Of a stretch of DNA of 63,164 bases, positions 1-63,164 are shown in pieces. The notes beneath the pieces are model-generated. The model was not told the origin of the DNA. It made no database searches and was given only the letters and a program-made list of their open reading frames with translations. Position 1 is the stretch's first letter; every line of letters starts with the position of its first letter. Both the position numbers and the translations under genes were made by a program. This stretch comes from Ignavibacteria bacterium (GTDB taxonomy: Bacteria > Bacteroidota > Ignavibacteria > Kapaibacteriales > UBA2268), in NCBI GenBank assembly GCA_012522895.1, contig JAAYJM010000096.1, forward strand, positions 1-63,164, in the 5' to 3' direction.

Positions 1-16
1 AGTAAAAACAATTTTT

Positions 17-640
17 ATGAATATTTTTAAAAGAAGCAAAGCAAAAAAAATAGATTGGGCGATTATTGGTCTCGGCAATCCAGAAGAAAAATACCTTCAG
101 AATAGGCATAATATAGGCGAAATGGTTGCGATTGACTTAGCTAAGCATTTTAAAAAAGAAAGGTTTAGTCGTTCTCATAATTTTTACGAAACTACAATTC
201 AAAGCGCTGGGCAGTCAATTCTTATAGCTTTGCCAACAACTTATATGAACAATTCCGGAAAAGCTGTAAAGAGAATTATGAGCAAGTATTCTATAGCAGC
301 GGATAATATTATCGTAATTCTTGACGAATATAATTTCCCACTTGGAAAAATCCATTTAAGGAAAAATGGAGGGGACGGCGGGCATAATGGAATTATTTCT
401 ATTATAGAGGAAATTGGAACTAATCAGTTTTTCCGTCTAAGATGCGGTATAGGAAAGGACTTTGAGCAAGGAGAAATGGCAAAATACGTGCTTTCCAATT
501 TCAAGCAAGAGGAAATTGAATTAAGGAATAAAATGATTGAAGACGCCGTAAAATCCCTTATTCACTTATTTAAAGTTACTGTTCCAAGAGGGATGTCCGA
601 CATTAATTCTGGTAAAATATTTGAGAAATTAGAGAATTAA
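17..640 (+). CDS. pth: peptidyl-tRNA hydrolase
   Basis: 207-aa ORF. It has the N-terminal GLGNPEEKYLQNRHNIG motif and an internal GGDGGHNGI motif, both characteristic of bacterial Pth. Confidence 0.9.
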   Translation: MNIFKRSKAKKIDWAIIGLGNPEEKYLQNRHNIGEMVAIDLAKHFKKERFSRSHNFYETTIQSAGQSILIALPTTYMNNSGKAVKRIMSKYSIAADNIIVILDEYNFPLGKIHLRKNGGDGGHNGIISIIEEIGTNQFFRLRCGIGKDFEQGEMAKYVLSNFKQEEIELRNKMIEDAVKSLIHLFKVTVPRGMSDINSGKIFEKLEN

Positions 641-649
641 AGTTTAAGA

Positions 650-669
650 GTCAAGCAGAGATGCTTGAC
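650..669. terminator. perfect 8-bp hairpin (gtcaagca-gaga-tgcttgac) between convergent pth and the receiver gene; possible bidirectional terminator
   Basis: The inverted repeat was read directly from the sequence. No clear T-run follows on either strand, so termination is uncertain. Confidence 0.3.
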
Positions 670-684
670 CTACTGGAACTATGC

Positions 685-759
685 TCCCGATTCCCGATTC
701 CTGATTCCCGATTCCCGATTCCCGATTCCCGATTCCCGACTCCTGATTCCCGATTCCCC
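685..759. repeat. tandem heptanucleotide repeat (TCCCGAT)n, about 10.7 units, two units degenerate (TCCTGAT)
   Basis: Units were counted directly: 685-691, 692-698 and so on to 755-759. The last unit abuts the TAA stop (760-762, minus strand) of the receiver gene. Confidence 0.95.
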
Positions 760-1401
760 TTACTTTTTAATTTTTAAAAGCAATTTCTTTATTGATTCGA
801 TGCTATTTTTTTCATCTTGTTGATAGCTTTGCATAAGCTGTTCTCTTGGAATGCTTACTTTAGCTGGCATTTCTTCGTTTTCAAAAATATCCACTTCCGT
901 AGATAAATCGAATAAAAAGCTATCCTCCCCATCGGCAGCAATAGATTCGGTGCTTAAATCAAAGTCATCGGAGAAATCATAGCTATCTAAAATTGGCTCT
1001 CCTTTTGCAATAAGCTCAAGGTTTTCTTTGCCATAAACAGCAAGTAGCTTTTCATAAATAGTTACGCGGGTGAAAGGCTTAGAAATAAAGCCAGCAGTTC
1101 CATATTTTACAGCAAGTCGTAAATTTTCGGAGTCTGATAGAGCTGAAACCATTATGATTGGAATATCTTTTGTAGAATGGATATGTTTTAAAACTTTCAA
1201 AGTAAGATGCCCCGACATTTCTGGCATTAAAATATCCATTATAACAATGTGAGGAGTATGCTCAACCGCAAGTGCAATGCCTTCAAATCCATTTGAGGCA
1301 AGTAGAATTTTTGTAAAGCCATAGCTTTGCATTGCTTTGGAAAGGATGCGTTGCATCCAAATATCGTCATCAACAATCAAAGCTGAATATTCCACTGTCA
1401 T
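760..1401 (-). CDS. CheY-like receiver-domain protein with an acidic C-terminal tail and no recognisable output domain
   Basis: 213 aa. Receiver motifs are LIVDDD, VIMDILMPEMSG and ISKPF. The last ~85 aa are D/E/S-rich with a duplicated FDLSTE motif. Confidence 0.8.
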   Translation of the reverse strand: MTVEYSALIVDDDIWMQRILSKAMQSYGFTKILLASNGFEGIALAVEHTPHIVIMDILMPEMSGHLTLKVLKHIHSTKDIPIIMVSALSDSENLRLAVKYGTAGFISKPFTRVTIYEKLLAVYGKENLELIAKGEPILDSYDFSDDFDLSTESIAADGEDSFLFDLSTEVDIFENEEMPAKVSIPREQLMQSYQQDEKNSIESIKKLLLKIKK

Positions 1402-1405
1402 AAAA

Positions 1406-1705
1406 TTACTTTTTTAATTTGTTTCGAGAAAAAAACAAGGTAGGCAATTCCTTTTCTTTAGCTTCGTTCTTTGGAAAATATAATTTGCTAAAAGCCATAG
1501 CCTGCTTAAAAGCGTCAAAACCTGTTCTAGCAGCTTGTTGATTCAATTCTATTATTTTATCGTAAATTTCTTTTCTATGGACTGGAATTGATTTAGGTGC
1601 GTCAATACCGAGTCGCACCACACCTCTATCGTAGTTCAGAACAGTAATTTTTACTTCCGAGCCGATGGTAATCACTTCACCAATTTTTCGCGATAATACT
1701 AACAT
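1406..1705 (-). CDS. csrA: carbon storage regulator CsrA (long, 99-aa form)
   Basis: N-terminus MLVLSRKIGE...VRLGIDAPKSIPVHRKEIY matches the CsrA fold signature. It lies directly downstream of fliW. Confidence 0.9.
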   Translation of the reverse strand: MLVLSRKIGEVITIGSEVKITVLNYDRGVVRLGIDAPKSIPVHRKEIYDKIIELNQQAARTGFDAFKQAMAFSKLYFPKNEAKEKELPTLFFSRNKLKK

Positions 1706-1722
1706 AATTTGTCCTATTAATC

Positions 1723-2148
1723 CTATTCTCTATGCTTTGTTATAACAAAATTTGGTGAATAGCGGTCTGATGGCAAGATAATTTGCTTGCCTTTTTGCTG
1801 CTTCACATCAAGAACAATTGGAGCTTTCAAATTTGCGGTCATTCTGCCATTGCCATCGTCAAGAGTAATGATTGTCAGCAGCACCTCGTTTTCTAAATCG
1901 AATTCTTTGCCCGGGCTATACGTAAAATCAACATGCCAAGGGCTGAGGCAAGGGAAACCAATATCTGGCACGTCTAATGAAATAAGCCATTTAAAAGGCG
2001 CCGTTTCTTCTTCGCTGATAAGAACAAATTCTCGCAGTTCTTCAAAACCCAAGACTCCATTTTCGAAATAGAATATGTGATTTTCACTTACTTCAAATTC
2101 GCCAAATTGAATTGTTCTTATTGTTCGTCCTTTGCCAGAGTTTTCCAT
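1723..2148 (-). CDS. fliW: flagellar assembly factor FliW
   Basis: 141 aa. It shows FGEFEV...FENGVLGFEELREFVLI...PFKWLISLD...NLKAPIVL, a typical FliW pattern and size, and is adjacent to csrA. Confidence 0.85.
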   Translation of the reverse strand: MENSGKGRTIRTIQFGEFEVSENHIFYFENGVLGFEELREFVLISEEETAPFKWLISLDVPDIGFPCLSPWHVDFTYSPGKEFDLENEVLLTIITLDDGNGRMTANLKAPIVLDVKQQKGKQIILPSDRYSPNFVITKHRE

Positions 2149-2165
2149 ATATTTCTCAATATTTT

Positions 2166-2915
2166 TTAAAAATTGTTATAACCGCTTATTGCTGGTGAGC
2201 TTATTGAAATTTTGGAGAGTGTGATTTCCACTCTTCTATTCAATGCTCGTCCTTCAGCGCTGTTGTTTTCTACAATAGGTCTTTCGGCTCCAAAACCTCT
2301 TATTATCAATTTGTTTTCTTGCAATCCTCTTTGAACTAATCTATATCCTACGTTCAAAGCTCGGGCAACAGAAAGGTGCCAATTAGATTCATAGCGGAAA
2401 GTCCGTATTGGATTGGAATCTGTATGCCCATCGACTGTCACCTGATAATCTAAGTTATTAAAAATCTTGGTTAAGCTATCGAGCAAAACGCCACCTTCTC
2501 TCTGTATTCCAGCTTTTGCAGGCTCAAAAAGCAATCGTTCAGACAAGGAAAAGACCAATTCTGAATCATGGATTCTTAAAGACAAAACTCCTTTTGATAT
2601 AAAGGATTTTAATGCGCTTTCTGCGTCAGAATATATTTCTTCAATACTTCTTTCAGGAGATGTATGCTCAAATATTGGCTCTGGAATGCCACTTTTGAAA
2701 CCCTCCATTACTCCGCTGCCTTTTTCTACCGCTCCAGCGGAGGCAAAGTAATCGGAAAATGCCTTTGCAAATTCTTGATATTTGCCTTCATCTACTTGCG
2801 CGCTGGCGTAAAGTATAATAAATAATCCTAAAAGTAGAGTAATTAAATCCGCATAGGTCAGCAGATACCTTTCTGAGTTATCCTTTGGCAGATTGCTTTT
2901 ATTTCTCTTTTTCAT
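2166..2915 (-). CDS. motB: flagellar stator protein MotB (OmpA-like C-terminal peptidoglycan-binding domain)
   Basis: The N-terminal TM/plug region is YLLTYADLITLLLGLFIILYA with the conserved Asp. The C-terminal OmpA motif is GHTD...NWHLSVARA...GFGAERP...NRRVEI. Confidence 0.8.
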   Translation of the reverse strand: MKKRNKSNLPKDNSERYLLTYADLITLLLGLFIILYASAQVDEGKYQEFAKAFSDYFASAGAVEKGSGVMEGFKSGIPEPIFEHTSPERSIEEIYSDAESALKSFISKGVLSLRIHDSELVFSLSERLLFEPAKAGIQREGGVLLDSLTKIFNNLDYQVTVDGHTDSNPIRTFRYESNWHLSVARALNVGYRLVQRGLQENKLIIRGFGAERPIVENNSAEGRALNRRVEITLSKISISSPAISGYNNF

Positions 2916-2923
2916 ACTTTCAT

Positions 2924-2950
2924 ATATCGGACTATTTTTTTAATACTTTA
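2924..2950 (-). promoter_or_regulatory. sigma-28 (FliA)-like promoter directly upstream of motB
   Basis: The minus strand reads TAAAGTAT-N11-TCCGATAT, against the consensus TAAAGTTT-N11-GCCGATAA. The -10 element ends 8 nt before the motB ATG at 2915. Confidence 0.45.
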
Positions 2951-3279
2951 TTTCCTTTTATTATAATGATAGATTTTAACAATAACAAATTTTAATAATA
3001 ACAAAATTGCAAATCTTTCATTTCGCAGCAAAGCATCAAAAGCGATTGCAATGCTTTGACTATATTTTTCAAATATCCACTATCAAAATCTATACCATTT
3101 TACGCTCTTTAAGTGCAAATATTTCAATAAACATTTACATTTTTTTCTTCACATTTATTATAGTCAATTTAATATTTATTTTTCTTTTTTTCAATAGTGA
3201 TATGTAAGATATTATAATTATTTTTGAAAAACTTGAAAAAAAAGAATTTTTTTTATAAATATAAGAAAAACAAAATAGT

Positions 3280-4542
3280 TTGATGCGGAATAATAAGGAC
3301 AGAGATTGCTACGAATACAAAAAAACAGAATTAGCGAATGGATTAAGAATTATAAGCGAATATGTTCCGAATTTAGAATCCTTTGCTTTGGGACTGAGCA
3401 TAAACACCGGCTCACGCAGCGACCCAAAGGAATTGTCTGGTTTAGCTCATTTTTTTGAGCATATTTGTTTTCGCGACACCGAGCATAGAACGAGCAAGCA
3501 AATTGCCTACCAACTTGAAAATATTGGAGCAAACGCAAACGCCTTTACTACAAAGGAAATGATTTGCTTTTATGCCCGCGCTCTCAAAAAACATTTTAAC
3601 TCTACGCTTCAAATACTTTCAGACATAGTTTTATTTCCAAAATTTGACTTGAAAGACATTGAAAAGGAAAAAAAAATCATTATTGAGGAAATAAAAAGCA
3701 TAGAAGACGACCCGGAGGAGCTTATTTTTGAGCAGGCAGATAAGATTTTATTTAAAAACTCAAAACTTGCCCAAACAATAGCCGGGACAGTGGAGAGCGT
3801 TAAAAACATTTCCCAAGCTGATATTATTAATTTTCACAAGCAACAGATTAGTCCCGAAAATATAATTGTATCTTTTGCTGGAAACATCTGCCACGATAGA
3901 GCCGTAGAAGCAATTAGCAAGCATTTCTCCCACTTGGAAAATAATGGCTATTTGCCTCTAAAAGAAAAATTTACATCCATTAAAAGTAAAAATCAATTTA
4001 AGAAGCCCTACCATCAAAACCATATCGTTATTTGCAGGAGGCTTCCCGGCATTAAGCATAAAGACAAAATGAGTTTGACAATACTTGCCTCGCTTCTTGG
4101 TGAAGGGTTTAGCTCGCGACTTTATCAGAAACTTAGAGAACAAAAAAGTTTGGCATACTCAGTTTTTGCCCAATCACACTTCTTTTCCGATGCAGGTGCA
4201 TTTTATATTTACATTGCTACAGACAAAGCCAACGCAGCAATTTCTAAAGTTCTTATTTTCGATGAGTTAGAGAATTTGACGACAAAAAAAATTCATAGCT
4301 CCGAGCTTAAGCGTGCAAAAGAGCTTACAAAAACCAATATCACAATTGAATTGGAGAGCTTAACTGCCCGTATGCAAAAATTAGCAAGTAATGAATTTCA
4401 TTTCGCTCGCAAGGAAGATTTAAGCTCAAAAATTGAGGAAATTAACTCAATTCAATTAGAAGACATTAAAGAAAGTGCAATAAAGTATTTCGACATAAAA
4501 AATTGGAAAACAATAGAGTTCCTATCGGACCCTCAATATTGA
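3280..4542 (+). CDS. M16 (pitrilysin) family zinc peptidase
   Basis: 420 aa. It has the inverted zinc motif HFFEH (HxxEH) near the N-terminus and M16-like length and layout. Confidence 0.85.
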   Translation: MMRNNKDRDCYEYKKTELANGLRIISEYVPNLESFALGLSINTGSRSDPKELSGLAHFFEHICFRDTEHRTSKQIAYQLENIGANANAFTTKEMICFYARALKKHFNSTLQILSDIVLFPKFDLKDIEKEKKIIIEEIKSIEDDPEELIFEQADKILFKNSKLAQTIAGTVESVKNISQADIINFHKQQISPENIIVSFAGNICHDRAVEAISKHFSHLENNGYLPLKEKFTSIKSKNQFKKPYHQNHIVICRRLPGIKHKDKMSLTILASLLGEGFSSRLYQKLREQKSLAYSVFAQSHFFSDAGAFYIYIATDKANAAISKVLIFDELENLTTKKIHSSELKRAKELTKTNITIELESLTARMQKLASNEFHFARKEDLSSKIEEINSIQLEDIKESAIKYFDIKNWKTIEFLSDPQY

Positions 4543-4613
4543 CGTTTCATTATGGCTCATTTGATATTACAATTTACTGATTTTTTACTCTATGAAAATG
4601 AGCAGAAAAGATT

Positions 4614-5879
4614 TTACACTACGACAGAAATACTGCTTCCAGCCTTTGCCGCTGAATCGCTTTTAAAACTAAGTTTGAAATCCTCCTTTTGCAAAAAATC
4701 TGCTCTGTTTGGAAGGAAATTGCCTTGACTAAATAAGGATTTTAATTCTTTTAAAGTTTCGTTTAATGCCTGCTTGAGTTCCGCATAATTTGAAAAAGCA
4801 TTTGAGCTAAGCAAATCATCAAAATCCTCGTCTTCAATATCAAGAATATCGCTAAATTCACTATTTAAGCTGATTTGATAATCGAAAAGGCTATCTTTTG
4901 CTCTTTTTTTGCTTTTCCTTTTTTTAAGGATTAGTTGGAAATATTTCCATTTTTTTTGCCTATCTCTATAAGGAATAAGGAAGAAAAAAGGAGTGTAATT
5001 CAATGTTGCATATAAATTTAAAATCGTTTGCCCTTCAATTGCATTAAGTAGCGGCTCAACTATATTTCGCAGTGCCGATTCATCACTTGCCTGCAAAGCA
5101 CCTTTGTGCAAAAGCTCGCTTAATAAGTTATAAAAATTAGCTCCTTCTAATCCAGAATGAAAGAAAAGAATTTTCTGGGAAACTGAAAAGCTTTCTAACT
5201 TTAGAAAAAAATTAAAAAGATTCTCAATAGCTTTTATTTTTGGCAAAGTTTTTAAAAAATCTATTAGCTTTTCTATTTGCAAACTAAGGAATTTGGCGCC
5301 CAGCACGCTCCCTTTTAACTTATCGAATGCTGGACTATTAAGCTCAATAGAATAATCATCGAAAAAGAAAAGAATTTTTAAAAGGTCAGAAAAACTTATA
5401 TTTTCATAGCTTTTTGCTGCAATAGCTTTGAAATTATTATAAATATTGATTAAATTTATTTTTGAAATAACCGCACTTTTGCTTTTAAAACGCTGAAGAA
5501 TTTGAAGAAAAATATCTTCATCGGGCAGATCTAAAATCCTCAATATTTCCTTATTCTCAAGCTCTTTGCCAGCTATTATTTGCGATACAGCGTAAATTTT
5601 GAGAATTAATGAAGGAGAAATGGAATCAACTTTAAAAAAAAGAACATCGCCAGGCTTCAGTCTGCCAGAAAATTCAGCTTTTAAATCTCCAATTGGGAGA
5701 CGGACCTCCGCTTCTTTTTGCGAATAAATTTTCAAGATTTTTCCTTGAACAATCTCGCCTTTTCTCAGCTGGATATTTTTTCCTTTGGCGGCTGGAATAG
5801 TGCGCTGAGGCTCATATTTCTTTTGAAATTGGCTTGTAATCGCATTCCTTGTTGCGCCTATTTCTATTGGCTTACTCAT
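4614..5879 (-). CDS. hypothetical protein (no family recognised)
   Basis: 421-aa long ORF whose start overlaps the stop of the upstream membrane-protein gene by 4 nt (5876-5879). It has an N-terminal beta-rich segment, GEIVQGKILKI...GDVLFFKV. Confidence 0.5.
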   Translation of the reverse strand: MSKPIEIGATRNAITSQFQKKYEPQRTIPAAKGKNIQLRKGEIVQGKILKIYSQKEAEVRLPIGDLKAEFSGRLKPGDVLFFKVDSISPSLILKIYAVSQIIAGKELENKEILRILDLPDEDIFLQILQRFKSKSAVISKINLINIYNNFKAIAAKSYENISFSDLLKILFFFDDYSIELNSPAFDKLKGSVLGAKFLSLQIEKLIDFLKTLPKIKAIENLFNFFLKLESFSVSQKILFFHSGLEGANFYNLLSELLHKGALQASDESALRNIVEPLLNAIEGQTILNLYATLNYTPFFFLIPYRDRQKKWKYFQLILKKRKSKKRAKDSLFDYQISLNSEFSDILDIEDEDFDDLLSSNAFSNYAELKQALNETLKELKSLFSQGNFLPNRADFLQKEDFKLSFKSDSAAKAGSSISVVV

Positions 5880-7297
5880 TTGCTCGTTCCGGCGATTAGT
5901 TTTGTTTTTGCCGATTTTGGTGAAAATTCAATCACTTTCAATCTATACCCCAATTTGCCGAATAAATTGTTCATTACAGAAAAAATAAAGCCGAGATAAA
6001 GCCAACTAATTGGAGTAATAAAATTATTAGCGGTAATGAAATTTATTATTACAATATGAATTAGCAAATAAAATGAGCAACTTGCAAGCGATTTATCTAT
6101 ATCGCTAAGCTCTTCATTTTTAGTTACTTCACGATTAAGCTTAAGCAGAGCAATAAAAAGTGATCCAAAAAATGCCAAATAAAATAAAGTGCCGATTGCT
6201 CCAGTTTCGGCAATAACTTGAGTCAATCCAGTATCGGCAAATTTTAAATCGACTTTTTTATTATAGCCAACCAGCCCAATCCCACAGCCTAAAAATGGAT
6301 GCTGAGCCCAAATTTCTACTGCTCGCTTTTGGTAATCGTATCGGGTGCTAACCGATTCTCCTTCAATGCTTTCTGCCCCTATTCGCTTTGATTTATAAAT
6401 CTTTTCCAACCTATTTGAAAAAAGCTTGGCTACGCTAATTTCCGTTACATTTTCAACGAGAGTATCGGTAATTGCTATGACAAAAATTGTGCCGACTAAA
6501 AAGTAAACAAAATATTTTAGACGTTTCGACCTTTCAAACAAAAAAACTGCAAAAGCAATAGCTGCAAAGCTAAGCAGTCCAGTCAAAGAAAATGTTAAAA
6601 ATAGCCCTGCAACTGCAAGTATTAAAACTATGCCTTTAACAAGATTAGATTTGATTATCCCCCTTTTAGTTTTTAAAAGAGGAATGACAAGAAAAATTAA
6701 AACAATTATATTATAGGAAGCATAAATCGAGGGTTCAGAAAAAATTGAGGTAGCTCGGAAAAAGTTTTCAAACTGCAAAGCAAGTTGCTGGTAGGGGTCA
6801 AAGCCTGAGGCTGTCCCTCTTGCAGTCAAGGATTCATTGCTCAACTCAAGCCATGCCAGGGGTAAATCGAATGCGCGAGCAGTAACCTGGTAAATGCCAA
6901 AGACGTTAATAAATATACTTAGTATTAAAAAAACTTTTAGAACAGTTTTCCATGAAAAATTTTCAATTTTATAAAAACAGCAAATCAAAGTAAATGCAGT
7001 TAAAAAAAGAAAGTGAATAGAAGTTTTTAAAAATTGAGTAATTTCATATTTATTAGCACTAATTAAGGGATTTATTCCAGAAATAAGAGCGATTGAAATG
7101 ACTATTGCCAGCAAAGTTAGGCTTGCGTTTGGCTGAAATTGAAGTTTATCACCGTTCCAAATTACTCTTTTGAGAAAATAAAAGTAAAAAAAAGCTAAAG
7201 CGATAATCACTGGAGCAACGCCATAAGTTCCAATCGCGAAAACTTGAAATGCTGCCAAAGTAGAAAAAGCAAATATTATGCTTAAAATAATAGTCAT
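5876..7297 (-). CDS. polytopic membrane protein, O-antigen ligase/polymerase (Wzy_C)-like
   Basis: 473 aa with about 10-12 hydrophobic segments and a large loop in the last third. The assignment rests on architecture only. Confidence 0.5.
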   Translation of the reverse strand: MTIILSIIFAFSTLAAFQVFAIGTYGVAPVIIALAFFYFYFLKRVIWNGDKLQFQPNASLTLLAIVISIALISGINPLISANKYEITQFLKTSIHFLFLTAFTLICCFYKIENFSWKTVLKVFLILSIFINVFGIYQVTARAFDLPLAWLELSNESLTARGTASGFDPYQQLALQFENFFRATSIFSEPSIYASYNIIVLIFLVIPLLKTKRGIIKSNLVKGIVLILAVAGLFLTFSLTGLLSFAAIAFAVFLFERSKRLKYFVYFLVGTIFVIAITDTLVENVTEISVAKLFSNRLEKIYKSKRIGAESIEGESVSTRYDYQKRAVEIWAQHPFLGCGIGLVGYNKKVDLKFADTGLTQVIAETGAIGTLFYLAFFGSLFIALLKLNREVTKNEELSDIDKSLASCSFYLLIHIVIINFITANNFITPISWLYLGFIFSVMNNLFGKLGYRLKVIEFSPKSAKTKLIAGTSK

Positions 7298-7438
7298 TCA
7301 CACGCACTAAATAAAAGCAAATTACTAATTACTATTGATTTATGCAATTTTTTTTCAAGATTTTCAATCTACTGCTTTTAAATAAAAATGTTCTTTTTTA
7401 AATTTTAGCATAAGTTAGGGAAAAAGGAATAAAATAAT

Positions 7439-7469
7439 TTTGCAATAATAAAAATATTTCGTAATTTTG
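7439..7469 (+). promoter_or_regulatory. Bacteroidota-type promoter (TTTG ... TAatTTTG) upstream of the tRNA
   Basis: TTTG at 7439-7442 and TAATTTTG at 7462-7469 are separated by 19 nt. The tRNA starts 14 nt downstream of the second element. Confidence 0.3.
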
Positions 7470-7482
7470 AAATCTTATAAGT

Positions 7483-7556
7483 GCCGGAGTAGCTCAGTCG
7501 GTCAGAGCAACGGAATCATAATCCGTGTGTCGGCGGTTCAATTCCGTCCTCCGGTA
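7483..7556 (+). tRNA. tRNA with CAT anticodon (elongator Met, or Ile2 if lysidine-modified); CCA not encoded
   Basis: I folded it by hand. Acceptor stem is GCCGGAG/CTCCGGT (G1-U72 wobble), D stem GCTC/GAGC, anticodon stem ACGGA/TCCGT, anticodon loop ATCATAA, T stem GGCGG/CCGTC with loop TTCAATT. It lacks the three G-C pairs of an initiator anticodon stem. Confidence 0.85.
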
Positions 7557-7561
7557 CAAAA

Positions 7562-8977
7562 TTATCTTTTTTTATCTGTAAAATTTTCTTGCAGCCAATC
7601 AATTATATATTCTAAATAGCCGTCCACAAATTTTTTTTCTAAAAAAGCATACTCATCTAATAAACCCGAGTCTGCCTTTTGAAATAGATGATTAGCATCT
7701 TTGAAAATTTTAGTTGTAAAATTCTTATTTCCAGCTTTTTCAAGTGCCTTTTTCATTGCTGTTTCGTTCAAATTAGCAAGCACCTGCAAATCCTTTTCTC
7801 CAAAAAGCGCCAAAACAGGGCATTTTACTTTTTCTAAATCTTTTGCGGGGTCATACTGTATAAAAAATCTATACCATTTGCTTCGAACCCCTTTAATTTG
7901 CAAATCTGCCCTTTCTTCAAGCGCGGAATCGGAAATATCCATCTCAGCGCGGGCTTCAGCTGGCAGCTCCTCAATGCTTTTTTTCAAATCTTCTATTGTC
8001 ATTTCCTTTATTTCCTCCCAGCCCCTATCTGTTTTTACAGCTTCCATAATTCTTTTTTGCGATTCGATTGCGTTCTGAATTTCTTCTTCACTTGCGCCGG
8101 AAGCTCTTATAATAGCTTCTATTTGGGATAAAACAATTTGCTCGCCTGTAATTCCAGGTCCAGCCATAAGAATAAGAAAAGCAATTTCTTTGTGTTCAGC
8201 AGCGAGCATAGTCCCAATCATCGCCCCTTCACTATGCCCCAAAAAGCCAATCTTTTTTGGGTCAATTTCTTTTCTTTTACTTAAAAACGAAAAAGCAGCA
8301 AAGGCGTCTTCGGCAAAGGTTTTTGAAGTCGCTTCTTCGAGATTTCCAGCATCAGAGCCACCCATCCCTCTGTCGTCATAGCGCAGGACGGCAAAGCCAG
8401 TATTTGAAAGATAATTTGCAATGAGCGCAAAAACTTTAAAGCCAGCCACGTCTTCGTCTCGCTCTTGCTGTCCGCTTCCCGAAATAAGAATTACAGCGGG
8501 AAAAGGTCCCTTTGCTTTTGGATAGCTCAAAGTTCCAGTGAATTTAATGTCATCATTATAAAACACAACTTCTTCTTCAATATACTCAGCAGGGAGAAAA
8601 AAAGTTTTTTCCTCTTTCTTTTCAGACTTTATCAAATAAAAAGTTCCTTTAACTCCAGATTGCGAAAAATCTCCTTGCACGGAATCTTTGCTCAAAATTC
8701 CAGAAAAACTTGCTATATTGCCTGGACTTAAAAAAAGCTCGAAAGAAGCCGAATCTTTGCTAAATTGGATATTGCTAAGTGGCAAGCCAATAGCAAGTTG
8801 CTGCGGTATATCGAGCTTTCCACTAAGCGAGCTATTTTCCTCAATAAATTCCGCTTTTATAATTAATTGAGTTCCCATCACCTCGATAGCTCCTTCCCAA
8901 AATCCAATAAGTTCTTTTTGGGCAAGGCATTTATAAGAGAGGGAAAGCATCAAAAGAATAAATAGTATTTTTTTCAT
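7562..8977 (-). CDS. secreted alpha/beta hydrolase (serine hydrolase)
   Basis: 471 aa with a signal peptide (MKKILFILLMLSLSYKCLA) and the nucleophile elbow GHSEG in IGFLGHSEGA. Confidence 0.75.
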   Translation of the reverse strand: MKKILFILLMLSLSYKCLAQKELIGFWEGAIEVMGTQLIIKAEFIEENSSLSGKLDIPQQLAIGLPLSNIQFSKDSASFELFLSPGNIASFSGILSKDSVQGDFSQSGVKGTFYLIKSEKKEEKTFFLPAEYIEEEVVFYNDDIKFTGTLSYPKAKGPFPAVILISGSGQQERDEDVAGFKVFALIANYLSNTGFAVLRYDDRGMGGSDAGNLEEATSKTFAEDAFAAFSFLSKRKEIDPKKIGFLGHSEGAMIGTMLAAEHKEIAFLILMAGPGITGEQIVLSQIEAIIRASGASEEEIQNAIESQKRIMEAVKTDRGWEEIKEMTIEDLKKSIEELPAEARAEMDISDSALEERADLQIKGVRSKWYRFFIQYDPAKDLEKVKCPVLALFGEKDLQVLANLNETAMKKALEKAGNKNFTTKIFKDANHLFQKADSGLLDEYAFLEKKFVDGYLEYIIDWLQENFTDKKR

Positions 8978-9121
8978 TTTGCAATTACTCCTTTTTTTAC
9001 AAAAATACTAAATTATTGTGAATATAATAAGGGAGAAGCAGGGGTTTTTTGAATTAGTTTAAGGAGTTACATACTTTTAAATATCTGACTAAAAAAACGC
9101 AGATTGGTTTTCAATTAAATT

Positions 9122-10069
9122 TCAAAATAAAATATGTTCTTTCTCTAATTCGTAGAAATGAGGGAAAGCGGCTTTATCATCTACTCTTTCTATAGCAGTA
9201 TTACAGTATCCCTCATTGATTTCAAAGCCAATAAAATTTCTTTTTAATCTTTTAGCTGCTAATGCGGTGGTTCCGCTCCCAATGAATGGATCAAGAACAA
9301 TTTGATTTTCACGTGTTGTTAACTTGATTAAAAACTCAATTAATTCCAATGGTTTCTGAGCCTCGTGAAGCTTATTTTCATTTTTTGAAAATCCAAATTC
9401 TAATAAATTTGTTGGATTTGAGCCATTGATTTTGCATTCTTCTGTATTGATTGCTCCAACACCGTGTTTTAAAATATTATCTGTAATAGTAATTTTATAT
9501 GGTTTAAAAAACCAGGCAATCGGCTCATATATAGGAGCTAAATTTCCGAGTCGCCATCCATTCCAAACTTCAAGTTCCTCCTCAAGCCCTCTATTTCGCA
9601 AAATGTTGGTAAATTTTTGTGCTCTATGGTGAGCAGATGGCTTTTTCCAAGCTAAAATATCTTTTAAAAGAAAGCCAGAATTTTCAAAAGCATTGACCAC
9701 TCTATGAATAGTCCTTCTTGCCCCAAAAACAAATTGGAAAGCGCCTTCTTTCATAATTGGGAAAACCATATCTGACCACTTTTGCACCCATTCTTGATAT
9801 TCCTTCCCGATGTTTCTATCAGCAGAACTCCACCCGTTAATTGGTTTTCCGCGTCTTTTAAACCCATTTTTTCCATTTTGAGCTGGAGAAGTGCCAAGTA
9901 GCGCAGAATTTGTATTATTGTGCAGAACGTCCCAATCATCAAGGCAGATACCATAAGGAATATCTGAAAGAAATAAGTCTATAGAGCTTTCTTCTAAGTT
10001 TGAAAGATGATTCAAACAATCGTCATTAATTATTTTATTTAAGTAGTTATCATTCATCTTAATTATCAA
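9122..10069 (-). CDS. type II DNA methyltransferase (beta-class amino-methyltransferase, M.HindIII-like)
   Basis: The catalytic motif SDIPYG (D/SPPY type) is N-terminal and the AdoMet motif DPFIGSGTT is C-terminal, which is the beta-class order. It overlaps the upstream endonuclease gene by 11 nt. Confidence 0.85.
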   Translation of the reverse strand: MIIKMNDNYLNKIINDDCLNHLSNLEESSIDLFLSDIPYGICLDDWDVLHNNTNSALLGTSPAQNGKNGFKRRGKPINGWSSADRNIGKEYQEWVQKWSDMVFPIMKEGAFQFVFGARRTIHRVVNAFENSGFLLKDILAWKKPSAHHRAQKFTNILRNRGLEEELEVWNGWRLGNLAPIYEPIAWFFKPYKITITDNILKHGVGAINTEECKINGSNPTNLLEFGFSKNENKLHEAQKPLELIEFLIKLTTRENQIVLDPFIGSGTTALAAKRLKRNFIGFEINEGYCNTAIERVDDKAAFPHFYELEKEHILF

Positions 10070-10931
10070 ACGAAATTGCTTTCATAATAGTTTTAATTTT
10101 TGTTTCTATTTTTTCAGAAGCTATCAACCTATTTATAGCTTCTTCTTTTGAAAGTTTTTTATACTCCTTTATTTTATTTTGCCAAAAATCAATTCCTTCT
10201 TGGCCAATCTCTTTTGTTTTTTGCATTTCAAGTGTTTTTATATTGGATAGTGCATCTTCATTAATGTTTAAAATCTTGCAAACAGATTTATCAATATTTT
10301 CCCAATATATTTCAGCTTGCTGTTGTTCGGTTGAATTAAGCTTTGCTTTCAAATTCTTCCCAACTTCCCACAATGGTTTAAAATCTTTGTTGTCGTTATA
10401 AGTCAGCATTAAATTCAAGTGAGTATAAGAAAGTAAAGTAACATTTTTATCTATTGCCTGAAAATATATTTGACTTCTACGGCTGGGGTATTGGATTAAT
10501 GGCGAAACTAAAAGAGCATAATTATTTCCTTTTCTCCAGTCATCTAAAGCTTTTACTTTAAAATCTTTTTGATTTTTTGCTGTTCTACTCAATCTAAAAG
10601 TTTTTGCATCAGCAACTATCGAATAGTTTTTAGCTTTTCCAAAAACATCAGCTGAGTCTCCTCTTGTTCTCAAAACTTCAGACGGAATATTTAAAAAAGT
10701 TAAACTCGCTGCTAGTAGAATATCAGTAAACTTTGCCCACAGCTTCTCCTCTGAACTATCATGAGTAAATATTTCTGGCAATATGCCACAGTCAATAATG
10801 CTTTGCGATATCTCTTTTTTTGTTAATTTTAAAACTTCTTTTTCTAAAATATCAAAAGCGTCTTCTTCTTTCGATATTTTAAAAATTAATTGAATAAATC
10901 TATTTCTCATATAAATCCAATTTCCCCACAA
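10059..10931 (-). CDS. type II restriction endonuclease, HindIII family
   Basis: The segment GILPE...VADAKTFRLSRTAKNQKDFKVKALDDWR closely matches my recollection of the R.HindIII catalytic region (ADAKSFRLSRTAKNQKDFKVKAL). The C-terminal SKEEAI...SEKIETKI also matches. The true start may be the Met at 10910. Confidence 0.7.
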   Translation of the reverse strand: MWGNWIYMRNRFIQLIFKISKEEDAFDILEKEVLKLTKKEISQSIIDCGILPEIFTHDSSEEKLWAKFTDILLAASLTFLNIPSEVLRTRGDSADVFGKAKNYSIVADAKTFRLSRTAKNQKDFKVKALDDWRKGNNYALLVSPLIQYPSRRSQIYFQAIDKNVTLLSYTHLNLMLTYNDNKDFKPLWEVGKNLKAKLNSTEQQQAEIYWENIDKSVCKILNINEDALSNIKTLEMQKTKEIGQEGIDFWQNKIKEYKKLSKEEAINRLIASEKIETKIKTIMKAISFDN

Positions 10932-11107
10932 AATGACCTCTCCTCTTTTTCAATTTAATGAATTTTTTTTAAACGCCGATTCTAATTCTATTTTACTTTA
11001 AAAGCATTGGTTTTACTTTTTTAGAAGAAATTAGCAAAAGCAAAAAATTGTAACTTTTTAAAAGAAAATTCGTAGTAGTTTATAAAATATAGTTCTTTTT
11101 CTATAAT

Positions 11108-12475
11108 GTGAATATAGAGGAATTAATGGAAAATAAGTTGCTTTTTATTATACTTTTATTGCTCTCAATAAGTTATATCGGATATAGCCAAACACAAGGA
11201 AACGCGCAAACTTTTTCTTTAAACGATTGCCTGAATATTGCAAGCGAACATAATACTGAAATGATTTTAGCAAATGCAAGGCTGCTTTCGTCAAGTGCCG
11301 CTGTAACAAATGCATTCGGCGAATTTCTTCCTTCAATTAACTTAAATATGGGCTATAATCGTCAATTAAGAGAGGAAGGAACAAAAACAGTAAACGTAGG
11401 AGGACAAATTATCAGCGTTCCGGGGACGAACCCAAATTCTTATTCTATGAATGCTTACGCAAGCTATCCCATTTTTACCGGATTTTCAAGGGAAGCAAAT
11501 TATAATTTAGCACAAAAGAATTTAGATTATAATAAAAAAATAGCTGATTTTACTGAAATTAACGTAAAATTGCAAGTTTATCGTCAATACTATGATGTTA
11601 TTAAAAAGCAGCAGCTGGTTAAAATTAGAAAAGGCGATCTGGAGCTTGGAGAAAAAGAATTGGAAAGAATTCAAGCAACTTATGAAGCTGGAAAGACGCA
11701 TATTGGCTATGTCTATTCACAAGAAGCGGAAATCGGAACTCGAGAGCTTGCCTTGTTAAACGCAGAAAACGATTTGGACAACGCAAAAGCAGTCCTTTTA
11801 ACTACGATGGGGCTTTCTGCAAATACGCAAGCAGATTTCCTTGAATCAAGCATACCACATAGCGTTGCTGAAACGCAAATTGACGAATTTCACAAAGAAA
11901 TTGGCTCTTTCGATGCCTGCATTAACAGCGCGCTGACAAATAGAATTGATTATGCCGCTACAAGCACCGGAATTGATGCTTCAAAAACAAATATCACTAT
12001 TGCTGAAAGTGGCTACTACCCTACTTTATCCGCAAGTGGTGGCTGGTCTTGGACTAATCATTCGCTGTCAAAATTTAGTGATTTAGGAATGTCTTTTATT
12101 GGCTTAAGTCTTTCTGTCCCGGTATTTGAAAATTTTAGAACAAATAATAAAATTGAATCAGCTAAGTATCAATTAACTCAACAGGAAATCGAGCGATACC
12201 AGTTAGAGCAGAACATAAAAACCTCTATTCAAACTGCACTCCTAAATTTGGACGCTTCGGAAAAACAGCTCGACATCACAGAGCGTCTTCTACGTTCTTC
12301 TGAAATGAATTTCAATATTTACAGCGAGAGGTTCAACATAGGCTCTTCAAATATAAACGAATACTACGATGCAAACACTCGCTATATTACTGCTCAAATC
12401 AATAGAGTAAATGCAATTTATTCTTATTATTTAGCTCAAAAAGAAGTTCAATTTGCAATCGGTAAACTTGAATAA
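11108..12475 (+). CDS. TolC-family outer-membrane efflux protein
   Basis: 455 aa with a signal peptide and two OEP-type coiled-coil/beta repeats. It is the first gene of the efflux operon. An ATG at 11126 is an alternative to the GTG start. Confidence 0.85.
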   Translation: MNIEELMENKLLFIILLLLSISYIGYSQTQGNAQTFSLNDCLNIASEHNTEMILANARLLSSSAAVTNAFGEFLPSINLNMGYNRQLREEGTKTVNVGGQIISVPGTNPNSYSMNAYASYPIFTGFSREANYNLAQKNLDYNKKIADFTEINVKLQVYRQYYDVIKKQQLVKIRKGDLELGEKELERIQATYEAGKTHIGYVYSQEAEIGTRELALLNAENDLDNAKAVLLTTMGLSANTQADFLESSIPHSVAETQIDEFHKEIGSFDACINSALTNRIDYAATSTGIDASKTNITIAESGYYPTLSASGGWSWTNHSLSKFSDLGMSFIGLSLSVPVFENFRTNNKIESAKYQLTQQEIERYQLEQNIKTSIQTALLNLDASEKQLDITERLLRSSEMNFNIYSERFNIGSSNINEYYDANTRYITAQINRVNAIYSYYLAQKEVQFAIGKLE

Positions 12476-12486
12476 AGGAGTAAAAT

Positions 12487-13212
12487 ATGAAATGTGAAAA
12501 ATGCGGGAGCGAATATCCCTCGCAATACTACTTTGAAACTCCTACAATTTGTAGAGAATGTTTTAAAAATATGTCTGATGAAGAAAAGCAATTTTATTTA
12601 GCTCGATATGCTCCATATCCCGCTGAGGAGTGGGAAATAAGAATCGGCTTTGGGAAGCGCTTCCTTGCCTTTTTTATCGATAGCCTGATTATCACAATAA
12701 TTATTCTTTTTGTTTACAATGCAACAGGCTTTTTCGATTCGGCAACAATTTTTGCGGAAGAAATAAAAGAATTTGCAACAAACCCCTTAGCATTTGAAGA
12801 AGTTTTAGAAGAGTTTTTTGAAGATAATTTGTCCAATTTCTACTTTGCCTATATTATTTCTCTTGCATTTTTTTCGCTTGAAATTATGGTTGGCGCCTCG
12901 CTTGGAAAATTAATTCTTGGAATTCAGATTGCAGATTCAAATCGCCGCCCCGCAAGCGCAGCAAAGCTCTTAAAACGCTATCTTATAAAGCATTTAGTTT
13001 CAATCGTTTCTATTGTTTGGCTTTTAACACGCATTAGCTTTATAAATTCATTTTCTTCAATAGTAGGAGTAACAATTTTTATTGGATATTTTTTTGCTCT
13101 TTCACAAAAAAAGCAGACATTTCAAGATATGATTGCCGGCACTGCTGTTTTCGATAAACGCGATATAATTAATGAAAATATTAATGAAGAAATTAATCAA
13201 AATGTAAATTGA
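12487..13212 (+). CDS. RDD-family membrane protein with N-terminal zinc-ribbon (CxxC...CxxC)
   Basis: The N-terminus is MKCEKCGSEY...ICRECF. An RDD-type segment RFLAFFIDSLI and several TM helices follow. Confidence 0.7.
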   Translation: MKCEKCGSEYPSQYYFETPTICRECFKNMSDEEKQFYLARYAPYPAEEWEIRIGFGKRFLAFFIDSLIITIIILFVYNATGFFDSATIFAEEIKEFATNPLAFEEVLEEFFEDNLSNFYFAYIISLAFFSLEIMVGASLGKLILGIQIADSNRRPASAAKLLKRYLIKHLVSIVSIVWLLTRISFINSFSSIVGVTIFIGYFFALSQKKQTFQDMIAGTAVFDKRDIINENINEEINQNVN

Positions 13213-13229
13213 TTTGAAAAGGTAACCCA

Positions 13230-14522
13230 ATGGCAAAGAAAAAATCAAAAAAGAAAGTATATATTACAATCATCACACTAACTCTCATTTTAGCTGCGAT
13301 TGTCATTTTCATTTTTGCTGGAAAAACTGATGCGGCAATTTCCATCTCTGTAAGCAAAGCAGAAAAAAGAACTATAACCCAAACAGTTACTGCAATCGGA
13401 AAAATTGAAGCGGAAACGGAGGTAAAAATATCATCAGAAACCTCTGGTGAATTAGTTTATTTGGCAGTAAAAGAGGGCGACACAGTTAAAGCAAATACTC
13501 TTTTAGCAAGAATAAAGCCAGACATAATTGAATCTCAGCTCGAGCAATACAAAGCAGCAGTAGAGGCGGCAAAAGTGCAAATTGATGCCCGCAAACTTGC
13601 AAGGGAAAGAGCAAGGTCTGAGCTAAACAGAGTTTCTGAGCTATACGCAAAAAAGTTTGCATCTGCCGATGAGTTTGAAGCCGCAACAAATAGTTTCGAG
13701 CAAAGCGAAAAGAACTATCAATCCGCACTTTATCAGCACCAGCAATCTGTAGCTACTTTAAAGCAAATTCAAAGAAGTGCTGATAGAACCACAATCTTTT
13801 CTCCAATTAATGGAATTGTTACAAAATTAAGCGTAGAAAAAGGCGAAAAAGTTGTTGGAACTGCGCAATACGCTGGAACTGAAATGATGGTGATTTCCGA
13901 TTTAAGCGTTATGAATGCGATGGTGGAGGTTGATGAAAATGATATAGTTATGGTGAAAATTGGAGACACAGCTCGCATTGAAATTGACGCCATTCAAGAT
14001 ATTGAATACAAAGGAATTGTAGTTGAAATTGGGCATTCTGCCATTCAAAGCTCGCTCGGAACTCAGGACCAAGTTACCAATTTCAAAGTGAAAATACGCC
14101 TTTTAGACCAAGAAGCACGCTTGCGTCCCGGAATGAGTTGTAACGTGGACGTAGAAACAGAAACTCGCGAAAATGTGCTTGCAGTTCCCTTGCAATCGGT
14201 AACCGTTCGCGAATCAAAGCTCGAAGCCGCACCCGATGTCCGTAGCCAAGGCATTACTTCAACTGATGACGAAAGCAAAAAAAGAAAAGTGGAGCGTCCC
14301 CCTTCTGTGGTTTTCGTTAAAGAAAATCAAAAAGCTAAAATGATTACTGTGAAAACTGGAATTAGCGACAATACTTTTATTGAAATCACCGATGGCTTAA
14401 AAGGAGGTGAAGAGGTGGTAAGCGGAAGCTATATGGCTATAAGTAAGCTGCTCAAAGATGGCTCTGCAATAAAAATTGATAGCTTGCATAAAAAGAAATT
14501 TAGCGAAGAAAAAGCGCAATAA
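13230..14522 (+). CDS. periplasmic adaptor (HlyD/MacA membrane-fusion protein)
   Basis: 430 aa with an N-terminal TM anchor, a long coiled-coil hairpin, and lipoyl/beta-barrel segments typical of MFPs. Confidence 0.85.
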   Translation: MAKKKSKKKVYITIITLTLILAAIVIFIFAGKTDAAISISVSKAEKRTITQTVTAIGKIEAETEVKISSETSGELVYLAVKEGDTVKANTLLARIKPDIIESQLEQYKAAVEAAKVQIDARKLARERARSELNRVSELYAKKFASADEFEAATNSFEQSEKNYQSALYQHQQSVATLKQIQRSADRTTIFSPINGIVTKLSVEKGEKVVGTAQYAGTEMMVISDLSVMNAMVEVDENDIVMVKIGDTARIEIDAIQDIEYKGIVVEIGHSAIQSSLGTQDQVTNFKVKIRLLDQEARLRPGMSCNVDVETETRENVLAVPLQSVTVRESKLEAAPDVRSQGITSTDDESKKRKVERPPSVVFVKENQKAKMITVKTGISDNTFIEITDGLKGGEEVVSGSYMAISKLLKDGSAIKIDSLHKKKFSEEKAQ

Positions 14523-14565
14523 AGAAAAAATATCAGAGCATTGAACCAAAAAAATAAAAAATAAA

Positions 14566-15312
14566 ATGGCTGCAACAAATCAAAACGATTTTTTAATACA
14601 ATTTGAAAATATATCAAAAGTGTATCAGATGGGCTTGGAACTCGTTCACGCACTTAGAGATATAACTTTGTCAATAAGAAAGAATGAATACGTTTCTATA
14701 ATGGGGCCCTCAGGCTCCGGGAAATCGACACTTATGAACATTATCGGCTGTCTCGATACTCCAAGCACTGGCAAGTATTTTTTCAAGCAATATGATGTCA
14801 GCGATATGAGCGATAACGAGCTGGCAGATATTCGCAATAAAGAAATTGGCTTTGTCTTTCAGACCTTTAACCTTCTGCCGCGAGCAACGGCATTGAAAAA
14901 CGTAGAGCTTCCCCTTGTTTATAGTGGAGTTAATTCATCGAAAAGAAAAGAAATTGCCCAGCAGCTACTCGAAGGGGTTGGGCTTGGTGATAGAATAACC
15001 CATAAACCAAACGAGCTTTCCGGCGGTCAGCGTCAAAGAGTTGCCGTAGCAAGAGCTTTAGCAAATAATCCTTCTATTATCCTTGCCGATGAGCCAACAG
15101 GGAATTTGGACTCAAAAACGGGCAAAGAAATAATGATTCTTTTCAATAAGCTCTGGGAAAAAGGAAATACGATTATCTTAGTTACTCACGAAGAAGAAAT
15201 TGCTCATTATTCACATAGAATCATTCGGCTTCGCGATGGTTTAGTTGAATCAGATGAAAAAAATGGAAACCCAATAGTTCCAAAAATCTCCGAACTTGAA
15301 GAAATAGAATAG
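14566..15312 (+). CDS. ABC transporter ATP-binding protein (MacB/LolD-type)
   Basis: Walker A is GPSGSGKST, the ABC signature is LSGGQRQRV, and Walker B is [12 protein letters not shown]. Confidence 0.9.
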
Positions 15313-16566
15313 ATGAAATTTTCTGAAATATGGGAAGCAATAGTAATTGCCTTAGACTCAATAAAAGCAAACAAGTTGCGTTCATTTTTAGCTTCTCTTG
15401 GGGTGGTGATTGGTATTTCTTTTGTAATAATAATGGGCTGGGCGCTTGCCGGACTGGACAAAGTGCTTTTGGACACAATCAATATGATTGGAAGCGACAT
15501 GCTTTACGTTGATAAATGGGATTGGTCTGGCGGACAAAATTGGAAATTGCTCCAAGCGAGAAAGCCAATCACTTTAGAGCAAGCTAATGAATTTATAAAA
15601 AGAGTGAAAACTGCTGAGGTTGCGATCCCAATCGCAAAAAGACATAGAACTCTTATTAAATATGAAAATCTTAATTTCGAGGGTATTAGCGTTCAAGGCT
15701 CTTTAAGTGAATATGGCTTAACGCCAGCGGGAGCGATTTTAGACGGCAGATTTTTCTCTCCAAGCGAAGATATGTATAGTGCTAACGTAGTGGTATTTGC
15801 TTATAATGCTTATTATTCTGTTTTTCCAGATGGAGATGGGATCGGAAAAACTGTGAAAATAAATGGTCATAAATTTTATGTGATTGGAGTAGTAAAAAAG
15901 CAAGGCACCGCCTTATTAGATTTCGTTGATAATCAAGTGTTTGTGCCTTTATCAAGTTTTCTTGGCTGTTTCGGAAAGTATAGGAGAAGTTTGTCGATAG
16001 GGGTAAAAGCTGGAAGCCCGGAAATGCTTGACGAAGTTCGCACTGAAACTATTGGTATAATGAGAGGGATTAGAGGTTTAGAGCCTTGGGAGGAACTTGA
16101 TTTTTCTGTTAATGAAACAAAAACATTTGAAAAATCTACTGATATGTTTCGACTCTACGTTTGGGGCATTGGAATCGGTATGACAGTCCTTTCTTTCATT
16201 GTTGGAATTATTGGCATAACAAACATTATGTTTGTTTCCGTTGCTGAGCGAACAAAGGAAATCGGCATTCGCAAGGCTATTGGCGCTCCAAAACGCTCTA
16301 TTCTGTTTCAATTTATAATAGAATCAGCAATTCTTTGCCTTATTGGCTCTGCATTTTCTTTTATTGGATGCTCTGTTTTAATATACGCCGTAGCCACCTT
16401 TTTACCGAAAGCATTTCCTTCAATATCATTTTTATCACCTTATATACCATTGAAATTATTGTATATAGCGTCTTTCGTATCTATAATAGTCGGTATCCTT
16501 GCAGGGCTAATCCCCGCAATCCGAGCATCGAACCTAGATCCTGTTGATTCACTAAGATATGAATAA
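15313..16566 (+). CDS. ABC transporter permease (MacB_PCD + FtsX domains)
   Basis: 417 aa with an N-terminal TM helix, a large periplasmic domain and a C-terminal FtsX motif (ERTKEIGIRKAIGA). The start abuts the ATPase stop. Confidence 0.85.
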   Translation: MKFSEIWEAIVIALDSIKANKLRSFLASLGVVIGISFVIIMGWALAGLDKVLLDTINMIGSDMLYVDKWDWSGGQNWKLLQARKPITLEQANEFIKRVKTAEVAIPIAKRHRTLIKYENLNFEGISVQGSLSEYGLTPAGAILDGRFFSPSEDMYSANVVVFAYNAYYSVFPDGDGIGKTVKINGHKFYVIGVVKKQGTALLDFVDNQVFVPLSSFLGCFGKYRRSLSIGVKAGSPEMLDEVRTETIGIMRGIRGLEPWEELDFSVNETKTFEKSTDMFRLYVWGIGIGMTVLSFIVGIIGITNIMFVSVAERTKEIGIRKAIGAPKRSILFQFIIESAILCLIGSAFSFIGCSVLIYAVATFLPKAFPSISFLSPYIPLKLLYIASFVSIIVGILAGLIPAIRASNLDPVDSLRYE

Positions 16567-16579
16567 AAATGAGTAAAAA

Positions 16580-17809
16580 ATGAATATAAGTGAAAGCATA
16601 TTACTTGCCATAGATTCAGTAAGAAAAAACAAACTGCGTGCTATTCTCACTCTTCTTAGTATTTCCATTGGGGTTTTTGCGATAATTGGGGCTGGCACAC
16701 TTGTTAGCTCAATGGATAATGCTGTAACTAATGAAATGGCAAGTTTAGGCGAGAATACTTTTATTATAAAAAGAGTTCCAAGTGTTCAAATGGGAAATAC
16801 TCGGGGAAAATATCGAAGACGCAGAATGATTACCTATTCCGTGTATAAAGATTTTCGAAAAAAAATGACAACAAGCAACTTGATTAGTGCTGAAAGCTCG
16901 TCCGGAGGACAGGTAATAAAAGCTGGCAACCATAGCACTGATCCCGATGTTTCGCTCACCGGTGCCGATGAATACTACTTTGTTAACAACAACATTTCCG
17001 TTGACCAAGGCAGGGCTTTTACTGCTGAAGATATTACATTTAATCGAAATGTCGCAATAATTGGGAACGATATTTTAGTTAAAGTTTTTCCAAATGAAAA
17101 TCCGATAGGGAAAAGAATTGCTATTCAAAATCAAAGCTTCACCGTAATTGGCATACTTGAAACGAAAGGTGCTGTTCTTGGGCAAAGTCAGGACAATCAG
17201 GTAATTGTGCCTATTTCCAAATTTTTGAAGCATTATGCAAGCTGGTGGTCTCAATCGGTAACAATTTCAATAAAAGCACTTAGCAAAGAGCTACTTGAGC
17301 CTACGGTGGACGAAGCTATTGGGATTATGCGAACCATAAGGAAGCAAAAGCCTTGGGAGGACAATAGCTTTGAAGTTGAAACAAATGAATCTATTGCTGA
17401 GCAATTTAAGAATTTTACGAGCTTTCTTTCCGTTTTTGGCGTAGTGTCTGGCGTGATTGCCTTGATTGCTGCTGGGGTCGGGATAATGAATATTATGCTT
17501 GTTTCCGTGAAAGAAAGGACACGCGAGATTGGTATTCGCAAAGCTATTGGCGCAAAAAGAGCTTGGATACTTGCCCAGTTCATCATAGAAACTATTACGC
17601 TCTGTCAATTGGGTGGCGCGGTTGGCATTGTTATGGGAATTGCAGCAGGAAACGTTCTCGGCAAAATGCTTGGTATGAATATTGTGTTCCCTCTTGATTG
17701 GGTGATCCTGGGCATTGTGGTTTGCACAGTTTTAGGTGTTGTTGCTGGCTCATACCCCGCTTGGAAAGCTGCAAAACTCGACCCAATTGACGCTTTGAGG
17801 TATGAATAA
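16580..17809 (+). CDS. ABC transporter permease (MacB_PCD + FtsX domains), paralog of the preceding gene
   Basis: 409 aa with the same architecture and the motif ERTREIGIRKAIGA. Confidence 0.85.
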   Translation: MNISESILLAIDSVRKNKLRAILTLLSISIGVFAIIGAGTLVSSMDNAVTNEMASLGENTFIIKRVPSVQMGNTRGKYRRRRMITYSVYKDFRKKMTTSNLISAESSSGGQVIKAGNHSTDPDVSLTGADEYYFVNNNISVDQGRAFTAEDITFNRNVAIIGNDILVKVFPNENPIGKRIAIQNQSFTVIGILETKGAVLGQSQDNQVIVPISKFLKHYASWWSQSVTISIKALSKELLEPTVDEAIGIMRTIRKQKPWEDNSFEVETNESIAEQFKNFTSFLSVFGVVSGVIALIAAGVGIMNIMLVSVKERTREIGIRKAIGAKRAWILAQFIIETITLCQLGGAVGIVMGIAAGNVLGKMLGMNIVFPLDWVILGIVVCTVLGVVAGSYPAWKAAKLDPIDALRYE

Positions 17810-17836
17810 ACTTTTTAGTCAAAAAGGATTTTTAGA

Positions 17837-17869
17837 CAAAAGCATTTAGAATCCCATTCTTAATGCTTT
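17837..17869 (+). terminator. rho-independent terminator of the efflux operon
   Basis: The hairpin aaaagcatttagaat-ccc-attcttaatgctttt has one mismatch and runs into TTTT. It lies 28 nt after the permease stop. Confidence 0.6.
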
Positions 17870-18038
17870 TCTAATCATTCCGCTTTCTCGTCCTCACAAA
17901 ATATCGCAAGGTCAATTTAAATAGGCACCAAACTCCTTGGCAAAGCGTGAAACTCCCTATCTTTTCTTATGTTTATTTTCCTAACTAAATATAAATTCGT
18001 ATTTTAGTAGATATTTTTTACAAGTAATAAGAAATTGT

Positions 18039-18620
18039 TTGGAAATGTATTTATTTGGAAATATATTAGTAAGGAAAGAAGTAACGAATAGTTATTTTAA
18101 ATGCGATTTAGCAGAGTGCAAGGGTGCTTGTTGCACTTTTTTGGGAGAACGCGGGGCGCCGCTAAAAGATTATGAAATTCCAATATTAGAAGATATTTTT
18201 CCGATAGTTAAAGAATATTTACCCAAAAAAGCACTTGAAGTAATTGAGCAGCACGGCTTTTATGAAGGGTATGCAGAAGATTACGCCACTATGTGCATTA
18301 ATCATCGCGATTGCGTTTTCGTTTATAATGAGGGACCAATAGCAAAATGTGCAATAGAAAAAGCTTATTTTGATAAGAAAATTGATTTCAGGAAGCCTAT
18401 TTCCTGTCATCTTTTTCCGATAAGAATTGCCCATTATCCGCAAACGCATTATCGCTATGAAAAAATTAGCGAATGCAAGGAGGCAATTAAATGTGGAGAG
18501 GCTGAAAAAATGCTGCTCGCAGAGTCCCTTGCTGAGGCATTGGAGCGTGAATTTGGCAATGAATGGACCGAGCAATTTATAGAATTTTGTAAAAACAATG
18601 AAGCTAATAGAAAATTATAG
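18039..18620 (+). CDS. Cys-rich DUF3109-like protein
   Basis: 193 aa. CDLAECKGACCTF...GAPL near the N-terminus matches my recollection of the DUF3109 pattern. Confidence 0.55.
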   Translation: MEMYLFGNILVRKEVTNSYFKCDLAECKGACCTFLGERGAPLKDYEIPILEDIFPIVKEYLPKKALEVIEQHGFYEGYAEDYATMCINHRDCVFVYNEGPIAKCAIEKAYFDKKIDFRKPISCHLFPIRIAHYPQTHYRYEKISECKEAIKCGEAEKMLLAESLAEALEREFGNEWTEQFIEFCKNNEANRKL

Positions 18621-18650
18621 AGTTGGATTGAACTTTTTTAAACAAATAAA

Positions 18651-20351
18651 ATGAAACTATCATTAGGAGTAAAAACATCTCTGGCGCAAACCTTGACGCC
18701 ACAGCAAATTCAATATTTGAAATTGCTACAGCTGCCGGTTGTTCAATTAGAGCAGCAAGTTCTTCAAGAAATTGAGCAAAACCCAATGCTTGAAGAGATC
18801 TATTCAGATGAAGCAGCAACAGAGGCGAATGAGGATTTCGAGCCAGCAGTTGAAGAGCAAAATGCCAGTGGAGAGCACGAGGGAAGCGAACTGGAAAGCG
18901 CTGAAGAATTTAATCAAATTAATGACGCCAAAGATCCTTTTGAGTTCTATAAATTAATTTGGCAAGATAATGAAGAAATTGGACAAAAAGGACAAGCTAT
19001 TCAGCATTCTGGCGATGATGAACAAGAATATCAAATTAAAGACAGCGTTTCATTTTTAGATGAGCTTTTGCAACAGTTTCGTATGCTTCCTTTGAAGGAA
19101 GAAGAGATGATTTTAGGGGAGCATATTATTGGAAATGTTGATTCAGACGGCTATTTAAGACGAGAACTCGAAGATATTGTAGACGAAACAAACCAGCATA
19201 TTGAAGAGCAAAACATTAAAACAAAAAGGTATTTAGAGCAAAAGCATAGCGATAAAAACAATAAAGAAACTTTTGAAAATCCTGCGCGGGAGTTTGCAAT
19301 TCCAAGCAGCATATTGGAAATTATTGATTTAAGTAAGGATTACGAAGAAAATTCAGTGCTTAGTAAAATCAAGGACGGGACTCTTTTCCTGCCTCACTTT
19401 ATTAATGAAGTTGATTTAGAAATGGCAGAAAATGTTCTTGGACAAATACAGACCTTAGACCCCCCGGGCATTGGCTCAAGGACCGTCCAAGAGTGTTTGA
19501 TTGCTCAATGCGAAGTAATTCCAGAGCCAAGCGAATCTCAGGAGCTTGCCCTTAAAATTTTACGAGAAGGCTATGATGCTTTTACAATGAAGCACTTTCA
19601 TGTTTTGCTCAAGCAATTTGAAGTAGACGAGGATGAGCTTCGTCAAGCAATCGACATAATACGCAAGCTCAATCCAAGACCCGGCGCCGGTGATTCAAAC
19701 CTTGCTATTCACACCGTAATTCCAGATTTTATAGTAGAGCGGGACGAAGAAAAAAACGAAATTTTTATCACGCTCAACGATAGCAGAATCCCCCCCTTGC
19801 GTCTCAATCAAGCTTATGAAAAATTGAAGGCAGATGCAAATTTTAGGAAATACAATAAAGACACACGCGAGTGGATTCGCAATAAGTATGAAGATGCTAA
19901 ATTTCTTATACAAGCAATTCGCCAGCGGAAAAATACGATGCTTAAAGTGATGACTGCCATTGCGGCTTTGCAAAGAGAGTTTTTCGAGGTTGGAGCAAGT
20001 GCTTTAAAACCACTTATCTACAAAGATGTTGCTGACGATACTGGCTTAGACATTTCAACTGTTTGCAGAATCGTAAACGGAAAATATGTCCAAAGCGAAT
20101 TTGGTGTTTTCGAGCTTAAATACTTTTTCAGCGAATCGCTTCCAAATGTTGACGGAGAAGATGTTTCTACCACAGTTGTAAAGCAAGTAGTTAAAGATAT
20201 TATTGATGCAGAATCAAAAAGCAAGCCGCTGAGCGACGAAGCTATTGTGTCAGAGTTGAAAAAGCAAGGATACAAGGTTGCAAGAAGGACTATTGCAAAA
20301 TACCGCGAGCAATTGAAAATTCCTATTGCAAGATTGAGAAAAGAAATATAA
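18651..20351 (+). CDS. rpoN: RNA polymerase sigma-54 factor
   Basis: It has a Gln/Leu-rich region I (LTPQQIQYLKLLQLP), an acidic region II, and the C-terminal HTH plus RpoN box ARRTIAKYREQL. At 566 aa it is longer than usual. Confidence 0.9.
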   Translation: MKLSLGVKTSLAQTLTPQQIQYLKLLQLPVVQLEQQVLQEIEQNPMLEEIYSDEAATEANEDFEPAVEEQNASGEHEGSELESAEEFNQINDAKDPFEFYKLIWQDNEEIGQKGQAIQHSGDDEQEYQIKDSVSFLDELLQQFRMLPLKEEEMILGEHIIGNVDSDGYLRRELEDIVDETNQHIEEQNIKTKRYLEQKHSDKNNKETFENPAREFAIPSSILEIIDLSKDYEENSVLSKIKDGTLFLPHFINEVDLEMAENVLGQIQTLDPPGIGSRTVQECLIAQCEVIPEPSESQELALKILREGYDAFTMKHFHVLLKQFEVDEDELRQAIDIIRKLNPRPGAGDSNLAIHTVIPDFIVERDEEKNEIFITLNDSRIPPLRLNQAYEKLKADANFRKYNKDTREWIRNKYEDAKFLIQAIRQRKNTMLKVMTAIAALQREFFEVGASALKPLIYKDVADDTGLDISTVCRIVNGKYVQSEFGVFELKYFFSESLPNVDGEDVSTTVVKQVVKDIIDAESKSKPLSDEAIVSELKKQGYKVARRTIAKYREQLKIPIARLRKEI

Positions 20352-20388
20352 ATTTGTTTTTCTATTTATGAACTAAAAAAGAAATCTA

Positions 20389-21768
20389 ATGAATAGATTT
20401 TATGGCGAGTTTGAAAGTTCAAACTCCGAGTATAAGGATAAATTAAAACAATATTTAAAAGACTTTAGAAAAGGTGGTATAAATAGATCCAATCTCCCTG
20501 ATCTAGAAACTTTAGAAGATATTATTTACTACTGCTTTGAAAATGAGAACTATACTGATGCCTTATTTGTTTGCGATAAATGGACAAAGGAGTTTCCCGA
20601 TTCTTCTGAGGCTTGGATAAAAAAAGGACTAACGCTTTTGCGAATGAACCGATTGCGTGCCTCCATAGTTTGCTTCAACAAAGCCCAGCTACTCAACCCA
20701 TCTGATTTTGAATCGCTGATACATAAATCCTCAGCTTTTTTTGAATTAGGCAATCTTAGCTATGCTCTTTTATTAGTAGAAAAAGTCCTCGAATCTGACC
20801 CGGGCAACGAAGAAGCGCTTTTTAATAAAGGTATGATTTTAACGGAACTTTACGATTACGGCGCAGCAATCGAAATATTTAATATCTTGCTTGATTCTGA
20901 TGAGTTTAGCAGAGATGCTTGCGCTGAGCTTGCTTACTGCTTTCTATCATTAGAGGATTTTGAAACTGCAAAAATATATTTTGAGCGTGCAATTGATTAC
21001 GATCCTTATGATTATTATTGCTGGTATAATTACGGAATGATGCTCAGCCAAGGTGCTAAATTTTACCGCGCAATTCGTTGCTTCGATTTTGCACTTTCAA
21101 TAAAAAACGATTTCACTCCAGCTTTATATGAAAAAGGAAAAGCACTTTCAGCACTTGGAAAAGTAAAGCAAGCTATTGAATCTTTTAAGCTGTCGCATTT
21201 ATCAAGCCCAAAAGACATTGATATTCTTTTAGATTTAGCGCACACTTATTTAGAGCTTGATGAATTTGGCTTAGCCTTCTTTTATTTTAACAAAGCAATA
21301 AAAGTGGATTCAAAAGATTACGAGCCATATTTGGGCAGAGGCGCGGCATATCAAGCCATTTTTGAGCACGAAAAAGCCCTACTGGATTTCAATTCTGCTT
21401 TGGAGCGAGATCCCTTTAATCCATCTATTTGGCACGCAAAAGCAAACCTTTTAACTGCCCAAGGCAGGCATCAAGAAGCAAACGATTGCTTTTATTATGT
21501 TTTAAAATATGAGCCCACAAGTGCTGAAAATTGGTTTGATTATGCAATGAGTTTTCACAATATAGACCAGCATAAAAAAGCAATTTATTGCCTGCACAGT
21601 GCTTTGAAAATTGAGCCTTGCCATGCCAATGCTTATAATTGGCTCTATTTGTTTTATTCATTGATTGATGAAACTGATTTAGCTCATAAGTATTTACGCT
21701 TAGCTTACTTACTTGAGCCAAGGAAATTTGCTGATTTACTAAAACAAAGCGAAGATAAAGCTAAATAG
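20389..21768 (+). CDS. tetratricopeptide (TPR) repeat protein
   Basis: 459 aa with many 34-residue A/Y/L-patterned repeats, for example AWIKKGLTLLRMNRLRASIVCFNKAQLLNP. Confidence 0.8.
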   Translation: MNRFYGEFESSNSEYKDKLKQYLKDFRKGGINRSNLPDLETLEDIIYYCFENENYTDALFVCDKWTKEFPDSSEAWIKKGLTLLRMNRLRASIVCFNKAQLLNPSDFESLIHKSSAFFELGNLSYALLLVEKVLESDPGNEEALFNKGMILTELYDYGAAIEIFNILLDSDEFSRDACAELAYCFLSLEDFETAKIYFERAIDYDPYDYYCWYNYGMMLSQGAKFYRAIRCFDFALSIKNDFTPALYEKGKALSALGKVKQAIESFKLSHLSSPKDIDILLDLAHTYLELDEFGLAFFYFNKAIKVDSKDYEPYLGRGAAYQAIFEHEKALLDFNSALERDPFNPSIWHAKANLLTAQGRHQEANDCFYYVLKYEPTSAENWFDYAMSFHNIDQHKKAIYCLHSALKIEPCHANAYNWLYLFYSLIDETDLAHKYLRLAYLLEPRKFADLLKQSEDKAK

Positions 21769-21897
21769 ACTGCTTTAAATACTTAATTTAAATATTATTT
21801 TAGTAGAAAAGACATCATTTCTGTTTTTACTTATGCGCAAATCAGCTCAAAATTTAATTTTGGCTCAGGCACTCCAAAATATTATAAAGAGAATTAG

Positions 21898-23379
21898 TTG
21901 TTGAAAGAAATGCAAATATATTTATATAACTCCCTTTCACGAGCAGTCGATAAATTTACACCAATTAAGGAAAATTTAGCTCGCATCTACTCCTGCGGTC
22001 CTACCGTCTATAATTATGCACATATTGGGAATATGCGTGCATTTTTGTTTGCCGATTTGCTGCAAAGAGTAATGCGTGTTGTTGGCGCTTTTGATCTGCA
22101 ATGGGTGATGAACATCACAAACATTGACGACAAAACCATTAGAGACAGCCAACTTGGAAGCGAGCTTTGGAAAAAAGAAATGGGAGAGCAAAGCGATTCT
22201 CCGCTTGAAAATCTATTGAAACTAACTAAATATTACGAAGAAGAATTTTTAAAAGACCTTTCTTTGCTCGGTTTAGATTTAAAACACTTTTACGCGATGC
22301 CCAAGGCAACCGATTATATTGAGCAAATGCAAAATTTAATCCGCTCTATATACGATAATGGTTTTGCTTACATATCCAATGGCTCAATTTATTTTAACCT
22401 AATGAAATGGCACAAGCAAGACAGATACGGGAAACTTTTCAACATAGATTTCGAGCATTTTAAAGCGGGAGTTAGAATTGATAGCGACCAATATGAGCGT
22501 GAGCAGGCAAACGATTTCGCGCTTTGGAAAGCAAGAAAAGAGGGTGAGCCATTTTGGGAATTTAAACTCGGAGGAGAAAACTGCGATGGACGTCCGGGCT
22601 GGCATATAGAATGCTCTGCTATGTCTGCTGAATTGCTTGGCGTTCCTTTCGATATTCACACTGGTGGAGTTGACTTGAAATTCCCACACCACGAAGACGA
22701 AATAGCTCAAAGTAAAGCTGGCTATGGACTTGACCCAGTAGTCCTTTGGTGCCACAACGAGTTTCTTGAGGTGGAGGGCGCTAAAATGAGCAAGTCAGCT
22801 GGAAATTTCTTCACATTGCGGGATTTAATTGAAAAAGGGCTAGATCCTATCGACATTCGTTTTGCAGTACTTTCTGCTCATTATAGCTCTGTGTTTAATT
22901 TCACTTTCGATGGAGTGGAAGCCTCAAGAAAAGCAAGATTGCGCGTTCAGGATTATATTTATTCCCTATTTGAAGCCCTTTCTAATGATGAGCTATCAAA
23001 TAGCTTGCAAAGCGATCTAATTATTGCTCTAAGAAAAGAAATTTTTAGCCATTTGGCAAATAATTTGCACACTCCAAAAGCACTTGCTACGCTTTTCAGT
23101 TGGTTAAATAATCACACTGTTCAGGACTTAACAAATGAAGAAAAAGCAGACCTAATAAAACTATTTAGCGAATTAAACGGGATTTTTGCCGCTTGGAAAA
23201 TCCAAAGGCAAACGAAAGAAAGCTCAATCCCAAAGGAAATAAGAGATTTAGCTGAATTACGTTTAAAAGCAAGAAGAGAAAAGAATTTTGAAGAATCCGA
23301 TATTTTAAGAAAGAAAATTATTGAACTTGGCTATTCTATTAAAGATAGCAAAGATTCTTACACTATTGAAAAATTGTGA
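21898..23379 (+). CDS. cysS: cysteine--tRNA ligase
   Basis: Class I motifs are present: HIGN (YNYAHIGNMRAF), KMSKS (GAKMSKSAGN) and the Zn-binding CGRPGWHIEC. The likely true start is the ATG at 21910. Confidence 0.95.
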   Translation: MLKEMQIYLYNSLSRAVDKFTPIKENLARIYSCGPTVYNYAHIGNMRAFLFADLLQRVMRVVGAFDLQWVMNITNIDDKTIRDSQLGSELWKKEMGEQSDSPLENLLKLTKYYEEEFLKDLSLLGLDLKHFYAMPKATDYIEQMQNLIRSIYDNGFAYISNGSIYFNLMKWHKQDRYGKLFNIDFEHFKAGVRIDSDQYEREQANDFALWKARKEGEPFWEFKLGGENCDGRPGWHIECSAMSAELLGVPFDIHTGGVDLKFPHHEDEIAQSKAGYGLDPVVLWCHNEFLEVEGAKMSKSAGNFFTLRDLIEKGLDPIDIRFAVLSAHYSSVFNFTFDGVEASRKARLRVQDYIYSLFEALSNDELSNSLQSDLIIALRKEIFSHLANNLHTPKALATLFSWLNNHTVQDLTNEEKADLIKLFSELNGIFAAWKIQRQTKESSIPKEIRDLAELRLKARREKNFEESDILRKKIIELGYSIKDSKDSYTIEKL

Positions 23380-23508
23380 TCTAAGCTCTTTGATATAATC
23401 AATCAAAGTGTTTAGCTTTGATTGACTATACCAAAACTGAACTTATTTTTTGATAGAAAGCAAAATACTGAATTTTGCTGAAAAATAATTTTAACGAGAA
23501 AGAGGCAA

Positions 23509-25353
23509 CTACTTTCCACGCCTTGACAACTCAACTTTAAACTTCATTAGTTTAGCATCTCGAAGCAATTCAATTTCAACGACATCGCCAGGGCTATGCT
23601 CGCGAATTGCATAAGTTAAGTCATAAAGATTGTTTATAATTTTTTCTCCAAATTTTGTAATAATATCGTCCTTTTTTAGTCCGGCTTTTTCAGCCGGGCT
23701 TCCTGCACTTGTTCCCGAAATTTGAAAGCCAAAAATATTATCTTCAAAATTAGGCACTATTCCAAACCAAGCTCCTTTACCCGCCCCCTCGCCAGACATT
23801 GCATCTTTAAAATCCATTTTTACAAGAGCGTATTCCGGCTTAGCTTCATTATTTCCAATATAATCTAAAATTTTCATAGAAAAGTCGCTAACTTTTGCCA
23901 TACCTTCAAAATTTATTTTTTCAAAAGTATCGCTTGGCTGGTGATAATCCGAGTGCAAACCAGTAAAAAAGAATAGAACAGGGACATTATTAGCATAAAA
24001 AGAACTGTGGTCGCTTGCACCAAAAGGGTCAGCAGATTTCGACACAATAAGCTCTTCGATAATCGCTATCGAGTCGACAAGGTCTTCAAAGTATGGCGAA
24101 GATCCTGTTCCAATCACGCTAAGCTTATCATAGCTCATTCTTCCTACCATATCGAGATTGAGCATAAAAATAGTGTTTTCCAATGGAATAAGCGGATTGC
24201 GAACATAATGACTTGAGCCTAATAAACCCATTTCCTCGCAATTAATTGCAAAAAAGACAACAGAGCGCTTTAAGGGCTTTTTAGCAATTCTATCGGCAAG
24301 CTCAAGAAGAACCGTTGTTCCAGAGCCATTATCATCGGCTCCATTGTGAATTTGCGGTTTTTTACCGCGATACAACGAATTGGGACCACCCCAGCCGAGA
24401 TGGTCAAAGTGAGCCCCTACAAAAAGATATTCTTCCGCAAACTTTGGATCTTTTCCCCGCACCATTCCAAGCACATTTGGAACTTTTGCCTCAACTATTT
24501 CAATATCGGTTTTCACGCTGACAGTAGTGTTTGCAAGAACAAAACTTTTTGGTTTTTGCTCTTTAAGGATTTCCTGCTCAACCAGGTAAAGTTGCCTATC
24601 GCGAGGGAAAAACTTTGAGAGGCTTGTCCTTGATGCTTGAATGACCGGGATATTATTGCTTTTGAAAAAGCGAACAAGCTCAAGCGGGATAAAGACATCA
24701 GAGGAATCGCCCTGGTCTTTTACGAAAATAATAGCTTCAGCCCCTTTCGATTTAGCGGTGGAGGCTTTATATTTTAACTCGCTATATTCCTTAAACTTAG
24801 AAATTTTAGGACGCCCTTCAGCAGAATCAATTAGGACGATAACAGCTTTCCCGCTTACGTCTATGCCTTCATAATCATCATATCCAATATTGCTTGCACT
24901 AATGCCATAGCCAACAAAAGCAATTTCTCCCGAAAAACTTGCATTGTCCGAAAAACTAATAGGGTAGTAGTCTTCGCCAAGCGTCCATTTTCTTTCAACT
25001 GGCTTAAGCTTATCAACTGGAATGCCTGGCCTTTCTATAAGCACATTGAAGGAAACGCTGTTTTCTTTGCCAGCCTTGGCGCCGGAGGAAATTGAAAAAT
25101 ATTGAAAATAATCTTCTCCAAGCGGGCTAAGTCCAATATTTTTAAAATGATTTGCTATAAAATCAGCAGCATCGAAATTGCCCTTTTTCCCCGGCTCCCT
25201 TCCTTCCAACTCATCGGAGGCAAGGTAACGTAAATACTCTTTCATTCTCTCAACAGCCTGTTCTTCTCCAAAGGCCAGATTCAAATTCAGCACAGGGAGA
25301 ACTAAAATGAGAAAATAAAAGAGAATTTTTCTATGTAATAATTTAAATCGCAT
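23509..25353 (-). CDS. secreted M28 aminopeptidase with PA domain and C-terminal PDZ domain
   Basis: It has a signal peptide and the M28 metal ligands HFDHLG, DDNGSGT, EEMGLLGS and DMVG. The C-terminal PDZ-like segment is SGTSAGSPAEKAGLKKDDIITKFG. Confidence 0.8.
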   Translation of the reverse strand: MRFKLLHRKILFYFLILVLPVLNLNLAFGEEQAVERMKEYLRYLASDELEGREPGKKGNFDAADFIANHFKNIGLSPLGEDYFQYFSISSGAKAGKENSVSFNVLIERPGIPVDKLKPVERKWTLGEDYYPISFSDNASFSGEIAFVGYGISASNIGYDDYEGIDVSGKAVIVLIDSAEGRPKISKFKEYSELKYKASTAKSKGAEAIIFVKDQGDSSDVFIPLELVRFFKSNNIPVIQASRTSLSKFFPRDRQLYLVEQEILKEQKPKSFVLANTTVSVKTDIEIVEAKVPNVLGMVRGKDPKFAEEYLFVGAHFDHLGWGGPNSLYRGKKPQIHNGADDNGSGTTVLLELADRIAKKPLKRSVVFFAINCEEMGLLGSSHYVRNPLIPLENTIFMLNLDMVGRMSYDKLSVIGTGSSPYFEDLVDSIAIIEELIVSKSADPFGASDHSSFYANNVPVLFFFTGLHSDYHQPSDTFEKINFEGMAKVSDFSMKILDYIGNNEAKPEYALVKMDFKDAMSGEGAGKGAWFGIVPNFEDNIFGFQISGTSAGSPAEKAGLKKDDIITKFGEKIINNLYDLTYAIREHSPGDVVEIELLRDAKLMKFKVELSRRGK

Positions 25354-25362
25354 TTCTTACTC

Positions 25363-25617
25363 TTATTTTACTAAAACAATCTTTTTTAAAGCTGAGCTTT
25401 CTCCGTCAGATATTCTTAAAAAATACAGTCCCGACCCAGTCAAGGCAGAATTAAAAGAAAGCGCGTATTTATAAGTGCCGCGCTCCAAATAGCCATTAAA
25501 AACAGAGAATTGGACATTGCCAAGTCCATCAATAAGCTCTATTGAATAGTTTGCTTCTTTTGGAATGCTAAGCTCCAAAAGAGCTTGGTCTCTAATTGGA
25601 TTTGGACTTATCCGAGC
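25363..25617 (-). other. T9SS type-A C-terminal sorting domain coding segment (S8 protease)
   Basis: The last 84 aa read ARISPNPIRDQALLEL...GLYFLRISDGESSALKKIVLVK. Confidence 0.7.
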
Positions 25618-28600
25618 AGAATAATATTTTTCAAAATCTTCGACTGAGCTTGCTTCTTTCCCAGAGCCAGTTAATTTTACGCTCAAAATCTCTGGATCGC
25701 CATCGTTTGTAATTTTTAAGCTTGCAGTTCTTTCTCCAACAATATCTGGACTAAACTTAATTCTTAAAGTTGCTGTATTGTCTGGCTCAATAGAACTGGG
25801 AGCTGTGTTGCTAATCACAAAAACTCCGTCTGGAACTGCTTCACCCGGCACAATTTCGACATTTGAGATATTGACCGGGACGGTGCCAGTATTTTTAATT
25901 TGCACACTTTTTGTAGAGCTTGAACTCAGCATTACAGTATCGAAATTGACAGTCGTTCCGCTTATGCTTGTAAGCTCTTTTTTAGCACTGGCGGGAGTGT
26001 AATCAAATTGCAATGTTGAAATAATTGGTTTGCCAATTTGCCAAAGCTTAATCTTTCCATACTCATTAGCAAAGCCAGTCGCTTGATGTATATCCGCTTG
26101 CATTTGGCTGAGGACTGGTTTCCAGCTTGCTCCATTATCATTTGTGGAATATACTTGCCCAAAAGAGCCAACTACATAGATTTCTTTTGAATCCGGAGGC
26201 GAGTAAACTGAAACTGGAACAATCCCATCATTAGTAAAATTATAACGATTCGGAACCCAGGTCAAGCCACCATTAGAAGACGAAGCAACTAAAGCATCGC
26301 CGCTGTTTGTTTCATTGTAAATTGCAATGCCGTTATGCTCATCTTTAAAACCAAGCAGGTAAATATTCGAGGCTTTTTGAATTGAAACAAGATCCCAATT
26401 TCTACCTCTGTTCGAGGTAAAGAGAATTCGTCCCTTATTCGTTCCAAACCAACCCTTATTTTCAAACCAAGTTGAGCCGTTTATAAAAACAGATTCTCCA
26501 GCCATAGGAGGCGGGGCATACGTTACAAGCGACCAGTTTGTGCCACCATTTGAGCTATACCCAATGCCAAATTTACCGGACTTTTGCTCACCAATTAAGC
26601 AACAGTAGTTCTCGTCAAACATTTTTATACCTGTTACAATATTTGTAATTGCTTCCACAGAACTTGAAGTCCAGTTTTTTCCTCCATCTATCGTTTTATA
26701 AACCTCACAAACCCCTGTTTCTACTCCAGCTCCACAAAGTGCATTTTTATTATCCAAAGCATCTACACAAAAAATATTTTTCTGCAATCCAATGATATTA
26801 ACGCTATTTCCATCAACTAAAAATAGACTTGGACCACCATTTTTAAGAAAGCCAGCAGCCCATAAATTATTAGCACTTGGAGATACCGCACCATAGCAGG
26901 TGAATGCTAAAGCGTCTGGAATAATGCAGCAAATTGAATAAGCGTTCTTTGAGCCAATATGTATAGGAACTTGAATAATTTGATAATCCACGTATTCATC
27001 GTGAGCAACTGTTAAAAACAAATCGGCGGCTCCAATCATCCAAGGATTATTGTCTTTTAATTGTATTTCTATTTCAAAATCTTTTGTTTCCAGCTCTCCT
27101 AAACTACCTATATCCAATTCAAAATCGGTGAAAGTAACGAAATTTGAAATTGGTGTAATTCTTAAAAAAACGTTATCAGCATAGCCGAGATAGTTTTTTA
27201 TGCTCAGAATTAATTTTGTTTTTTCATAGCTTGTTATTGCGTCAGCATCATAAAATCTTAAGCCGCTAATCTCGAATCCAGCAATTTTTTTGTTTGATTC
27301 TGCTCTATTATAATCCACTGCTTTATAAGCATTTGCTCTTCCATAATAAAGATGTCTTTCGCTCATTGTTTTTGCTATAACGTTGTCGCTGGTGCTTCGG
27401 ATTTGGCGAATCACTCTTTTCACTCTCTCCTCAGGAGTAGAAGAGCCAGTCATCCACTCTGGATGTGAGCTGAGCACAAGCCCCGCTATGCCGGAAACAA
27501 TTGGAGAGGACATTGAAGTTCCACTCAGTTTGCCATACATGTTACCTGGCAGAGTAGAAAGAATATTATCACCAGGGGCGTAAACAGTGACTAAGCGACC
27601 TCTATTTGTGAAATCAGCTAAAGTATCGGCTTCAGTGGTGGCGCCAACGCATAAAACATTTTGATAGCAAGCTGGAAAAGTTATCCTTTTGTCGATATTA
27701 ATGCCATCATTACCAGCCGAGGCAACTACAACAGAACCTTTGCTTAGAGCATAATTTATTACGTCTTGCTCAACAGCACTATATCCAGAGCCTCCCCAGC
27801 TACAATTAATAATGTGAGCGCCATTGCTTGCTGCGTATACTATTCCATCATAGCCACGCCAGATGCCGCCAACATACTCTTGATCTGAGGCGCATTTTAC
27901 CGACATTAATCTGCAGTTATATCCAGTTCCGGCGATTCCCTTTAAGTTATTAGTTGCAGCAGAGGCGCAGCCCGCAACGTGTGTGCCATGGCTTTGCTTT
28001 GCGTTCCTTGGGTCATTGTCCTCTTTCCATTGCTTATTCAAAGCCTCGGAAGTGGAAACATTTCCCACAAAGTCCCAACCGTAAACATCATCGACAAAAC
28101 CATTTCCCTCATCATCAACACCGTTCCCCGGTATCTCACCCGGGTTAATCCAAGCATTTGCCCCCAAGTCTTCATGAAGATAATCCACACCAGTATCAAC
28201 AATTGCGATCACAATATCTGGATCTCCTTTCGTAATTTCCCATGCCTCCTTAGCTTTAATATTTTCCAAAGCATATTGGTAAGGGAATTGCGTGTCGTCT
28301 GGGATATGATGCAAATAGCGTTTATAAATTGGGACCGCGTATTCTACCTCCGGATTGCTAAGCAAATCAAAGCATACTTTATAAACATCTTCACCAGAAT
28401 TGAAATGAATCTCGTAAATTCTACTTAACTCTTCTTCTTTCGTCCCTTTTTGTTTAGATCTAACAGGAAGATTCACAGCTGGCTTTATTTCTTCAATACT
28501 CAATTCATTAAGCGAAGTCATCAAAACAGAGGAAGTTAATGTAAGGTTTCCATCGCCAATGTCTTCGACTTTTTTTGTTTTTAAATGAAAGGCGTTTGGA

Positions 28601-28809
28601 ACAAATTCTGATTCTGGAACTCTATAAACGCTGTGAATTTGAGCTGCAGAATAAGTTCCATCTGACAGCTTTTTTCCCGGAACATATATCTTGTAAGCAA
28701 TTTCACTCTCAGTTTTATCAATAGCTTCATGCAAATATGGTGGATAAGCTGCAATAAGATTTATTGTGTAAGTAAGAAATAGTGCAATTAATAATATTAC
28801 TTTTTTCAT
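25363..28809 (-). CDS. secreted S8 subtilisin-like protease fused to a BNR/Asp-box beta-propeller, an Ig-like domain and a T9SS sorting domain
   Basis: The catalytic triad contexts are DTGVDYLHEDL, HGTHVAG and GTSMSSP. There are five SxxGGxxW Asp-box-like repeats (DGGKNWT, NGGTNWS, NRGRNWD, NGGLTWV, DNGASWK) and a C-terminal PNPIRD...LYFLRI...IVLVK tail. Confidence 0.85.
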   Translation of the reverse strand: MKKVILLIALFLTYTINLIAAYPPYLHEAIDKTESEIAYKIYVPGKKLSDGTYSAAQIHSVYRVPESEFVPNAFHLKTKKVEDIGDGNLTLTSSVLMTSLNELSIEEIKPAVNLPVRSKQKGTKEEELSRIYEIHFNSGEDVYKVCFDLLSNPEVEYAVPIYKRYLHHIPDDTQFPYQYALENIKAKEAWEITKGDPDIVIAIVDTGVDYLHEDLGANAWINPGEIPGNGVDDEGNGFVDDVYGWDFVGNVSTSEALNKQWKEDNDPRNAKQSHGTHVAGCASAATNNLKGIAGTGYNCRLMSVKCASDQEYVGGIWRGYDGIVYAASNGAHIINCSWGGSGYSAVEQDVINYALSKGSVVVASAGNDGINIDKRITFPACYQNVLCVGATTEADTLADFTNRGRLVTVYAPGDNILSTLPGNMYGKLSGTSMSSPIVSGIAGLVLSSHPEWMTGSSTPEERVKRVIRQIRSTSDNVIAKTMSERHLYYGRANAYKAVDYNRAESNKKIAGFEISGLRFYDADAITSYEKTKLILSIKNYLGYADNVFLRITPISNFVTFTDFELDIGSLGELETKDFEIEIQLKDNNPWMIGAADLFLTVAHDEYVDYQIIQVPIHIGSKNAYSICCIIPDALAFTCYGAVSPSANNLWAAGFLKNGGPSLFLVDGNSVNIIGLQKNIFCVDALDNKNALCGAGVETGVCEVYKTIDGGKNWTSSSVEAITNIVTGIKMFDENYCCLIGEQKSGKFGIGYSSNGGTNWSLVTYAPPPMAGESVFINGSTWFENKGWFGTNKGRILFTSNRGRNWDLVSIQKASNIYLLGFKDEHNGIAIYNETNSGDALVASSSNGGLTWVPNRYNFTNDGIVPVSVYSPPDSKEIYVVGSFGQVYSTNDNGASWKPVLSQMQADIHQATGFANEYGKIKLWQIGKPIISTLQFDYTPASAKKELTSISGTTVNFDTVMLSSSSTKSVQIKNTGTVPVNISNVEIVPGEAVPDGVFVISNTAPSSIEPDNTATLRIKFSPDIVGERTASLKITNDGDPEILSVKLTGSGKEASSVEDFEKYYSARISPNPIRDQALLELSIPKEANYSIELIDGLGNVQFSVFNGYLERGTYKYALSFNSALTGSGLYFLRISDGESSALKKIVLVK

Positions 28810-28898
28810 AAAAAACCTTTAACAAATATTTATTAGAAACATTTCATTTTTCATATAAAAAATGATAAATAATATATTCAAATTTAGCATTTTTTATA

Positions 28899-28939
28899 CG
28901 AAAATAAAAAAGGCGAGCAGAAATTAATCTGCTCGCCTT
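28899..28939 (-). terminator. rho-independent terminator of the 2299-aa gene
   Basis: On the minus strand an 11-bp stem (aaggcgagcag / ctgctcgcctt) is followed by TTTTTATTTT. It lies 30 nt after the stop at 28969. Confidence 0.7.
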
Positions 28940-28968
28940 AAAATCAACATTTATAATTATTCCCTTAA

Positions 28969-29217
28969 TTAGGGCATAACGATAAATGATTGGATTGCAA
29001 ATTCGCTTGCGCCAGTAGAGACTTTAAGTATATAAAGACCAGCAGCCACATTTCCAGTTGGAATTGAGAAGCTGTGCTCTCCAAGACTCATAGTTTTGCT
29101 TTCTTGAATGGAAACTATTCTATTGCCATCAGCATTGTATATTTCTATAGTTACTGGGCTTGATTCGTAAACATTCATAGAGAAATTAATTAAATCTGAT
29201 ACTGGATTTGGAGCAAT
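28969..29217 (-). other. T9SS type-A C-terminal sorting domain coding segment (2299-aa protein)
   Basis: The last 82 aa read IAPNPVSDLINFSMNV...GLYILKVSTGASEFAIQSFIVMP. Confidence 0.7.
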
Positions 29218-32200
29218 ACTGCTTAAGCTGAATTGTGCATTTCCTTCGTATCCGTCATACTCATCACCAGCAAGAGCTTCTCTTGAACCAGCAACTTTTT
29301 CTCTTGGGTTAAATACTGCACTGTTGAGGTTATAGCTCTCTGTTCCAGGGCCATCCTCAGTAATATTATATGCAAATACTCTGAAGTGATAAGTTGTGCC
29401 AGTAGCAAGTCCAGTTACGGTTAATGGGGTTGTTATTGATGGAACTGCTGCTGCGTTATAGACAACGTAAGCATCTCCAACTTGTGAACCTGCACCAAAA
29501 ACTGTGCTTGGATCGTAAGTTACCCCATTTACTGGGAAGTCGTTTACTGTGAGTGCTGATCCTGCTTTTGCAAGTGCAACACGGTAGGAACCTGCTCCGC
29601 TTGTTGGTAACAACCAAGTCAAAGCAACCGATGTGGCGGTAGAGTTTCTAAATGTAATAACTCTATCTTGACCAAGTGGAACTGGTGCAGATAACTTAGT
29701 AGTTTCATTGCCAAGAGCTGCGGTGCTAAGATAAACTGTTCCAGCACCAAAGCCATTAAAGGTATATACTGCAAAATAGTATGTAGTTCCTTCGGCAAGT
29801 CCGGTAACTGTAACGTTATCGCCAGATCCAGCATAAACAACATAAGCGCCAGATATTTCATCGCCTAATCCATAAACTGCGTTTGCTGAATAGCTTTCGC
29901 CATTAAACGGTGCTGTAAATGGATAGGAATCTGTTTTGGCAAAAACTATTGAGTTCGCTCCATCGCCAGGAGTCCAAGCAACATTTAATTGGGTTGTTCC
30001 AATTGTTGGGAAATGAACATTGCTCGGTGCCTCTGTTGGCGCCGAAACTGCTGTTTGCACATCGCCAGTCAAAGGATCACTGTTATAATTAAAGGAGTTA
30101 AGTATATCATCGCCTTGGACACCAGAACCATTATATGCATAAAGTTCAAAGTAATAGAATCCGCTTTCCATTAAATTGCTAAGAACGAAAGTATTACCTG
30201 TGCCATTATATACAATGTAACCATCTCCTAAAGCTGTTCCGTCTCCAAAAGATGTATTTCCTGCTGGATAGCCATGATTATCTTCTGGAACGCCAGAATT
30301 ATAAGAACCAATATTATATGCTACTACAATAGTTTTTTCAGCATTTTGAGCCTTTGTCCAAGTAACTCTTAATGAAACATCAGCTATTTCTGTGAAAACA
30401 AGATTTGTAGGTTGATCTGGCTCATTGGCTAAGGTTTTAATTTCCTCAATATTAGACCAAGCTGAATAGCTATCATTTAAAGCATAGTATGCTCTAATTT
30501 TCACGCTGTAAAGAGTGTTAGCTGATAAATCATCTAAGTCAAAGTCGCGGAATTCACCAGGAAGATCAAATACATCACCATTAACCCAAAGTTCAAAGGC
30601 ATCTGGATCTTCGTCTACATCATATTCCCAATAAGTTGAGAAGCCTTCTTCCCATTTATTGTCTGGCGTCAACATAACTGGAGTTGGCAGAGCAATATTC
30701 CAGATATTGATAGAGCCATAATCTTCAGTATTGTAATTATGTGTATTTAATGGATATGTATCATATTGAGTTACAACTCCACCATTGAACACAAAAACAT
30801 TAAAGAAGTATTGAGTAAATGGCTCAAGTCCGCTAATAGTTGTATTTTGACTTGTGCCAATATAAACAACTTTACCATTGTTTAATTCGGGGGCATTGCC
30901 GAAATTAGTATCAAACTCATATTCAGTTGCGTCTTCTGGCATAGCGATAAGCTCGCCTGGCTCATAATCATAAGCAACTATTAAAGTGCGATAAGCATCG
31001 CTTGGCTTTAACCAAGATAAATCTATTGTGTTTTCTACAATACCGACTTCTGCAGTCAAGCCTGTTGGGCCATTAGTTGGCTCAACATCGAGAGTAATTA
31101 CTGGCTCAGCTGTTGAGAATGTATATGAGCCACCATAATTTGCAATGACAGCATAGTAATACAGTGTTGTCGGAGTTAATTCATCAATAAAGATTGAATT
31201 AACATTGCCAACATCATAATCTTCAATTAAATTGCCCTCTGAGTTATAAAGATAAATTTCAAATGCATCAACATTACCGCTATAAGTCCACTCGGCTAAG
31301 AAGCCTGTATCGGACTTATAAGTAGTTGGTATAATAACAGGTGCTGCCGGTAAAGTGCTCTTGCTTCTTGGGTTGTTTGCAGCGTTATTTACGTTGTATG
31401 CAATGCATTCAGAGTAGTTATACTCATACACTTTAAATGTATAAAGCACGCCACCAAGTAATCCGGTAACATCAACTCTATCGCCTGTTCCATTGTAAAT
31501 GGCGTAGCCTGATCCGATCATCGAACCTTCGCCATAAACTGAATTTGCTGCATAAGAAGTGTATAACTCTGGTGTCGCATCAATTTCACCTGGATAAGCA
31601 ACAACTAATACTTTCTCACCATTACCGCGAGTCCATCTTACTTTCATACTCTGAGAAGTTACAGAGGAGAAAATAATATTCTTGCCTTGCACGGTTGGCG
31701 GATCGCAAAATACTTCTTGTTCAGTTGTAAAGCTCCATACCTCTGACCACTCGCTTGTAAAATTGTCATTATAGCCATTTACGCGCCAGTAGTAAGTAGT
31801 GCCATACTCTAAACCTTCAATATCTATTGTAGTTTGAGAGGTCTGTCTTGCAATAGCAAAGTCAAAATCTGAATCTGTTGATAATTCAAAATTATACATA
31901 TTAGCATTATCAGCTGCTTCCCAGTTAAATTCAACTAAAGAAGGAGATAAATTCAAACTACCATCAAATGGAGAAACAAGTATAGGTGCATCAATCCAGT
32001 CTTCATCAAGATAAGCTAAAGTAGAAATAACGTAATAGCCATTTACAGCATAATTTCCGCTACCTTGTGAGTAGGCAACTGAATTTGCAGTATAATATTC
32101 TCCGGTTGATGCTTTATATAATTTGTATCCAATAGTTTGGCCCACAATCATACCATCTGTTTCTGCAGTTTGATCGTCATCGCCCCAAACAGTAAGATGA

Positions 32201-35200
32201 TTTGCTTCTTGCGGTGGTGGTTGAACTACCCACTCAACTGCGCCAACGCAGAAACCGAGAGGCGAGAAAGCAGCTACCCAGTCTCCGTCTTCAAGTGGAA
32301 CTCTGTTTATCGTTGGAGTAGAGGTGTAAGGAATAAGCACAGTTGCATTGTTGCCAGTATTTGCTGTCCAAATAAATGGATCTGCTTCTGCAGTCTGGAA
32401 CGACCATACTTCTGACCATTCACTTATTCCACCAAGTTCATTTGTAGCATTTACACGCCAGTAGAAAGTTGATAAGCCAGTTAAATTATAAAATGTAGCT
32501 TCATTGTTATAAACAGTTCCGTAATAAACAATATTGTTGGAAAAGACTGGAGAAGTTGCAACCTCAATATAATATTCGATTGCCGTTTCTACTTCTTCCC
32601 AAGTAAAGTTAACTTCAACTGTAGGAACATCAACTTCATTATTTAACGGAGCAAGTAAAACTGGTGCCTCTGGCACTGGTGCGCTTTCTGTTGTAAATGA
32701 CCAAGCTGCCGACCAGTCACTTTCGTTGGACAAATCGCTCTTGGCTTTTACACGCCAGAAATACTGAGTGCCATAAGCTAAATCGCCAAAGAACACAGTT
32801 GTTTCTTCTGTCCAGCCACTGGCTAAAATATCTGAGAAAATATCATTAGCAGAAACTTCAAAGTAAGACTCGATTGCTGGGAAAGTGATTTCCCAAGTTA
32901 AATCAATACCTTCGATAGAAACATCGCTTGTGTTATTTAAAGGAGATACTAAAACTGGAGCAGGGATATATTCGGATTTTGTAGTGAATGCCCAAACTTG
33001 TGACCATTCGCTTTCATATCCCTCAGCAATAGCTTTAACATGCCAGAAATATGTTGTTTCGTATTCAAATTCGCCCTGATACCCTGTTTCAAATACTTCC
33101 TCGCCAAGAACGATTCCGCTAAAGGAAATATCAGTTGCAACTTCAATATAGTAAGAATCAGCATCTTCGCTTTCATACCAAGAGAAGTCAACAGCTAAAG
33201 GCAAATCTTCTGATGCGTCAAGTGGAGCAATCAAAACTGGTGCTGCTGGAACGAAAGGTTCGGTTATAAACCACCATACTTCGGACCATTCGCTTGTGCC
33301 ATTTTCATTTGTTGCACTTACGCGCCAGTAATAAGTTGTTAAATATTCAAAACCTGTAAGATTGATTGATGTCAAAGAAGTCTCGAAAGTATAAGGATCA
33401 ATAAAATCTGAGGTTTCCAAAATTTCAACAGTATAATAGGCAGCCTCTTCTACGGCTTCCCATTCTAAGATTATTGAGCTAATAGGAAGATCAACAGCTT
33501 CATTTTCTGGTGCCACTAAAAGTGGTGCTGCTGGTGGTTCTGGAACTTCTTCTTCTTCAGTTATGAAGCTCCAAACTCCAGACCAATCGCTCTCTTCTTC
33601 ATCATTAAATGCACTTGCTCTCCAATAATATGTTGTGTTATAGTTCAAACCTTCTACTTCAACTGAGGTTCCATCAGTTTGATAGGCTATTGTTTGAGTA
33701 AATGCTTGGTCTTCTGACAGCTCTATATCATAACCGGTTGCACCTGAAACTGCGTTCCAAGTTAGCAATGGATTTATCGATACACCTGTTGCTCCGTTTA
33801 CTGGTGAAACAAGAACAGGAGCTTGAAGCGGAGGAGGACCACCTGCTGGTGTTACACTCCCATTTATGTAAGTAACATCAAGCTCATCCAAAGCATCGTT
33901 TGTAAATAAACTACGCTCTGTATCCCAAGTTAAGTCAGTTTCTGAAGTCCCTATGTAAGTAAATTGCAAATTAAAGATTAATGTGCCATCGGGAACATCT
34001 ATTGCCTCTGTCCCAGTCGACCAAATATAAGCCATTACATTCGGATTGCCTGCTTCATAAATTGAGCCTGGGAATAAAGATGTATTTACATCTTGAAACG
34101 AGGGATTCGAAAGCTTTGTGCCATCATAATCAACAAACATTGTGATGCCATTAACAGCGTAATCCACGCCGCTAAAGCCATACATTGTTACTGGAACAAG
34201 AACAACATCACCAGTATTTGCTTCGACAGTTCCAACCTTTACTGTCGGACCATCAAAAACGAAACCTTGTGTTGAAAATGACCAAACTTCTGACCAATCG
34301 CTTTCTTCTTCATTATTAAAAGCATTTACACGCCAATAATATGTTGTCTCTTCTTCTAAACCAGTTACTTCAAAAGAAGTTTCATCAGTTTGATAAGAAA
34401 CAGCAAAACCGAATGTTTGGTCAGTAGAAAGTTCAATATTGTAAGAGTCAGCTCCAAGAACTGATTCCCACGCTAAATTAAGCGTAGTTTCTTGATCAGT
34501 TGCACCATTGATTGGTGAAGCAAGAACAGGAGCTTGAAGTGATGGGGGACCACCTGCTGGGCTTACACCACCATTTATATAATTAACATCAAGCTCGTCC
34601 AAAGCATCGTTTGTAAACAAACTACGCTCTGTATCCCAAGTTAGATCTGTTGCTGTCGTCCCAATATAAGTAAACTGCAAATTAAAGATTAATGTGCCAT
34701 CAGGAACATCCACTGCCTCTGTCCCAGTCGACCAAATGTAAGCCATTACGCCAGGATTACCCGCCTCATAAATCGAGCCTGGGAACAAAGATGTATTTAC
34801 ATTTTGGAAAGATGGATTCGAAAGCTTCGTGTCGTCATATTCAATAAACATTGTGATACCGTTGACTGCAAAATCCACACCGCTAAAACCATCCATTGTT
34901 ACTGGAACTAAAACGACATCACCAGTGTTTGCCTCAACTGTTTCAACTGTTACTGTAGGACCAGCGGGAGGCTCTCCAGAGGGGTTAACAGCACCGTCAA
35001 TATAAATAACATCAAGCTCATCTAAAGCATCGTTTGTAAACAAACTACGCTCTGTATCCCAAGTTAGATCTGTTGCTGACGTCCCAATATAAGTAAACTG
35101 CAAATTAAAGATTAATGTGCCGTCGGGAACATCCACTGCCTCTGTCCCAGTTGACCAAATGTAAGCCATTACATTCGGATTACCTGCTTCGTAAATTGAG

Positions 35201-35868
35201 CCTGGGAACAAAGATGTATTTACATTTTGAAAAGATGGATTCGAAAGCTTCGTGCCATCATAGTCGATGAACATTGTGATGCCATTTACTGCAAAATCCA
35301 CACCGCTAAAACCATCCATTGTTACTGGGATTATAACTATATCGCCAGTGTTAGCCTCAACTGTTCCAACTGTAACTGTAGGACCAGCGGGCGGCTCTCC
35401 AGGAGGAGTAACAGCACCATCAATATAAGTTACATCAAGCTCATCTAAAGCATCGTTTGTAAACAAACTACGCTCTGTATCCCAAGTTAACTCTGTTGCT
35501 GTCGTCCCAATATAAGTAAACTGCAAATTAAAGATTAATGTGCCATCGGGAACATCTATTGCCTCAGTGCCTGTTGACCAAATATAAGCCATTATATTCG
35601 GATTACCTGCTTCATAAATTGAGCCTGGAAACAAAGATGTGTTTACATTTTGGAAAGATGGATTCGAAAGCTTCGTGCCATCATATTCGATGAACATCGT
35701 GATGCCATTAACGGCAAAATCTACCCCGGTAAAACCATCCATTGTTACTGGAACTACAACAACATCACCAGTATTTGCCTCGACAGTCCCTACTGTTACT
35801 GTAGGTTGTGAGTAAGATAAATAGCTGCAAAGCAGCATTGTTAAAGTTATCAAAAATATTCTTTTCAT
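28969..35868 (-). CDS. giant (2299 aa) T9SS-sorted surface protein: four cohesin-like modules, about 7 YYWR-type FN3-like repeats, one orphan WGDD module, about 7 further FN3-like repeats
   Basis: It has a signal peptide. The 141-aa repeats show PTVTVGTVEANTGDVVxVPV...IEYD...DGTLIFNLQF...IDGAV. Repeated TTYYWRV motifs are present, and the C-terminal tail is PNPVSDLINF...GLYILKV... Confidence 0.8.
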   Translation of the reverse strand: MKRIFLITLTMLLCSYLSYSQPTVTVGTVEANTGDVVVVPVTMDGFTGVDFAVNGITMFIEYDGTKLSNPSFQNVNTSLFPGSIYEAGNPNIMAYIWSTGTEAIDVPDGTLIFNLQFTYIGTTATELTWDTERSLFTNDALDELDVTYIDGAVTPPGEPPAGPTVTVGTVEANTGDIVIIPVTMDGFSGVDFAVNGITMFIDYDGTKLSNPSFQNVNTSLFPGSIYEAGNPNVMAYIWSTGTEAVDVPDGTLIFNLQFTYIGTSATDLTWDTERSLFTNDALDELDVIYIDGAVNPSGEPPAGPTVTVETVEANTGDVVLVPVTMDGFSGVDFAVNGITMFIEYDDTKLSNPSFQNVNTSLFPGSIYEAGNPGVMAYIWSTGTEAVDVPDGTLIFNLQFTYIGTTATDLTWDTERSLFTNDALDELDVNYINGGVSPAGGPPSLQAPVLASPINGATDQETTLNLAWESVLGADSYNIELSTDQTFGFAVSYQTDETSFEVTGLEEETTYYWRVNAFNNEEESDWSEVWSFSTQGFVFDGPTVKVGTVEANTGDVVLVPVTMYGFSGVDYAVNGITMFVDYDGTKLSNPSFQDVNTSLFPGSIYEAGNPNVMAYIWSTGTEAIDVPDGTLIFNLQFTYIGTSETDLTWDTERSLFTNDALDELDVTYINGSVTPAGGPPPLQAPVLVSPVNGATGVSINPLLTWNAVSGATGYDIELSEDQAFTQTIAYQTDGTSVEVEGLNYNTTYYWRASAFNDEEESDWSGVWSFITEEEEVPEPPAAPLLVAPENEAVDLPISSIILEWEAVEEAAYYTVEILETSDFIDPYTFETSLTSINLTGFEYLTTYYWRVSATNENGTSEWSEVWWFITEPFVPAAPVLIAPLDASEDLPLAVDFSWYESEDADSYYIEVATDISFSGIVLGEEVFETGYQGEFEYETTYFWHVKAIAEGYESEWSQVWAFTTKSEYIPAPVLVSPLNNTSDVSIEGIDLTWEITFPAIESYFEVSANDIFSDILASGWTEETTVFFGDLAYGTQYFWRVKAKSDLSNESDWSAAWSFTTESAPVPEAPVLLAPLNNEVDVPTVEVNFTWEEVETAIEYYIEVATSPVFSNNIVYYGTVYNNEATFYNLTGLSTFYWRVNATNELGGISEWSEVWSFQTAEADPFIWTANTGNNATVLIPYTSTPTINRVPLEDGDWVAAFSPLGFCVGAVEWVVQPPPQEANHLTVWGDDDQTAETDGMIVGQTIGYKLYKASTGEYYTANSVAYSQGSGNYAVNGYYVISTLAYLDEDWIDAPILVSPFDGSLNLSPSLVEFNWEAADNANMYNFELSTDSDFDFAIARQTSQTTIDIEGLEYGTTYYWRVNGYNDNFTSEWSEVWSFTTEQEVFCDPPTVQGKNIIFSSVTSQSMKVRWTRGNGEKVLVVAYPGEIDATPELYTSYAANSVYGEGSMIGSGYAIYNGTGDRVDVTGLLGGVLYTFKVYEYNYSECIAYNVNNAANNPRSKSTLPAAPVIIPTTYKSDTGFLAEWTYSGNVDAFEIYLYNSEGNLIEDYDVGNVNSIFIDELTPTTLYYYAVIANYGGSYTFSTAEPVITLDVEPTNGPTGLTAEVGIVENTIDLSWLKPSDAYRTLIVAYDYEPGELIAMPEDATEYEFDTNFGNAPELNNGKVVYIGTSQNTTISGLEPFTQYFFNVFVFNGGVVTQYDTYPLNTHNYNTEDYGSINIWNIALPTPVMLTPDNKWEEGFSTYWEYDVDEDPDAFELWVNGDVFDLPGEFRDFDLDDLSANTLYSVKIRAYYALNDSYSAWSNIEEIKTLANEPDQPTNLVFTEIADVSLRVTWTKAQNAEKTIVVAYNIGSYNSGVPEDNHGYPAGNTSFGDGTALGDGYIVYNGTGNTFVLSNLMESGFYYFELYAYNGSGVQGDDILNSFNYNSDPLTGDVQTAVSAPTEAPSNVHFPTIGTTQLNVAWTPGDGANSIVFAKTDSYPFTAPFNGESYSANAVYGLGDEISGAYVVYAGSGDNVTVTGLAEGTTYYFAVYTFNGFGAGTVYLSTAALGNETTKLSAPVPLGQDRVITFRNSTATSVALTWLLPTSGAGSYRVALAKAGSALTVNDFPVNGVTYDPSTVFGAGSQVGDAYVVYNAAAVPSITTPLTVTGLATGTTYHFRVFAYNITEDGPGTESYNLNSAVFNPREKVAGSREALAGDEYDGYEGNAQFSLSSIAPNPVSDLINFSMNVYESSPVTIEIYNADGNRIVSIQESKTMSLGEHSFSIPTGNVAAGLYILKVSTGASEFAIQSFIVMP
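34537..35805 (-). repeat. intragenic tandem repeat, 3 x 423 bp (cohesin-like modules 1-3); a fourth dispersed copy at about 33830-34251
   Basis: The period of 141 aa was counted between successive PTVTVGTVEANTGD starts (aa 22, 163, 304). Long DNA stretches are visibly near-identical between copies. Confidence 0.9.
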
Positions 35869-35937
35869 ATTACTATCCTTATTAGTTAATAAAACTCAAA
35901 ATACATTGAAATAGCTATTAAAAGTTACTTCAAAATA

Positions 35938-36900
35938 TTAGAGTGGCGGGGTATAGCTGCCATTTACATCACCAGCACAAAGCGCTTTAATATTAACCCC
36001 TGTTACATCTTCACCATTAACAACTACTTCTGGCTTTTCAAAAACCCAATCAGGAAGACTCCATGCATTGGTGTTCCCACCTACGATTTTTCTTTGCATT
36101 AAAATCGCATCAGTGTTGTTAACAACATTGTTATTTTGAACGTCAGCAGCTTTTTGTTGAAACTCGCCTAACTGAAATCCACTGTAAGATACAATATGTC
36201 TTTTAACCAAAATTCCGTCTGTATTATTAAGTCCACCCCATGCTTTCTCGGTTGAGCAAGCAATTGTATACTCTCCATTTTCTACATTTTCAAAAGAATA
36301 TGCACCAGTTGGGCTTGTTTGAGTAGATGCAATAATCAATTGGCCAGAAATCAAAGAGACTGTTGTGTTTGTCATAGGAGTATTAGCAGTATTGGCATAG
36401 CTGATTATTCCACTGATTGTGAAACCTGGATCTCCACCTATAAATGTCATAGAACTAATAACCCAAATACCATTGGCTACATAAGCACCTGTTGCATTGC
36501 TGCTTGTAGCATCGTAAGAAACTGCTTCGGCGATATGTTCTTCACCTGTCTCTTGTCTCCAAAGACGATACTGAATTACCTCGCCGCCGGCTAAACCATC
36601 AACTGCTGTTGTTTGGTCGTCATCGCCCCATACTGTGAGCCCATTAGCTAATTGTGGTGGATCGTTTACTTCCCAAAGTATTGCGCCAACACAAAATTCA
36701 TTATTCGAGCCAAAAGCACCAAGCCAATCGCCTGCTTGGATAGCATCGCCATTGAATGTAGGTGAATTAGCATAAGGTAAAATCACACTACCGTTATTAC
36801 CGGTAATTGCCGTCCATGTCCATGGAGCCTGTTGAGCATCTGCTTGTGCAAAGACAAACAATAATGCTATGCTTAATGCTGCGATTCGTAAGTAACGCAT
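35938..36900 (-). CDS. secreted 320-aa protein: orphan WGDD module + CarboxypepD_reg-like beta-sandwich + dockerin-like C-terminal segments; no T9SS tail
   Basis: The signal peptide ends AQADA-QQ. It carries LTVWGDDDQT, TISGIISY...TGAYSFENVENGEYTI, then GLNNTDGILVKRHIV and DVQNNNVVNNTDAILMQRKIVGG, and ends with GDVNGSYTPPL. Confidence 0.6.
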   Translation of the reverse strand: MRYLRIAALSIALLFVFAQADAQQAPWTWTAITGNNGSVILPYANSPTFNGDAIQAGDWLGAFGSNNEFCVGAILWEVNDPPQLANGLTVWGDDDQTTAVDGLAGGEVIQYRLWRQETGEEHIAEAVSYDATSSNATGAYVANGIWVISSMTFIGGDPGFTISGIISYANTANTPMTNTTVSLISGQLIIASTQTSPTGAYSFENVENGEYTIACSTEKAWGGLNNTDGILVKRHIVSYSGFQLGEFQQKAADVQNNNVVNNTDAILMQRKIVGGNTNAWSLPDWVFEKPEVVVNGEDVTGVNIKALCAGDVNGSYTPPL

Positions 36901-37098
36901 ATTTAAAACCTCAAAATAGTGAGAAAAAAGTTAATTATATTTCATTATAAACTATGTTATATACAATATTTGCACATTCTTTTTGTAAAAATATCTAATA
37001 TTTTCTAAAAAAACAAATATTTATACGCTTTTGTTACTATTATTACTTAATAGTAACAACAAATATATAAAAAAAATTAAAAAAAAAAAAGAAATATT

Positions 37099-37124
37099 AA
37101 GAAATTAAAAAAAATTAATTTCTT
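37099..37124 (-). terminator. possible AT-only hairpin terminator after the 881-aa gene
   Basis: The stem aagaaattaa / ttaatttctt has a 6-nt loop and is followed on the minus strand by a long T-rich run. All pairs are A-T, so it is weak. Confidence 0.3.
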
Positions 37125-37132
37125 TTATCATT

Positions 37133-39778
37133 TCACGGATAATAAAAATCTACTGGATTTGTTAAAAATAAGTAGTAGCCCCTCCCAGTAGCCAAGCCAG
37201 CAATATCATTTAAAAAGTAAGCTGGAAAGTATACTTTCCCTTCATTGTCCTTTACTAAAACAATCAGATCGATAATTGAAGAAAATGCTTGAACTGCGTT
37301 CATCAAATCATCTCGCAAGTAAGGAATAAAATTCCAGCCTTCATTTAAATGCAAAACAAATTGAGTCTGGTCAATCTTTTTCCCTACAAAAGAAAGCTCT
37401 GCCGGCGCATTTAAAAAAACCTGATATGCTTCGCTATTATTCCAAGTTCCAATTTCATTTATATTCTCAGCTGGCTTATAAATAGAGCCAGCAAAATTTT
37501 TTACTACAATGTTAGTCCCTTTCAAGGAAAAAAACACTGCATCAATTGCTTCATTCATTGGAATAACGTTACTCGAAATTGAGTTCCAACCCGATTGCAA
37601 CTGAATATTTAATGTGTCAAAACTTTGTGGATTATTAAAAAACTTTGCAACAAAGCCATCAATCGAATTATTAGCTAAAGCAGATTGGCTTGAATAGTTG
37701 AAAGAAATACCATTGTTGCTTTCAGTATTGCCAGCTATAACAATATTATCATCAGCATCACTTGCGCCGCAGTATACAAATTCATCGAAATCGCCACCAT
37801 AATATGTCCCCCACAAACGCTCACCGGCACTAGAAAATTTAGCTACAAAACCATCTGTATTAAAGCCATAGCCAGCTAAATTTTCTTGATGGACTGATGG
37901 CGTGGAAATATTATTTTGGCTTAAAGTAAAACCACTTATAAAAAGTTCATTATCTTTGTTATTGCAAACCGAATAAATGCCGTCATAATTACTGCCGCCG
38001 TAGTATGTTCCCCACAAACGCTCACCAGTGTTAGAAAACTTAGCAACAAAGCCATCTTCAAAGCCAGCCATTGAGTTTTGGAAAGCACCCTCGGAGGCAA
38101 TATCAAGAACGCTATTTGTGTATCCGGCAATCAAAACATCATTATTATTATCAACTTTAACAGAATTGCAAGCGTCATCAAGCTCACCGCCATAGTAGCT
38201 TGTCCAAATTCTATCGCCATCGGAATTGAATTTTGCTAAAAAGCCGTCTGAAAAGCCACCAAATTCTTCTTGAAAAGCGCCTTCTGAGCTGATATTCATA
38301 TAACTATTTGTTTGACCTGCAACAAATATGTTATTTAAGGAATCAACCCCAACAGAGGCGCCAGAATCATAATCCTCATAACCGAAATAAGTCGACCAAA
38401 CAAGTTCTAACGATGGATTGAATTTTGCAAGATAAGCATCGCCATAGTTTTGATAATCCGTTAAAAAAGAGTTTGGGGTTGAGATAAAATCACTGCTATT
38501 AGTAAATCCTGTTATAATAATATTGTTCAAATTGTCGCAGGCAATACCATTGGCGCAATCGTAATCTGTTCCGCCAAAGTAAGTTCCCAATAAAAATTCC
38601 CCTTCTGAGGAAAACTTAGCGATAAAAGCATCGCCATAGCCGCCATTGTTATTCTCTTGCCAAACGTTTGTGCTTGCAATTCCATTTTCGCTCATTGTGT
38701 AGCCGGCGATAAGAACATTTCCATCGCTATCGCAAGTAATACCATAAGCGGAGTCGTGTTCTTCTCCACCAAAATAAGTAGACCAAATTACTTGTCCATT
38801 TTTATCAAACTTTCTTATAAAAGCATCAATAAAACCAGCAATTTCGCCTTGGCATGCGCCCTGGGATGCTATATTATTCAAGCTCATCGTCTCGCCCGCA
38901 GCGTAGACATTTCCTTCGTTATCGCTTGCAAGCCCATAAATAAAATCCATATCTTCGCCACCAAGATAGGTGCCCCAAAAAATTTGCGGATCTATAATCA
39001 AGCATTTACTATTATCGTAATGTTTTATGCTAAATCCAAAAGTATTTTCGCTTATTCTTTTAAAATTGCCTTCTACTCTTGTCCGCAATTTTGAAGTGTA
39101 ATTATCCTTTGTATATGCAAGCGGGATATGCTCTTGGACTGAGCCGAGATAAGTACTGAAACTAAGGGTCTTATCGTTTTTATTGAAAGCAAGATTGTCA
39201 GCTCCATTTACTTTAATTACTATATCGGAAGGATTTCCGCCCGGGTGAACTATAAAATCATATTTAGGCTTTCCTTCTCTATTAAAAAAGAGCTTTAAAT
39301 CAATATTATCGTATATATTCTTATATAGTATTTCTGAATATCTTGGAACTTTTACATATTCATTATTTAAAACCGAATACATTATTTGCTCTGGCTCGCT
39401 GTTTTGAGAATTAACAGTTTCGATTGTGGCAGGATTTGCCCCAACGAGCTCAAGATCTATTCTTGCAAATTGGATTGTCCGCTTAGTAAATTGATTATTC
39501 TTTAAAGGTTTTTCTGTATAGTATTTGTTACGTATTTTTTTATAATCGAAAACACTATCCGTTTCACTAATCACATTATAAAGTTCATAGCTAATGCTAT
39601 TTTGCTTTATATGTAATTTAAAGTTATTTGAAGAAAAATAGTATAAAACTTCATTATTATAAGCATTATTTTGATTTTTTAGCTGCCCAATATTCTCAGC
39701 AAAGTAAAATGAGCATAATTCCAATTGTGAAAAGGAAAGAAGAAATATAACAATAAGATATTTGTATAATTTAAGCAT
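37133..39778 (-). CDS. secreted 881-aa protein with SBBP-type beta-propeller repeats and a C-terminal tandem orphan (GWN) module; no T9SS tail
   Basis: About 8 repeats have the form W(G/S)TY(F/Y)GG...D...G(I/V)..D...N(I/V)...G.T.S...I(A/S). The C-terminal 160 aa are homologous to a segment of the 3645-aa protein. Confidence 0.7.
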   Translation of the reverse strand: MLKLYKYLIVIFLLSFSQLELCSFYFAENIGQLKNQNNAYNNEVLYYFSSNNFKLHIKQNSISYELYNVISETDSVFDYKKIRNKYYTEKPLKNNQFTKRTIQFARIDLELVGANPATIETVNSQNSEPEQIMYSVLNNEYVKVPRYSEILYKNIYDNIDLKLFFNREGKPKYDFIVHPGGNPSDIVIKVNGADNLAFNKNDKTLSFSTYLGSVQEHIPLAYTKDNYTSKLRTRVEGNFKRISENTFGFSIKHYDNSKCLIIDPQIFWGTYLGGEDMDFIYGLASDNEGNVYAAGETMSLNNIASQGACQGEIAGFIDAFIRKFDKNGQVIWSTYFGGEEHDSAYGITCDSDGNVLIAGYTMSENGIASTNVWQENNNGGYGDAFIAKFSSEGEFLLGTYFGGTDYDCANGIACDNLNNIIITGFTNSSDFISTPNSFLTDYQNYGDAYLAKFNPSLELVWSTYFGYEDYDSGASVGVDSLNNIFVAGQTNSYMNISSEGAFQEEFGGFSDGFLAKFNSDGDRIWTSYYGGELDDACNSVKVDNNNDVLIAGYTNSVLDIASEGAFQNSMAGFEDGFVAKFSNTGERLWGTYYGGSNYDGIYSVCNNKDNELFISGFTLSQNNISTPSVHQENLAGYGFNTDGFVAKFSSAGERLWGTYYGGDFDEFVYCGASDADDNIVIAGNTESNNGISFNYSSQSALANNSIDGFVAKFFNNPQSFDTLNIQLQSGWNSISSNVIPMNEAIDAVFFSLKGTNIVVKNFAGSIYKPAENINEIGTWNNSEAYQVFLNAPAELSFVGKKIDQTQFVLHLNEGWNFIPYLRDDLMNAVQAFSSIIDLIVLVKDNEGKVYFPAYFLNDIAGLATGRGYYLFLTNPVDFYYP

Positions 39779-39879
39779 AAAAACATTGAAAAATGATTTG
39801 AAAACATATTACAAATTAAAGAAAAATCTGTAATTAAACAAGAGCGATTTGGATTAATTCTGCTTTTTTGTATTCAAAG

Positions 39880-39909
39880 AAAAAAAAGCAGCCTATTTGC
39901 ATAGGCTGC
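39880..39909 (-). terminator. rho-independent terminator of the 3645-aa gene
   Basis: On the minus strand the stem gcagcctat-gcaa-ataggctgc is followed by an 8-nt T-run. It lies 23 nt after the stop at 39932. Confidence 0.7.
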
Positions 39910-39931
39910 CTTTTATAAAAAACGCATAAGC

Positions 39932-40180
39932 TTACTTTGTAATAAGCATTATTTGATTTGCTTGCTTGAAGCCAGAGCGAATAACTAAATTATAAGTTCC
40001 AGATGCCAAGTTAGAAACATCGAAATTAACTGTGTGGATGCCAGCTTTAAAGTTTGCACTTGTAATGCTTGCAATCTTTTGACCGCTTATTGAGTATAAG
40101 TCAATTTCCACATCTCCCTCGTTTGGCAGGCTAAACTCAATTACTGTATTAGCTGTCGCCGGGTTTGGAATGTTCTTAAT
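39932..40180 (-). other. T9SS type-A C-terminal sorting domain coding segment (3645-aa protein)
   Basis: The last 82 aa read IKNIPNPATANTVIEFSLPNEGDVEIDLYSISGQKI...GTYNLVIRSGFKQANQIMLITK. Confidence 0.7.
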
Positions 40181-43100
40181 TGCAATGTCTCCAGCAATCG
40201 CATTTCCTTCTGCAATGGCTTTTGCAAAGTAAATCGCACCTTGAGTATATGTGATATACTCTGGATTTGTGCCGCTAAGAAGTTCGCTAATCTGATAAAG
40301 ATTAAGATCGCTATATTTACCATCGGTCGGGTTATAAGTTTTTACTAACAAATAATCCCCTTCGATGGCGCCTTCGTCATTTTGAGTTAATTCATTATTA
40401 CCCCAAATATTAATTCCAGCAAAGCCATTGTTAATAACGGCTGCGCCTATCAATTCACCTTTTGAACTCCAAACGCCAACTTCTTGATTATTAAAGCTAT
40501 TGCCTAAATCAAGGACAAGTGTAGCGTCATTTCCAGTGTTCTTTACAGTTGGAATTAAATATTTTGGCAATGGAGTAATATCGTTAATACCAGCTCTTGA
40601 TTGGATTACGTTGCTCGGATATACTAATTCGGCATTTGCAGAAACATATAAGTTATAGCCTTCGCCGGGCAATAGATCACCAATTGTGTTGATATTGAAT
40701 TGAGGAATATAAACTTCACCAGAGCCACTCTTTGCAACTATTAACTGGTTATGAATTGAAGCAAAACCTGTTTGAGCTGCAATAGGATTGTCTCTCAAAT
40801 ATGAAGACAATCGCCAGCCCGATTGCAAGTAAATTGGAGTTGCAACTGGATCGATTTTTTCACCAGTAACTTGAAGTTCAGCATCAGCTAACATATAAAC
40901 CATATAGCCGTGCCTAATATTCCAATTATTAATCGTATTGATATTCCATTGAGGAATGTATTGCTGTCCAAGTGAATTTTTAACTATTCTCACGTTTGAA
41001 GCAATAGGAGCAAAAATATTCACAACATTTGGAGCTGTTGGGCTGAGATAACTTGAAATCATATTCCAGCCGTTAGTCAATTGAAGCGACTGCGTTTCCG
41101 TAGTAAGAACTTCTAAACTTGACAGAACTGAAACTGCTGCAATTTGATAATTATCAGGTCCTGAAGCAAAAATCGGCTCAGCATTGTAAATGTCTTTTGC
41201 CTCATTGTCCCAAACCTTGAATAAATATGTCTCTCCAATAGAATATCCATCTTTTTCTGTTGTCGATAGGTCGTCTCCATAAACAGTAATTGGAAGCTCG
41301 TTCCCATCCCAAACACCATAGCCAGCGCAAGCAAATATTCCGTCATTATCGTAGAACAAGCCAATAGCATCGCCAGTAACAAAAGAACGATCCCCAATTA
41401 GCGATACAGCATCACTTGGAACTATGATTGTCGAGCTATTATTTGTTTCTACCAGGGTCCAAGGAGTAAAGTCTATCGGCTCAGTTAAGAATGTAAATAC
41501 ATCTGACCAAGGACCAGTTACTCCGTCTTTACTCGCTCTTACTTTCCAATAATAGCTATGATTATTCATTAAAGCATTTTGAGCAAAGTAGCTGTTTGCT
41601 GTAAGCCCGATAGCGTTAACAGGAGTTACTCCAAAGTGTGCATAAGGAGATACTTGAATATGGTATGTTGCGCCTTCAATAGCTTCCCACTCAAAAGTTG
41701 GATTTAATGATTGGCGAACTGCATTATTTACTGGTGATAATAAAGTTACAGGACCGACAGCTGTTCTAAAGCTAAATATCTCAGACCAGGAACTATAATT
41801 TTCATACCAATCATCATAAGCTTGAATTCTCCAGAAATATTGAGTATTGGGTAATAAATTGTTAACTTGATAATTGTTATAATACTCTATTTCTTCACTT
41901 TCAATTATTTCTTCAAATTCGCTGTCCGAAGCAAGCTCAAAGTAATAGTAGTCAGCATCAGGAACATTTTCCCAAGTGAATTGTGCATTAGTATAGCTAA
42001 CGCCGCCAGCATTGTTTGCGGGAGTTAAAAGAGTTGGCTCAGCTAATTGAGTTAAGAACAGCCACATAGTAGCCCAGTTGCTAAAATTACCTGTAGAGCT
42101 CTTAGCTCTTACTCTCCAAGCATACCAAGTGCTTGGCTCTAATCCTTGAATTCCGGCACTCAAAGAAATAGTGTTGAAGTCATAAACTGTTGAATCAAGC
42201 GAATAACCTGTTAATACCTGAACTTGATATTGATTAGCATCTGCTGAGCTGTTCCAAGTTAAAACAGGGTCAAGCGCTATTGAAACAACATCGTCTAAAG
42301 GCGAGACAAGTGTTGGCGTAGCTAAGACTGTTGTAAAGTTTCTGGTTTCAGACCAATTTGTGCTATTGCCAAACATATCAACTGCTCTAAGTCTCCAATA
42401 ATACATAGTATTTAATTCGAGATTTGACAATAAATAACTTAAGCCATTTAATCCAACTTGATTTATTAAAGTAGTCGAAAATTCACTGTTTAATGATAAC
42501 TGTAATTGATAGCTTGCAGCTCCTTCAAGTGCGTTCCAAGACAATGCTCTGTTTAGGACAACTCCGACAGCATTGTTCTCTGGTTGAGCCAAAGTTGGAG
42601 CTCCTAACTGGGTAGTAAATGCCCAAACCTCAGACCAATTAGAAACTATATCTTCATCAATCGATGCCCTGAGCTTCCAATAATACACCGTATTATTTTT
42701 TAAAGGAAGTATAGCTTGGATAGTAGTTCCAGTTATGTCCTCGGCTGCAAATGGAGTTCTACCAGTAAAGTCTTCATTCTCTGAAACAATGATGCTGTAA
42801 CGAACTAAATCTTCGGGGCCCACTGCTTGCCAATTAAATGTTGGGAATAATGGAACGTTAATCGCATTATTTAAAGGAGAAACAAGCGTAGGCGCTGCCA
42901 ACATTCCTTTACCTATAAGTCCAATATTTGGACGGTTCATAGAAACCGAGCTTGCCGATCTGGCATCGCAAATATTTGGATTACCATTTTGATACTTTAC
43001 CGCTACGCTATTGTATGAAGTAGCTGTATAATACGTAGAAGCGTTAAAAGTGGTTGATGGAGTATAGAAGCAAGTTTGAATAAGCACGTTAGAAACGCCA

Positions 43101-46100
43101 TCCCAAACGAATGGTGTGTCGAAGCGGTGCATATTCCAACCAAGCGCCGGCGCGTAATTAGTTGGAGCAAGAACTTCAACCCAGCCTGCGCTATTATCAA
43201 AATTAGTAAGTGCATTTTGCGTAACAGCTTTCATCTTAATAGAGAAGTTGTTTAACGCTCCGCAGCTATTTGTCGCAGCAACGTCAAACGCAATGCCATT
43301 AATTTCACCGGGCATAAATCCACTTGCAATAATGTCTGATGCACGGTAAAGGATTTGATGCTTTGCTCCCATATATTTATTGCCATAAGGGGCGGGATAT
43401 TGGTTATCTTCGTTAAAGTTCGTTCCCTCACCAACAATATACATGTATTCAGTTTCAAATGTCCAAGCCTCAGTCCATTGGCTCGATTGATCTCCGCTAA
43501 TTGATTTTACTCTCCAATAGTAATTGGCGCCAAAATCCAATTCAGCTGTAGAATAATTAGAAGCTGTAGTAATATCATCAACAATCAAATCTGAAAAGTC
43601 TGCATCACCAGCAACTTGAATCTGATATTCTGTGGCAGATGGAACATTTGTCCAATCAAACAAAGGTTTAGACATAACATTCTTTGCTTCATTTCTTGGA
43701 GCAATAAGGTATGGTGTTGACAATCCTCCACTTGCTTCTACGTCAAATATCATATTTGGTCTATCAGAAGACACTGTCGCAGAGCCGGGCGAAGTGCAAA
43801 CAGTTTGGTTGTCTGCTCTATAATAGCGCACCGAATTAAATGGAGTAGTTGTGTAATATGTAGATTGATTGTATCCATAAGATGTGTTATTAAAGCAAAC
43901 ATCAACTAATATATTTGAAACGCCATCCCAATAGAAAGGAGTTGCAAATGTGTGTGTGTTCAATCCAAGCACATTAGCTAATGAAGGATTGAAATATACT
44001 GTTGTAAAGCCAGTATTATCCCAGCTTGTGCTTAAAATGTTTTCAGTAGTTTGCTTCATTCTAATTTCAAAATTAGCAAGTTCGTTTGTTGTATTAAGCG
44101 CGGCAACGTCAAAGGACAATGAAGTCAAGTTGCCTGCAAAACTTCCGTCTGGATTAATTTCGCTTGCTAAAACTAAAATTTGATGCTTTGCACCTTGATA
44201 CCAATTCCCATAAGGAGCCGGGTAAGATGTGGTTGAGTTAGTCAAAGTTCCATTTCCAACTTGGAAGGAAGCCCCAGTTGAGAACTCCCAAGTTTCAGAC
44301 CAAGGTCCTGGATCAGCAAAGTTTGGTTTTCCAGCTCTTACTCTCCAGTAGTATGTCGAACTCTTTTCTAAGCCAAGCTCGAAATTAGAGTCTTCTGCTA
44401 ATTCTTCTGCTACTATATAAGTAAATGATGGTTCATAAGCAACTTGGATTTGATAAGTTGCAGCAGTGAATACGTTTGCCCAATCAAAGACAAGAGAAGC
44501 TGAAACCTCTGTTGCATTATTTGCTGGTGCAAGTAAAACTGGAGCTGTTAAATTTCCATCTGTTACGAAACTCCAAACAGAAGACCATGGGCTAATATCA
44601 TAGCCGTCAGTTGCGTTTGCCTTCCAATAATAAGTTGTCATCTGCTGCAATTCAGAGCCAGCTGGCACTTGATATTGACTTGAGCTTAGCTCAGTTTCAT
44701 TTATCACAATATTTGTGAAATTTTGGTCTGTCGCAACTAACAAGCCATAAGAAGTTGCACCTTCCACGTCTTTAAAGTCAATAAATGGTAGCAATGACTG
44801 ATAGACTGCCCCATTTTCTGGTAATAAATTCTTTGGTGGAGCAATATTTCCAAAATCAATACCAAACAGCATATTAGGTCTCGAGGTAGACAGAGTTGCT
44901 GCGCCAGGAGCGGAGCAAACAGTTGCATTATCCCCTCTATAGTAACGCACTGAATTATTAGTCGTTACTGTATAGTATGTGCTTTGGCAATAGCTGTATG
45001 TGGAATTATTAAAGCAAATATCTATTAAAATATTAGAACTACCATCCCATGGGAAAGAACTATTAAATATGTGTGCATTCCAGCCAACATTATTTACTAA
45101 TGATGAATTGTAGTATACTGAGGTAAATCCATCTGTATCCCAGCTTGCGTCTAATGCTGTCGCTGTAGTTTGCTTTAACTTAATTTCAAAATCAGTTAAA
45201 GGCAAAGAACCATTTAGATCTGCAACATTAAATGATAATGAAGCAAGTGCGCCTGGGAAGCCACCTGCAGCATATATTTCGCTTGCAAGAACTAAGATTT
45301 GATGCTTTGCTCCCCAATAGTAATTACCATAAGGGGCTGGATATCCAGTAGTTGTGTTTGTTGCGGTTCCAGTGCCAATAGTAGCAAATGCACCAGTAGT
45401 AAAGTATCTGGTGTTTGACCAAGGACTTATATTAAGACCATTTGTAGCATTTACACGCCAATAATATTTAGATACTAATTCAAGACCAGTTATCATTTGG
45501 CTTGTAACTGTTAAATCAGCAAATTCGTATTCAATGTCTGAAAAATCTTCTGTTCCTGAAACTTGAACTGTGTATTTATTTGCACCAGTAACTCCGTTCC
45601 ATACAAATTCTACGTTTGAGTGTAGATTTGCGGCTGCGTTTTGAGGAGAAACAGGAGCAGGTGCAGCGAGCGTGCCTTGAGTATAGAAGTTCCAAGCTTG
45701 GGACCAATTTCCGCCTGCACTTGAAGAAATACCTTTTACTCGCCAGAAGTATTGAGTAAGCTCAGCTAACTGTGCATTTTGTGTATAGCTTGTTGTAAGA
45801 ATTCCTATTTGATAAGCAACAACATTATTAAAATTCTCATCTGTTGCAATTTGAATCTGATAGGTTTGCGCAAATTCTACTGGTTCCCAAGTAAATTGAG
45901 GTCTTCTTGAAACTGCATAAGAGTTGTTTAAAGGTGAAACAAGAACCGGTGGCATCAAACCTACTAATTCCACTTCATAAGCGCCAATAGTTGGCAGAAT
46001 GCCTCTTTCATTCCCTAAAATATCATCTGTTACCTCTGGAATTGGGGTAGCTGCAAAAACAAGCGGCGAGGCAGTTGAAGTTGGAAGTAAATGATTATTT

Positions 46101-49100
46101 GCTGTGTATTCTGGATCTTCAGATTTTGAATCAAAATCTTTGTTCGTTGCTGTCTGCCAAGCCTCCAATGTTGTTTTACTGTTTCCAACAGCATAGCTTG
46201 TTCCAATATGTCCCAAAACGCCAAAAGGTCCGCCTGCATAGTAATCATTGAAATCAATATCTGTGAATGATGTAGCTGAGCCTAATATACAAATTGCATA
46301 AGAAGCTGAGCCATCTAATCCAGCAAGTGAGTTTGTAAACACGTTGTTTCTAAGATCAAGACCTGTAACGCTTGCACTTGTAACAAGGAATGCTGCGGAT
46401 AAAGAGCCCGCAGAGCCTGCACTGCCTTGATAACCAAAAAGATTAACGCTGTTGTGCCAAACCTTTATATTCGTTCCGCCTACAATTCTAATTCCAAATG
46501 GATTATATGTTGTGCTTGTCGCGCTGTAATTCATTGTTGAAATGTCGGCGACTTCGTTATTTACGATAGTAATATCGCTGTTTCCAGTAGCAGTGCTAAT
46601 ATTAATACCATAAGCTCCCCAGCCACCGGAGGTTGATTGTTCCACACCAATCACTCTATTAGCTTTGATTAATGCACCTCCACAGCCTGCGCCAATTTCA
46701 ATAGCTGAATTAGTTGAGCCAGTGGTTAATCTTAAATTGCGGAGGTAGTTATTTGCAATCACAGGGGCATTTGCATAAGAAATATTAATTCCTCTATACC
46801 ACACAAAATAAGCTGAATTATCGCTACCAATTTCATTGTCAATAATATTTAAATTATCATTAACACCGGTTGAGCTTGCAAGCACATTTATACCATAATA
46901 TGCTCTTTGAATATGATTATTTTGAATTGTTAAATTATCGTGGTCGGCGCCTGCTCCAGATGTCGAAACAGTAGTGCCGCCAGCGTAAATTCCTAATGTT
47001 GTTGTGGTTGATTCGCTAGTATTTGCACCAATAATGTTAGTATTTTTGATAGTAACATTTTCGCAGCCAAGACCATTGCCCAAGCTCTTGAGCCAAACTA
47101 CTGCGTTAGTTCCACTTGTTGCATTATTTCTTATAGTAAGGTTTCTTTCACCTTCGTTAAATTCACCATCAATAATCACGCGATTAACGTTATTAAGAAT
47201 GATAACTGCTTCGGTTGTCGCTGCTCTTTCAATAGTAATATATGGAGTTCCAGCTTTAATAGTTAAATAATAGCCACCAAGTCCAACCTCATTCCACTGA
47301 TCAATTGTAAGTGCTGCGCTTAATGCTTGATTTTCTAAAATAGAAAGCTCTACATCACCAGATAAGCCAAGCAAAGCAATGTCAATGAAGGCAGCTTCTA
47401 AACTCGGATAATCGCCGTCTGTTCCTATTGTATAAACACCTGAAAATGGGCTTTGGATTTGTCTTGCGCCTTGAGGCTGTGTTACTGTTGGAGTATAGTC
47501 TTCTCCATCTACCGTAACTTGCAAGCATCCGGCATCAACCCAATGATTATTTACTGCATTTTCAAGTATATCGAATGTCAGCCAGAAATAATTTGTGCCA
47601 GGAGCCAATTCCTGTTCGCCAGAAATCTCAAATGTAGCAGTTGGAACTTCAAGAGTTTCGCCGAATTGATTTACAGCTTCAAACTCATTGCTTATTCCGG
47701 TATACCACAATTTTGCATTTTGTATATCACTCAAACTTGTGGTTCCATCAGTTGTAATGCTAAAGTTTGTTGCGATTAAGGGATTTAACTCGCCAGTAGT
47801 AACGACTTCAATTCCAATAATAGCTTGTTCGGTTGCACCTTGGCTCAATGGATCGTCTATTTGCCTTGTAGTGCAAGAAAGGTATTCCATATCTGAGGGG
47901 AAAGTAGCAATACTTATATCATCAATGTGCATAGAGTAGCCATAGTTACTCAGTGCTTTAAACATCACTACTGCGGCGCCATTAAATTCTGGCGGAATAT
48001 AGAATGTATATTCATACCAGCCATTTGAAGACTCAACTGGAGGCAAAGTAGTAGAAACGTTAATAGTGCCGAGCAAGGTTGCCCCTGTTAAACTCGCTGT
48101 GGTATTAACATATACCTCAAATTTATCTTGATAAGAACTGCTATATCTATATGTCCAGAAAGAAACAGGGCACTCTTCCGCTCCGCGATTCGACAAGTCA
48201 AGAGTCGGCGAGAAAAGCGTTGCATAATTGCCGTTTGAAGACAAATAGCTATAATAACGAACCATAGCCGGCGCTGAGTGCGGAGAGCAAGTCGGACTTG
48301 TTCCGCTTGTAACTCTTTCCCAGTTATAAGTTCCCTGCCCAATCATAGCTGTCCAGCCAAGCGGTGGGAATGTTTCTGAAGTAAAATCTTCAAAAAACAT
48401 AGTTGGCTCGGGTCCCGGGGCAGAAATTTGCCTTCCCTCTCCTGGATTTGTTACTGTTGGTTCATAATTTTGTCCATCTACTGTTATTGAAGTGCATTGA
48501 GCATTAACAAAATTCCCTGGCGTTGCACCCTCTGCTATGTCAAAAGTTAGCCAGAAATAGTTTGTGCCATGAAGCAACTCTAAATTGCCAGCAATATTAA
48601 ATGCTGCACTAAGCTCTCCAACCGTTTCACCAAATTGATTTTCAGCTTCAAACTCATTGCTTGTTCCTGTATACCACAATTTTGCATTTTGAATATCGCT
48701 TAAGCTTGTGGTTCCATTAGTTGTGAAACTAAAATCAGTTATGCTAATCGGGTTCAGCTGTCCATCGCTTACAAGCTCAATACCAATAATCTCTTGATTT
48801 TCAGCGCCTTGCTTCATAAGCACGGATTCCATAGCTTGAGTTGTGGTGCTGGACACATATTCCATATCCGATGGATAAGTTGTGATGCTAATATCATCAA
48901 TGTGCATAGAGTAGCCATAAGCACTTACAGCTTTAAACATCACAACAGCTGGTCCATTAAACTGGGCTGGAATATTAAATGTATATTCGTACCAGCCATT
49001 TGCGGACTCAACTGGAGGCAAAGTAGTAGAAACATTAATAGTGCCGAGCAAGGTTGCCCCTGTTAAACTCGCTGTGGTATTAACATATACTTCAAATTTA

Positions 49101-50869
49101 TCTTGATATGAACTGCTATATCTATATGTCCAAAAAGAAACGGGGCACTCTTCCGCTCCGCGATTCGATAAGTCAAGAGTCGGAGAGAAAAGCGTTGCAA
49201 AATTACCACTCGAAGACAGATAGCTATAATAACGAACCATAGCCGGAGCTGAGTGTGGAGAGCAAGTTGGACTTGTTCCGCTTGTAACTCTTTCCCAATT
49301 ATAAGTTCCTTGTCCAATCTCAGCTGACCAACCAGCAGGCGGGAATGTTTCGGAGCTAAAATCTTCAAAGATTATTAATGACTGAGGCCCCGAGAGAGCA
49401 ATTTGCCTTCCCTCTCCTGGGCTTGTTACTGTTGGTTCATAGTCTTGTCCATCTACTGTTATTAAAGTGCATTGAGCATTAACAAAATTCCCTGGCGCTG
49501 CGTCTTCTGCTATGTCATAAGTTAGCCAGAAATAGTTTGTGCCATGAAGCAACTCTACACTAACACCCATAGTAAAAATTTCTGTTGGAGGATTTATTGT
49601 TTCACAAACTAGATTTAGATACGTAGCTTCAAACTCATTGCTTGTTCCGGTAAACCACAATTTTGCATTTTGAATATCGCTTAAACTTGTGGTTCCATCG
49701 GTTCCAAATTCAAAATAAGTTATGCTAATTGGGTTCTGCTGTCCATCGCTTACAACCTCAATACCAATAATCTCTTGATTTTCAACGCCTTGCTCCATAT
49801 AGACGGATTCCATAGCTTGAGTTGTGGTGCTGGACACATATTCCATATTTTTGGGCAAAACATTTACGGTGTAATCTTCGACTTCTCCCTGAGTGGCTAA
49901 TAAGTCAGGGCCACATGGCTGAAGAACTGGATTGATGTTGGCATTCTGCATTCTTACTCTCATTCGAGCATTTCCAAGCATAGCTGTCGCTGGAACTAAA
50001 ATATCTCCCTCAAACAAGCCATCTTCATAAGATAATTCAAAAAATTCTCCTTCATCAGTAAAATCAAGGTTTTGATTCCAATCAATCCAAACTCCGCAAA
50101 TAAGGTTTTCATTTTCTTCGTTTGGAGTAACGGTAATTGGAACAATTTCTCCTACTTCTAAATCAGTAGAAATCTGGCTATAATCGCTATAGCCTTCTCC
50201 ACAGCTTGATGTATGGTCAATTGTTCCGAAGGCAAAGTTTTCAATCCAATACAATGTGCAGTCGGACAAAACAGTGCAGTAGGAAGGTGGAGTAGAAGCA
50301 TAAACTATGATGTCGTCAAGGTGAACTCCTCGCCCATAATAGCCTGCTGCCTCGAAAGCGATATAGACGGTATTGCTTAGCTCAGGCAATACTATTGTTT
50401 CTTCTGTCCAATCATATACTTCTTCTAAATATTCTTCTAATAAGATCCAATCGTCGTTAGCAGAAAGACGATAATAGACCCTTAACTCATCTTGGTCGGA
50501 GACCCAAGTTCTTTGAGCGTGCCAAAAATTTAATGTCGGCTCGTTAGTGTATTCTCCGAAATTTATTGCCGGAGTAATCAGCTTTGTAGCATATCCATCA
50601 TAGCTTGAAGACTGGAAAAGAGCTTTCTTGTCTCCGCCATGAGCAGTATTCGGCTGCCCGGTCGTCCCATTAGGGAATGTCCAATCAACAGCTCCAGAGA
50701 CATATTCTTGGGACCAGCCTAAAGGCAAAGCGCCCTCTTCAAAACTTTCAAAGATAAACAACTCCTCATTTTGAGCTTTCAAGGAGCCAAGTGAAAGGAA
50801 AAAAGCAAACAGTATTGCTAAAGGCAAATAGTTTAGCAAACTGTGGCTTTTACGATAGCAATTATACAT
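39932..50869 (-). CDS. giant (3645 aa) T9SS-sorted surface protein. N- to C-terminal: MAM-like/choice-of-anchor-J-like domains, GEVED-like domain, duplicated 326-aa units, parallel beta-helix region, about 10 YYWR-type FN3-like repeats, three 180-aa orphan modules, WGDD and GWN orphan modules.
   Basis: It is a single uninterrupted ORF with a signal peptide. Motifs seen are GEVEDYTVNV, PbH1-like repeats (NVTIKNTNIIG, NLTIQNNHIQ) and a C-terminal PNPATANTVIEF...GTYNLVI tail. Confidence 0.8.
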   Translation of the reverse strand: MYNCYRKSHSLLNYLPLAILFAFFLSLGSLKAQNEELFIFESFEEGALPLGWSQEYVSGAVDWTFPNGTTGQPNTAHGGDKKALFQSSSYDGYATKLITPAINFGEYTNEPTLNFWHAQRTWVSDQDELRVYYRLSANDDWILLEEYLEEVYDWTEETIVLPELSNTVYIAFEAAGYYGRGVHLDDIIVYASTPPSYCTVLSDCTLYWIENFAFGTIDHTSSCGEGYSDYSQISTDLEVGEIVPITVTPNEENENLICGVWIDWNQNLDFTDEGEFFELSYEDGLFEGDILVPATAMLGNARMRVRMQNANINPVLQPCGPDLLATQGEVEDYTVNVLPKNMEYVSSTTTQAMESVYMEQGVENQEIIGIEVVSDGQQNPISITYFEFGTDGTTSLSDIQNAKLWFTGTSNEFEATYLNLVCETINPPTEIFTMGVSVELLHGTNYFWLTYDIAEDAAPGNFVNAQCTLITVDGQDYEPTVTSPGEGRQIALSGPQSLIIFEDFSSETFPPAGWSAEIGQGTYNWERVTSGTSPTCSPHSAPAMVRYYSYLSSSGNFATLFSPTLDLSNRGAEECPVSFWTYRYSSSYQDKFEVYVNTTASLTGATLLGTINVSTTLPPVESANGWYEYTFNIPAQFNGPAVVMFKAVSAYGYSMHIDDISITTYPSDMEYVSSTTTQAMESVLMKQGAENQEIIGIELVSDGQLNPISITDFSFTTNGTTSLSDIQNAKLWYTGTSNEFEAENQFGETVGELSAAFNIAGNLELLHGTNYFWLTFDIAEGATPGNFVNAQCTSITVDGQNYEPTVTNPGEGRQISAPGPEPTMFFEDFTSETFPPLGWTAMIGQGTYNWERVTSGTSPTCSPHSAPAMVRYYSYLSSNGNYATLFSPTLDLSNRGAEECPVSFWTYRYSSSYQDKFEVYVNTTASLTGATLLGTINVSTTLPPVESSNGWYEYTFYIPPEFNGAAVVMFKALSNYGYSMHIDDISIATFPSDMEYLSCTTRQIDDPLSQGATEQAIIGIEVVTTGELNPLIATNFSITTDGTTSLSDIQNAKLWYTGISNEFEAVNQFGETLEVPTATFEISGEQELAPGTNYFWLTFDILENAVNNHWVDAGCLQVTVDGEDYTPTVTQPQGARQIQSPFSGVYTIGTDGDYPSLEAAFIDIALLGLSGDVELSILENQALSAALTIDQWNEVGLGGYYLTIKAGTPYITIERAATTEAVIILNNVNRVIIDGEFNEGERNLTIRNNATSGTNAVVWLKSLGNGLGCENVTIKNTNIIGANTSESTTTTLGIYAGGTTVSTSGAGADHDNLTIQNNHIQRAYYGINVLASSTGVNDNLNIIDNEIGSDNSAYFVWYRGINISYANAPVIANNYLRNLRLTTGSTNSAIEIGAGCGGALIKANRVIGVEQSTSGGWGAYGINISTATGNSDITIVNNEVADISTMNYSATSTTYNPFGIRIVGGTNIKVWHNSVNLFGYQGSAGSAGSLSAAFLVTSASVTGLDLRNNVFTNSLAGLDGSASYAICILGSATSFTDIDFNDYYAGGPFGVLGHIGTSYAVGNSKTTLEAWQTATNKDFDSKSEDPEYTANNHLLPTSTASPLVFAATPIPEVTDDILGNERGILPTIGAYEVELVGLMPPVLVSPLNNSYAVSRRPQFTWEPVEFAQTYQIQIATDENFNNVVAYQIGILTTSYTQNAQLAELTQYFWRVKGISSSAGGNWSQAWNFYTQGTLAAPAPVSPQNAAANLHSNVEFVWNGVTGANKYTVQVSGTEDFSDIEYEFADLTVTSQMITGLELVSKYYWRVNATNGLNISPWSNTRYFTTGAFATIGTGTATNTTTGYPAPYGNYYWGAKHQILVLASEIYAAGGFPGALASLSFNVADLNGSLPLTDFEIKLKQTTATALDASWDTDGFTSVYYNSSLVNNVGWNAHIFNSSFPWDGSSNILIDICFNNSTYSYCQSTYYTVTTNNSVRYYRGDNATVCSAPGAATLSTSRPNMLFGIDFGNIAPPKNLLPENGAVYQSLLPFIDFKDVEGATSYGLLVATDQNFTNIVINETELSSSQYQVPAGSELQQMTTYYWKANATDGYDISPWSSVWSFVTDGNLTAPVLLAPANNATEVSASLVFDWANVFTAATYQIQVAYEPSFTYIVAEELAEDSNFELGLEKSSTYYWRVRAGKPNFADPGPWSETWEFSTGASFQVGNGTLTNSTTSYPAPYGNWYQGAKHQILVLASEINPDGSFAGNLTSLSFDVAALNTTNELANFEIRMKQTTENILSTSWDNTGFTTVYFNPSLANVLGLNTHTFATPFYWDGVSNILVDVCFNNTSYGYNQSTYYTTTPFNSVRYYRADNQTVCTSPGSATVSSDRPNMIFDVEASGGLSTPYLIAPRNEAKNVMSKPLFDWTNVPSATEYQIQVAGDADFSDLIVDDITTASNYSTAELDFGANYYWRVKSISGDQSSQWTEAWTFETEYMYIVGEGTNFNEDNQYPAPYGNKYMGAKHQILYRASDIIASGFMPGEINGIAFDVAATNSCGALNNFSIKMKAVTQNALTNFDNSAGWVEVLAPTNYAPALGWNMHRFDTPFVWDGVSNVLIQTCFYTPSTTFNASTYYTATSYNSVAVKYQNGNPNICDARSASSVSMNRPNIGLIGKGMLAAPTLVSPLNNAINVPLFPTFNWQAVGPEDLVRYSIIVSENEDFTGRTPFAAEDITGTTIQAILPLKNNTVYYWKLRASIDEDIVSNWSEVWAFTTQLGAPTLAQPENNAVGVVLNRALSWNALEGAASYQLQLSLNSEFSTTLINQVGLNGLSYLLSNLELNTMYYWRLRAVDMFGNSTNWSETRNFTTVLATPTLVSPLDDVVSIALDPVLTWNSSADANQYQVQVLTGYSLDSTVYDFNTISLSAGIQGLEPSTWYAWRVRAKSSTGNFSNWATMWLFLTQLAEPTLLTPANNAGGVSYTNAQFTWENVPDADYYYFELASDSEFEEIIESEEIEYYNNYQVNNLLPNTQYFWRIQAYDDWYENYSSWSEIFSFRTAVGPVTLLSPVNNAVRQSLNPTFEWEAIEGATYHIQVSPYAHFGVTPVNAIGLTANSYFAQNALMNNHSYYWKVRASKDGVTGPWSDVFTFLTEPIDFTPWTLVETNNSSTIIVPSDAVSLIGDRSFVTGDAIGLFYDNDGIFACAGYGVWDGNELPITVYGDDLSTTEKDGYSIGETYLFKVWDNEAKDIYNAEPIFASGPDNYQIAAVSVLSSLEVLTTETQSLQLTNGWNMISSYLSPTAPNVVNIFAPIASNVRIVKNSLGQQYIPQWNINTINNWNIRHGYMVYMLADAELQVTGEKIDPVATPIYLQSGWRLSSYLRDNPIAAQTGFASIHNQLIVAKSGSGEVYIPQFNINTIGDLLPGEGYNLYVSANAELVYPSNVIQSRAGINDITPLPKYLIPTVKNTGNDATLVLDLGNSFNNQEVGVWSSKGELIGAAVINNGFAGINIWGNNELTQNDEGAIEGDYLLVKTYNPTDGKYSDLNLYQISELLSGTNPEYITYTQGAIYFAKAIAEGNAIAGDIAIKNIPNPATANTVIEFSLPNEGDVEIDLYSISGQKIASITSANFKAGIHTVNFDVSNLASGTYNLVIRSGFKQANQIMLITK
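42905..45385 (-). repeat. three interspersed copies of a ~180-aa orphan module (about 44845-45385, 43740-44265, 42905-43440), separated by FN3-like repeats
   Basis: Each copy starts G.GT..N.....YPAPYGN.Y.GAKHQIL and ends S..RPN(M/I). The shared internal motif is (I/V)D(I/V)CFNN / IQTCFY. Confidence 0.75.
47891..49846 (-). repeat. intragenic tandem duplication, 981 + 975 bp, followed by a diverged half copy (about 47450-47890)
   Basis: The MEYVSSTTTQAMESV codons recur at 49846 and 48865, and MEYLSCTTRQ at 47890. The peptide GQGTYNWERVTSGTSPTCSPHSAPAMVRYYSYLSS is identical in both full copies. Confidence 0.9.
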
Positions 50870-51106
50870 AATACCTCCGCTTAAAAAAAAACAGTTATTT
50901 GTTTAACTATTGAATTACTTTCAAGTTCACTTTTTTAAAACAGTAAAATAATCTAAAAAATTTAAAAATCAAATATATTTTTTGTTTTTTATGCAAAATA
51001 TTTGTATGAAAATTAATTGTTAAATATAAAACCTCCGCATTCTAATCTCAAATTAAAAAAAAATATACAATTTTGCAAAGAATAAAACATCTTATAAAAT
51101 AAAAAA

Positions 51107-52003
51107 TTGTTTTTTTTAAATATTTTTTCTAAAACGATGAAAAAAAGCATTACTTTTTTTATATTGCTGATACTTGCTTTTAAGGTAAATTACGCTAAAT
51201 ACGAGTTTAAATATAAACTCAATGTGCCAGATATAAAGCATGAGTTGCCTGCAATCCTTAATGAAGTCTCCGGGATTAGCGATATTGACTTCACTCGGGT
51301 TGCACTTATTCAAGATGAGCTTGGTATCGTCTTTATTTATGATTTTATTAAAGGGGAAATACTTTCCCAGCATAAATTTGAAGAAACTGGGGATTTCGAA
51401 GGGCTTGCCTTTACTGGAAATTCTATTTATATTTTAAGAAGCGATGGACGTTTGAGCGAATGGCGAAACTTTATGAGCGACAGCGCCGAGCTTATTAACT
51501 ATTATTTAGATTTAAAAACCAATAACAATGAAGGGCTTTGCTTCGATTCTAAGCATAATCGAGTTCTTATCGCTGCCAAAAGTAAGCCCAGGAGCCATGA
51601 CTTAAAAGAAGAAAGGTTTATCTACTCTTTTGATTTAAACACAAAAAAACTTTTGGATAATCCTCTTTACAGTTTAAATGTAAGCGAGGTTCAAAAATTA
51701 GCAGACAAGCTAAATATCCATTTCGATCTAATCAGCGCTAAAGGAAAGCAAAAAGCTTTCAATTTTAGACCAGCAAGCATAGCGATCCATCCTATTAGCG
51801 ATGAAATTTATATTATTTCTGCTGTAGAAAAACTTATTCTTATTATGAATAGAAAAGGGGACTTAGTGCATATCGAAAAACTTGATGAGCAGCTTTTCCT
51901 TCAAGCAGAAGGCATTACATTTTTGCCAGACGGCACAATGATTATAACAAACGAAGCCCGCGGCAAACAGCCAACGCTCTTAGTTTTCAAAATGAAAGAG
52001 TAA
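51107..52003 (+). CDS. secreted SdiA-regulated/YjiK-like beta-propeller family protein
   Basis: 298 aa with recurring (E/S)G(I/L) blade motifs: EVSGIS, FEGLAF, NEGLCFD, AEGITFLPDGTMIITNE. The likely true start is the ATG at 51137, which gives MKKSITFFILLILAF. Confidence 0.55.
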   Translation: MFFLNIFSKTMKKSITFFILLILAFKVNYAKYEFKYKLNVPDIKHELPAILNEVSGISDIDFTRVALIQDELGIVFIYDFIKGEILSQHKFEETGDFEGLAFTGNSIYILRSDGRLSEWRNFMSDSAELINYYLDLKTNNNEGLCFDSKHNRVLIAAKSKPRSHDLKEERFIYSFDLNTKKLLDNPLYSLNVSEVQKLADKLNIHFDLISAKGKQKAFNFRPASIAIHPISDEIYIISAVEKLILIMNRKGDLVHIEKLDEQLFLQAEGITFLPDGTMIITNEARGKQPTLLVFKMKE

Positions 52004-52057
52004 ATTGAATAATCTCAATAATATTTTTAATAAATTATAATATTTCAATAAAAAGCT

Positions 52058-52696
52058 ATGAAACAAATAATTTTTCTTTTTTCAACTATATTATTTTTAT
52101 TTATGGAAACAAATGCAAAAAATATAATCAAATTGAATCCGCCAGACACAAGTCGGGGCTTGCCTTTGATGAGTGCTTTGGCGCAGCGTTCGTCTGCAAA
52201 AGAGTTCGATAGCAGCGAAATTGACATAAAAGATATTTCGGATTTGCTTTGGGCTGCCAATGGTATAAACAGACAAAAAGATGAGAATAGAACTGCCTCC
52301 TCAGCTGCAAATTCTCAAGACATAAATATATATCTTTTTACAAAAAATGCTGTTTTCCTTTACAGTTCAACCAATCATACTTTAGAAGAAAAAGTAAAAG
52401 GAGACCATCGCCTTGCGATTTCCGGCAGCCAAACTGAATTTGCAAACGCTCCGGCTTTTTTCTTAATTGTGTCCGACCATTCTAAATTCAAATATGGAGA
52501 TGAGACGCAAAGGCATACCTGGGGCGCAATTGACGGCGGACTTGTTGCCCAAAATATCTGCTTGTTCGCATCCTCGGTTGGAATGGCTGCAAGACCTCGT
52601 ATTACTATGGATTATAACAAAATAAGAGAATTGCTTAAACTAAAAGATTCACAACAAATGCTTTTGAATGTGATTGTGTCTTATAAAAAACAATAA
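52058..52696 (+). CDS. nitroreductase-family (SagB/ThcOx-like) protein with N-terminal signal peptide
   Basis: 212 aa. It carries LLWAANGINR and GAIDGGLVAQNICLFASSVGMAARPR, typical of the nitroreductase fold. Confidence 0.7.
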   Translation: MKQIIFLFSTILFLFMETNAKNIIKLNPPDTSRGLPLMSALAQRSSAKEFDSSEIDIKDISDLLWAANGINRQKDENRTASSAANSQDINIYLFTKNAVFLYSSTNHTLEEKVKGDHRLAISGSQTEFANAPAFFLIVSDHSKFKYGDETQRHTWGAIDGGLVAQNICLFASSVGMAARPRITMDYNKIRELLKLKDSQQMLLNVIVSYKKQ

Positions 52697-52725
52697 AAAA
52701 TAGATAGAAAAGGATTTCATGCATT

Positions 52726-52771
52726 TCAGCTACGCTCAAAATCAGATCTTTAGATTTTTGAGCGTAGCTGA
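52726..52771 (+). terminator. rho-independent terminator between convergent nitroreductase and pfp genes
   Basis: A 16-bp stem (tcagctacgctcaaaa / ttttgagcgtagctga) is followed by ATTTTTTT on the plus strand. Confidence 0.7.
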
Positions 52772-52798
52772 ATTTTTTTCTACTTACTTTTTAAAAAA

Positions 52799-54007
52799 CT
52801 ACAAGTAACGATGGATCATTCCAATTTGCTGCTTAAATACTGGATTGTATTCTTCTGGCTCTCTGCCAAAGCAAAAATCTAATGATTCATAAAAAGAAAT
52901 TTCATTCAAATTAACAAAGCGCTGCTTAATTGCTTCGCGTGTAGGGATATAGGTTACTTCTTCGTTTTCCACTCCAACCACGGTAACCCCAAAGATTTCA
53001 TTTTTCATAAGTAAAACAGCAGCACCTCCAACTTGCTTCCCAAAAGTAACGTCATAACAACTTGAATCGCCTGAGCGAACAAGATGCCCCAAACTAATTT
53101 CACGTATTTCTGGAAAGCTATAAATCCCATCTACATAGATACCGTGCTTTTTCAAAAACGGTTCCCAATCGTTATCTTTATACATATAGCGTTCAAGCTG
53201 GCTTCTAACGTAAGCACCCGCTCCAACTAATCTTTTATGCCCAAAAGAATCTTCTTTGCTTGCATCAGAAAAATGCTCTCCTTCTTTACTTCTTACACCT
53301 TCTGCAACTACAATAATGTAAGTTGAGCCTTTGACATCACTTGTCTCTAATCGCTCCATATATCTTTTTTTAAAGTGCCTGTAAACAACTTCGTAATCCA
53401 CTGGGATTTCTGGAATTAGAATGCAGTCTGCCTCAGCGCCAATCCCTCCGCGGAAAGCAGTATGCCCGGCATATCTACCAAATACTTCAATTACCAAAGC
53501 TCTGTTGTGGGTTAGCCCTGTTGTCCGCAAATCTTGAGTGAAGCGGGAAATTCTATTTATGGTCGAATCTCCACCCACTGAATATGTTTGCAGGTCTAAA
53601 TCCATTGTTTTTGGAACGTGAACGCAGTTAATCCCTTGATTCACCAAATCCACCATAACCGAGCCAGTATCATCTCCACCCGCAATTATAAGTCCATCAA
53701 TATTATGCTTGATTAAACCTAAACGAATTCTTTCATATTTAGCAGGGTCGTTAATTTTCGATATTTTCACTCTCGAATGCCCAGCCTCGGAGCCTGCAAC
53801 TCCAGAATGAATTTTATCAACTCTGCTCTCGTCAATAATAATAGGAGTAAGGTCTGCAATATTGTAAAGCCCAGCATAACCGTTGGGTATAATGCAAGTT
53901 TCTATGTTAAGATGCTGAGCCATACGAACTGCGCCGGTAATGAATGCGTTTAATCCTCCGCAATCTCCCCCGCCTGTTATCAAGCCAATTCTATTCATTT
54001 TCGACAT
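52799..54007 (-). CDS. pfp: 6-phosphofructokinase, probably pyrophosphate-dependent
   Basis: PFK family motifs are GLITGGGDCGGLNA, GGDDTG and PKTMDLDL. The Asp in GGDD and the Lys in PKT are the residues reported to distinguish PPi-PFKs from ATP-PFKs. Confidence 0.8.
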   Translation of the reverse strand: MSKMNRIGLITGGGDCGGLNAFITGAVRMAQHLNIETCIIPNGYAGLYNIADLTPIIIDESRVDKIHSGVAGSEAGHSRVKISKINDPAKYERIRLGLIKHNIDGLIIAGGDDTGSVMVDLVNQGINCVHVPKTMDLDLQTYSVGGDSTINRISRFTQDLRTTGLTHNRALVIEVFGRYAGHTAFRGGIGAEADCILIPEIPVDYEVVYRHFKKRYMERLETSDVKGSTYIIVVAEGVRSKEGEHFSDASKEDSFGHKRLVGAGAYVRSQLERYMYKDNDWEPFLKKHGIYVDGIYSFPEIREISLGHLVRSGDSSCYDVTFGKQVGGAAVLLMKNEIFGVTVVGVENEEVTYIPTREAIKQRFVNLNEISFYESLDFCFGREPEEYNPVFKQQIGMIHRYL

Positions 54008-54108
54008 TTTTCACCTGCTTTTATGTTTTTTAAAATAATATCAAATTAAAATAATATCAATTTTTGTATTCCAAAATTACAATATAAAATTTAAAAATTT
54101 GAAATGCA

Positions 54109-54990
54109 ATGAAAAATTATTTCAAAAAATCTTTAAAACTACAATTATTTTGTATTTTTGCATTTATGGATAAGACTAAACCAATTGGAGTTTTCGACTC
54201 TGGAATAGGTGGCTTGAGCGTTTTAAAACAGTTTATCAAGTTCCTGCCTTACGAAAAATATATTTACTTTGGAGACACTGCGCGCGTTCCTTATGGAAAT
54301 AAATCTAAACAGACCGTTGAGCAATATGCAAGGCAATCTACAGAATTTCTTTTAGAAAAAGGGGTTAAGCTTATTGTGGTCGCGTGCAACACTGTTTCCT
54401 CAATTGCCCTCGACACGATAAAGGAAATTAGCAATATCCCAGTAATTGGAATGATAGAACCCGCTGTAAATGCTGCTTTAAGAGAAACTAACAATAAACG
54501 GATTGGCATAATTGGAACAAGGGCAACCATTTCAAGCAATGCTTATTTAGATTTAATAAAAACAAAAACAGCAAGCAAAGACTATCAAGTTTTTGCAAAA
54601 GCCTGTCCTTTGTTTGTTCCATTAGTCGAAGAAGGATTGCTGCATCACGCAGCTACTGAACTTATAGCTAAGGAATATCTTGAGGAATTTATTGAGAACA
54701 AAATAGATACTTTAATCTTAGCTTGCACGCATTATCCTCTTTTAAGTGAATTAATTAAGACAATTCTTGGAGATGTAACTTTGATTGATTCTGGCGAAAA
54801 TGCCGCTGTTTTAGCAATAAGACTGCTTGCAGAAAAAGCCGCTTTAATTGACGATAAAGAAGAATTTATAAGAAAGCCCAAAATCACTTTTTATGTAACT
54901 GATGTTCCAACAATGTTTTATGATGCAGCTCAAAGGTTTTTAGGCTTTCCAGTAGACAAACCAAATATAATTTCTATTGAAAAAATATAA
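54109..54990 (+). CDS. murI: glutamate racemase
   Basis: It has GVFDSGIGGLSV and the catalytic Cys motifs VVACNT and LACTHYP. The likely true start is the ATG at 54166. Confidence 0.9.
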   Translation: MKNYFKKSLKLQLFCIFAFMDKTKPIGVFDSGIGGLSVLKQFIKFLPYEKYIYFGDTARVPYGNKSKQTVEQYARQSTEFLLEKGVKLIVVACNTVSSIALDTIKEISNIPVIGMIEPAVNAALRETNNKRIGIIGTRATISSNAYLDLIKTKTASKDYQVFAKACPLFVPLVEEGLLHHAATELIAKEYLEEFIENKIDTLILACTHYPLLSELIKTILGDVTLIDSGENAAVLAIRLLAEKAALIDDKEEFIRKPKITFYVTDVPTMFYDAAQRFLGFPVDKPNIISIEKI

Positions 54991-55002
54991 ATATAAAATA
55001 CA

Positions 55003-55911
55003 ATGAATGAAGAAGAAAAACAATCATTAGAAAATAAAATAAAAGAATTAGAAGGACTTGCAGAGGATTTGCATGAGCAGTTTGCTCAATCTTTTTTCCA
55101 CTGCATGCAACTATTAACTTCGATTGCCTCGCTTCGCGAGTTTTATTATGACTCAAGCCACTCGCGCTTTGTTTCAGAAAAGTCCGTCGAGGTGGCAAAA
55201 AAACTTGGGATGAACGAAGCAGATGTTTACGAGGTTCAAGCGGCTGGCTTGCTTCACGATATTGGGAAGCTCGGCTTTAAAGACGGTCTGCTCGCAAAAT
55301 TTCCTAATGAAATGAAGGAAAGCGAATACAAACAGTATGCAACTCATCCAGTAATAGGAAAACAAATACTCGATAAAAACCCAAGCTTAAAAACTATTTC
55401 TGAAATAGTGCATCAGCACCACGAAAAAATTGATGGCTCCGGCTTCCCAAATCATTTAATGGGCAAGGAAATCAACCCCGCAGCAGCTATTATTTGCGTT
55501 GTTGACACATACCACAATATGATCGCAAAAAGACCCAGCAGCAAGCCAAATAGCCCTCTTGTCTCCTCGCTTGTAATCGGCTCAAATTCCTACCTTGAAT
55601 CGACAAATACACGCTTTGCTACTGCGATGAATTACCTGCATTCAAAGTCTGGCAATTTGTTCGATACAAAAGTGATAGAAGTTTTTACTGACATTATTAA
55701 AGCAGAAAGGCAGTCGCTTGGAAAAAGAGTGTTAATGAGAGTTGCAATCGACAAACTGTCGCCCGGAATGGTTATTGCTGAAAGCTATTACAGCTCTTTT
55801 GGCTTGCTTATAGCTTCTCAAGGAGAAACTATTACTGAGGAGATGAAACGTTCTCTATTTAAGCTATCTGAAGTGGGCGAGGTTCCTTCTCGGATTTTAG
55901 TTATGAAATAA
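55003..55911 (+). CDS. HD-GYP domain protein (putative c-di-GMP phosphodiesterase) with a ~70-aa C-terminal extension
   Basis: It has LLHDIGKLGF and HHEKIDGSGFP, a GFP variant of GYP. The C-terminal segment is IDKLSPGMVIAES...GLLIASQGETITEE. Confidence 0.85.
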   Translation: MNEEEKQSLENKIKELEGLAEDLHEQFAQSFFHCMQLLTSIASLREFYYDSSHSRFVSEKSVEVAKKLGMNEADVYEVQAAGLLHDIGKLGFKDGLLAKFPNEMKESEYKQYATHPVIGKQILDKNPSLKTISEIVHQHHEKIDGSGFPNHLMGKEINPAAAIICVVDTYHNMIAKRPSSKPNSPLVSSLVIGSNSYLESTNTRFATAMNYLHSKSGNLFDTKVIEVFTDIIKAERQSLGKRVLMRVAIDKLSPGMVIAESYYSSFGLLIASQGETITEEMKRSLFKLSEVGEVPSRILVMK

Positions 55912-55947
55912 TGCTTACTCTTTTTCAAAAAGCGTAAAGGTGCCCTT

Positions 55948-56316
55948 ATGAAAAAAATTTTAGTCGTTGATGACGTTGAACTCGTAAGAAAGTATTTTAG
56001 AACAATTATCGAACAAGCACTCGGATTTGAGTTTTTGGAAGCTCAAAACCCCTTAGAAGCATTTGAAATACTTGAAAACACAAAGCCAGATCTGATAATA
56101 CTCGATATGGAAATGCCTGTAATGGATGGGTTTTCTGCACTTGTAAAAATAAGGAACAACGAAGCTACTAAAGCTTTGCCTGTTATCGTTTGCTCGGCGC
56201 TCAGCTCTTCATCGCTTTTTGAAAGTTTGGTAAAGCTAAATATTTCTGATTATATTGTAAAACCATCAAGCGCTGAATTGATTATAGAAAAAATAAAAAA
56301 GGCTCTTTTTATCTGA
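55948..56316 (+). CDS. stand-alone CheY-like receiver protein
   Basis: 122 aa with ILVVDD, LIILDMEMPVMDG and VKP motifs. Confidence 0.85.
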   Translation: MKKILVVDDVELVRKYFRTIIEQALGFEFLEAQNPLEAFEILENTKPDLIILDMEMPVMDGFSALVKIRNNEATKALPVIVCSALSSSSLFESLVKLNISDYIVKPSSAELIIEKIKKALFI

Positions 56317-56364
56317 GTATTTATCTTGCTTTTGTCAAAAAATAGAATTAAGAATTAAGCTACA

Positions 56365-57429
56365 ATGGAAAATATAGAAAAAATTATAAAAACAAAGAAA
56401 TACCCAAACATACTATTGCTTTTTGGAGAAGAAGATTTTTTATTAGAAGAGGCTTTTAAAGCTATTGTCAAACAATCTTCGATTGATATTTCCTCGGAAT
56501 ACGACACAGAAATCCTTGACGCAGAAAGCATTAGCTATGAAAATATAATTGAAAAGTGCAACACATTTCCTTTTATCGGAGAAAAACGTGTGCTGGCAGT
56601 TAAGCAATTTCAGTTACTTTTCCCCGCAAAACAAAGCAAAAAGAAAAGCAATGAAAGTAAATTATTTGCCAATTATTTATCCAAACCTTCAAGCTCAACT
56701 TTTTTAATTCTTACTGCCTCTCTGCCTCAATTCGATGGAATAAGCTCTGCCGAAGCCAATCCCCAAAAGTTTGATAAAATGCTCGATTCGGCTGCCTTTC
56801 CTTATAAACAAATTTTTAGCGAGCATTCTTGGATAGAATATCCAAAGGTTAAAGAGCAAAGTTTTGACAGCTGGGTAAAAAAAAGAGTTCACCTTTTTAA
56901 GAAATCAATTCAAGAAGACGCTTGCCAATTCTTAGTTGCTCAAACAAATCAGTCCTTACGAGATTTAAGCAACGAAGTAGATAAATTAGTTGCCTTTACC
57001 GATGAAAGAAAAGAAATAAACATTGATGATGTGGCAGCTGTAACAGGGAGTTCAAGAAAACACAACGTTTTTGAATTTCAAAAGCAGGTTGCAAAAAGGA
57101 ACTTAAAAGAAGCTTCCCTAATTTTAGAAAAAATGCAAAAAAATGAGCAGCAGGAAATTCTTATTGTCGTAATTTTAACTAAATTTTTTATAACACTTTT
57201 TAAACTTATTGAGAAAGCAAGTGCTGGAAATAATTATCAAATTGCTGGGCAGGTTGGCGTAAACCCTTATTTTTTAAAAGAATATATGGAATCACTTAAA
57301 CTTTATACGCAATCCGAAATTGAAAACGCTTTTTCACATTTAATTGAAGCTGACGAAATGCTAAAATCCTCTTCAACTGATAGAATGTATATATTGCAAA
57401 AAATGTTAGTGAAAATAATGGGCAGATAA
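56365..57429 (+). CDS. holA: DNA polymerase III delta subunit
   Basis: 354 aa. The N-terminal LLLFGEEDFLLEE is typical of HolA, and the length and helical C-terminus fit. Confidence 0.7.
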   Translation: MENIEKIIKTKKYPNILLLFGEEDFLLEEAFKAIVKQSSIDISSEYDTEILDAESISYENIIEKCNTFPFIGEKRVLAVKQFQLLFPAKQSKKKSNESKLFANYLSKPSSSTFLILTASLPQFDGISSAEANPQKFDKMLDSAAFPYKQIFSEHSWIEYPKVKEQSFDSWVKKRVHLFKKSIQEDACQFLVAQTNQSLRDLSNEVDKLVAFTDERKEINIDDVAAVTGSSRKHNVFEFQKQVAKRNLKEASLILEKMQKNEQQEILIVVILTKFFITLFKLIEKASAGNNYQIAGQVGVNPYFLKEYMESLKLYTQSEIENAFSHLIEADEMLKSSSTDRMYILQKMLVKIMGR

Positions 57430-57432
57430 TTT

Positions 57433-58539
57433 ATGCACGAAAATGTTCAGACAGTAGAAAAAGCAATCGTGATAGCGGTTGGGAAAAAATCTTCCGACCG
57501 CGAAGCTGTGTTTGAACAACTTGATGAGCTTGAAAATTTAGTAAATACTGCTGGCGCCGAGGTGATTGAAAAGATTTATCAAGAGCTTGACTCGCCCAAC
57601 CCGGCTACCGCAATCGGAAGAGGAAAAGTTGAGGAGCTTAAGCAGCTGATTGAAGATGAAAAAATTCAGCTTGTGGTTTTCGATGATGAGCTAAGCCCTT
57701 CACAAATAAAAAACTTAAACAGCGAGCTTCAAGTCAAAATAATGGATAGATCTTCATTGATCTTGGATATATTTTCTAAGCACGCCAAGACTGTTGAAGC
57801 AAAAACGCAGGTCGAGCTTGCCCAGTATCAATACCTCCTTCCCCGCCTTTCCAAAATGTGGACACACCTTTCCAAGCAATATGGAGGTGTTGGAACAAAA
57901 GGACCTGGCGAAACTCAAATAGAAACAGATAGACGTGTTATTCGCCGTAGAATCAAGCAGTTAAAAGAAAAATTAGAGCAAATTTCTGTTCAAAGGAAAG
58001 AACAGCAAAAAAGACGCTCCGCCATCACAAGGTTTGCATTGGTTGGCTATACCAACGCTGGAAAATCTTTTTTAATGAATTTACTGACGAAAGCCAATGT
58101 TTTAGTTGAAGATAAGCTCTTTGCTACCTTGGACACAACTGTCCGTTCATACCGCTTTGAAAGTGGGCGTAAAATTCTTATCTCCGATACCGTTGGCTTC
58201 ATTAGAAAATTGCCCGCTCATCTTATTGCTTCTTTTAGAAGCACGCTTTCCGAGGCGCTGGAATCAGACCTTTTACTGCATTTGGTCGATGTTTCACATC
58301 CACAGTTTCGCGATCACATTGCAGCTGTAAATGAAACTTTAAAGCAATTAAAAATTTTAGACAAAGAAACTATTCTTATTTTAAATAAAATTGATTTGCT
58401 TGAGGATCCTTCTATTTTAAAATCATTAAAGAAGGAATTTCCAGGCTCAGTCGCTATTTCTGCTAAAAGAGGAATAAATATCTCTAAGCTATTAGAAATT
58501 ATGGAAAGTAAAGCAAAGAGCAATACTGATAATTATTAA
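57433..58539 (+). CDS. hflX: GTPase HflX
   Basis: The HflX N-domain carries LAQYQYLLPRL...GGVGTKGPGETQIE. G1 is GYTNAGKS, G3 is DTVGF and G4 is NKID. Confidence 0.9.
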   Translation: MHENVQTVEKAIVIAVGKKSSDREAVFEQLDELENLVNTAGAEVIEKIYQELDSPNPATAIGRGKVEELKQLIEDEKIQLVVFDDELSPSQIKNLNSELQVKIMDRSSLILDIFSKHAKTVEAKTQVELAQYQYLLPRLSKMWTHLSKQYGGVGTKGPGETQIETDRRVIRRRIKQLKEKLEQISVQRKEQQKRRSAITRFALVGYTNAGKSFLMNLLTKANVLVEDKLFATLDTTVRSYRFESGRKILISDTVGFIRKLPAHLIASFRSTLSEALESDLLLHLVDVSHPQFRDHIAAVNETLKQLKILDKETILILNKIDLLEDPSILKSLKKEFPGSVAISAKRGINISKLLEIMESKAKSNTDNY

Positions 58540-58564
58540 ATTTTGCTCATAAAATGGAGTAACA

Positions 58565-60196
58565 ATGCCAAAAGATTTTGAAATATCTGGAAATTTAGTT
58601 GATATAATAAACAGAAAAATAGAGCCCTCATTAATAAAAATTAAAGATGGAAAAATTCATTCCATTCAAAAATCCCAAGATGAGCAAAAACAGTTCATTA
58701 TGCCCGGCTTCGTTGACTCTCACATTCACATAGAAAGTTCTATGCTGACGCCAAGCGAATTTGCTCGGCTTGCAGTAATTCATGGCACAGTTGCAACTTG
58801 CTCAGACCCGCATGAAATAGCAAACGTGCTTGGAATAAAGGGAATAGAATTCATGCTTCGAAACGCTAATAAAGTTCCATTCAAGTTTTATTTTGGCGCT
58901 CCCTCTTGCGTTCCAGCAACAGATTTTGAGAGCGCTGGAGCGAGAATTAGCCCAGATGATATTCGCTTTTTATTCAAAGAAAAGAAATTGAAGTATTTGA
59001 GCGAAATGATGAATTTTCCCGGTGTTATATACGAATCCCCAGATCCAATTGAAAAGCTGAATATTGCCAAAGAATATAAAAAACCTATAGACGGACACGC
59101 GCCCGGCTTGCGTGGAGATGACTTGAAAAAATACATTGCTGCTGGCATTTCGACAGACCACGAGTGCTTTAGGCTTGAAGAAGCTTTGGAAAAAATTGGT
59201 TTAGGAATGAAAATCCTTATTCGCGAAGGCTCGGCTGCAAAAAACTTCGAAGTCTTATCTCCCTTGCTTGAAAGCCATCACGAAATGTGTATGTTTTCAA
59301 GTGATGACAAGCACCCTCAAGATTTGATGGAGGGGCATATAAATTTAATTGTAAAGCGCGCGGTCTCGCAAGGCTATGAATTGTTTAGCGTTTTAAGAGC
59401 TGCTATCTTAAACCCAATAGAGCATTATAATTTAGATATTGGAATGCTAAAAATTGGCGATGATGCAGATTTCATAATAGTAGATAATCTAAAAGATTTC
59501 ACAGTCCAAGCGACTTATATAAAAGGGAATTTAGTTGCTGAGCGCGGAAAATCTTTAATTGAGCCAGTGCAAATTGATTTGGTTAATAATTTTAACATAA
59601 AAGAAAAGAAAATTAGCGATTTTGAAATCAAAGCAGAAAAAGAAAGAATTAGAGTTATTGAAGTAATTGATGGGCAACTCTTTACAAATGAATTGATTGA
59701 GGAAGCGAAAATTGAAGCTGGGAAAATCGTTTCAGATCCAGAAAAAGATATTTTAAAGCTCGCTTTAGTTAATCGCTATAAGGAATCCCCTCCAGCTCTT
59801 GCTTTCGTCCAGAATTTTGGATTGAAAAAAGGCAGCATAGCCACAAGCATTGCCCACGATTCTCACAATATCATAGCGCTTGGTTGCGATGATGAAAGTT
59901 TGTGCAAAGCAATTAACGAAGTAATTAAAAATAAAGGTGGTCTTGCCCTTGCTCATAAGGGAGAGCTGATTTCTCTGCCAATGCCAATAGCTGGGATTAT
60001 GAGTGATGAAGATGCTCAAACGGTTGCAAAAAAATATATTCTGCTGGACAATGCCGCAAAAAAATTGGGAAGCACGCTTTCAGAACCATTTATGACGCTT
60101 TCCTTTCTCGCGCTGCTTGTAATACCAAAGCTAAAATTAAGCGACAAAGGGCTGTTCGATGGCGATGCCTTTCAATTCGTAGATCTGCAATTATGA
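58565..60196 (+). CDS. ade: adenine deaminase
   Basis: 543 aa. It has the amidohydrolase metal motif PGFVDSHIHIESS, and the length and layout are typical of Ade. Confidence 0.85.
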   Translation: MPKDFEISGNLVDIINRKIEPSLIKIKDGKIHSIQKSQDEQKQFIMPGFVDSHIHIESSMLTPSEFARLAVIHGTVATCSDPHEIANVLGIKGIEFMLRNANKVPFKFYFGAPSCVPATDFESAGARISPDDIRFLFKEKKLKYLSEMMNFPGVIYESPDPIEKLNIAKEYKKPIDGHAPGLRGDDLKKYIAAGISTDHECFRLEEALEKIGLGMKILIREGSAAKNFEVLSPLLESHHEMCMFSSDDKHPQDLMEGHINLIVKRAVSQGYELFSVLRAAILNPIEHYNLDIGMLKIGDDADFIIVDNLKDFTVQATYIKGNLVAERGKSLIEPVQIDLVNNFNIKEKKISDFEIKAEKERIRVIEVIDGQLFTNELIEEAKIEAGKIVSDPEKDILKLALVNRYKESPPALAFVQNFGLKKGSIATSIAHDSHNIIALGCDDESLCKAINEVIKNKGGLALAHKGELISLPMPIAGIMSDEDAQTVAKKYILLDNAAKKLGSTLSEPFMTLSFLALLVIPKLKLSDKGLFDGDAFQFVDLQL

Positions 60197-60610
60197 TTGC
60201 TTATTTATAAAGAATTTCATAGTCAGCTGGCGCCCATTATCAGAAAAAAATGCCTCATCTGAGAGTTGCTGAATAAGAAAAACACCACGCCCACCTTCGC
60301 GGAATAAATTATTTGGGTCTCGGGGGTCGGGGACGTTCTCGGGATTAAAACCGCTCCCCTCGTCAATTACAACAAAAATAATTTCGTTCTCAATAACTCT
60401 AATGGAAAATTCTACTTTCTTAGTCGTGTCATACTTATTGCCATGACTGACTGCGTTATTAATAGCCTCAGTTACAGCTATTAAAATATTATAAATCCTT
60501 TCATCTGTTAAAGATAAAGAGTTCTTTATATCCCAAATCAAAGGTTCTATTATCTTTACCGCATTTTTGTCGCTTGCAAGCGTTTTATGAATATAAATTG
60601 TTTCTTCCAT
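60191..60610 (-). CDS. RsbW/SpoIIAB-like anti-sigma factor serine kinase (HATPase_c)
   Basis: 139 aa with N-box EAINNAVSHGN, G1 DEGSGF and G2 GGRGVFLI. It overlaps the convergent ade gene by 6 nt. Confidence 0.75.
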   Translation of the reverse strand: MEETIYIHKTLASDKNAVKIIEPLIWDIKNSLSLTDERIYNILIAVTEAINNAVSHGNKYDTTKKVEFSIRVIENEIIFVVIDEGSGFNPENVPDPRDPNNLFREGGRGVFLIQQLSDEAFFSDNGRQLTMKFFINKQS

Positions 60611-60614
60611 TTCG

Positions 60615-62651
60615 TTATAGATTTAGCATTGTAAAAAGATATAAGCTTGGAACAATACGAGCTGCTGAATTATTTATGCTTTGGTATTCCAGCCAACCTG
60701 AAATATAAGCAGCCCCAGAATCTTTAAATTTATAATGAATTAATGCCTCAGGTCCAAAAGAACGCTGACTGTAAGTGCCGAATGCAAAAGTGCTTGAATG
60801 CTTGCTTAATGATTTTTGAACTATTGAGTAATAACGCAGCCCACTTGCCAACGCAAGTTTTTCAGATAAATTGTAATATAAAAGTGCCTTAATAAATATT
60901 TCTGAAATTCCATTTTGAGGAGATTCAGAAAAATCTGCCCAATTTAAAATACCCCGCTCAGAGTATTTATAAATATTTGAAAATTGTAGACTGTAACTTT
61001 TTGTGAGATGAATAAAAATAGTATCTTTATACCCAATTTGACGGAAGCTAAAAGATTTCACTTGACTTTTCTTGTCTTCGTAATCGTAAGCAGTATAATT
61101 GGCAAGAATTTCAAATTGAGGCACAAGAACAAATTTTTCTGTCTGCCAAAAAAAAGATGGCGCCAGACGAATAATTCTATTCCAATTATTCTGCCCGCTT
61201 CTTTGCTTTTTCAAAAAAACAAGGTGATTATGCTGAGTTTCAAATGCAATTCGCGATGAAAAGCTTTGATTGAAGCGGTGCGCGTAAGTTAAATTAAAAA
61301 TCAAATTGAACTCATCGCGGTCATCGTAATTCAAATTGCTTGGGGTATCATATTGATATAAAGAAATATTTATGCTTGAGCTTATTGTGTCCTTTTGGGT
61401 TGGAGTATAGCTGAGATTAGAAAAAAGTCGAGTCCTGTTTGAAGAATTATCCCTTTGATTTTCAAGTGAGCGGACTAAATCTTCGTCTGCTTTACTAATT
61501 TCAAACTTTTTATCTATAGAATTTGCTTCGTTTCTACTATTAAAACTGATACCAATATTTTGGGAAAAACTATGAAAGCGAAATTTAGTAAGAAAATAAA
61601 AACCGAGCTGCAAATCTTGCAAATCCCGGGCTACTTTTGTTTGGGATTCATTTTCTAAGCTGTAACTATAATCTCTTGCAACTAAGATATTATTCGAGCT
61701 AAGCCTTAGCTCAGATTGCAAATAGTCTGTTAGCGCAAAATCGAATTGGAGATTTGCTTCTAATCGATTTTCCAAACGATTTTCAATAAGAGGCATTTCA
61801 TAACTAATTGTGTTTATTGGCGATATATATGCTCGGTTTAGCATTTTATATTGTAGATTAAATGCTATTCTATTATCCTTATCAAAATCTTTAAAGACCT
61901 TGGCAAATAAATCAAGGTTATAATTATTTCTATTATAATTCAAGCCCAAATATTCACCATTCAGCTTTGAAGAAAACATATAATCATTTATTCTATAATT
62001 ATTTAGCTCGCCATCTAATTTGAATAAAGAACCATTTGAAATAATATCGAGCTGAGTATTTTTTTCCATTCCAGCGCTAAATTGCAAAAAATCACTTTTA
62101 TTCAAATCGAGCCTAAGCCCCAAACTTGTATTAAGCCGTTCTAACTTATTTAAGCCAATAGATCGCGAGTCAAGCGAAAGATTTAACGCGCTGAGCGAAT
62201 AGACTGAAAATAAGTTTGAAACAGGATAGCTCATCTTTACTGCAAGATTTTCATCATCGCGAAAATTAGCAACTGCGCTTATAAAACTTGTGCCTTTATA
62301 CTGATTGAAAATAGCAAATCTCGCTCCGAACAATTCCGCCGAATAAAGTCCGTTTAGCTTAAAAATGGCAGTGTTAGCAATTTTATCCAATCCATAAGCC
62401 AAGTAGTTTTCCCCATCTCTTGTCAAGTTGAACTCGCTCTGCTCCTGTGCTTCGATATTATTAGAAAAAAAAATGATTATAATTAAAATAAAAAAACTAT
62501 TTATTATTTTTAAATTAATCAAATTTTTAAAGAAAAAAAAGATTTTTTCGCATTTCTTTTCGAGTTTAGATGGAAAGGAGAAAAAAGAAAGCGCAAAAAA
62601 TCTACAAATATTCAATAATTGAGGGGACTGTAATGCAATATTCATCTTCAT
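60615..62651 (-). CDS. putative outer-membrane beta-barrel protein (no family recognised)
   Basis: 678 aa with a hydrophobic leader ending NNIEAQ. It is rich in N/S/Y/F with alternating hydrophobic beta-strand periodicity. The true start is uncertain. Confidence 0.4.
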   Translation of the reverse strand: MKMNIALQSPQLLNICRFFALSFFSFPSKLEKKCEKIFFFFKNLINLKIINSFFILIIIIFFSNNIEAQEQSEFNLTRDGENYLAYGLDKIANTAIFKLNGLYSAELFGARFAIFNQYKGTSFISAVANFRDDENLAVKMSYPVSNLFSVYSLSALNLSLDSRSIGLNKLERLNTSLGLRLDLNKSDFLQFSAGMEKNTQLDIISNGSLFKLDGELNNYRINDYMFSSKLNGEYLGLNYNRNNYNLDLFAKVFKDFDKDNRIAFNLQYKMLNRAYISPINTISYEMPLIENRLENRLEANLQFDFALTDYLQSELRLSSNNILVARDYSYSLENESQTKVARDLQDLQLGFYFLTKFRFHSFSQNIGISFNSRNEANSIDKKFEISKADEDLVRSLENQRDNSSNRTRLFSNLSYTPTQKDTISSSINISLYQYDTPSNLNYDDRDEFNLIFNLTYAHRFNQSFSSRIAFETQHNHLVFLKKQRSGQNNWNRIIRLAPSFFWQTEKFVLVPQFEILANYTAYDYEDKKSQVKSFSFRQIGYKDTIFIHLTKSYSLQFSNIYKYSERGILNWADFSESPQNGISEIFIKALLYYNLSEKLALASGLRYYSIVQKSLSKHSSTFAFGTYSQRSFGPEALIHYKFKDSGAAYISGWLEYQSINNSAARIVPSLYLFTMLNL

Positions 62652-62664
62652 TTTAAACGCAGCA

Positions 62665-62862
62665 TCAAGTGCTAAATGCTTTTTGAAAGCAAGCTTGTTT
62701 AAATTTAATAACTTTTTCAGTAATCTCCTCAGAATTTTCTTTTACAATAATTTTCCTCCCACTAATCAATGAAACAGTAGTTTCGTGAATAGTTTGATAG
62801 AACTCAATTTCATCGACATTTATCGTGATTTTTGTTCCGTCAACCCTTGTGAGAGTAATCAT
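62665..62862 (-). CDS. flbD: flagellar protein FlbD
   Basis: 65 aa. MITLTRVDGTKITINVDEIEFYQTIHETTVSLISGRKIIVKE matches the FlbD family pattern. Confidence 0.8.
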   Translation of the reverse strand: MITLTRVDGTKITINVDEIEFYQTIHETTVSLISGRKIIVKENSEEITEKVIKFKQACFQKAFST

Positions 62863-63163
62863 ATTGCTTTCCCATATCTCGAATGTAAATTTTTCCTATA
62901 ATTGAATCGTTTTCTGTTATTTCAATTAACTTTTTCAATGACTCCTCGCTCAGTCTGATGCCGGAAGCAATGAGCTTAACTCCGGATTCTGTTATAATAT
63001 TGCGGGAAATTATCATTCCCTCTTTTAGTTCAACTTTTCTAATTGGCATTTCATTTGAGCGCCGCGATTTTATTAAATGATTTGCAAAATACTGGTCAAA
63101 AAGTGCAACTACTTTGAAATCATATATTCTATTGCACTCGTGTGTTAATTGCTCAATAGATTT
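62840..63163 (-). CDS. 3-prime part of a CDS truncated by the window edge; probably an HD-GYP paralog
   Basis: The frame stays open upstream of the listed 69-aa ORF to the window edge (KSIEQLTHECNRIYDFKVVALFDQYF...). YDFKVVALF plus LKEGMIISRN...KLIASGIRLSEE parallels FDTKVIEVF plus LSPGMVIAES...LLIASQGETITEE of the 55003-55911 protein. Confidence 0.4.
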   Translation of the reverse strand, partial: KSIEQLTHECNRIYDFKVVALFDQYFANHLIKSRRSNEMPIRKVELKEGMIISRNIITESGVKLIASGIRLSEESLKKLIEITENDSIIGKIYIRDMGKQYDYSHKG

Positions 63164-63164
63164 A

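Follow-up and report, generated by a model that had tools for sequence, protein, structure and literature searches.

A candidate T9SS-anchored, non-cellulolytic cohesin-dockerin display locus beside a giant adhesin-like gene in an Ignavibacteria bacterium

Overview

Analysis of a block of six genes for predicted secreted proteins in the genome of an Ignavibacteria bacterium leads us to propose, with moderate confidence, that its core is a T9SS-anchored, non-cellulolytic cohesin-dockerin display system standing beside an independent giant adhesin. The 2299-aa protein of the block (G2299) would use its type A C-terminal sorting domain (CTD) for export by T9SS and then become attached at the cell surface, displaying four near-identical cohesins on a long FN3 stalk. 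The predicted dockerin of the adjacent 320-aa protein (P320), which is part of a composite module termed here CRD-Doc, would plug into these cohesins, and further CRD-Doc proteins from elsewhere in the genome would presumably plug in likewise, the outcome being a non-cellulolytic, cellulosome-like surface complex. A first-pass annotation of the same DNA had found no described system to compare with this block; the four Pfam cohesins and the adjacent predicted dockerin fit a cohesin-dockerin system.

Organization of the block

The analyzed window (the whole stretch of DNA, 63,164 nt) contains six consecutive minus-strand genes (Table 1), which the first-pass annotation had described as all encoding signal peptides and as including three T9SS type A cargo proteins. 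Both descriptions are upheld: the ORF coordinates match, all six N-termini are signal-peptide-like by a SignalP-independent heuristic (a basic region at the start, ahead of a hydrophobic segment), and TIGR04183 scores above its cutoff (23 bits) in the 1148-aa S8 protein (30.8 bits), G2299 (31.3 bits) and the 3645-aa protein G3645 (29.4 bits). Neither TIGR04183 nor PF18962 detected a CTD in the M28 protein, P320 or the 881-aa protein P881.

Table 1. Position of the gene block and of its individual features within the window
Feature	Position	Strand	Content or basis
Six-ORF block	23509-50869	all minus	each ORF exactly at its annotated coordinates
M28-PA-PDZ aminopeptidase, 614 aa	23509..25353	minus	Pfam; no CTD
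S8 subtilase, 1148 aa	25363..28809	minus	BNR/sortilin region, choice-of-anchor-D-type Ig domain, T9SS type A CTD
Intrinsic-terminator-like hairpin (12 bp, 7 GC) + T-run	28910..28939	minus	3' of G2299
G2299, scaffoldin-like surface protein, 2299 aa	28969..35868	minus	Pfam, TIGR04183, repeat map
T9SS type A CTD of G2299 (aa 2216-2299)	28972..29223	minus	Pfam + TIGR04183
W ("WGDD") module of G2299 (aa 1154-1290)	31999..32409	minus	cassette HMM positions 6-128, E 2.7e-20
Cohesin 4 of G2299 (aa 538-680)	33829..34257	minus	one FN3 between it and cohesins 1-3
Cohesins 1-3 of G2299 (aa 20-443)	34540..35811	minus	direct tandem, mutual identity 90-94%
P320, small secreted protein, 320 aa	35938..36900	minus	signal peptide + W module + CRD-Doc, no CTD
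CRD-Doc of P320 (aa 158-320)	35941..36429	minus	CarboxypepD_reg/SdrD_B-like beta-sandwich, inserted predicted dockerin
W module of P320 (aa 16-157)	36430..36855	minus	sequence match to G2299, cassette HMM
P881, 881 aa	37133..39778	minus	signal peptide, DUF7948, SBBP beta-propeller, tandem GWN, no CTD
Tandem GWN of P881 (aa 721-881)	37136-37618	minus	cassette HMM positions 118-291, E 1e-54
Intrinsic-terminator-like hairpin (14 bp) + T-run	39883..39914	minus	3' of G3645
G3645, giant adhesin-like T9SS cargo, 3645 aa	39932..50869	minus	Pfam, repeat map, TIGR04183
T9SS type A CTD of G3645 (aa 3568-3645)	39935..40168	minus	Pfam + TIGR04183
Pre-CTD cassette of G3645 (aa 3128-3570)	40160..41488	minus	W, GWN1, GWN2, linker, W'

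The terminators previously reported after the genes of G3645 and G2299 are likewise present as hairpins with T-runs. P320 is located upstream of G2299 at a terminator-free distance of 69 nt, with terminators flanking the neighbours of the pair, and the two genes are probably in one transcript. The order giant, P881, P320, cohesin giant and S8 protease is kept in relatives with P320 orthologues of 70-77% identity, and conserved gene order was seen over a P320 identity range of 57-77%; in locus L011 the five-gene order including S8 is conserved, with S8-scaffoldin adjacency kept (73% identity). The expected synteny of four to six genes in related genomes is thus borne out for the order of five genes, but only to genus-level depth, in close relatives.

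All ten of the closest flanking genes that were scanned have housekeeping functions, base composition is even, and there is no sign of a phage, mobile-element or defence origin. No T9SS machinery (PorK/L/M/N, Sov/SprA, PorU/V) is found within the 63-kb window.

A multi-cohesin scaffoldin-like protein

G2299 consists of a signal peptide, three tandem cohesins, one FN3 domain, a fourth cohesin and five FN3 domains, followed by a W module, another FN3 domain, diverged FN3-like repeats and the T9SS type A CTD. The cohesins are assigned by Pfam (PF00963, 91.8 bits in four stretches, cutoff 24.1), as are the FN3 domains (fn3, 186.7 bits) and the tail (Por_Secre_tail, 39.9 bits), and the first three cohesins are also recovered by TRF as a repeat with a period of 423 (2.9 copies, 90% matches at 34565-35805). 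A single-sequence search of PDB with the cohesin region returned FN3 matches only. Cohesin-like repeats, earlier listed among the modules shared by the last four genes, turned out to be confined within the block to this protein; the FN3 counts proposed for the two giants (about 7 and about 10) agree with the repeat map.

A predicted dockerin embedded in a beta-sandwich

The candidate partner of these cohesins is the CRD-Doc module of P320, whose dockerin, as judged from sequence, is placed inside a transthyretin-like sandwich. The insert has its helices at aa 226-236, 246-252 and 262-272, whereas GDVNGSYTPPL forms the end of the module; an AlphaFold2 model of P320 (pLDDT ~90 over aa 160-320) has three helices between beta strands. 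Pfam assigns CarboxypepD_reg to P320 (28.9 bits), matches CRD-Doc with SdrD_B as well, and gives Dockerin_1 (PF00404) 18.5-20.7 bits, under its gathering score of 22.9. The P320 family profile matches solved dockerins (8x39_A at 7e-9, 1ohz_B at 4.7e-7 and >15 others) and aligns with both F-hand segments of many of them. CRD-Doc relatives exceed the Dockerin_1 gathering score (e.g., 31.3 bits), 23 of 55 match it at E<1e-5, and some are named "dockerin type I domain-containing protein" by NCBI. The invariant columns of CRD-Doc are the calcium-ligand positions; in P320, calcium loop 2 has the canonical form and loop 1 a degenerate one, apparently completed by the C-terminal GDVNGS motif. Apart from the W module, Pfam revealed no enzyme domain or obvious binding cargo in P320.

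These observations bear on an alternative that we regard as somewhat unlikely, according to which the block holds independent T9SS cargo genes without any assembly. In that case the P320 insert would have only a structural, calcium-binding role within a CnaB/SdrD-B-type sandwich, and the cohesins would be spacers or would recognize some partner that is not P320. Each of the giants, as well as P881 and P320, would be an adhesin or binding protein in its own right, composed of the FN3, W, GWN and cohesin-like Ig folds typical of the lineage. Foldseek with the P320 model points in this direction, since its best matches are SdrD B/CnaB-type, UafA and NOMO sandwiches, with dockerin not among the matches, and the SdrD-B/CnaB-type sandwiches have structural calcium sites of their own; so do the SdrD_B match and the sub-gathering Dockerin_1 score, the generic nature of the W and GWN modules (see below) and the terminators that set G3645 and G2299 apart from the genes following them. 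This alternative is opposed by the profile match to both F-hand segments of solved dockerins, by the invariance of the calcium-ligand positions and, beyond P320 itself, by the behaviour of CRD-Doc as a C-terminal tag and its recurrence beside cohesin genes in distant genomes.

CRD-Doc as a multi-copy tag linked to cohesins

CRD-Doc was confirmed in 303 stretches of species-representative genomes, its spread covering Bacteroidales, Ignavibacteria and Kapabacteria MAGs, with 6 to at least 12 loci in single MAGs of Bacteroidota and Ignavibacteria. It occupies the C-terminus, or a position close to it, in proteins of 200-3800 aa, and its cargo in distant genomes (surveyed in 55 CRD-Doc ORFs from fetched loci) includes CBM20/48, BD-FAE esterase, Peptidase_M43, Metallophos and GEVED domains. 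CRD-Doc behaves like a multi-copy recruitment tag on unrelated cargo. Pfam-confirmed cohesin genes adjoin it in distant loci L085, L018 and L036, strict (first-round) cohesin HMM matches occur in four further CRD-Doc loci, and a cohesin is found inside the CRD-Doc ORF itself in 4 of the 55. The linkage to cohesins is based only on these strict first-round and Pfam-confirmed matches. A cohesin HMM iterated for three rounds flagged 55 of 77 distant loci and was set aside as over-reaching, several of its targets being unconfirmed by Pfam; the cohesins it indicated in L066 and L075 were dropped for the same reason, as was a candidate cohesin of ~130 aa that separates CRD-Doc from the CTD. A literature search yielded no paper describing cohesins or dockerins in Ignavibacteria.

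The co-occurrence of cohesin and dockerin, as well as the CBM20/48 or esterase domains on some CRD-Doc proteins of other genomes, would also suit a true polysaccharide-degrading cellulosome or amylosome. We consider such an assignment exceedingly improbable, since Pfam found no glycoside hydrolase or CBM in the scaffoldin or elsewhere in the block, the sole dockerin protein of which is devoid of an enzyme domain.

The pre-CTD cassette and the giant G3645

The first-pass annotation had treated the WGDD (W) and GWN modules as orphans that, with others, tie the last four genes together. In G3645 these modules form a cassette of ~435 aa that directly precedes the CTD and ends in a second WGDD-like domain (W'). 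The "orphan" label is appropriate insofar as the cassette has no Pfam match at E<=1, no NCBIfam match and, in a profile search against PDB sequences, a match of the CTD part alone; its four-domain AlphaFold2 model (pLDDT 90.6, pTM 0.74), searched against PDB with Foldseek, retrieved only generic multi-Ig, pilin and transthyretin folds (TM<=0.16). The label is misleading as to distribution, because the cassette is very widespread: phmmer against 1.84e9 representative proteins gave 7,095 matches (counted as protein clusters at 50% identity), with 1,471 reaching E<=1e-30. Most of the matches listed align in one stretch that spans nearly the whole query and ends ~75 aa from the C-terminus. At least 3 further proteins encoded by this MAG contain the cassette, and other giants have the W module in 10-13 tandem stretches.

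Sharing of W and GWN modules among the four genes is real: P320 aa 16-157 is 46% identical to G2299 aa 1154-1290 and 29% identical to G3645 aa 3110-3233, and P881 aa 636-881 is 30% identical to G3645 aa 3170-3418. The proposed tie between the four genes is weakened, however, by the generic character of the cassette, which makes it no specific bond. In the simplest view the cassette, which is lineage-wide, would be a stalk or attachment platform beside the anchor, single modules of which may have been shuffled into P881, P320 and G2299. Such a role is more economical than that of a specific pairing device, because in thousands of proteins the cassette is normally complete, with all its modules in cis. 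Derivation of P881 and P320 from one split cassette-bearing gene was rejected, given that the signal peptide of P320 is conserved in all orthologues and that its W module aligns with the leading W of the cassette rather than with W'.

Outside its GWN tandem, P881 matches DUF7948 (141 bits) and SBBP (89 bits). G3645, for which Pfam reports MAM, GEVED, three BNR_assoc_N and FN3 domains, starts with a MAM-like domain, GEVED, three BNR_assoc_N + MAM-like units and a possible beta-helix, continues with 10 FN3 domains interleaved with three copies of a 180-aa module without a family match, and ends with the cassette and the CTD; it probably represents an independent giant adhesin-like T9SS cargo. 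The parallel beta-helix region noted earlier (aa 1140-1640) could not be substantiated, having neither a Pfam nor a PDB match and only a weak motif pattern (5 of 9 "LxIxNNxI"-type motifs of the protein fall inside it).

Proteases and the hypothetical six-gene apparatus

Pfam agrees with the naming of the two proteases as M28-PA-PDZ and S8-BNR peptidases and adds an Ig domain to the latter. The M28-PDZ gene starts 9 nt past the S8 stop, and neither protein has a dockerin, cohesin or cassette module by Pfam and HMM scan. The M28-PDZ protein is probably periplasmic, outside the surface system, and the S8 protease would be a separate T9SS cargo. No common module is found in either protease, and proteolysis is tied to the scaffold by adjacency alone. 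Of the modular adhesion or proteolysis apparatus of T9SS-anchored scaffolds and partners that the first-pass annotation had envisaged, a scaffold and a partner are retained, whereas the link to proteolysis is not.

In its full form, that model would comprise a six-gene apparatus with P881 and P320 held on the giants via W-W and GWN-GWN contacts and with S8 and M28 as its catalytic arm. We find it quite improbable. It does account for P881 ending in a GWN tandem and P320 starting with a W module, both proteins being CTD-less, for the conserved five-gene order including S8 in L011, and for the ~44-46% mutual identity that the P320 and G2299 W modules hold across species. These points are countered by the usual intact, cis arrangement of the cassette across thousands of proteins, by the tandem W stretches of other giants, which resemble a generic repeat domain, by the proteases having no common module and M28-PDZ no CTD, and by synteny that comes from close relatives only.

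Weighing the proposed display system

Several points were counted against the favoured display system as well. P320 is CTD-less in a diderm cell, with a cohesin target at the surface; its Dockerin_1 score is sub-gathering, its loop 1 degenerate and its Foldseek result devoid of dockerins. Furthermore, P320 is the single dockerin gene within the 63-kb window, dockerins being absent from both proteases, its cargo is a W module only, and the synteny comes from close relatives only. A bolder version, unlikely in our estimation, would make CRD-Doc a new dockerin class (a split F-hand closed by the transthyretin-like sandwich) that, together with CTD-anchored cohesin scaffoldins, forms a widespread display system in Ignavibacteria/Bacteroidota. 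CTD-less dockerin proteins such as P320 would bind the scaffoldin in the periplasm and hitch-hike through T9SS, a folded-cargo exporter, and W-GWN-GWN-W' would serve as a second docking or anchoring platform for half-cassette proteins like P881.

Comparison with known systems

Bacteroidota surface enzymes are thought to be attached singly through T9SS. If the display system proposed here is real, a multi-cohesin scaffold anchored by T9SS, combined with a dockerin tag present in many copies, would provide a second, combinatorial layer of surface display, and the question would arise by which route dockerin proteins without a CTD traverse the outer membrane. Absence of cohesins and dockerins is routinely stated for Bacteroidota-type bacteria (e.g., PMC5831590). 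Two large families, the CRD-Doc composite of ~160 aa and the pre-CTD cassette of ~435 aa, merit domain models, which would improve the annotation of thousands of hypothetical proteins now described as "T9SS type A sorting domain-containing".

Like Bacteroidota T9SS type A cargo such as gingipains, SprB-type adhesins and ChiA, the CTD proteins of the block combine a signal peptide with a TIGR04183/PF18962 domain at the C-terminus; very large, repetitive, adhesin-like architectures and an Ig-like domain preceding the CTD are further common features. The 435-aa W-GWN-GWN-W' cassette, in contrast, lacks a counterpart in Pfam, NCBIfam and PDB. The sandwich part of CRD-Doc resembles SdrD B/CnaB sandwiches of Gram-positive adhesins, by the best structural match as well as by Pfam SdrD_B, yet it has a helical insert homologous by profile to dockerin F-hands and is a C-terminal tag on varied cargo rather than a stalk repeat.

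Clostridial scaffoldins (e.g., C. thermocellum CipA, type I cohesin-dockerin) are, like G2299, non-catalytic proteins with several near-identical tandem cohesins, and in both cases a surface-fixed scaffold (here a predicted one) is matched with a partner dockerin (here a putative one) that has paired calcium-binding F-hand segments. Unlike the clostridial cellulosome, the system described here belongs to a diderm Ignavibacteria bacterium, has a T9SS type A CTD as the anchor instead of SLH domains or sortase, a scaffold without CBM, no glycoside hydrolase in the block and a putative dockerin inserted in a transthyretin-like sandwich. Cohesins and dockerins in non-cellulolytic bacteria and archaea, often in few copies and with unknown partners, were reportedly noted by Peer et al. 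in 2009.

A cellulosome-like system has been inferred for Ca. Stygibacter (Cloacimonadota), with a CTD-bearing tandem-cohesin scaffoldin and dockerin-tagged peptidases (PMC8542988). Its S8, C25, GH18 and GH57 enzymes have C-terminal dockerins, whereas the S8 protein described here has a CTD and no dockerin; its scaffold carries CBM2/3, whereas ours carries FN3 and W modules; and the dockerin form differs, being here the composite CRD-Doc (PMC8542988). Both cases present a large non-catalytic tandem-cohesin protein with a T9SS-type CTD in an FCB-group MAG, and for both a role beyond a strictly cellulolytic one is proposed (PMC8542988).

Organization of the secreted block

All six minus-strand ORFs that a first-pass annotation had read as a block of secreted proteins were recovered at the positions and lengths it gave (see table), and the N-terminus of each of the six is basic and runs into a hydrophobic stretch, in agreement with the signal peptides claimed. 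The three T9SS type A C-terminal sorting domains (CTDs) were likewise recovered, with no TIGR04183 match in M28, P320 or P881 by NCBIfam scan, and strong hairpins with T-runs follow G2299 and G3645, where terminators had been placed. Intergenic gaps, taken from ORF coordinates, are 153 nt (G3645-P881), 232 nt (P881-P320), 69 nt (P320-G2299), 159 nt (G2299-S8) and 9 nt (S8-M28). The window, a complete 63,164-bp contig of an NCBI MAG, has an even GC content (34-41%) that does not shift at the block. Ten flanking genes were scanned, and all are housekeeping genes or have no relation to the block.

Exact-sequence matches identified rpoN as NLO18994.1, the M28 peptidase as NLO18997.1 and P320 as NLO19000.1. 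NCBI starts lie later (578 aa for M28, 282 aa for P320); since the longer ORFs have signal-peptide-like N-termini, conserved in all orthologues in the case of P320, the signal peptides are probably missing from the deposited gene models.

Features of the block (minus strand; domains of the peptidases, G2299, P881 and G3645 by Pfam/NCBIfam) and of loci in other assemblies
Feature	Coordinates	Length (aa)	Content	TIGR04183 (bits; cutoff 23)
Upstream flank			includes rpoN, TPR protein, cysS	
M28 peptidase	23509-25353	614	M28, PA, PDZ	
S8 peptidase	25363-28809	1148	S8, BNR/sortilin, choice-of-anchor-D Ig domain	30.8
Terminator after G2299	28939-28910			
G2299, candidate scaffoldin	28969-35868	2299	four cohesins (91.8 bits), FN3	31.3
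Tandem cohesins of G2299	34565-35805		TRF period 423, 2.9 copies, 90% matches	
P320, dockerin-like protein	35938-36900	320		
P881, propeller protein	37133-39778	881	DUF7948, SBBP propeller	
Terminator after G3645	39914-39883			
G3645, giant protein	39932-50869	3645	MAM-like, GEVED, three BNR_assoc_N units, FN3	29.4
Module X of G3645	~43370-45379	~180	aa 1830-2010, 2200-2375, 2477-2650	
Repeat unit of G3645	~47450-49880	~325	aa 330-1140, two and a half copies	
Downstream flank			includes SdiA-regulated-type protein, nitroreductase, PFK, racemase, HD protein, holA	
L001 (ENA contig)	9386-10909		two tandem cohesins before FN3	
L043, P0010	9821-11086		CRD-Doc protein	
L066 (Ignavibacteria MAG)	10516-13128		gene just downstream of CRD-Doc gene	
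L088 (Kapabacteria MAG)	10416-12113		gene just downstream of CRD-Doc gene	

A candidate cohesin-dockerin pair

In P320 a signal peptide and a WGDD module (W, aa 16-157) precede the C-terminal half (aa 158-320). There Pfam recognizes the initial two-thirds of a CarboxypepD_reg/SdrD_B sandwich and then Dockerin_1, which with 18.5-20.7 bits narrowly misses its gathering score of 22.9. A P320-family profile (14 members) matches many solved dockerins (8x39_A, 7e-9; 1ohz_B, 4.7e-7; also 2ccl, 4fl4, 3ul4 and others), with alignments spanning both F-hand segments. As the AlphaFold2 model of aa 160-320 (pLDDT ~90) places helices (226-236, 246-252, 262-272) between two strand stretches (160-216 and 285-308), the dockerin is predicted to be an insertion in the sandwich, which Foldseek reads as SdrD B, UafA or NOMO type. 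Across 32 diverse copies of this composite module (CRD-Doc), the (near-)invariant residues are N225 and D228 (loop 1 positions 9 and 12), D253 and D264 (loop 2 positions 1 and 12), and the C-terminal G310-D-x-N-G-S315 and P318. In loop 1 the first five ligand positions are missing, and exactly that half-loop is what the C-terminal tail GDVNGS resembles; from these residues we infer that CRD-Doc may be a split F-hand closed by the sandwich.

The putative partner, G2299, comprises a signal peptide, three tandem cohesins (90-94% identical), FN3, a fourth cohesin, five FN3, W, FN3, diverged FN3-like repeats over ~800 aa and a terminal CTD. Scaffoldins of relatives have three cohesins with ~100 aa between each. 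The number of tandem cohesins also varies between assemblies of the same species: L001, whose P320 protein is identical to that of the window, has two vs. three here, a difference that is either genuine or due to collapse of the repeat in an assembly of low coverage (1.4).

A survey of CRD-Doc over one genome per species yielded 303 confirmed stretches in MAGs of Bacteroidales, Bacteroidota, Lentimicrobiaceae, Ignavibacteria and Kapabacteria, with at least 12 loci in LacPavin_0419_WC90_MAG_44_8, at least nine in ELA540 and at least six in each of three others. Some relatives are already named "dockerin type I domain-containing protein" at NCBI. In 121 ORFs from distant loci the position of CRD-Doc is bimodal: in 52 it lies at the extreme C-terminus, as it does in P320, and in 64 a further 163-255 aa (mostly 216-238) come after it. 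The two such tails scanned each hold a ~130-aa domain and a PF18962 CTD. With mixed cargo (GEVED, CBM20/48, BD-FAE esterase, Laminin_G_3, Peptidase_M43, Metallophos, PKD), CRD-Doc behaves like a recruitment tag; a protein of L043, in which the Fibrobacter succinogenes major paralogous domain (PF09603) replaces the CTD, ties this tag to another FCB-specific C-terminal module. The ~130-aa domain, conserved between CRD-Doc and CTD in about half of CRD-Doc proteins (e.g., L021 ORF aa 3497-3630; L024 ORF aa 952-1086), is cohesin-like by our iterated cohesin HMM, with no Pfam cohesin match; should it prove a divergent cohesin, such proteins could link into chains, dockerin to cohesin.

Pfam cohesins occur within 4 of 55 CRD-Doc ORFs, and at distant loci cohesin genes recurrently adjoin CRD-Doc genes: a strict HMM of the window's four cohesins matches L085, L082, L036, L059, L026, L018 and L076, with Pfam cohesins at L085 (77.5 bits), L018 (33.3) and L036 (32.6). 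The main rival explanation, that the dockerin-like insert is a structural calcium site only and the genes are independent cargo, we regard as rather unlikely. The recurrent adjacency and the terminator-free 69-nt gap argue for P320 and G2299 as a cognate pair, for which we infer binding.

The order giant, P881-like, P320-like, cohesin giant is kept where P320 orthologues are 57-98% identical (contigs from several samples and two NCBI MAGs), a phylogenetic depth so shallow that synteny says little about function; in L011 an S8 gene (73% identity) follows the scaffoldin. The two closest MAGs with the cluster (L011, CAZCHH010000011.1; L012, CAZCLJ010000030.1; P320 70-72% identical) have the title "uncultured Hyphomicrobiales bacterium", an alphaproteobacterial label that clashes with T9SS cargo and the window's Ignavibacteria label and is probably a taxonomic mislabel or binning error.

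Lineage-wide modules and internal repeats

Segment-wise BLAST bore out the sharing of modules between block proteins and the FN3 counts (canonical copies: seven in G2299, ten in G3645). Cohesins, proposed as a shared module, are present only in G2299, and a proposed parallel beta-helix region found no support from the models searched. WGDD and GWN, described as orphans, are indeed without a curated model but lineage-wide in other proteins.

In G3645 (aa 3128-3570) they form a cassette in which W is followed by a GWN pair and then by W', a second module with weak similarity to W (pairwise E 0.017). A cassette search against 1.84 billion representative proteins gave 7,095 matches (4,663 at E<=1e-10; 1,471 at E<=1e-30). 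In the majority of the 150 listed, a single alignment spans nearly the whole query and ends ~75 residues before the C-terminus; PF18962 follows immediately in all ten scanned, with FN3, SBBP, BNR or unannotated N-terminal parts. Named proteins are "T9SS type A sorting domain-containing protein" of Kapabacteria, Saprospiraceae, Bacteroidota and Ignavibacteria, and at least three other giants of the window's MAG carry the cassette (NLO19597.1, NLO18871.1, NLO19278.1). The cassette is predicted with confidence by AlphaFold2 (pLDDT 90.6) to fold as four domains: W is a beta-sandwich, the two GWN modules are small alpha/beta domains and, after a linker, W' is again a sandwich. Neither fold nor sequence search gave a characterized relative. 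From its fixed position beside the CTD, the cassette may be a stalk or a platform for attachment; a docking role is also possible.

The modules are separable, some proteins having 10-13 matching stretches (best, W) and others lacking the first W. Thus, P881 (GWN tandem at the C-terminus), P320 (W at the N-terminus) and G2299 (W internal) hold pieces of a generic lineage-wide cassette, not a private set of linking modules. In the L066 and L088 proteins a putative scaffold and the cassette would be combined in compact form: a cohesin-like domain at the N-terminus (recognized by our own HMM but not by Pfam), two FN3 and the cassette, with a terminal CTD in L066 and the L088 copy running off the contig end.

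G3645 further contains module X (no Pfam match), whose copies, mutually 42-64% identical, are interleaved with FN3 pairs, and a repeat unit of BNR_assoc_N and MAM-like jelly roll; copies 1 and 2 are in parts 94-97% identical (aa 501-625 vs. 826-950), indicating very recent internal duplication.

Interpretation and comparison with known systems

Overall, the first-pass observation of the block is confirmed and its interpretation as a module-linked adhesion or proteolysis apparatus supported in part, the proteases not being linked by modules. By analogy, the block would work like a cohesin-dockerin scaffold. The best explanation, somewhat more probable than its alternatives together, is that G2299 and P320 form a T9SS-anchored, non-cellulolytic cohesin-dockerin display pair beside an independent G3645 adhesin, the P881 propeller protein and two module-unlinked proteases. 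The interest lies in two large unnamed module families and in how CTD-less dockerin proteins get out.

We found no paper on cohesins or dockerins in Ignavibacteria, and literature on T9SS Bacteroidetes states that both are absent from the phylum (PMC5831590). The nearest published analogue is Ca. Stygibacter, with an inferred CTD-bearing tandem-cohesin protein and dockerins on S8 and C25 peptidases (PMC8542988). Unlike clostridial cellulosomes, the present block combines a diderm host envelope, a T9SS anchor and a dockerin of composite architecture, with no CBMs or glycoside hydrolases.
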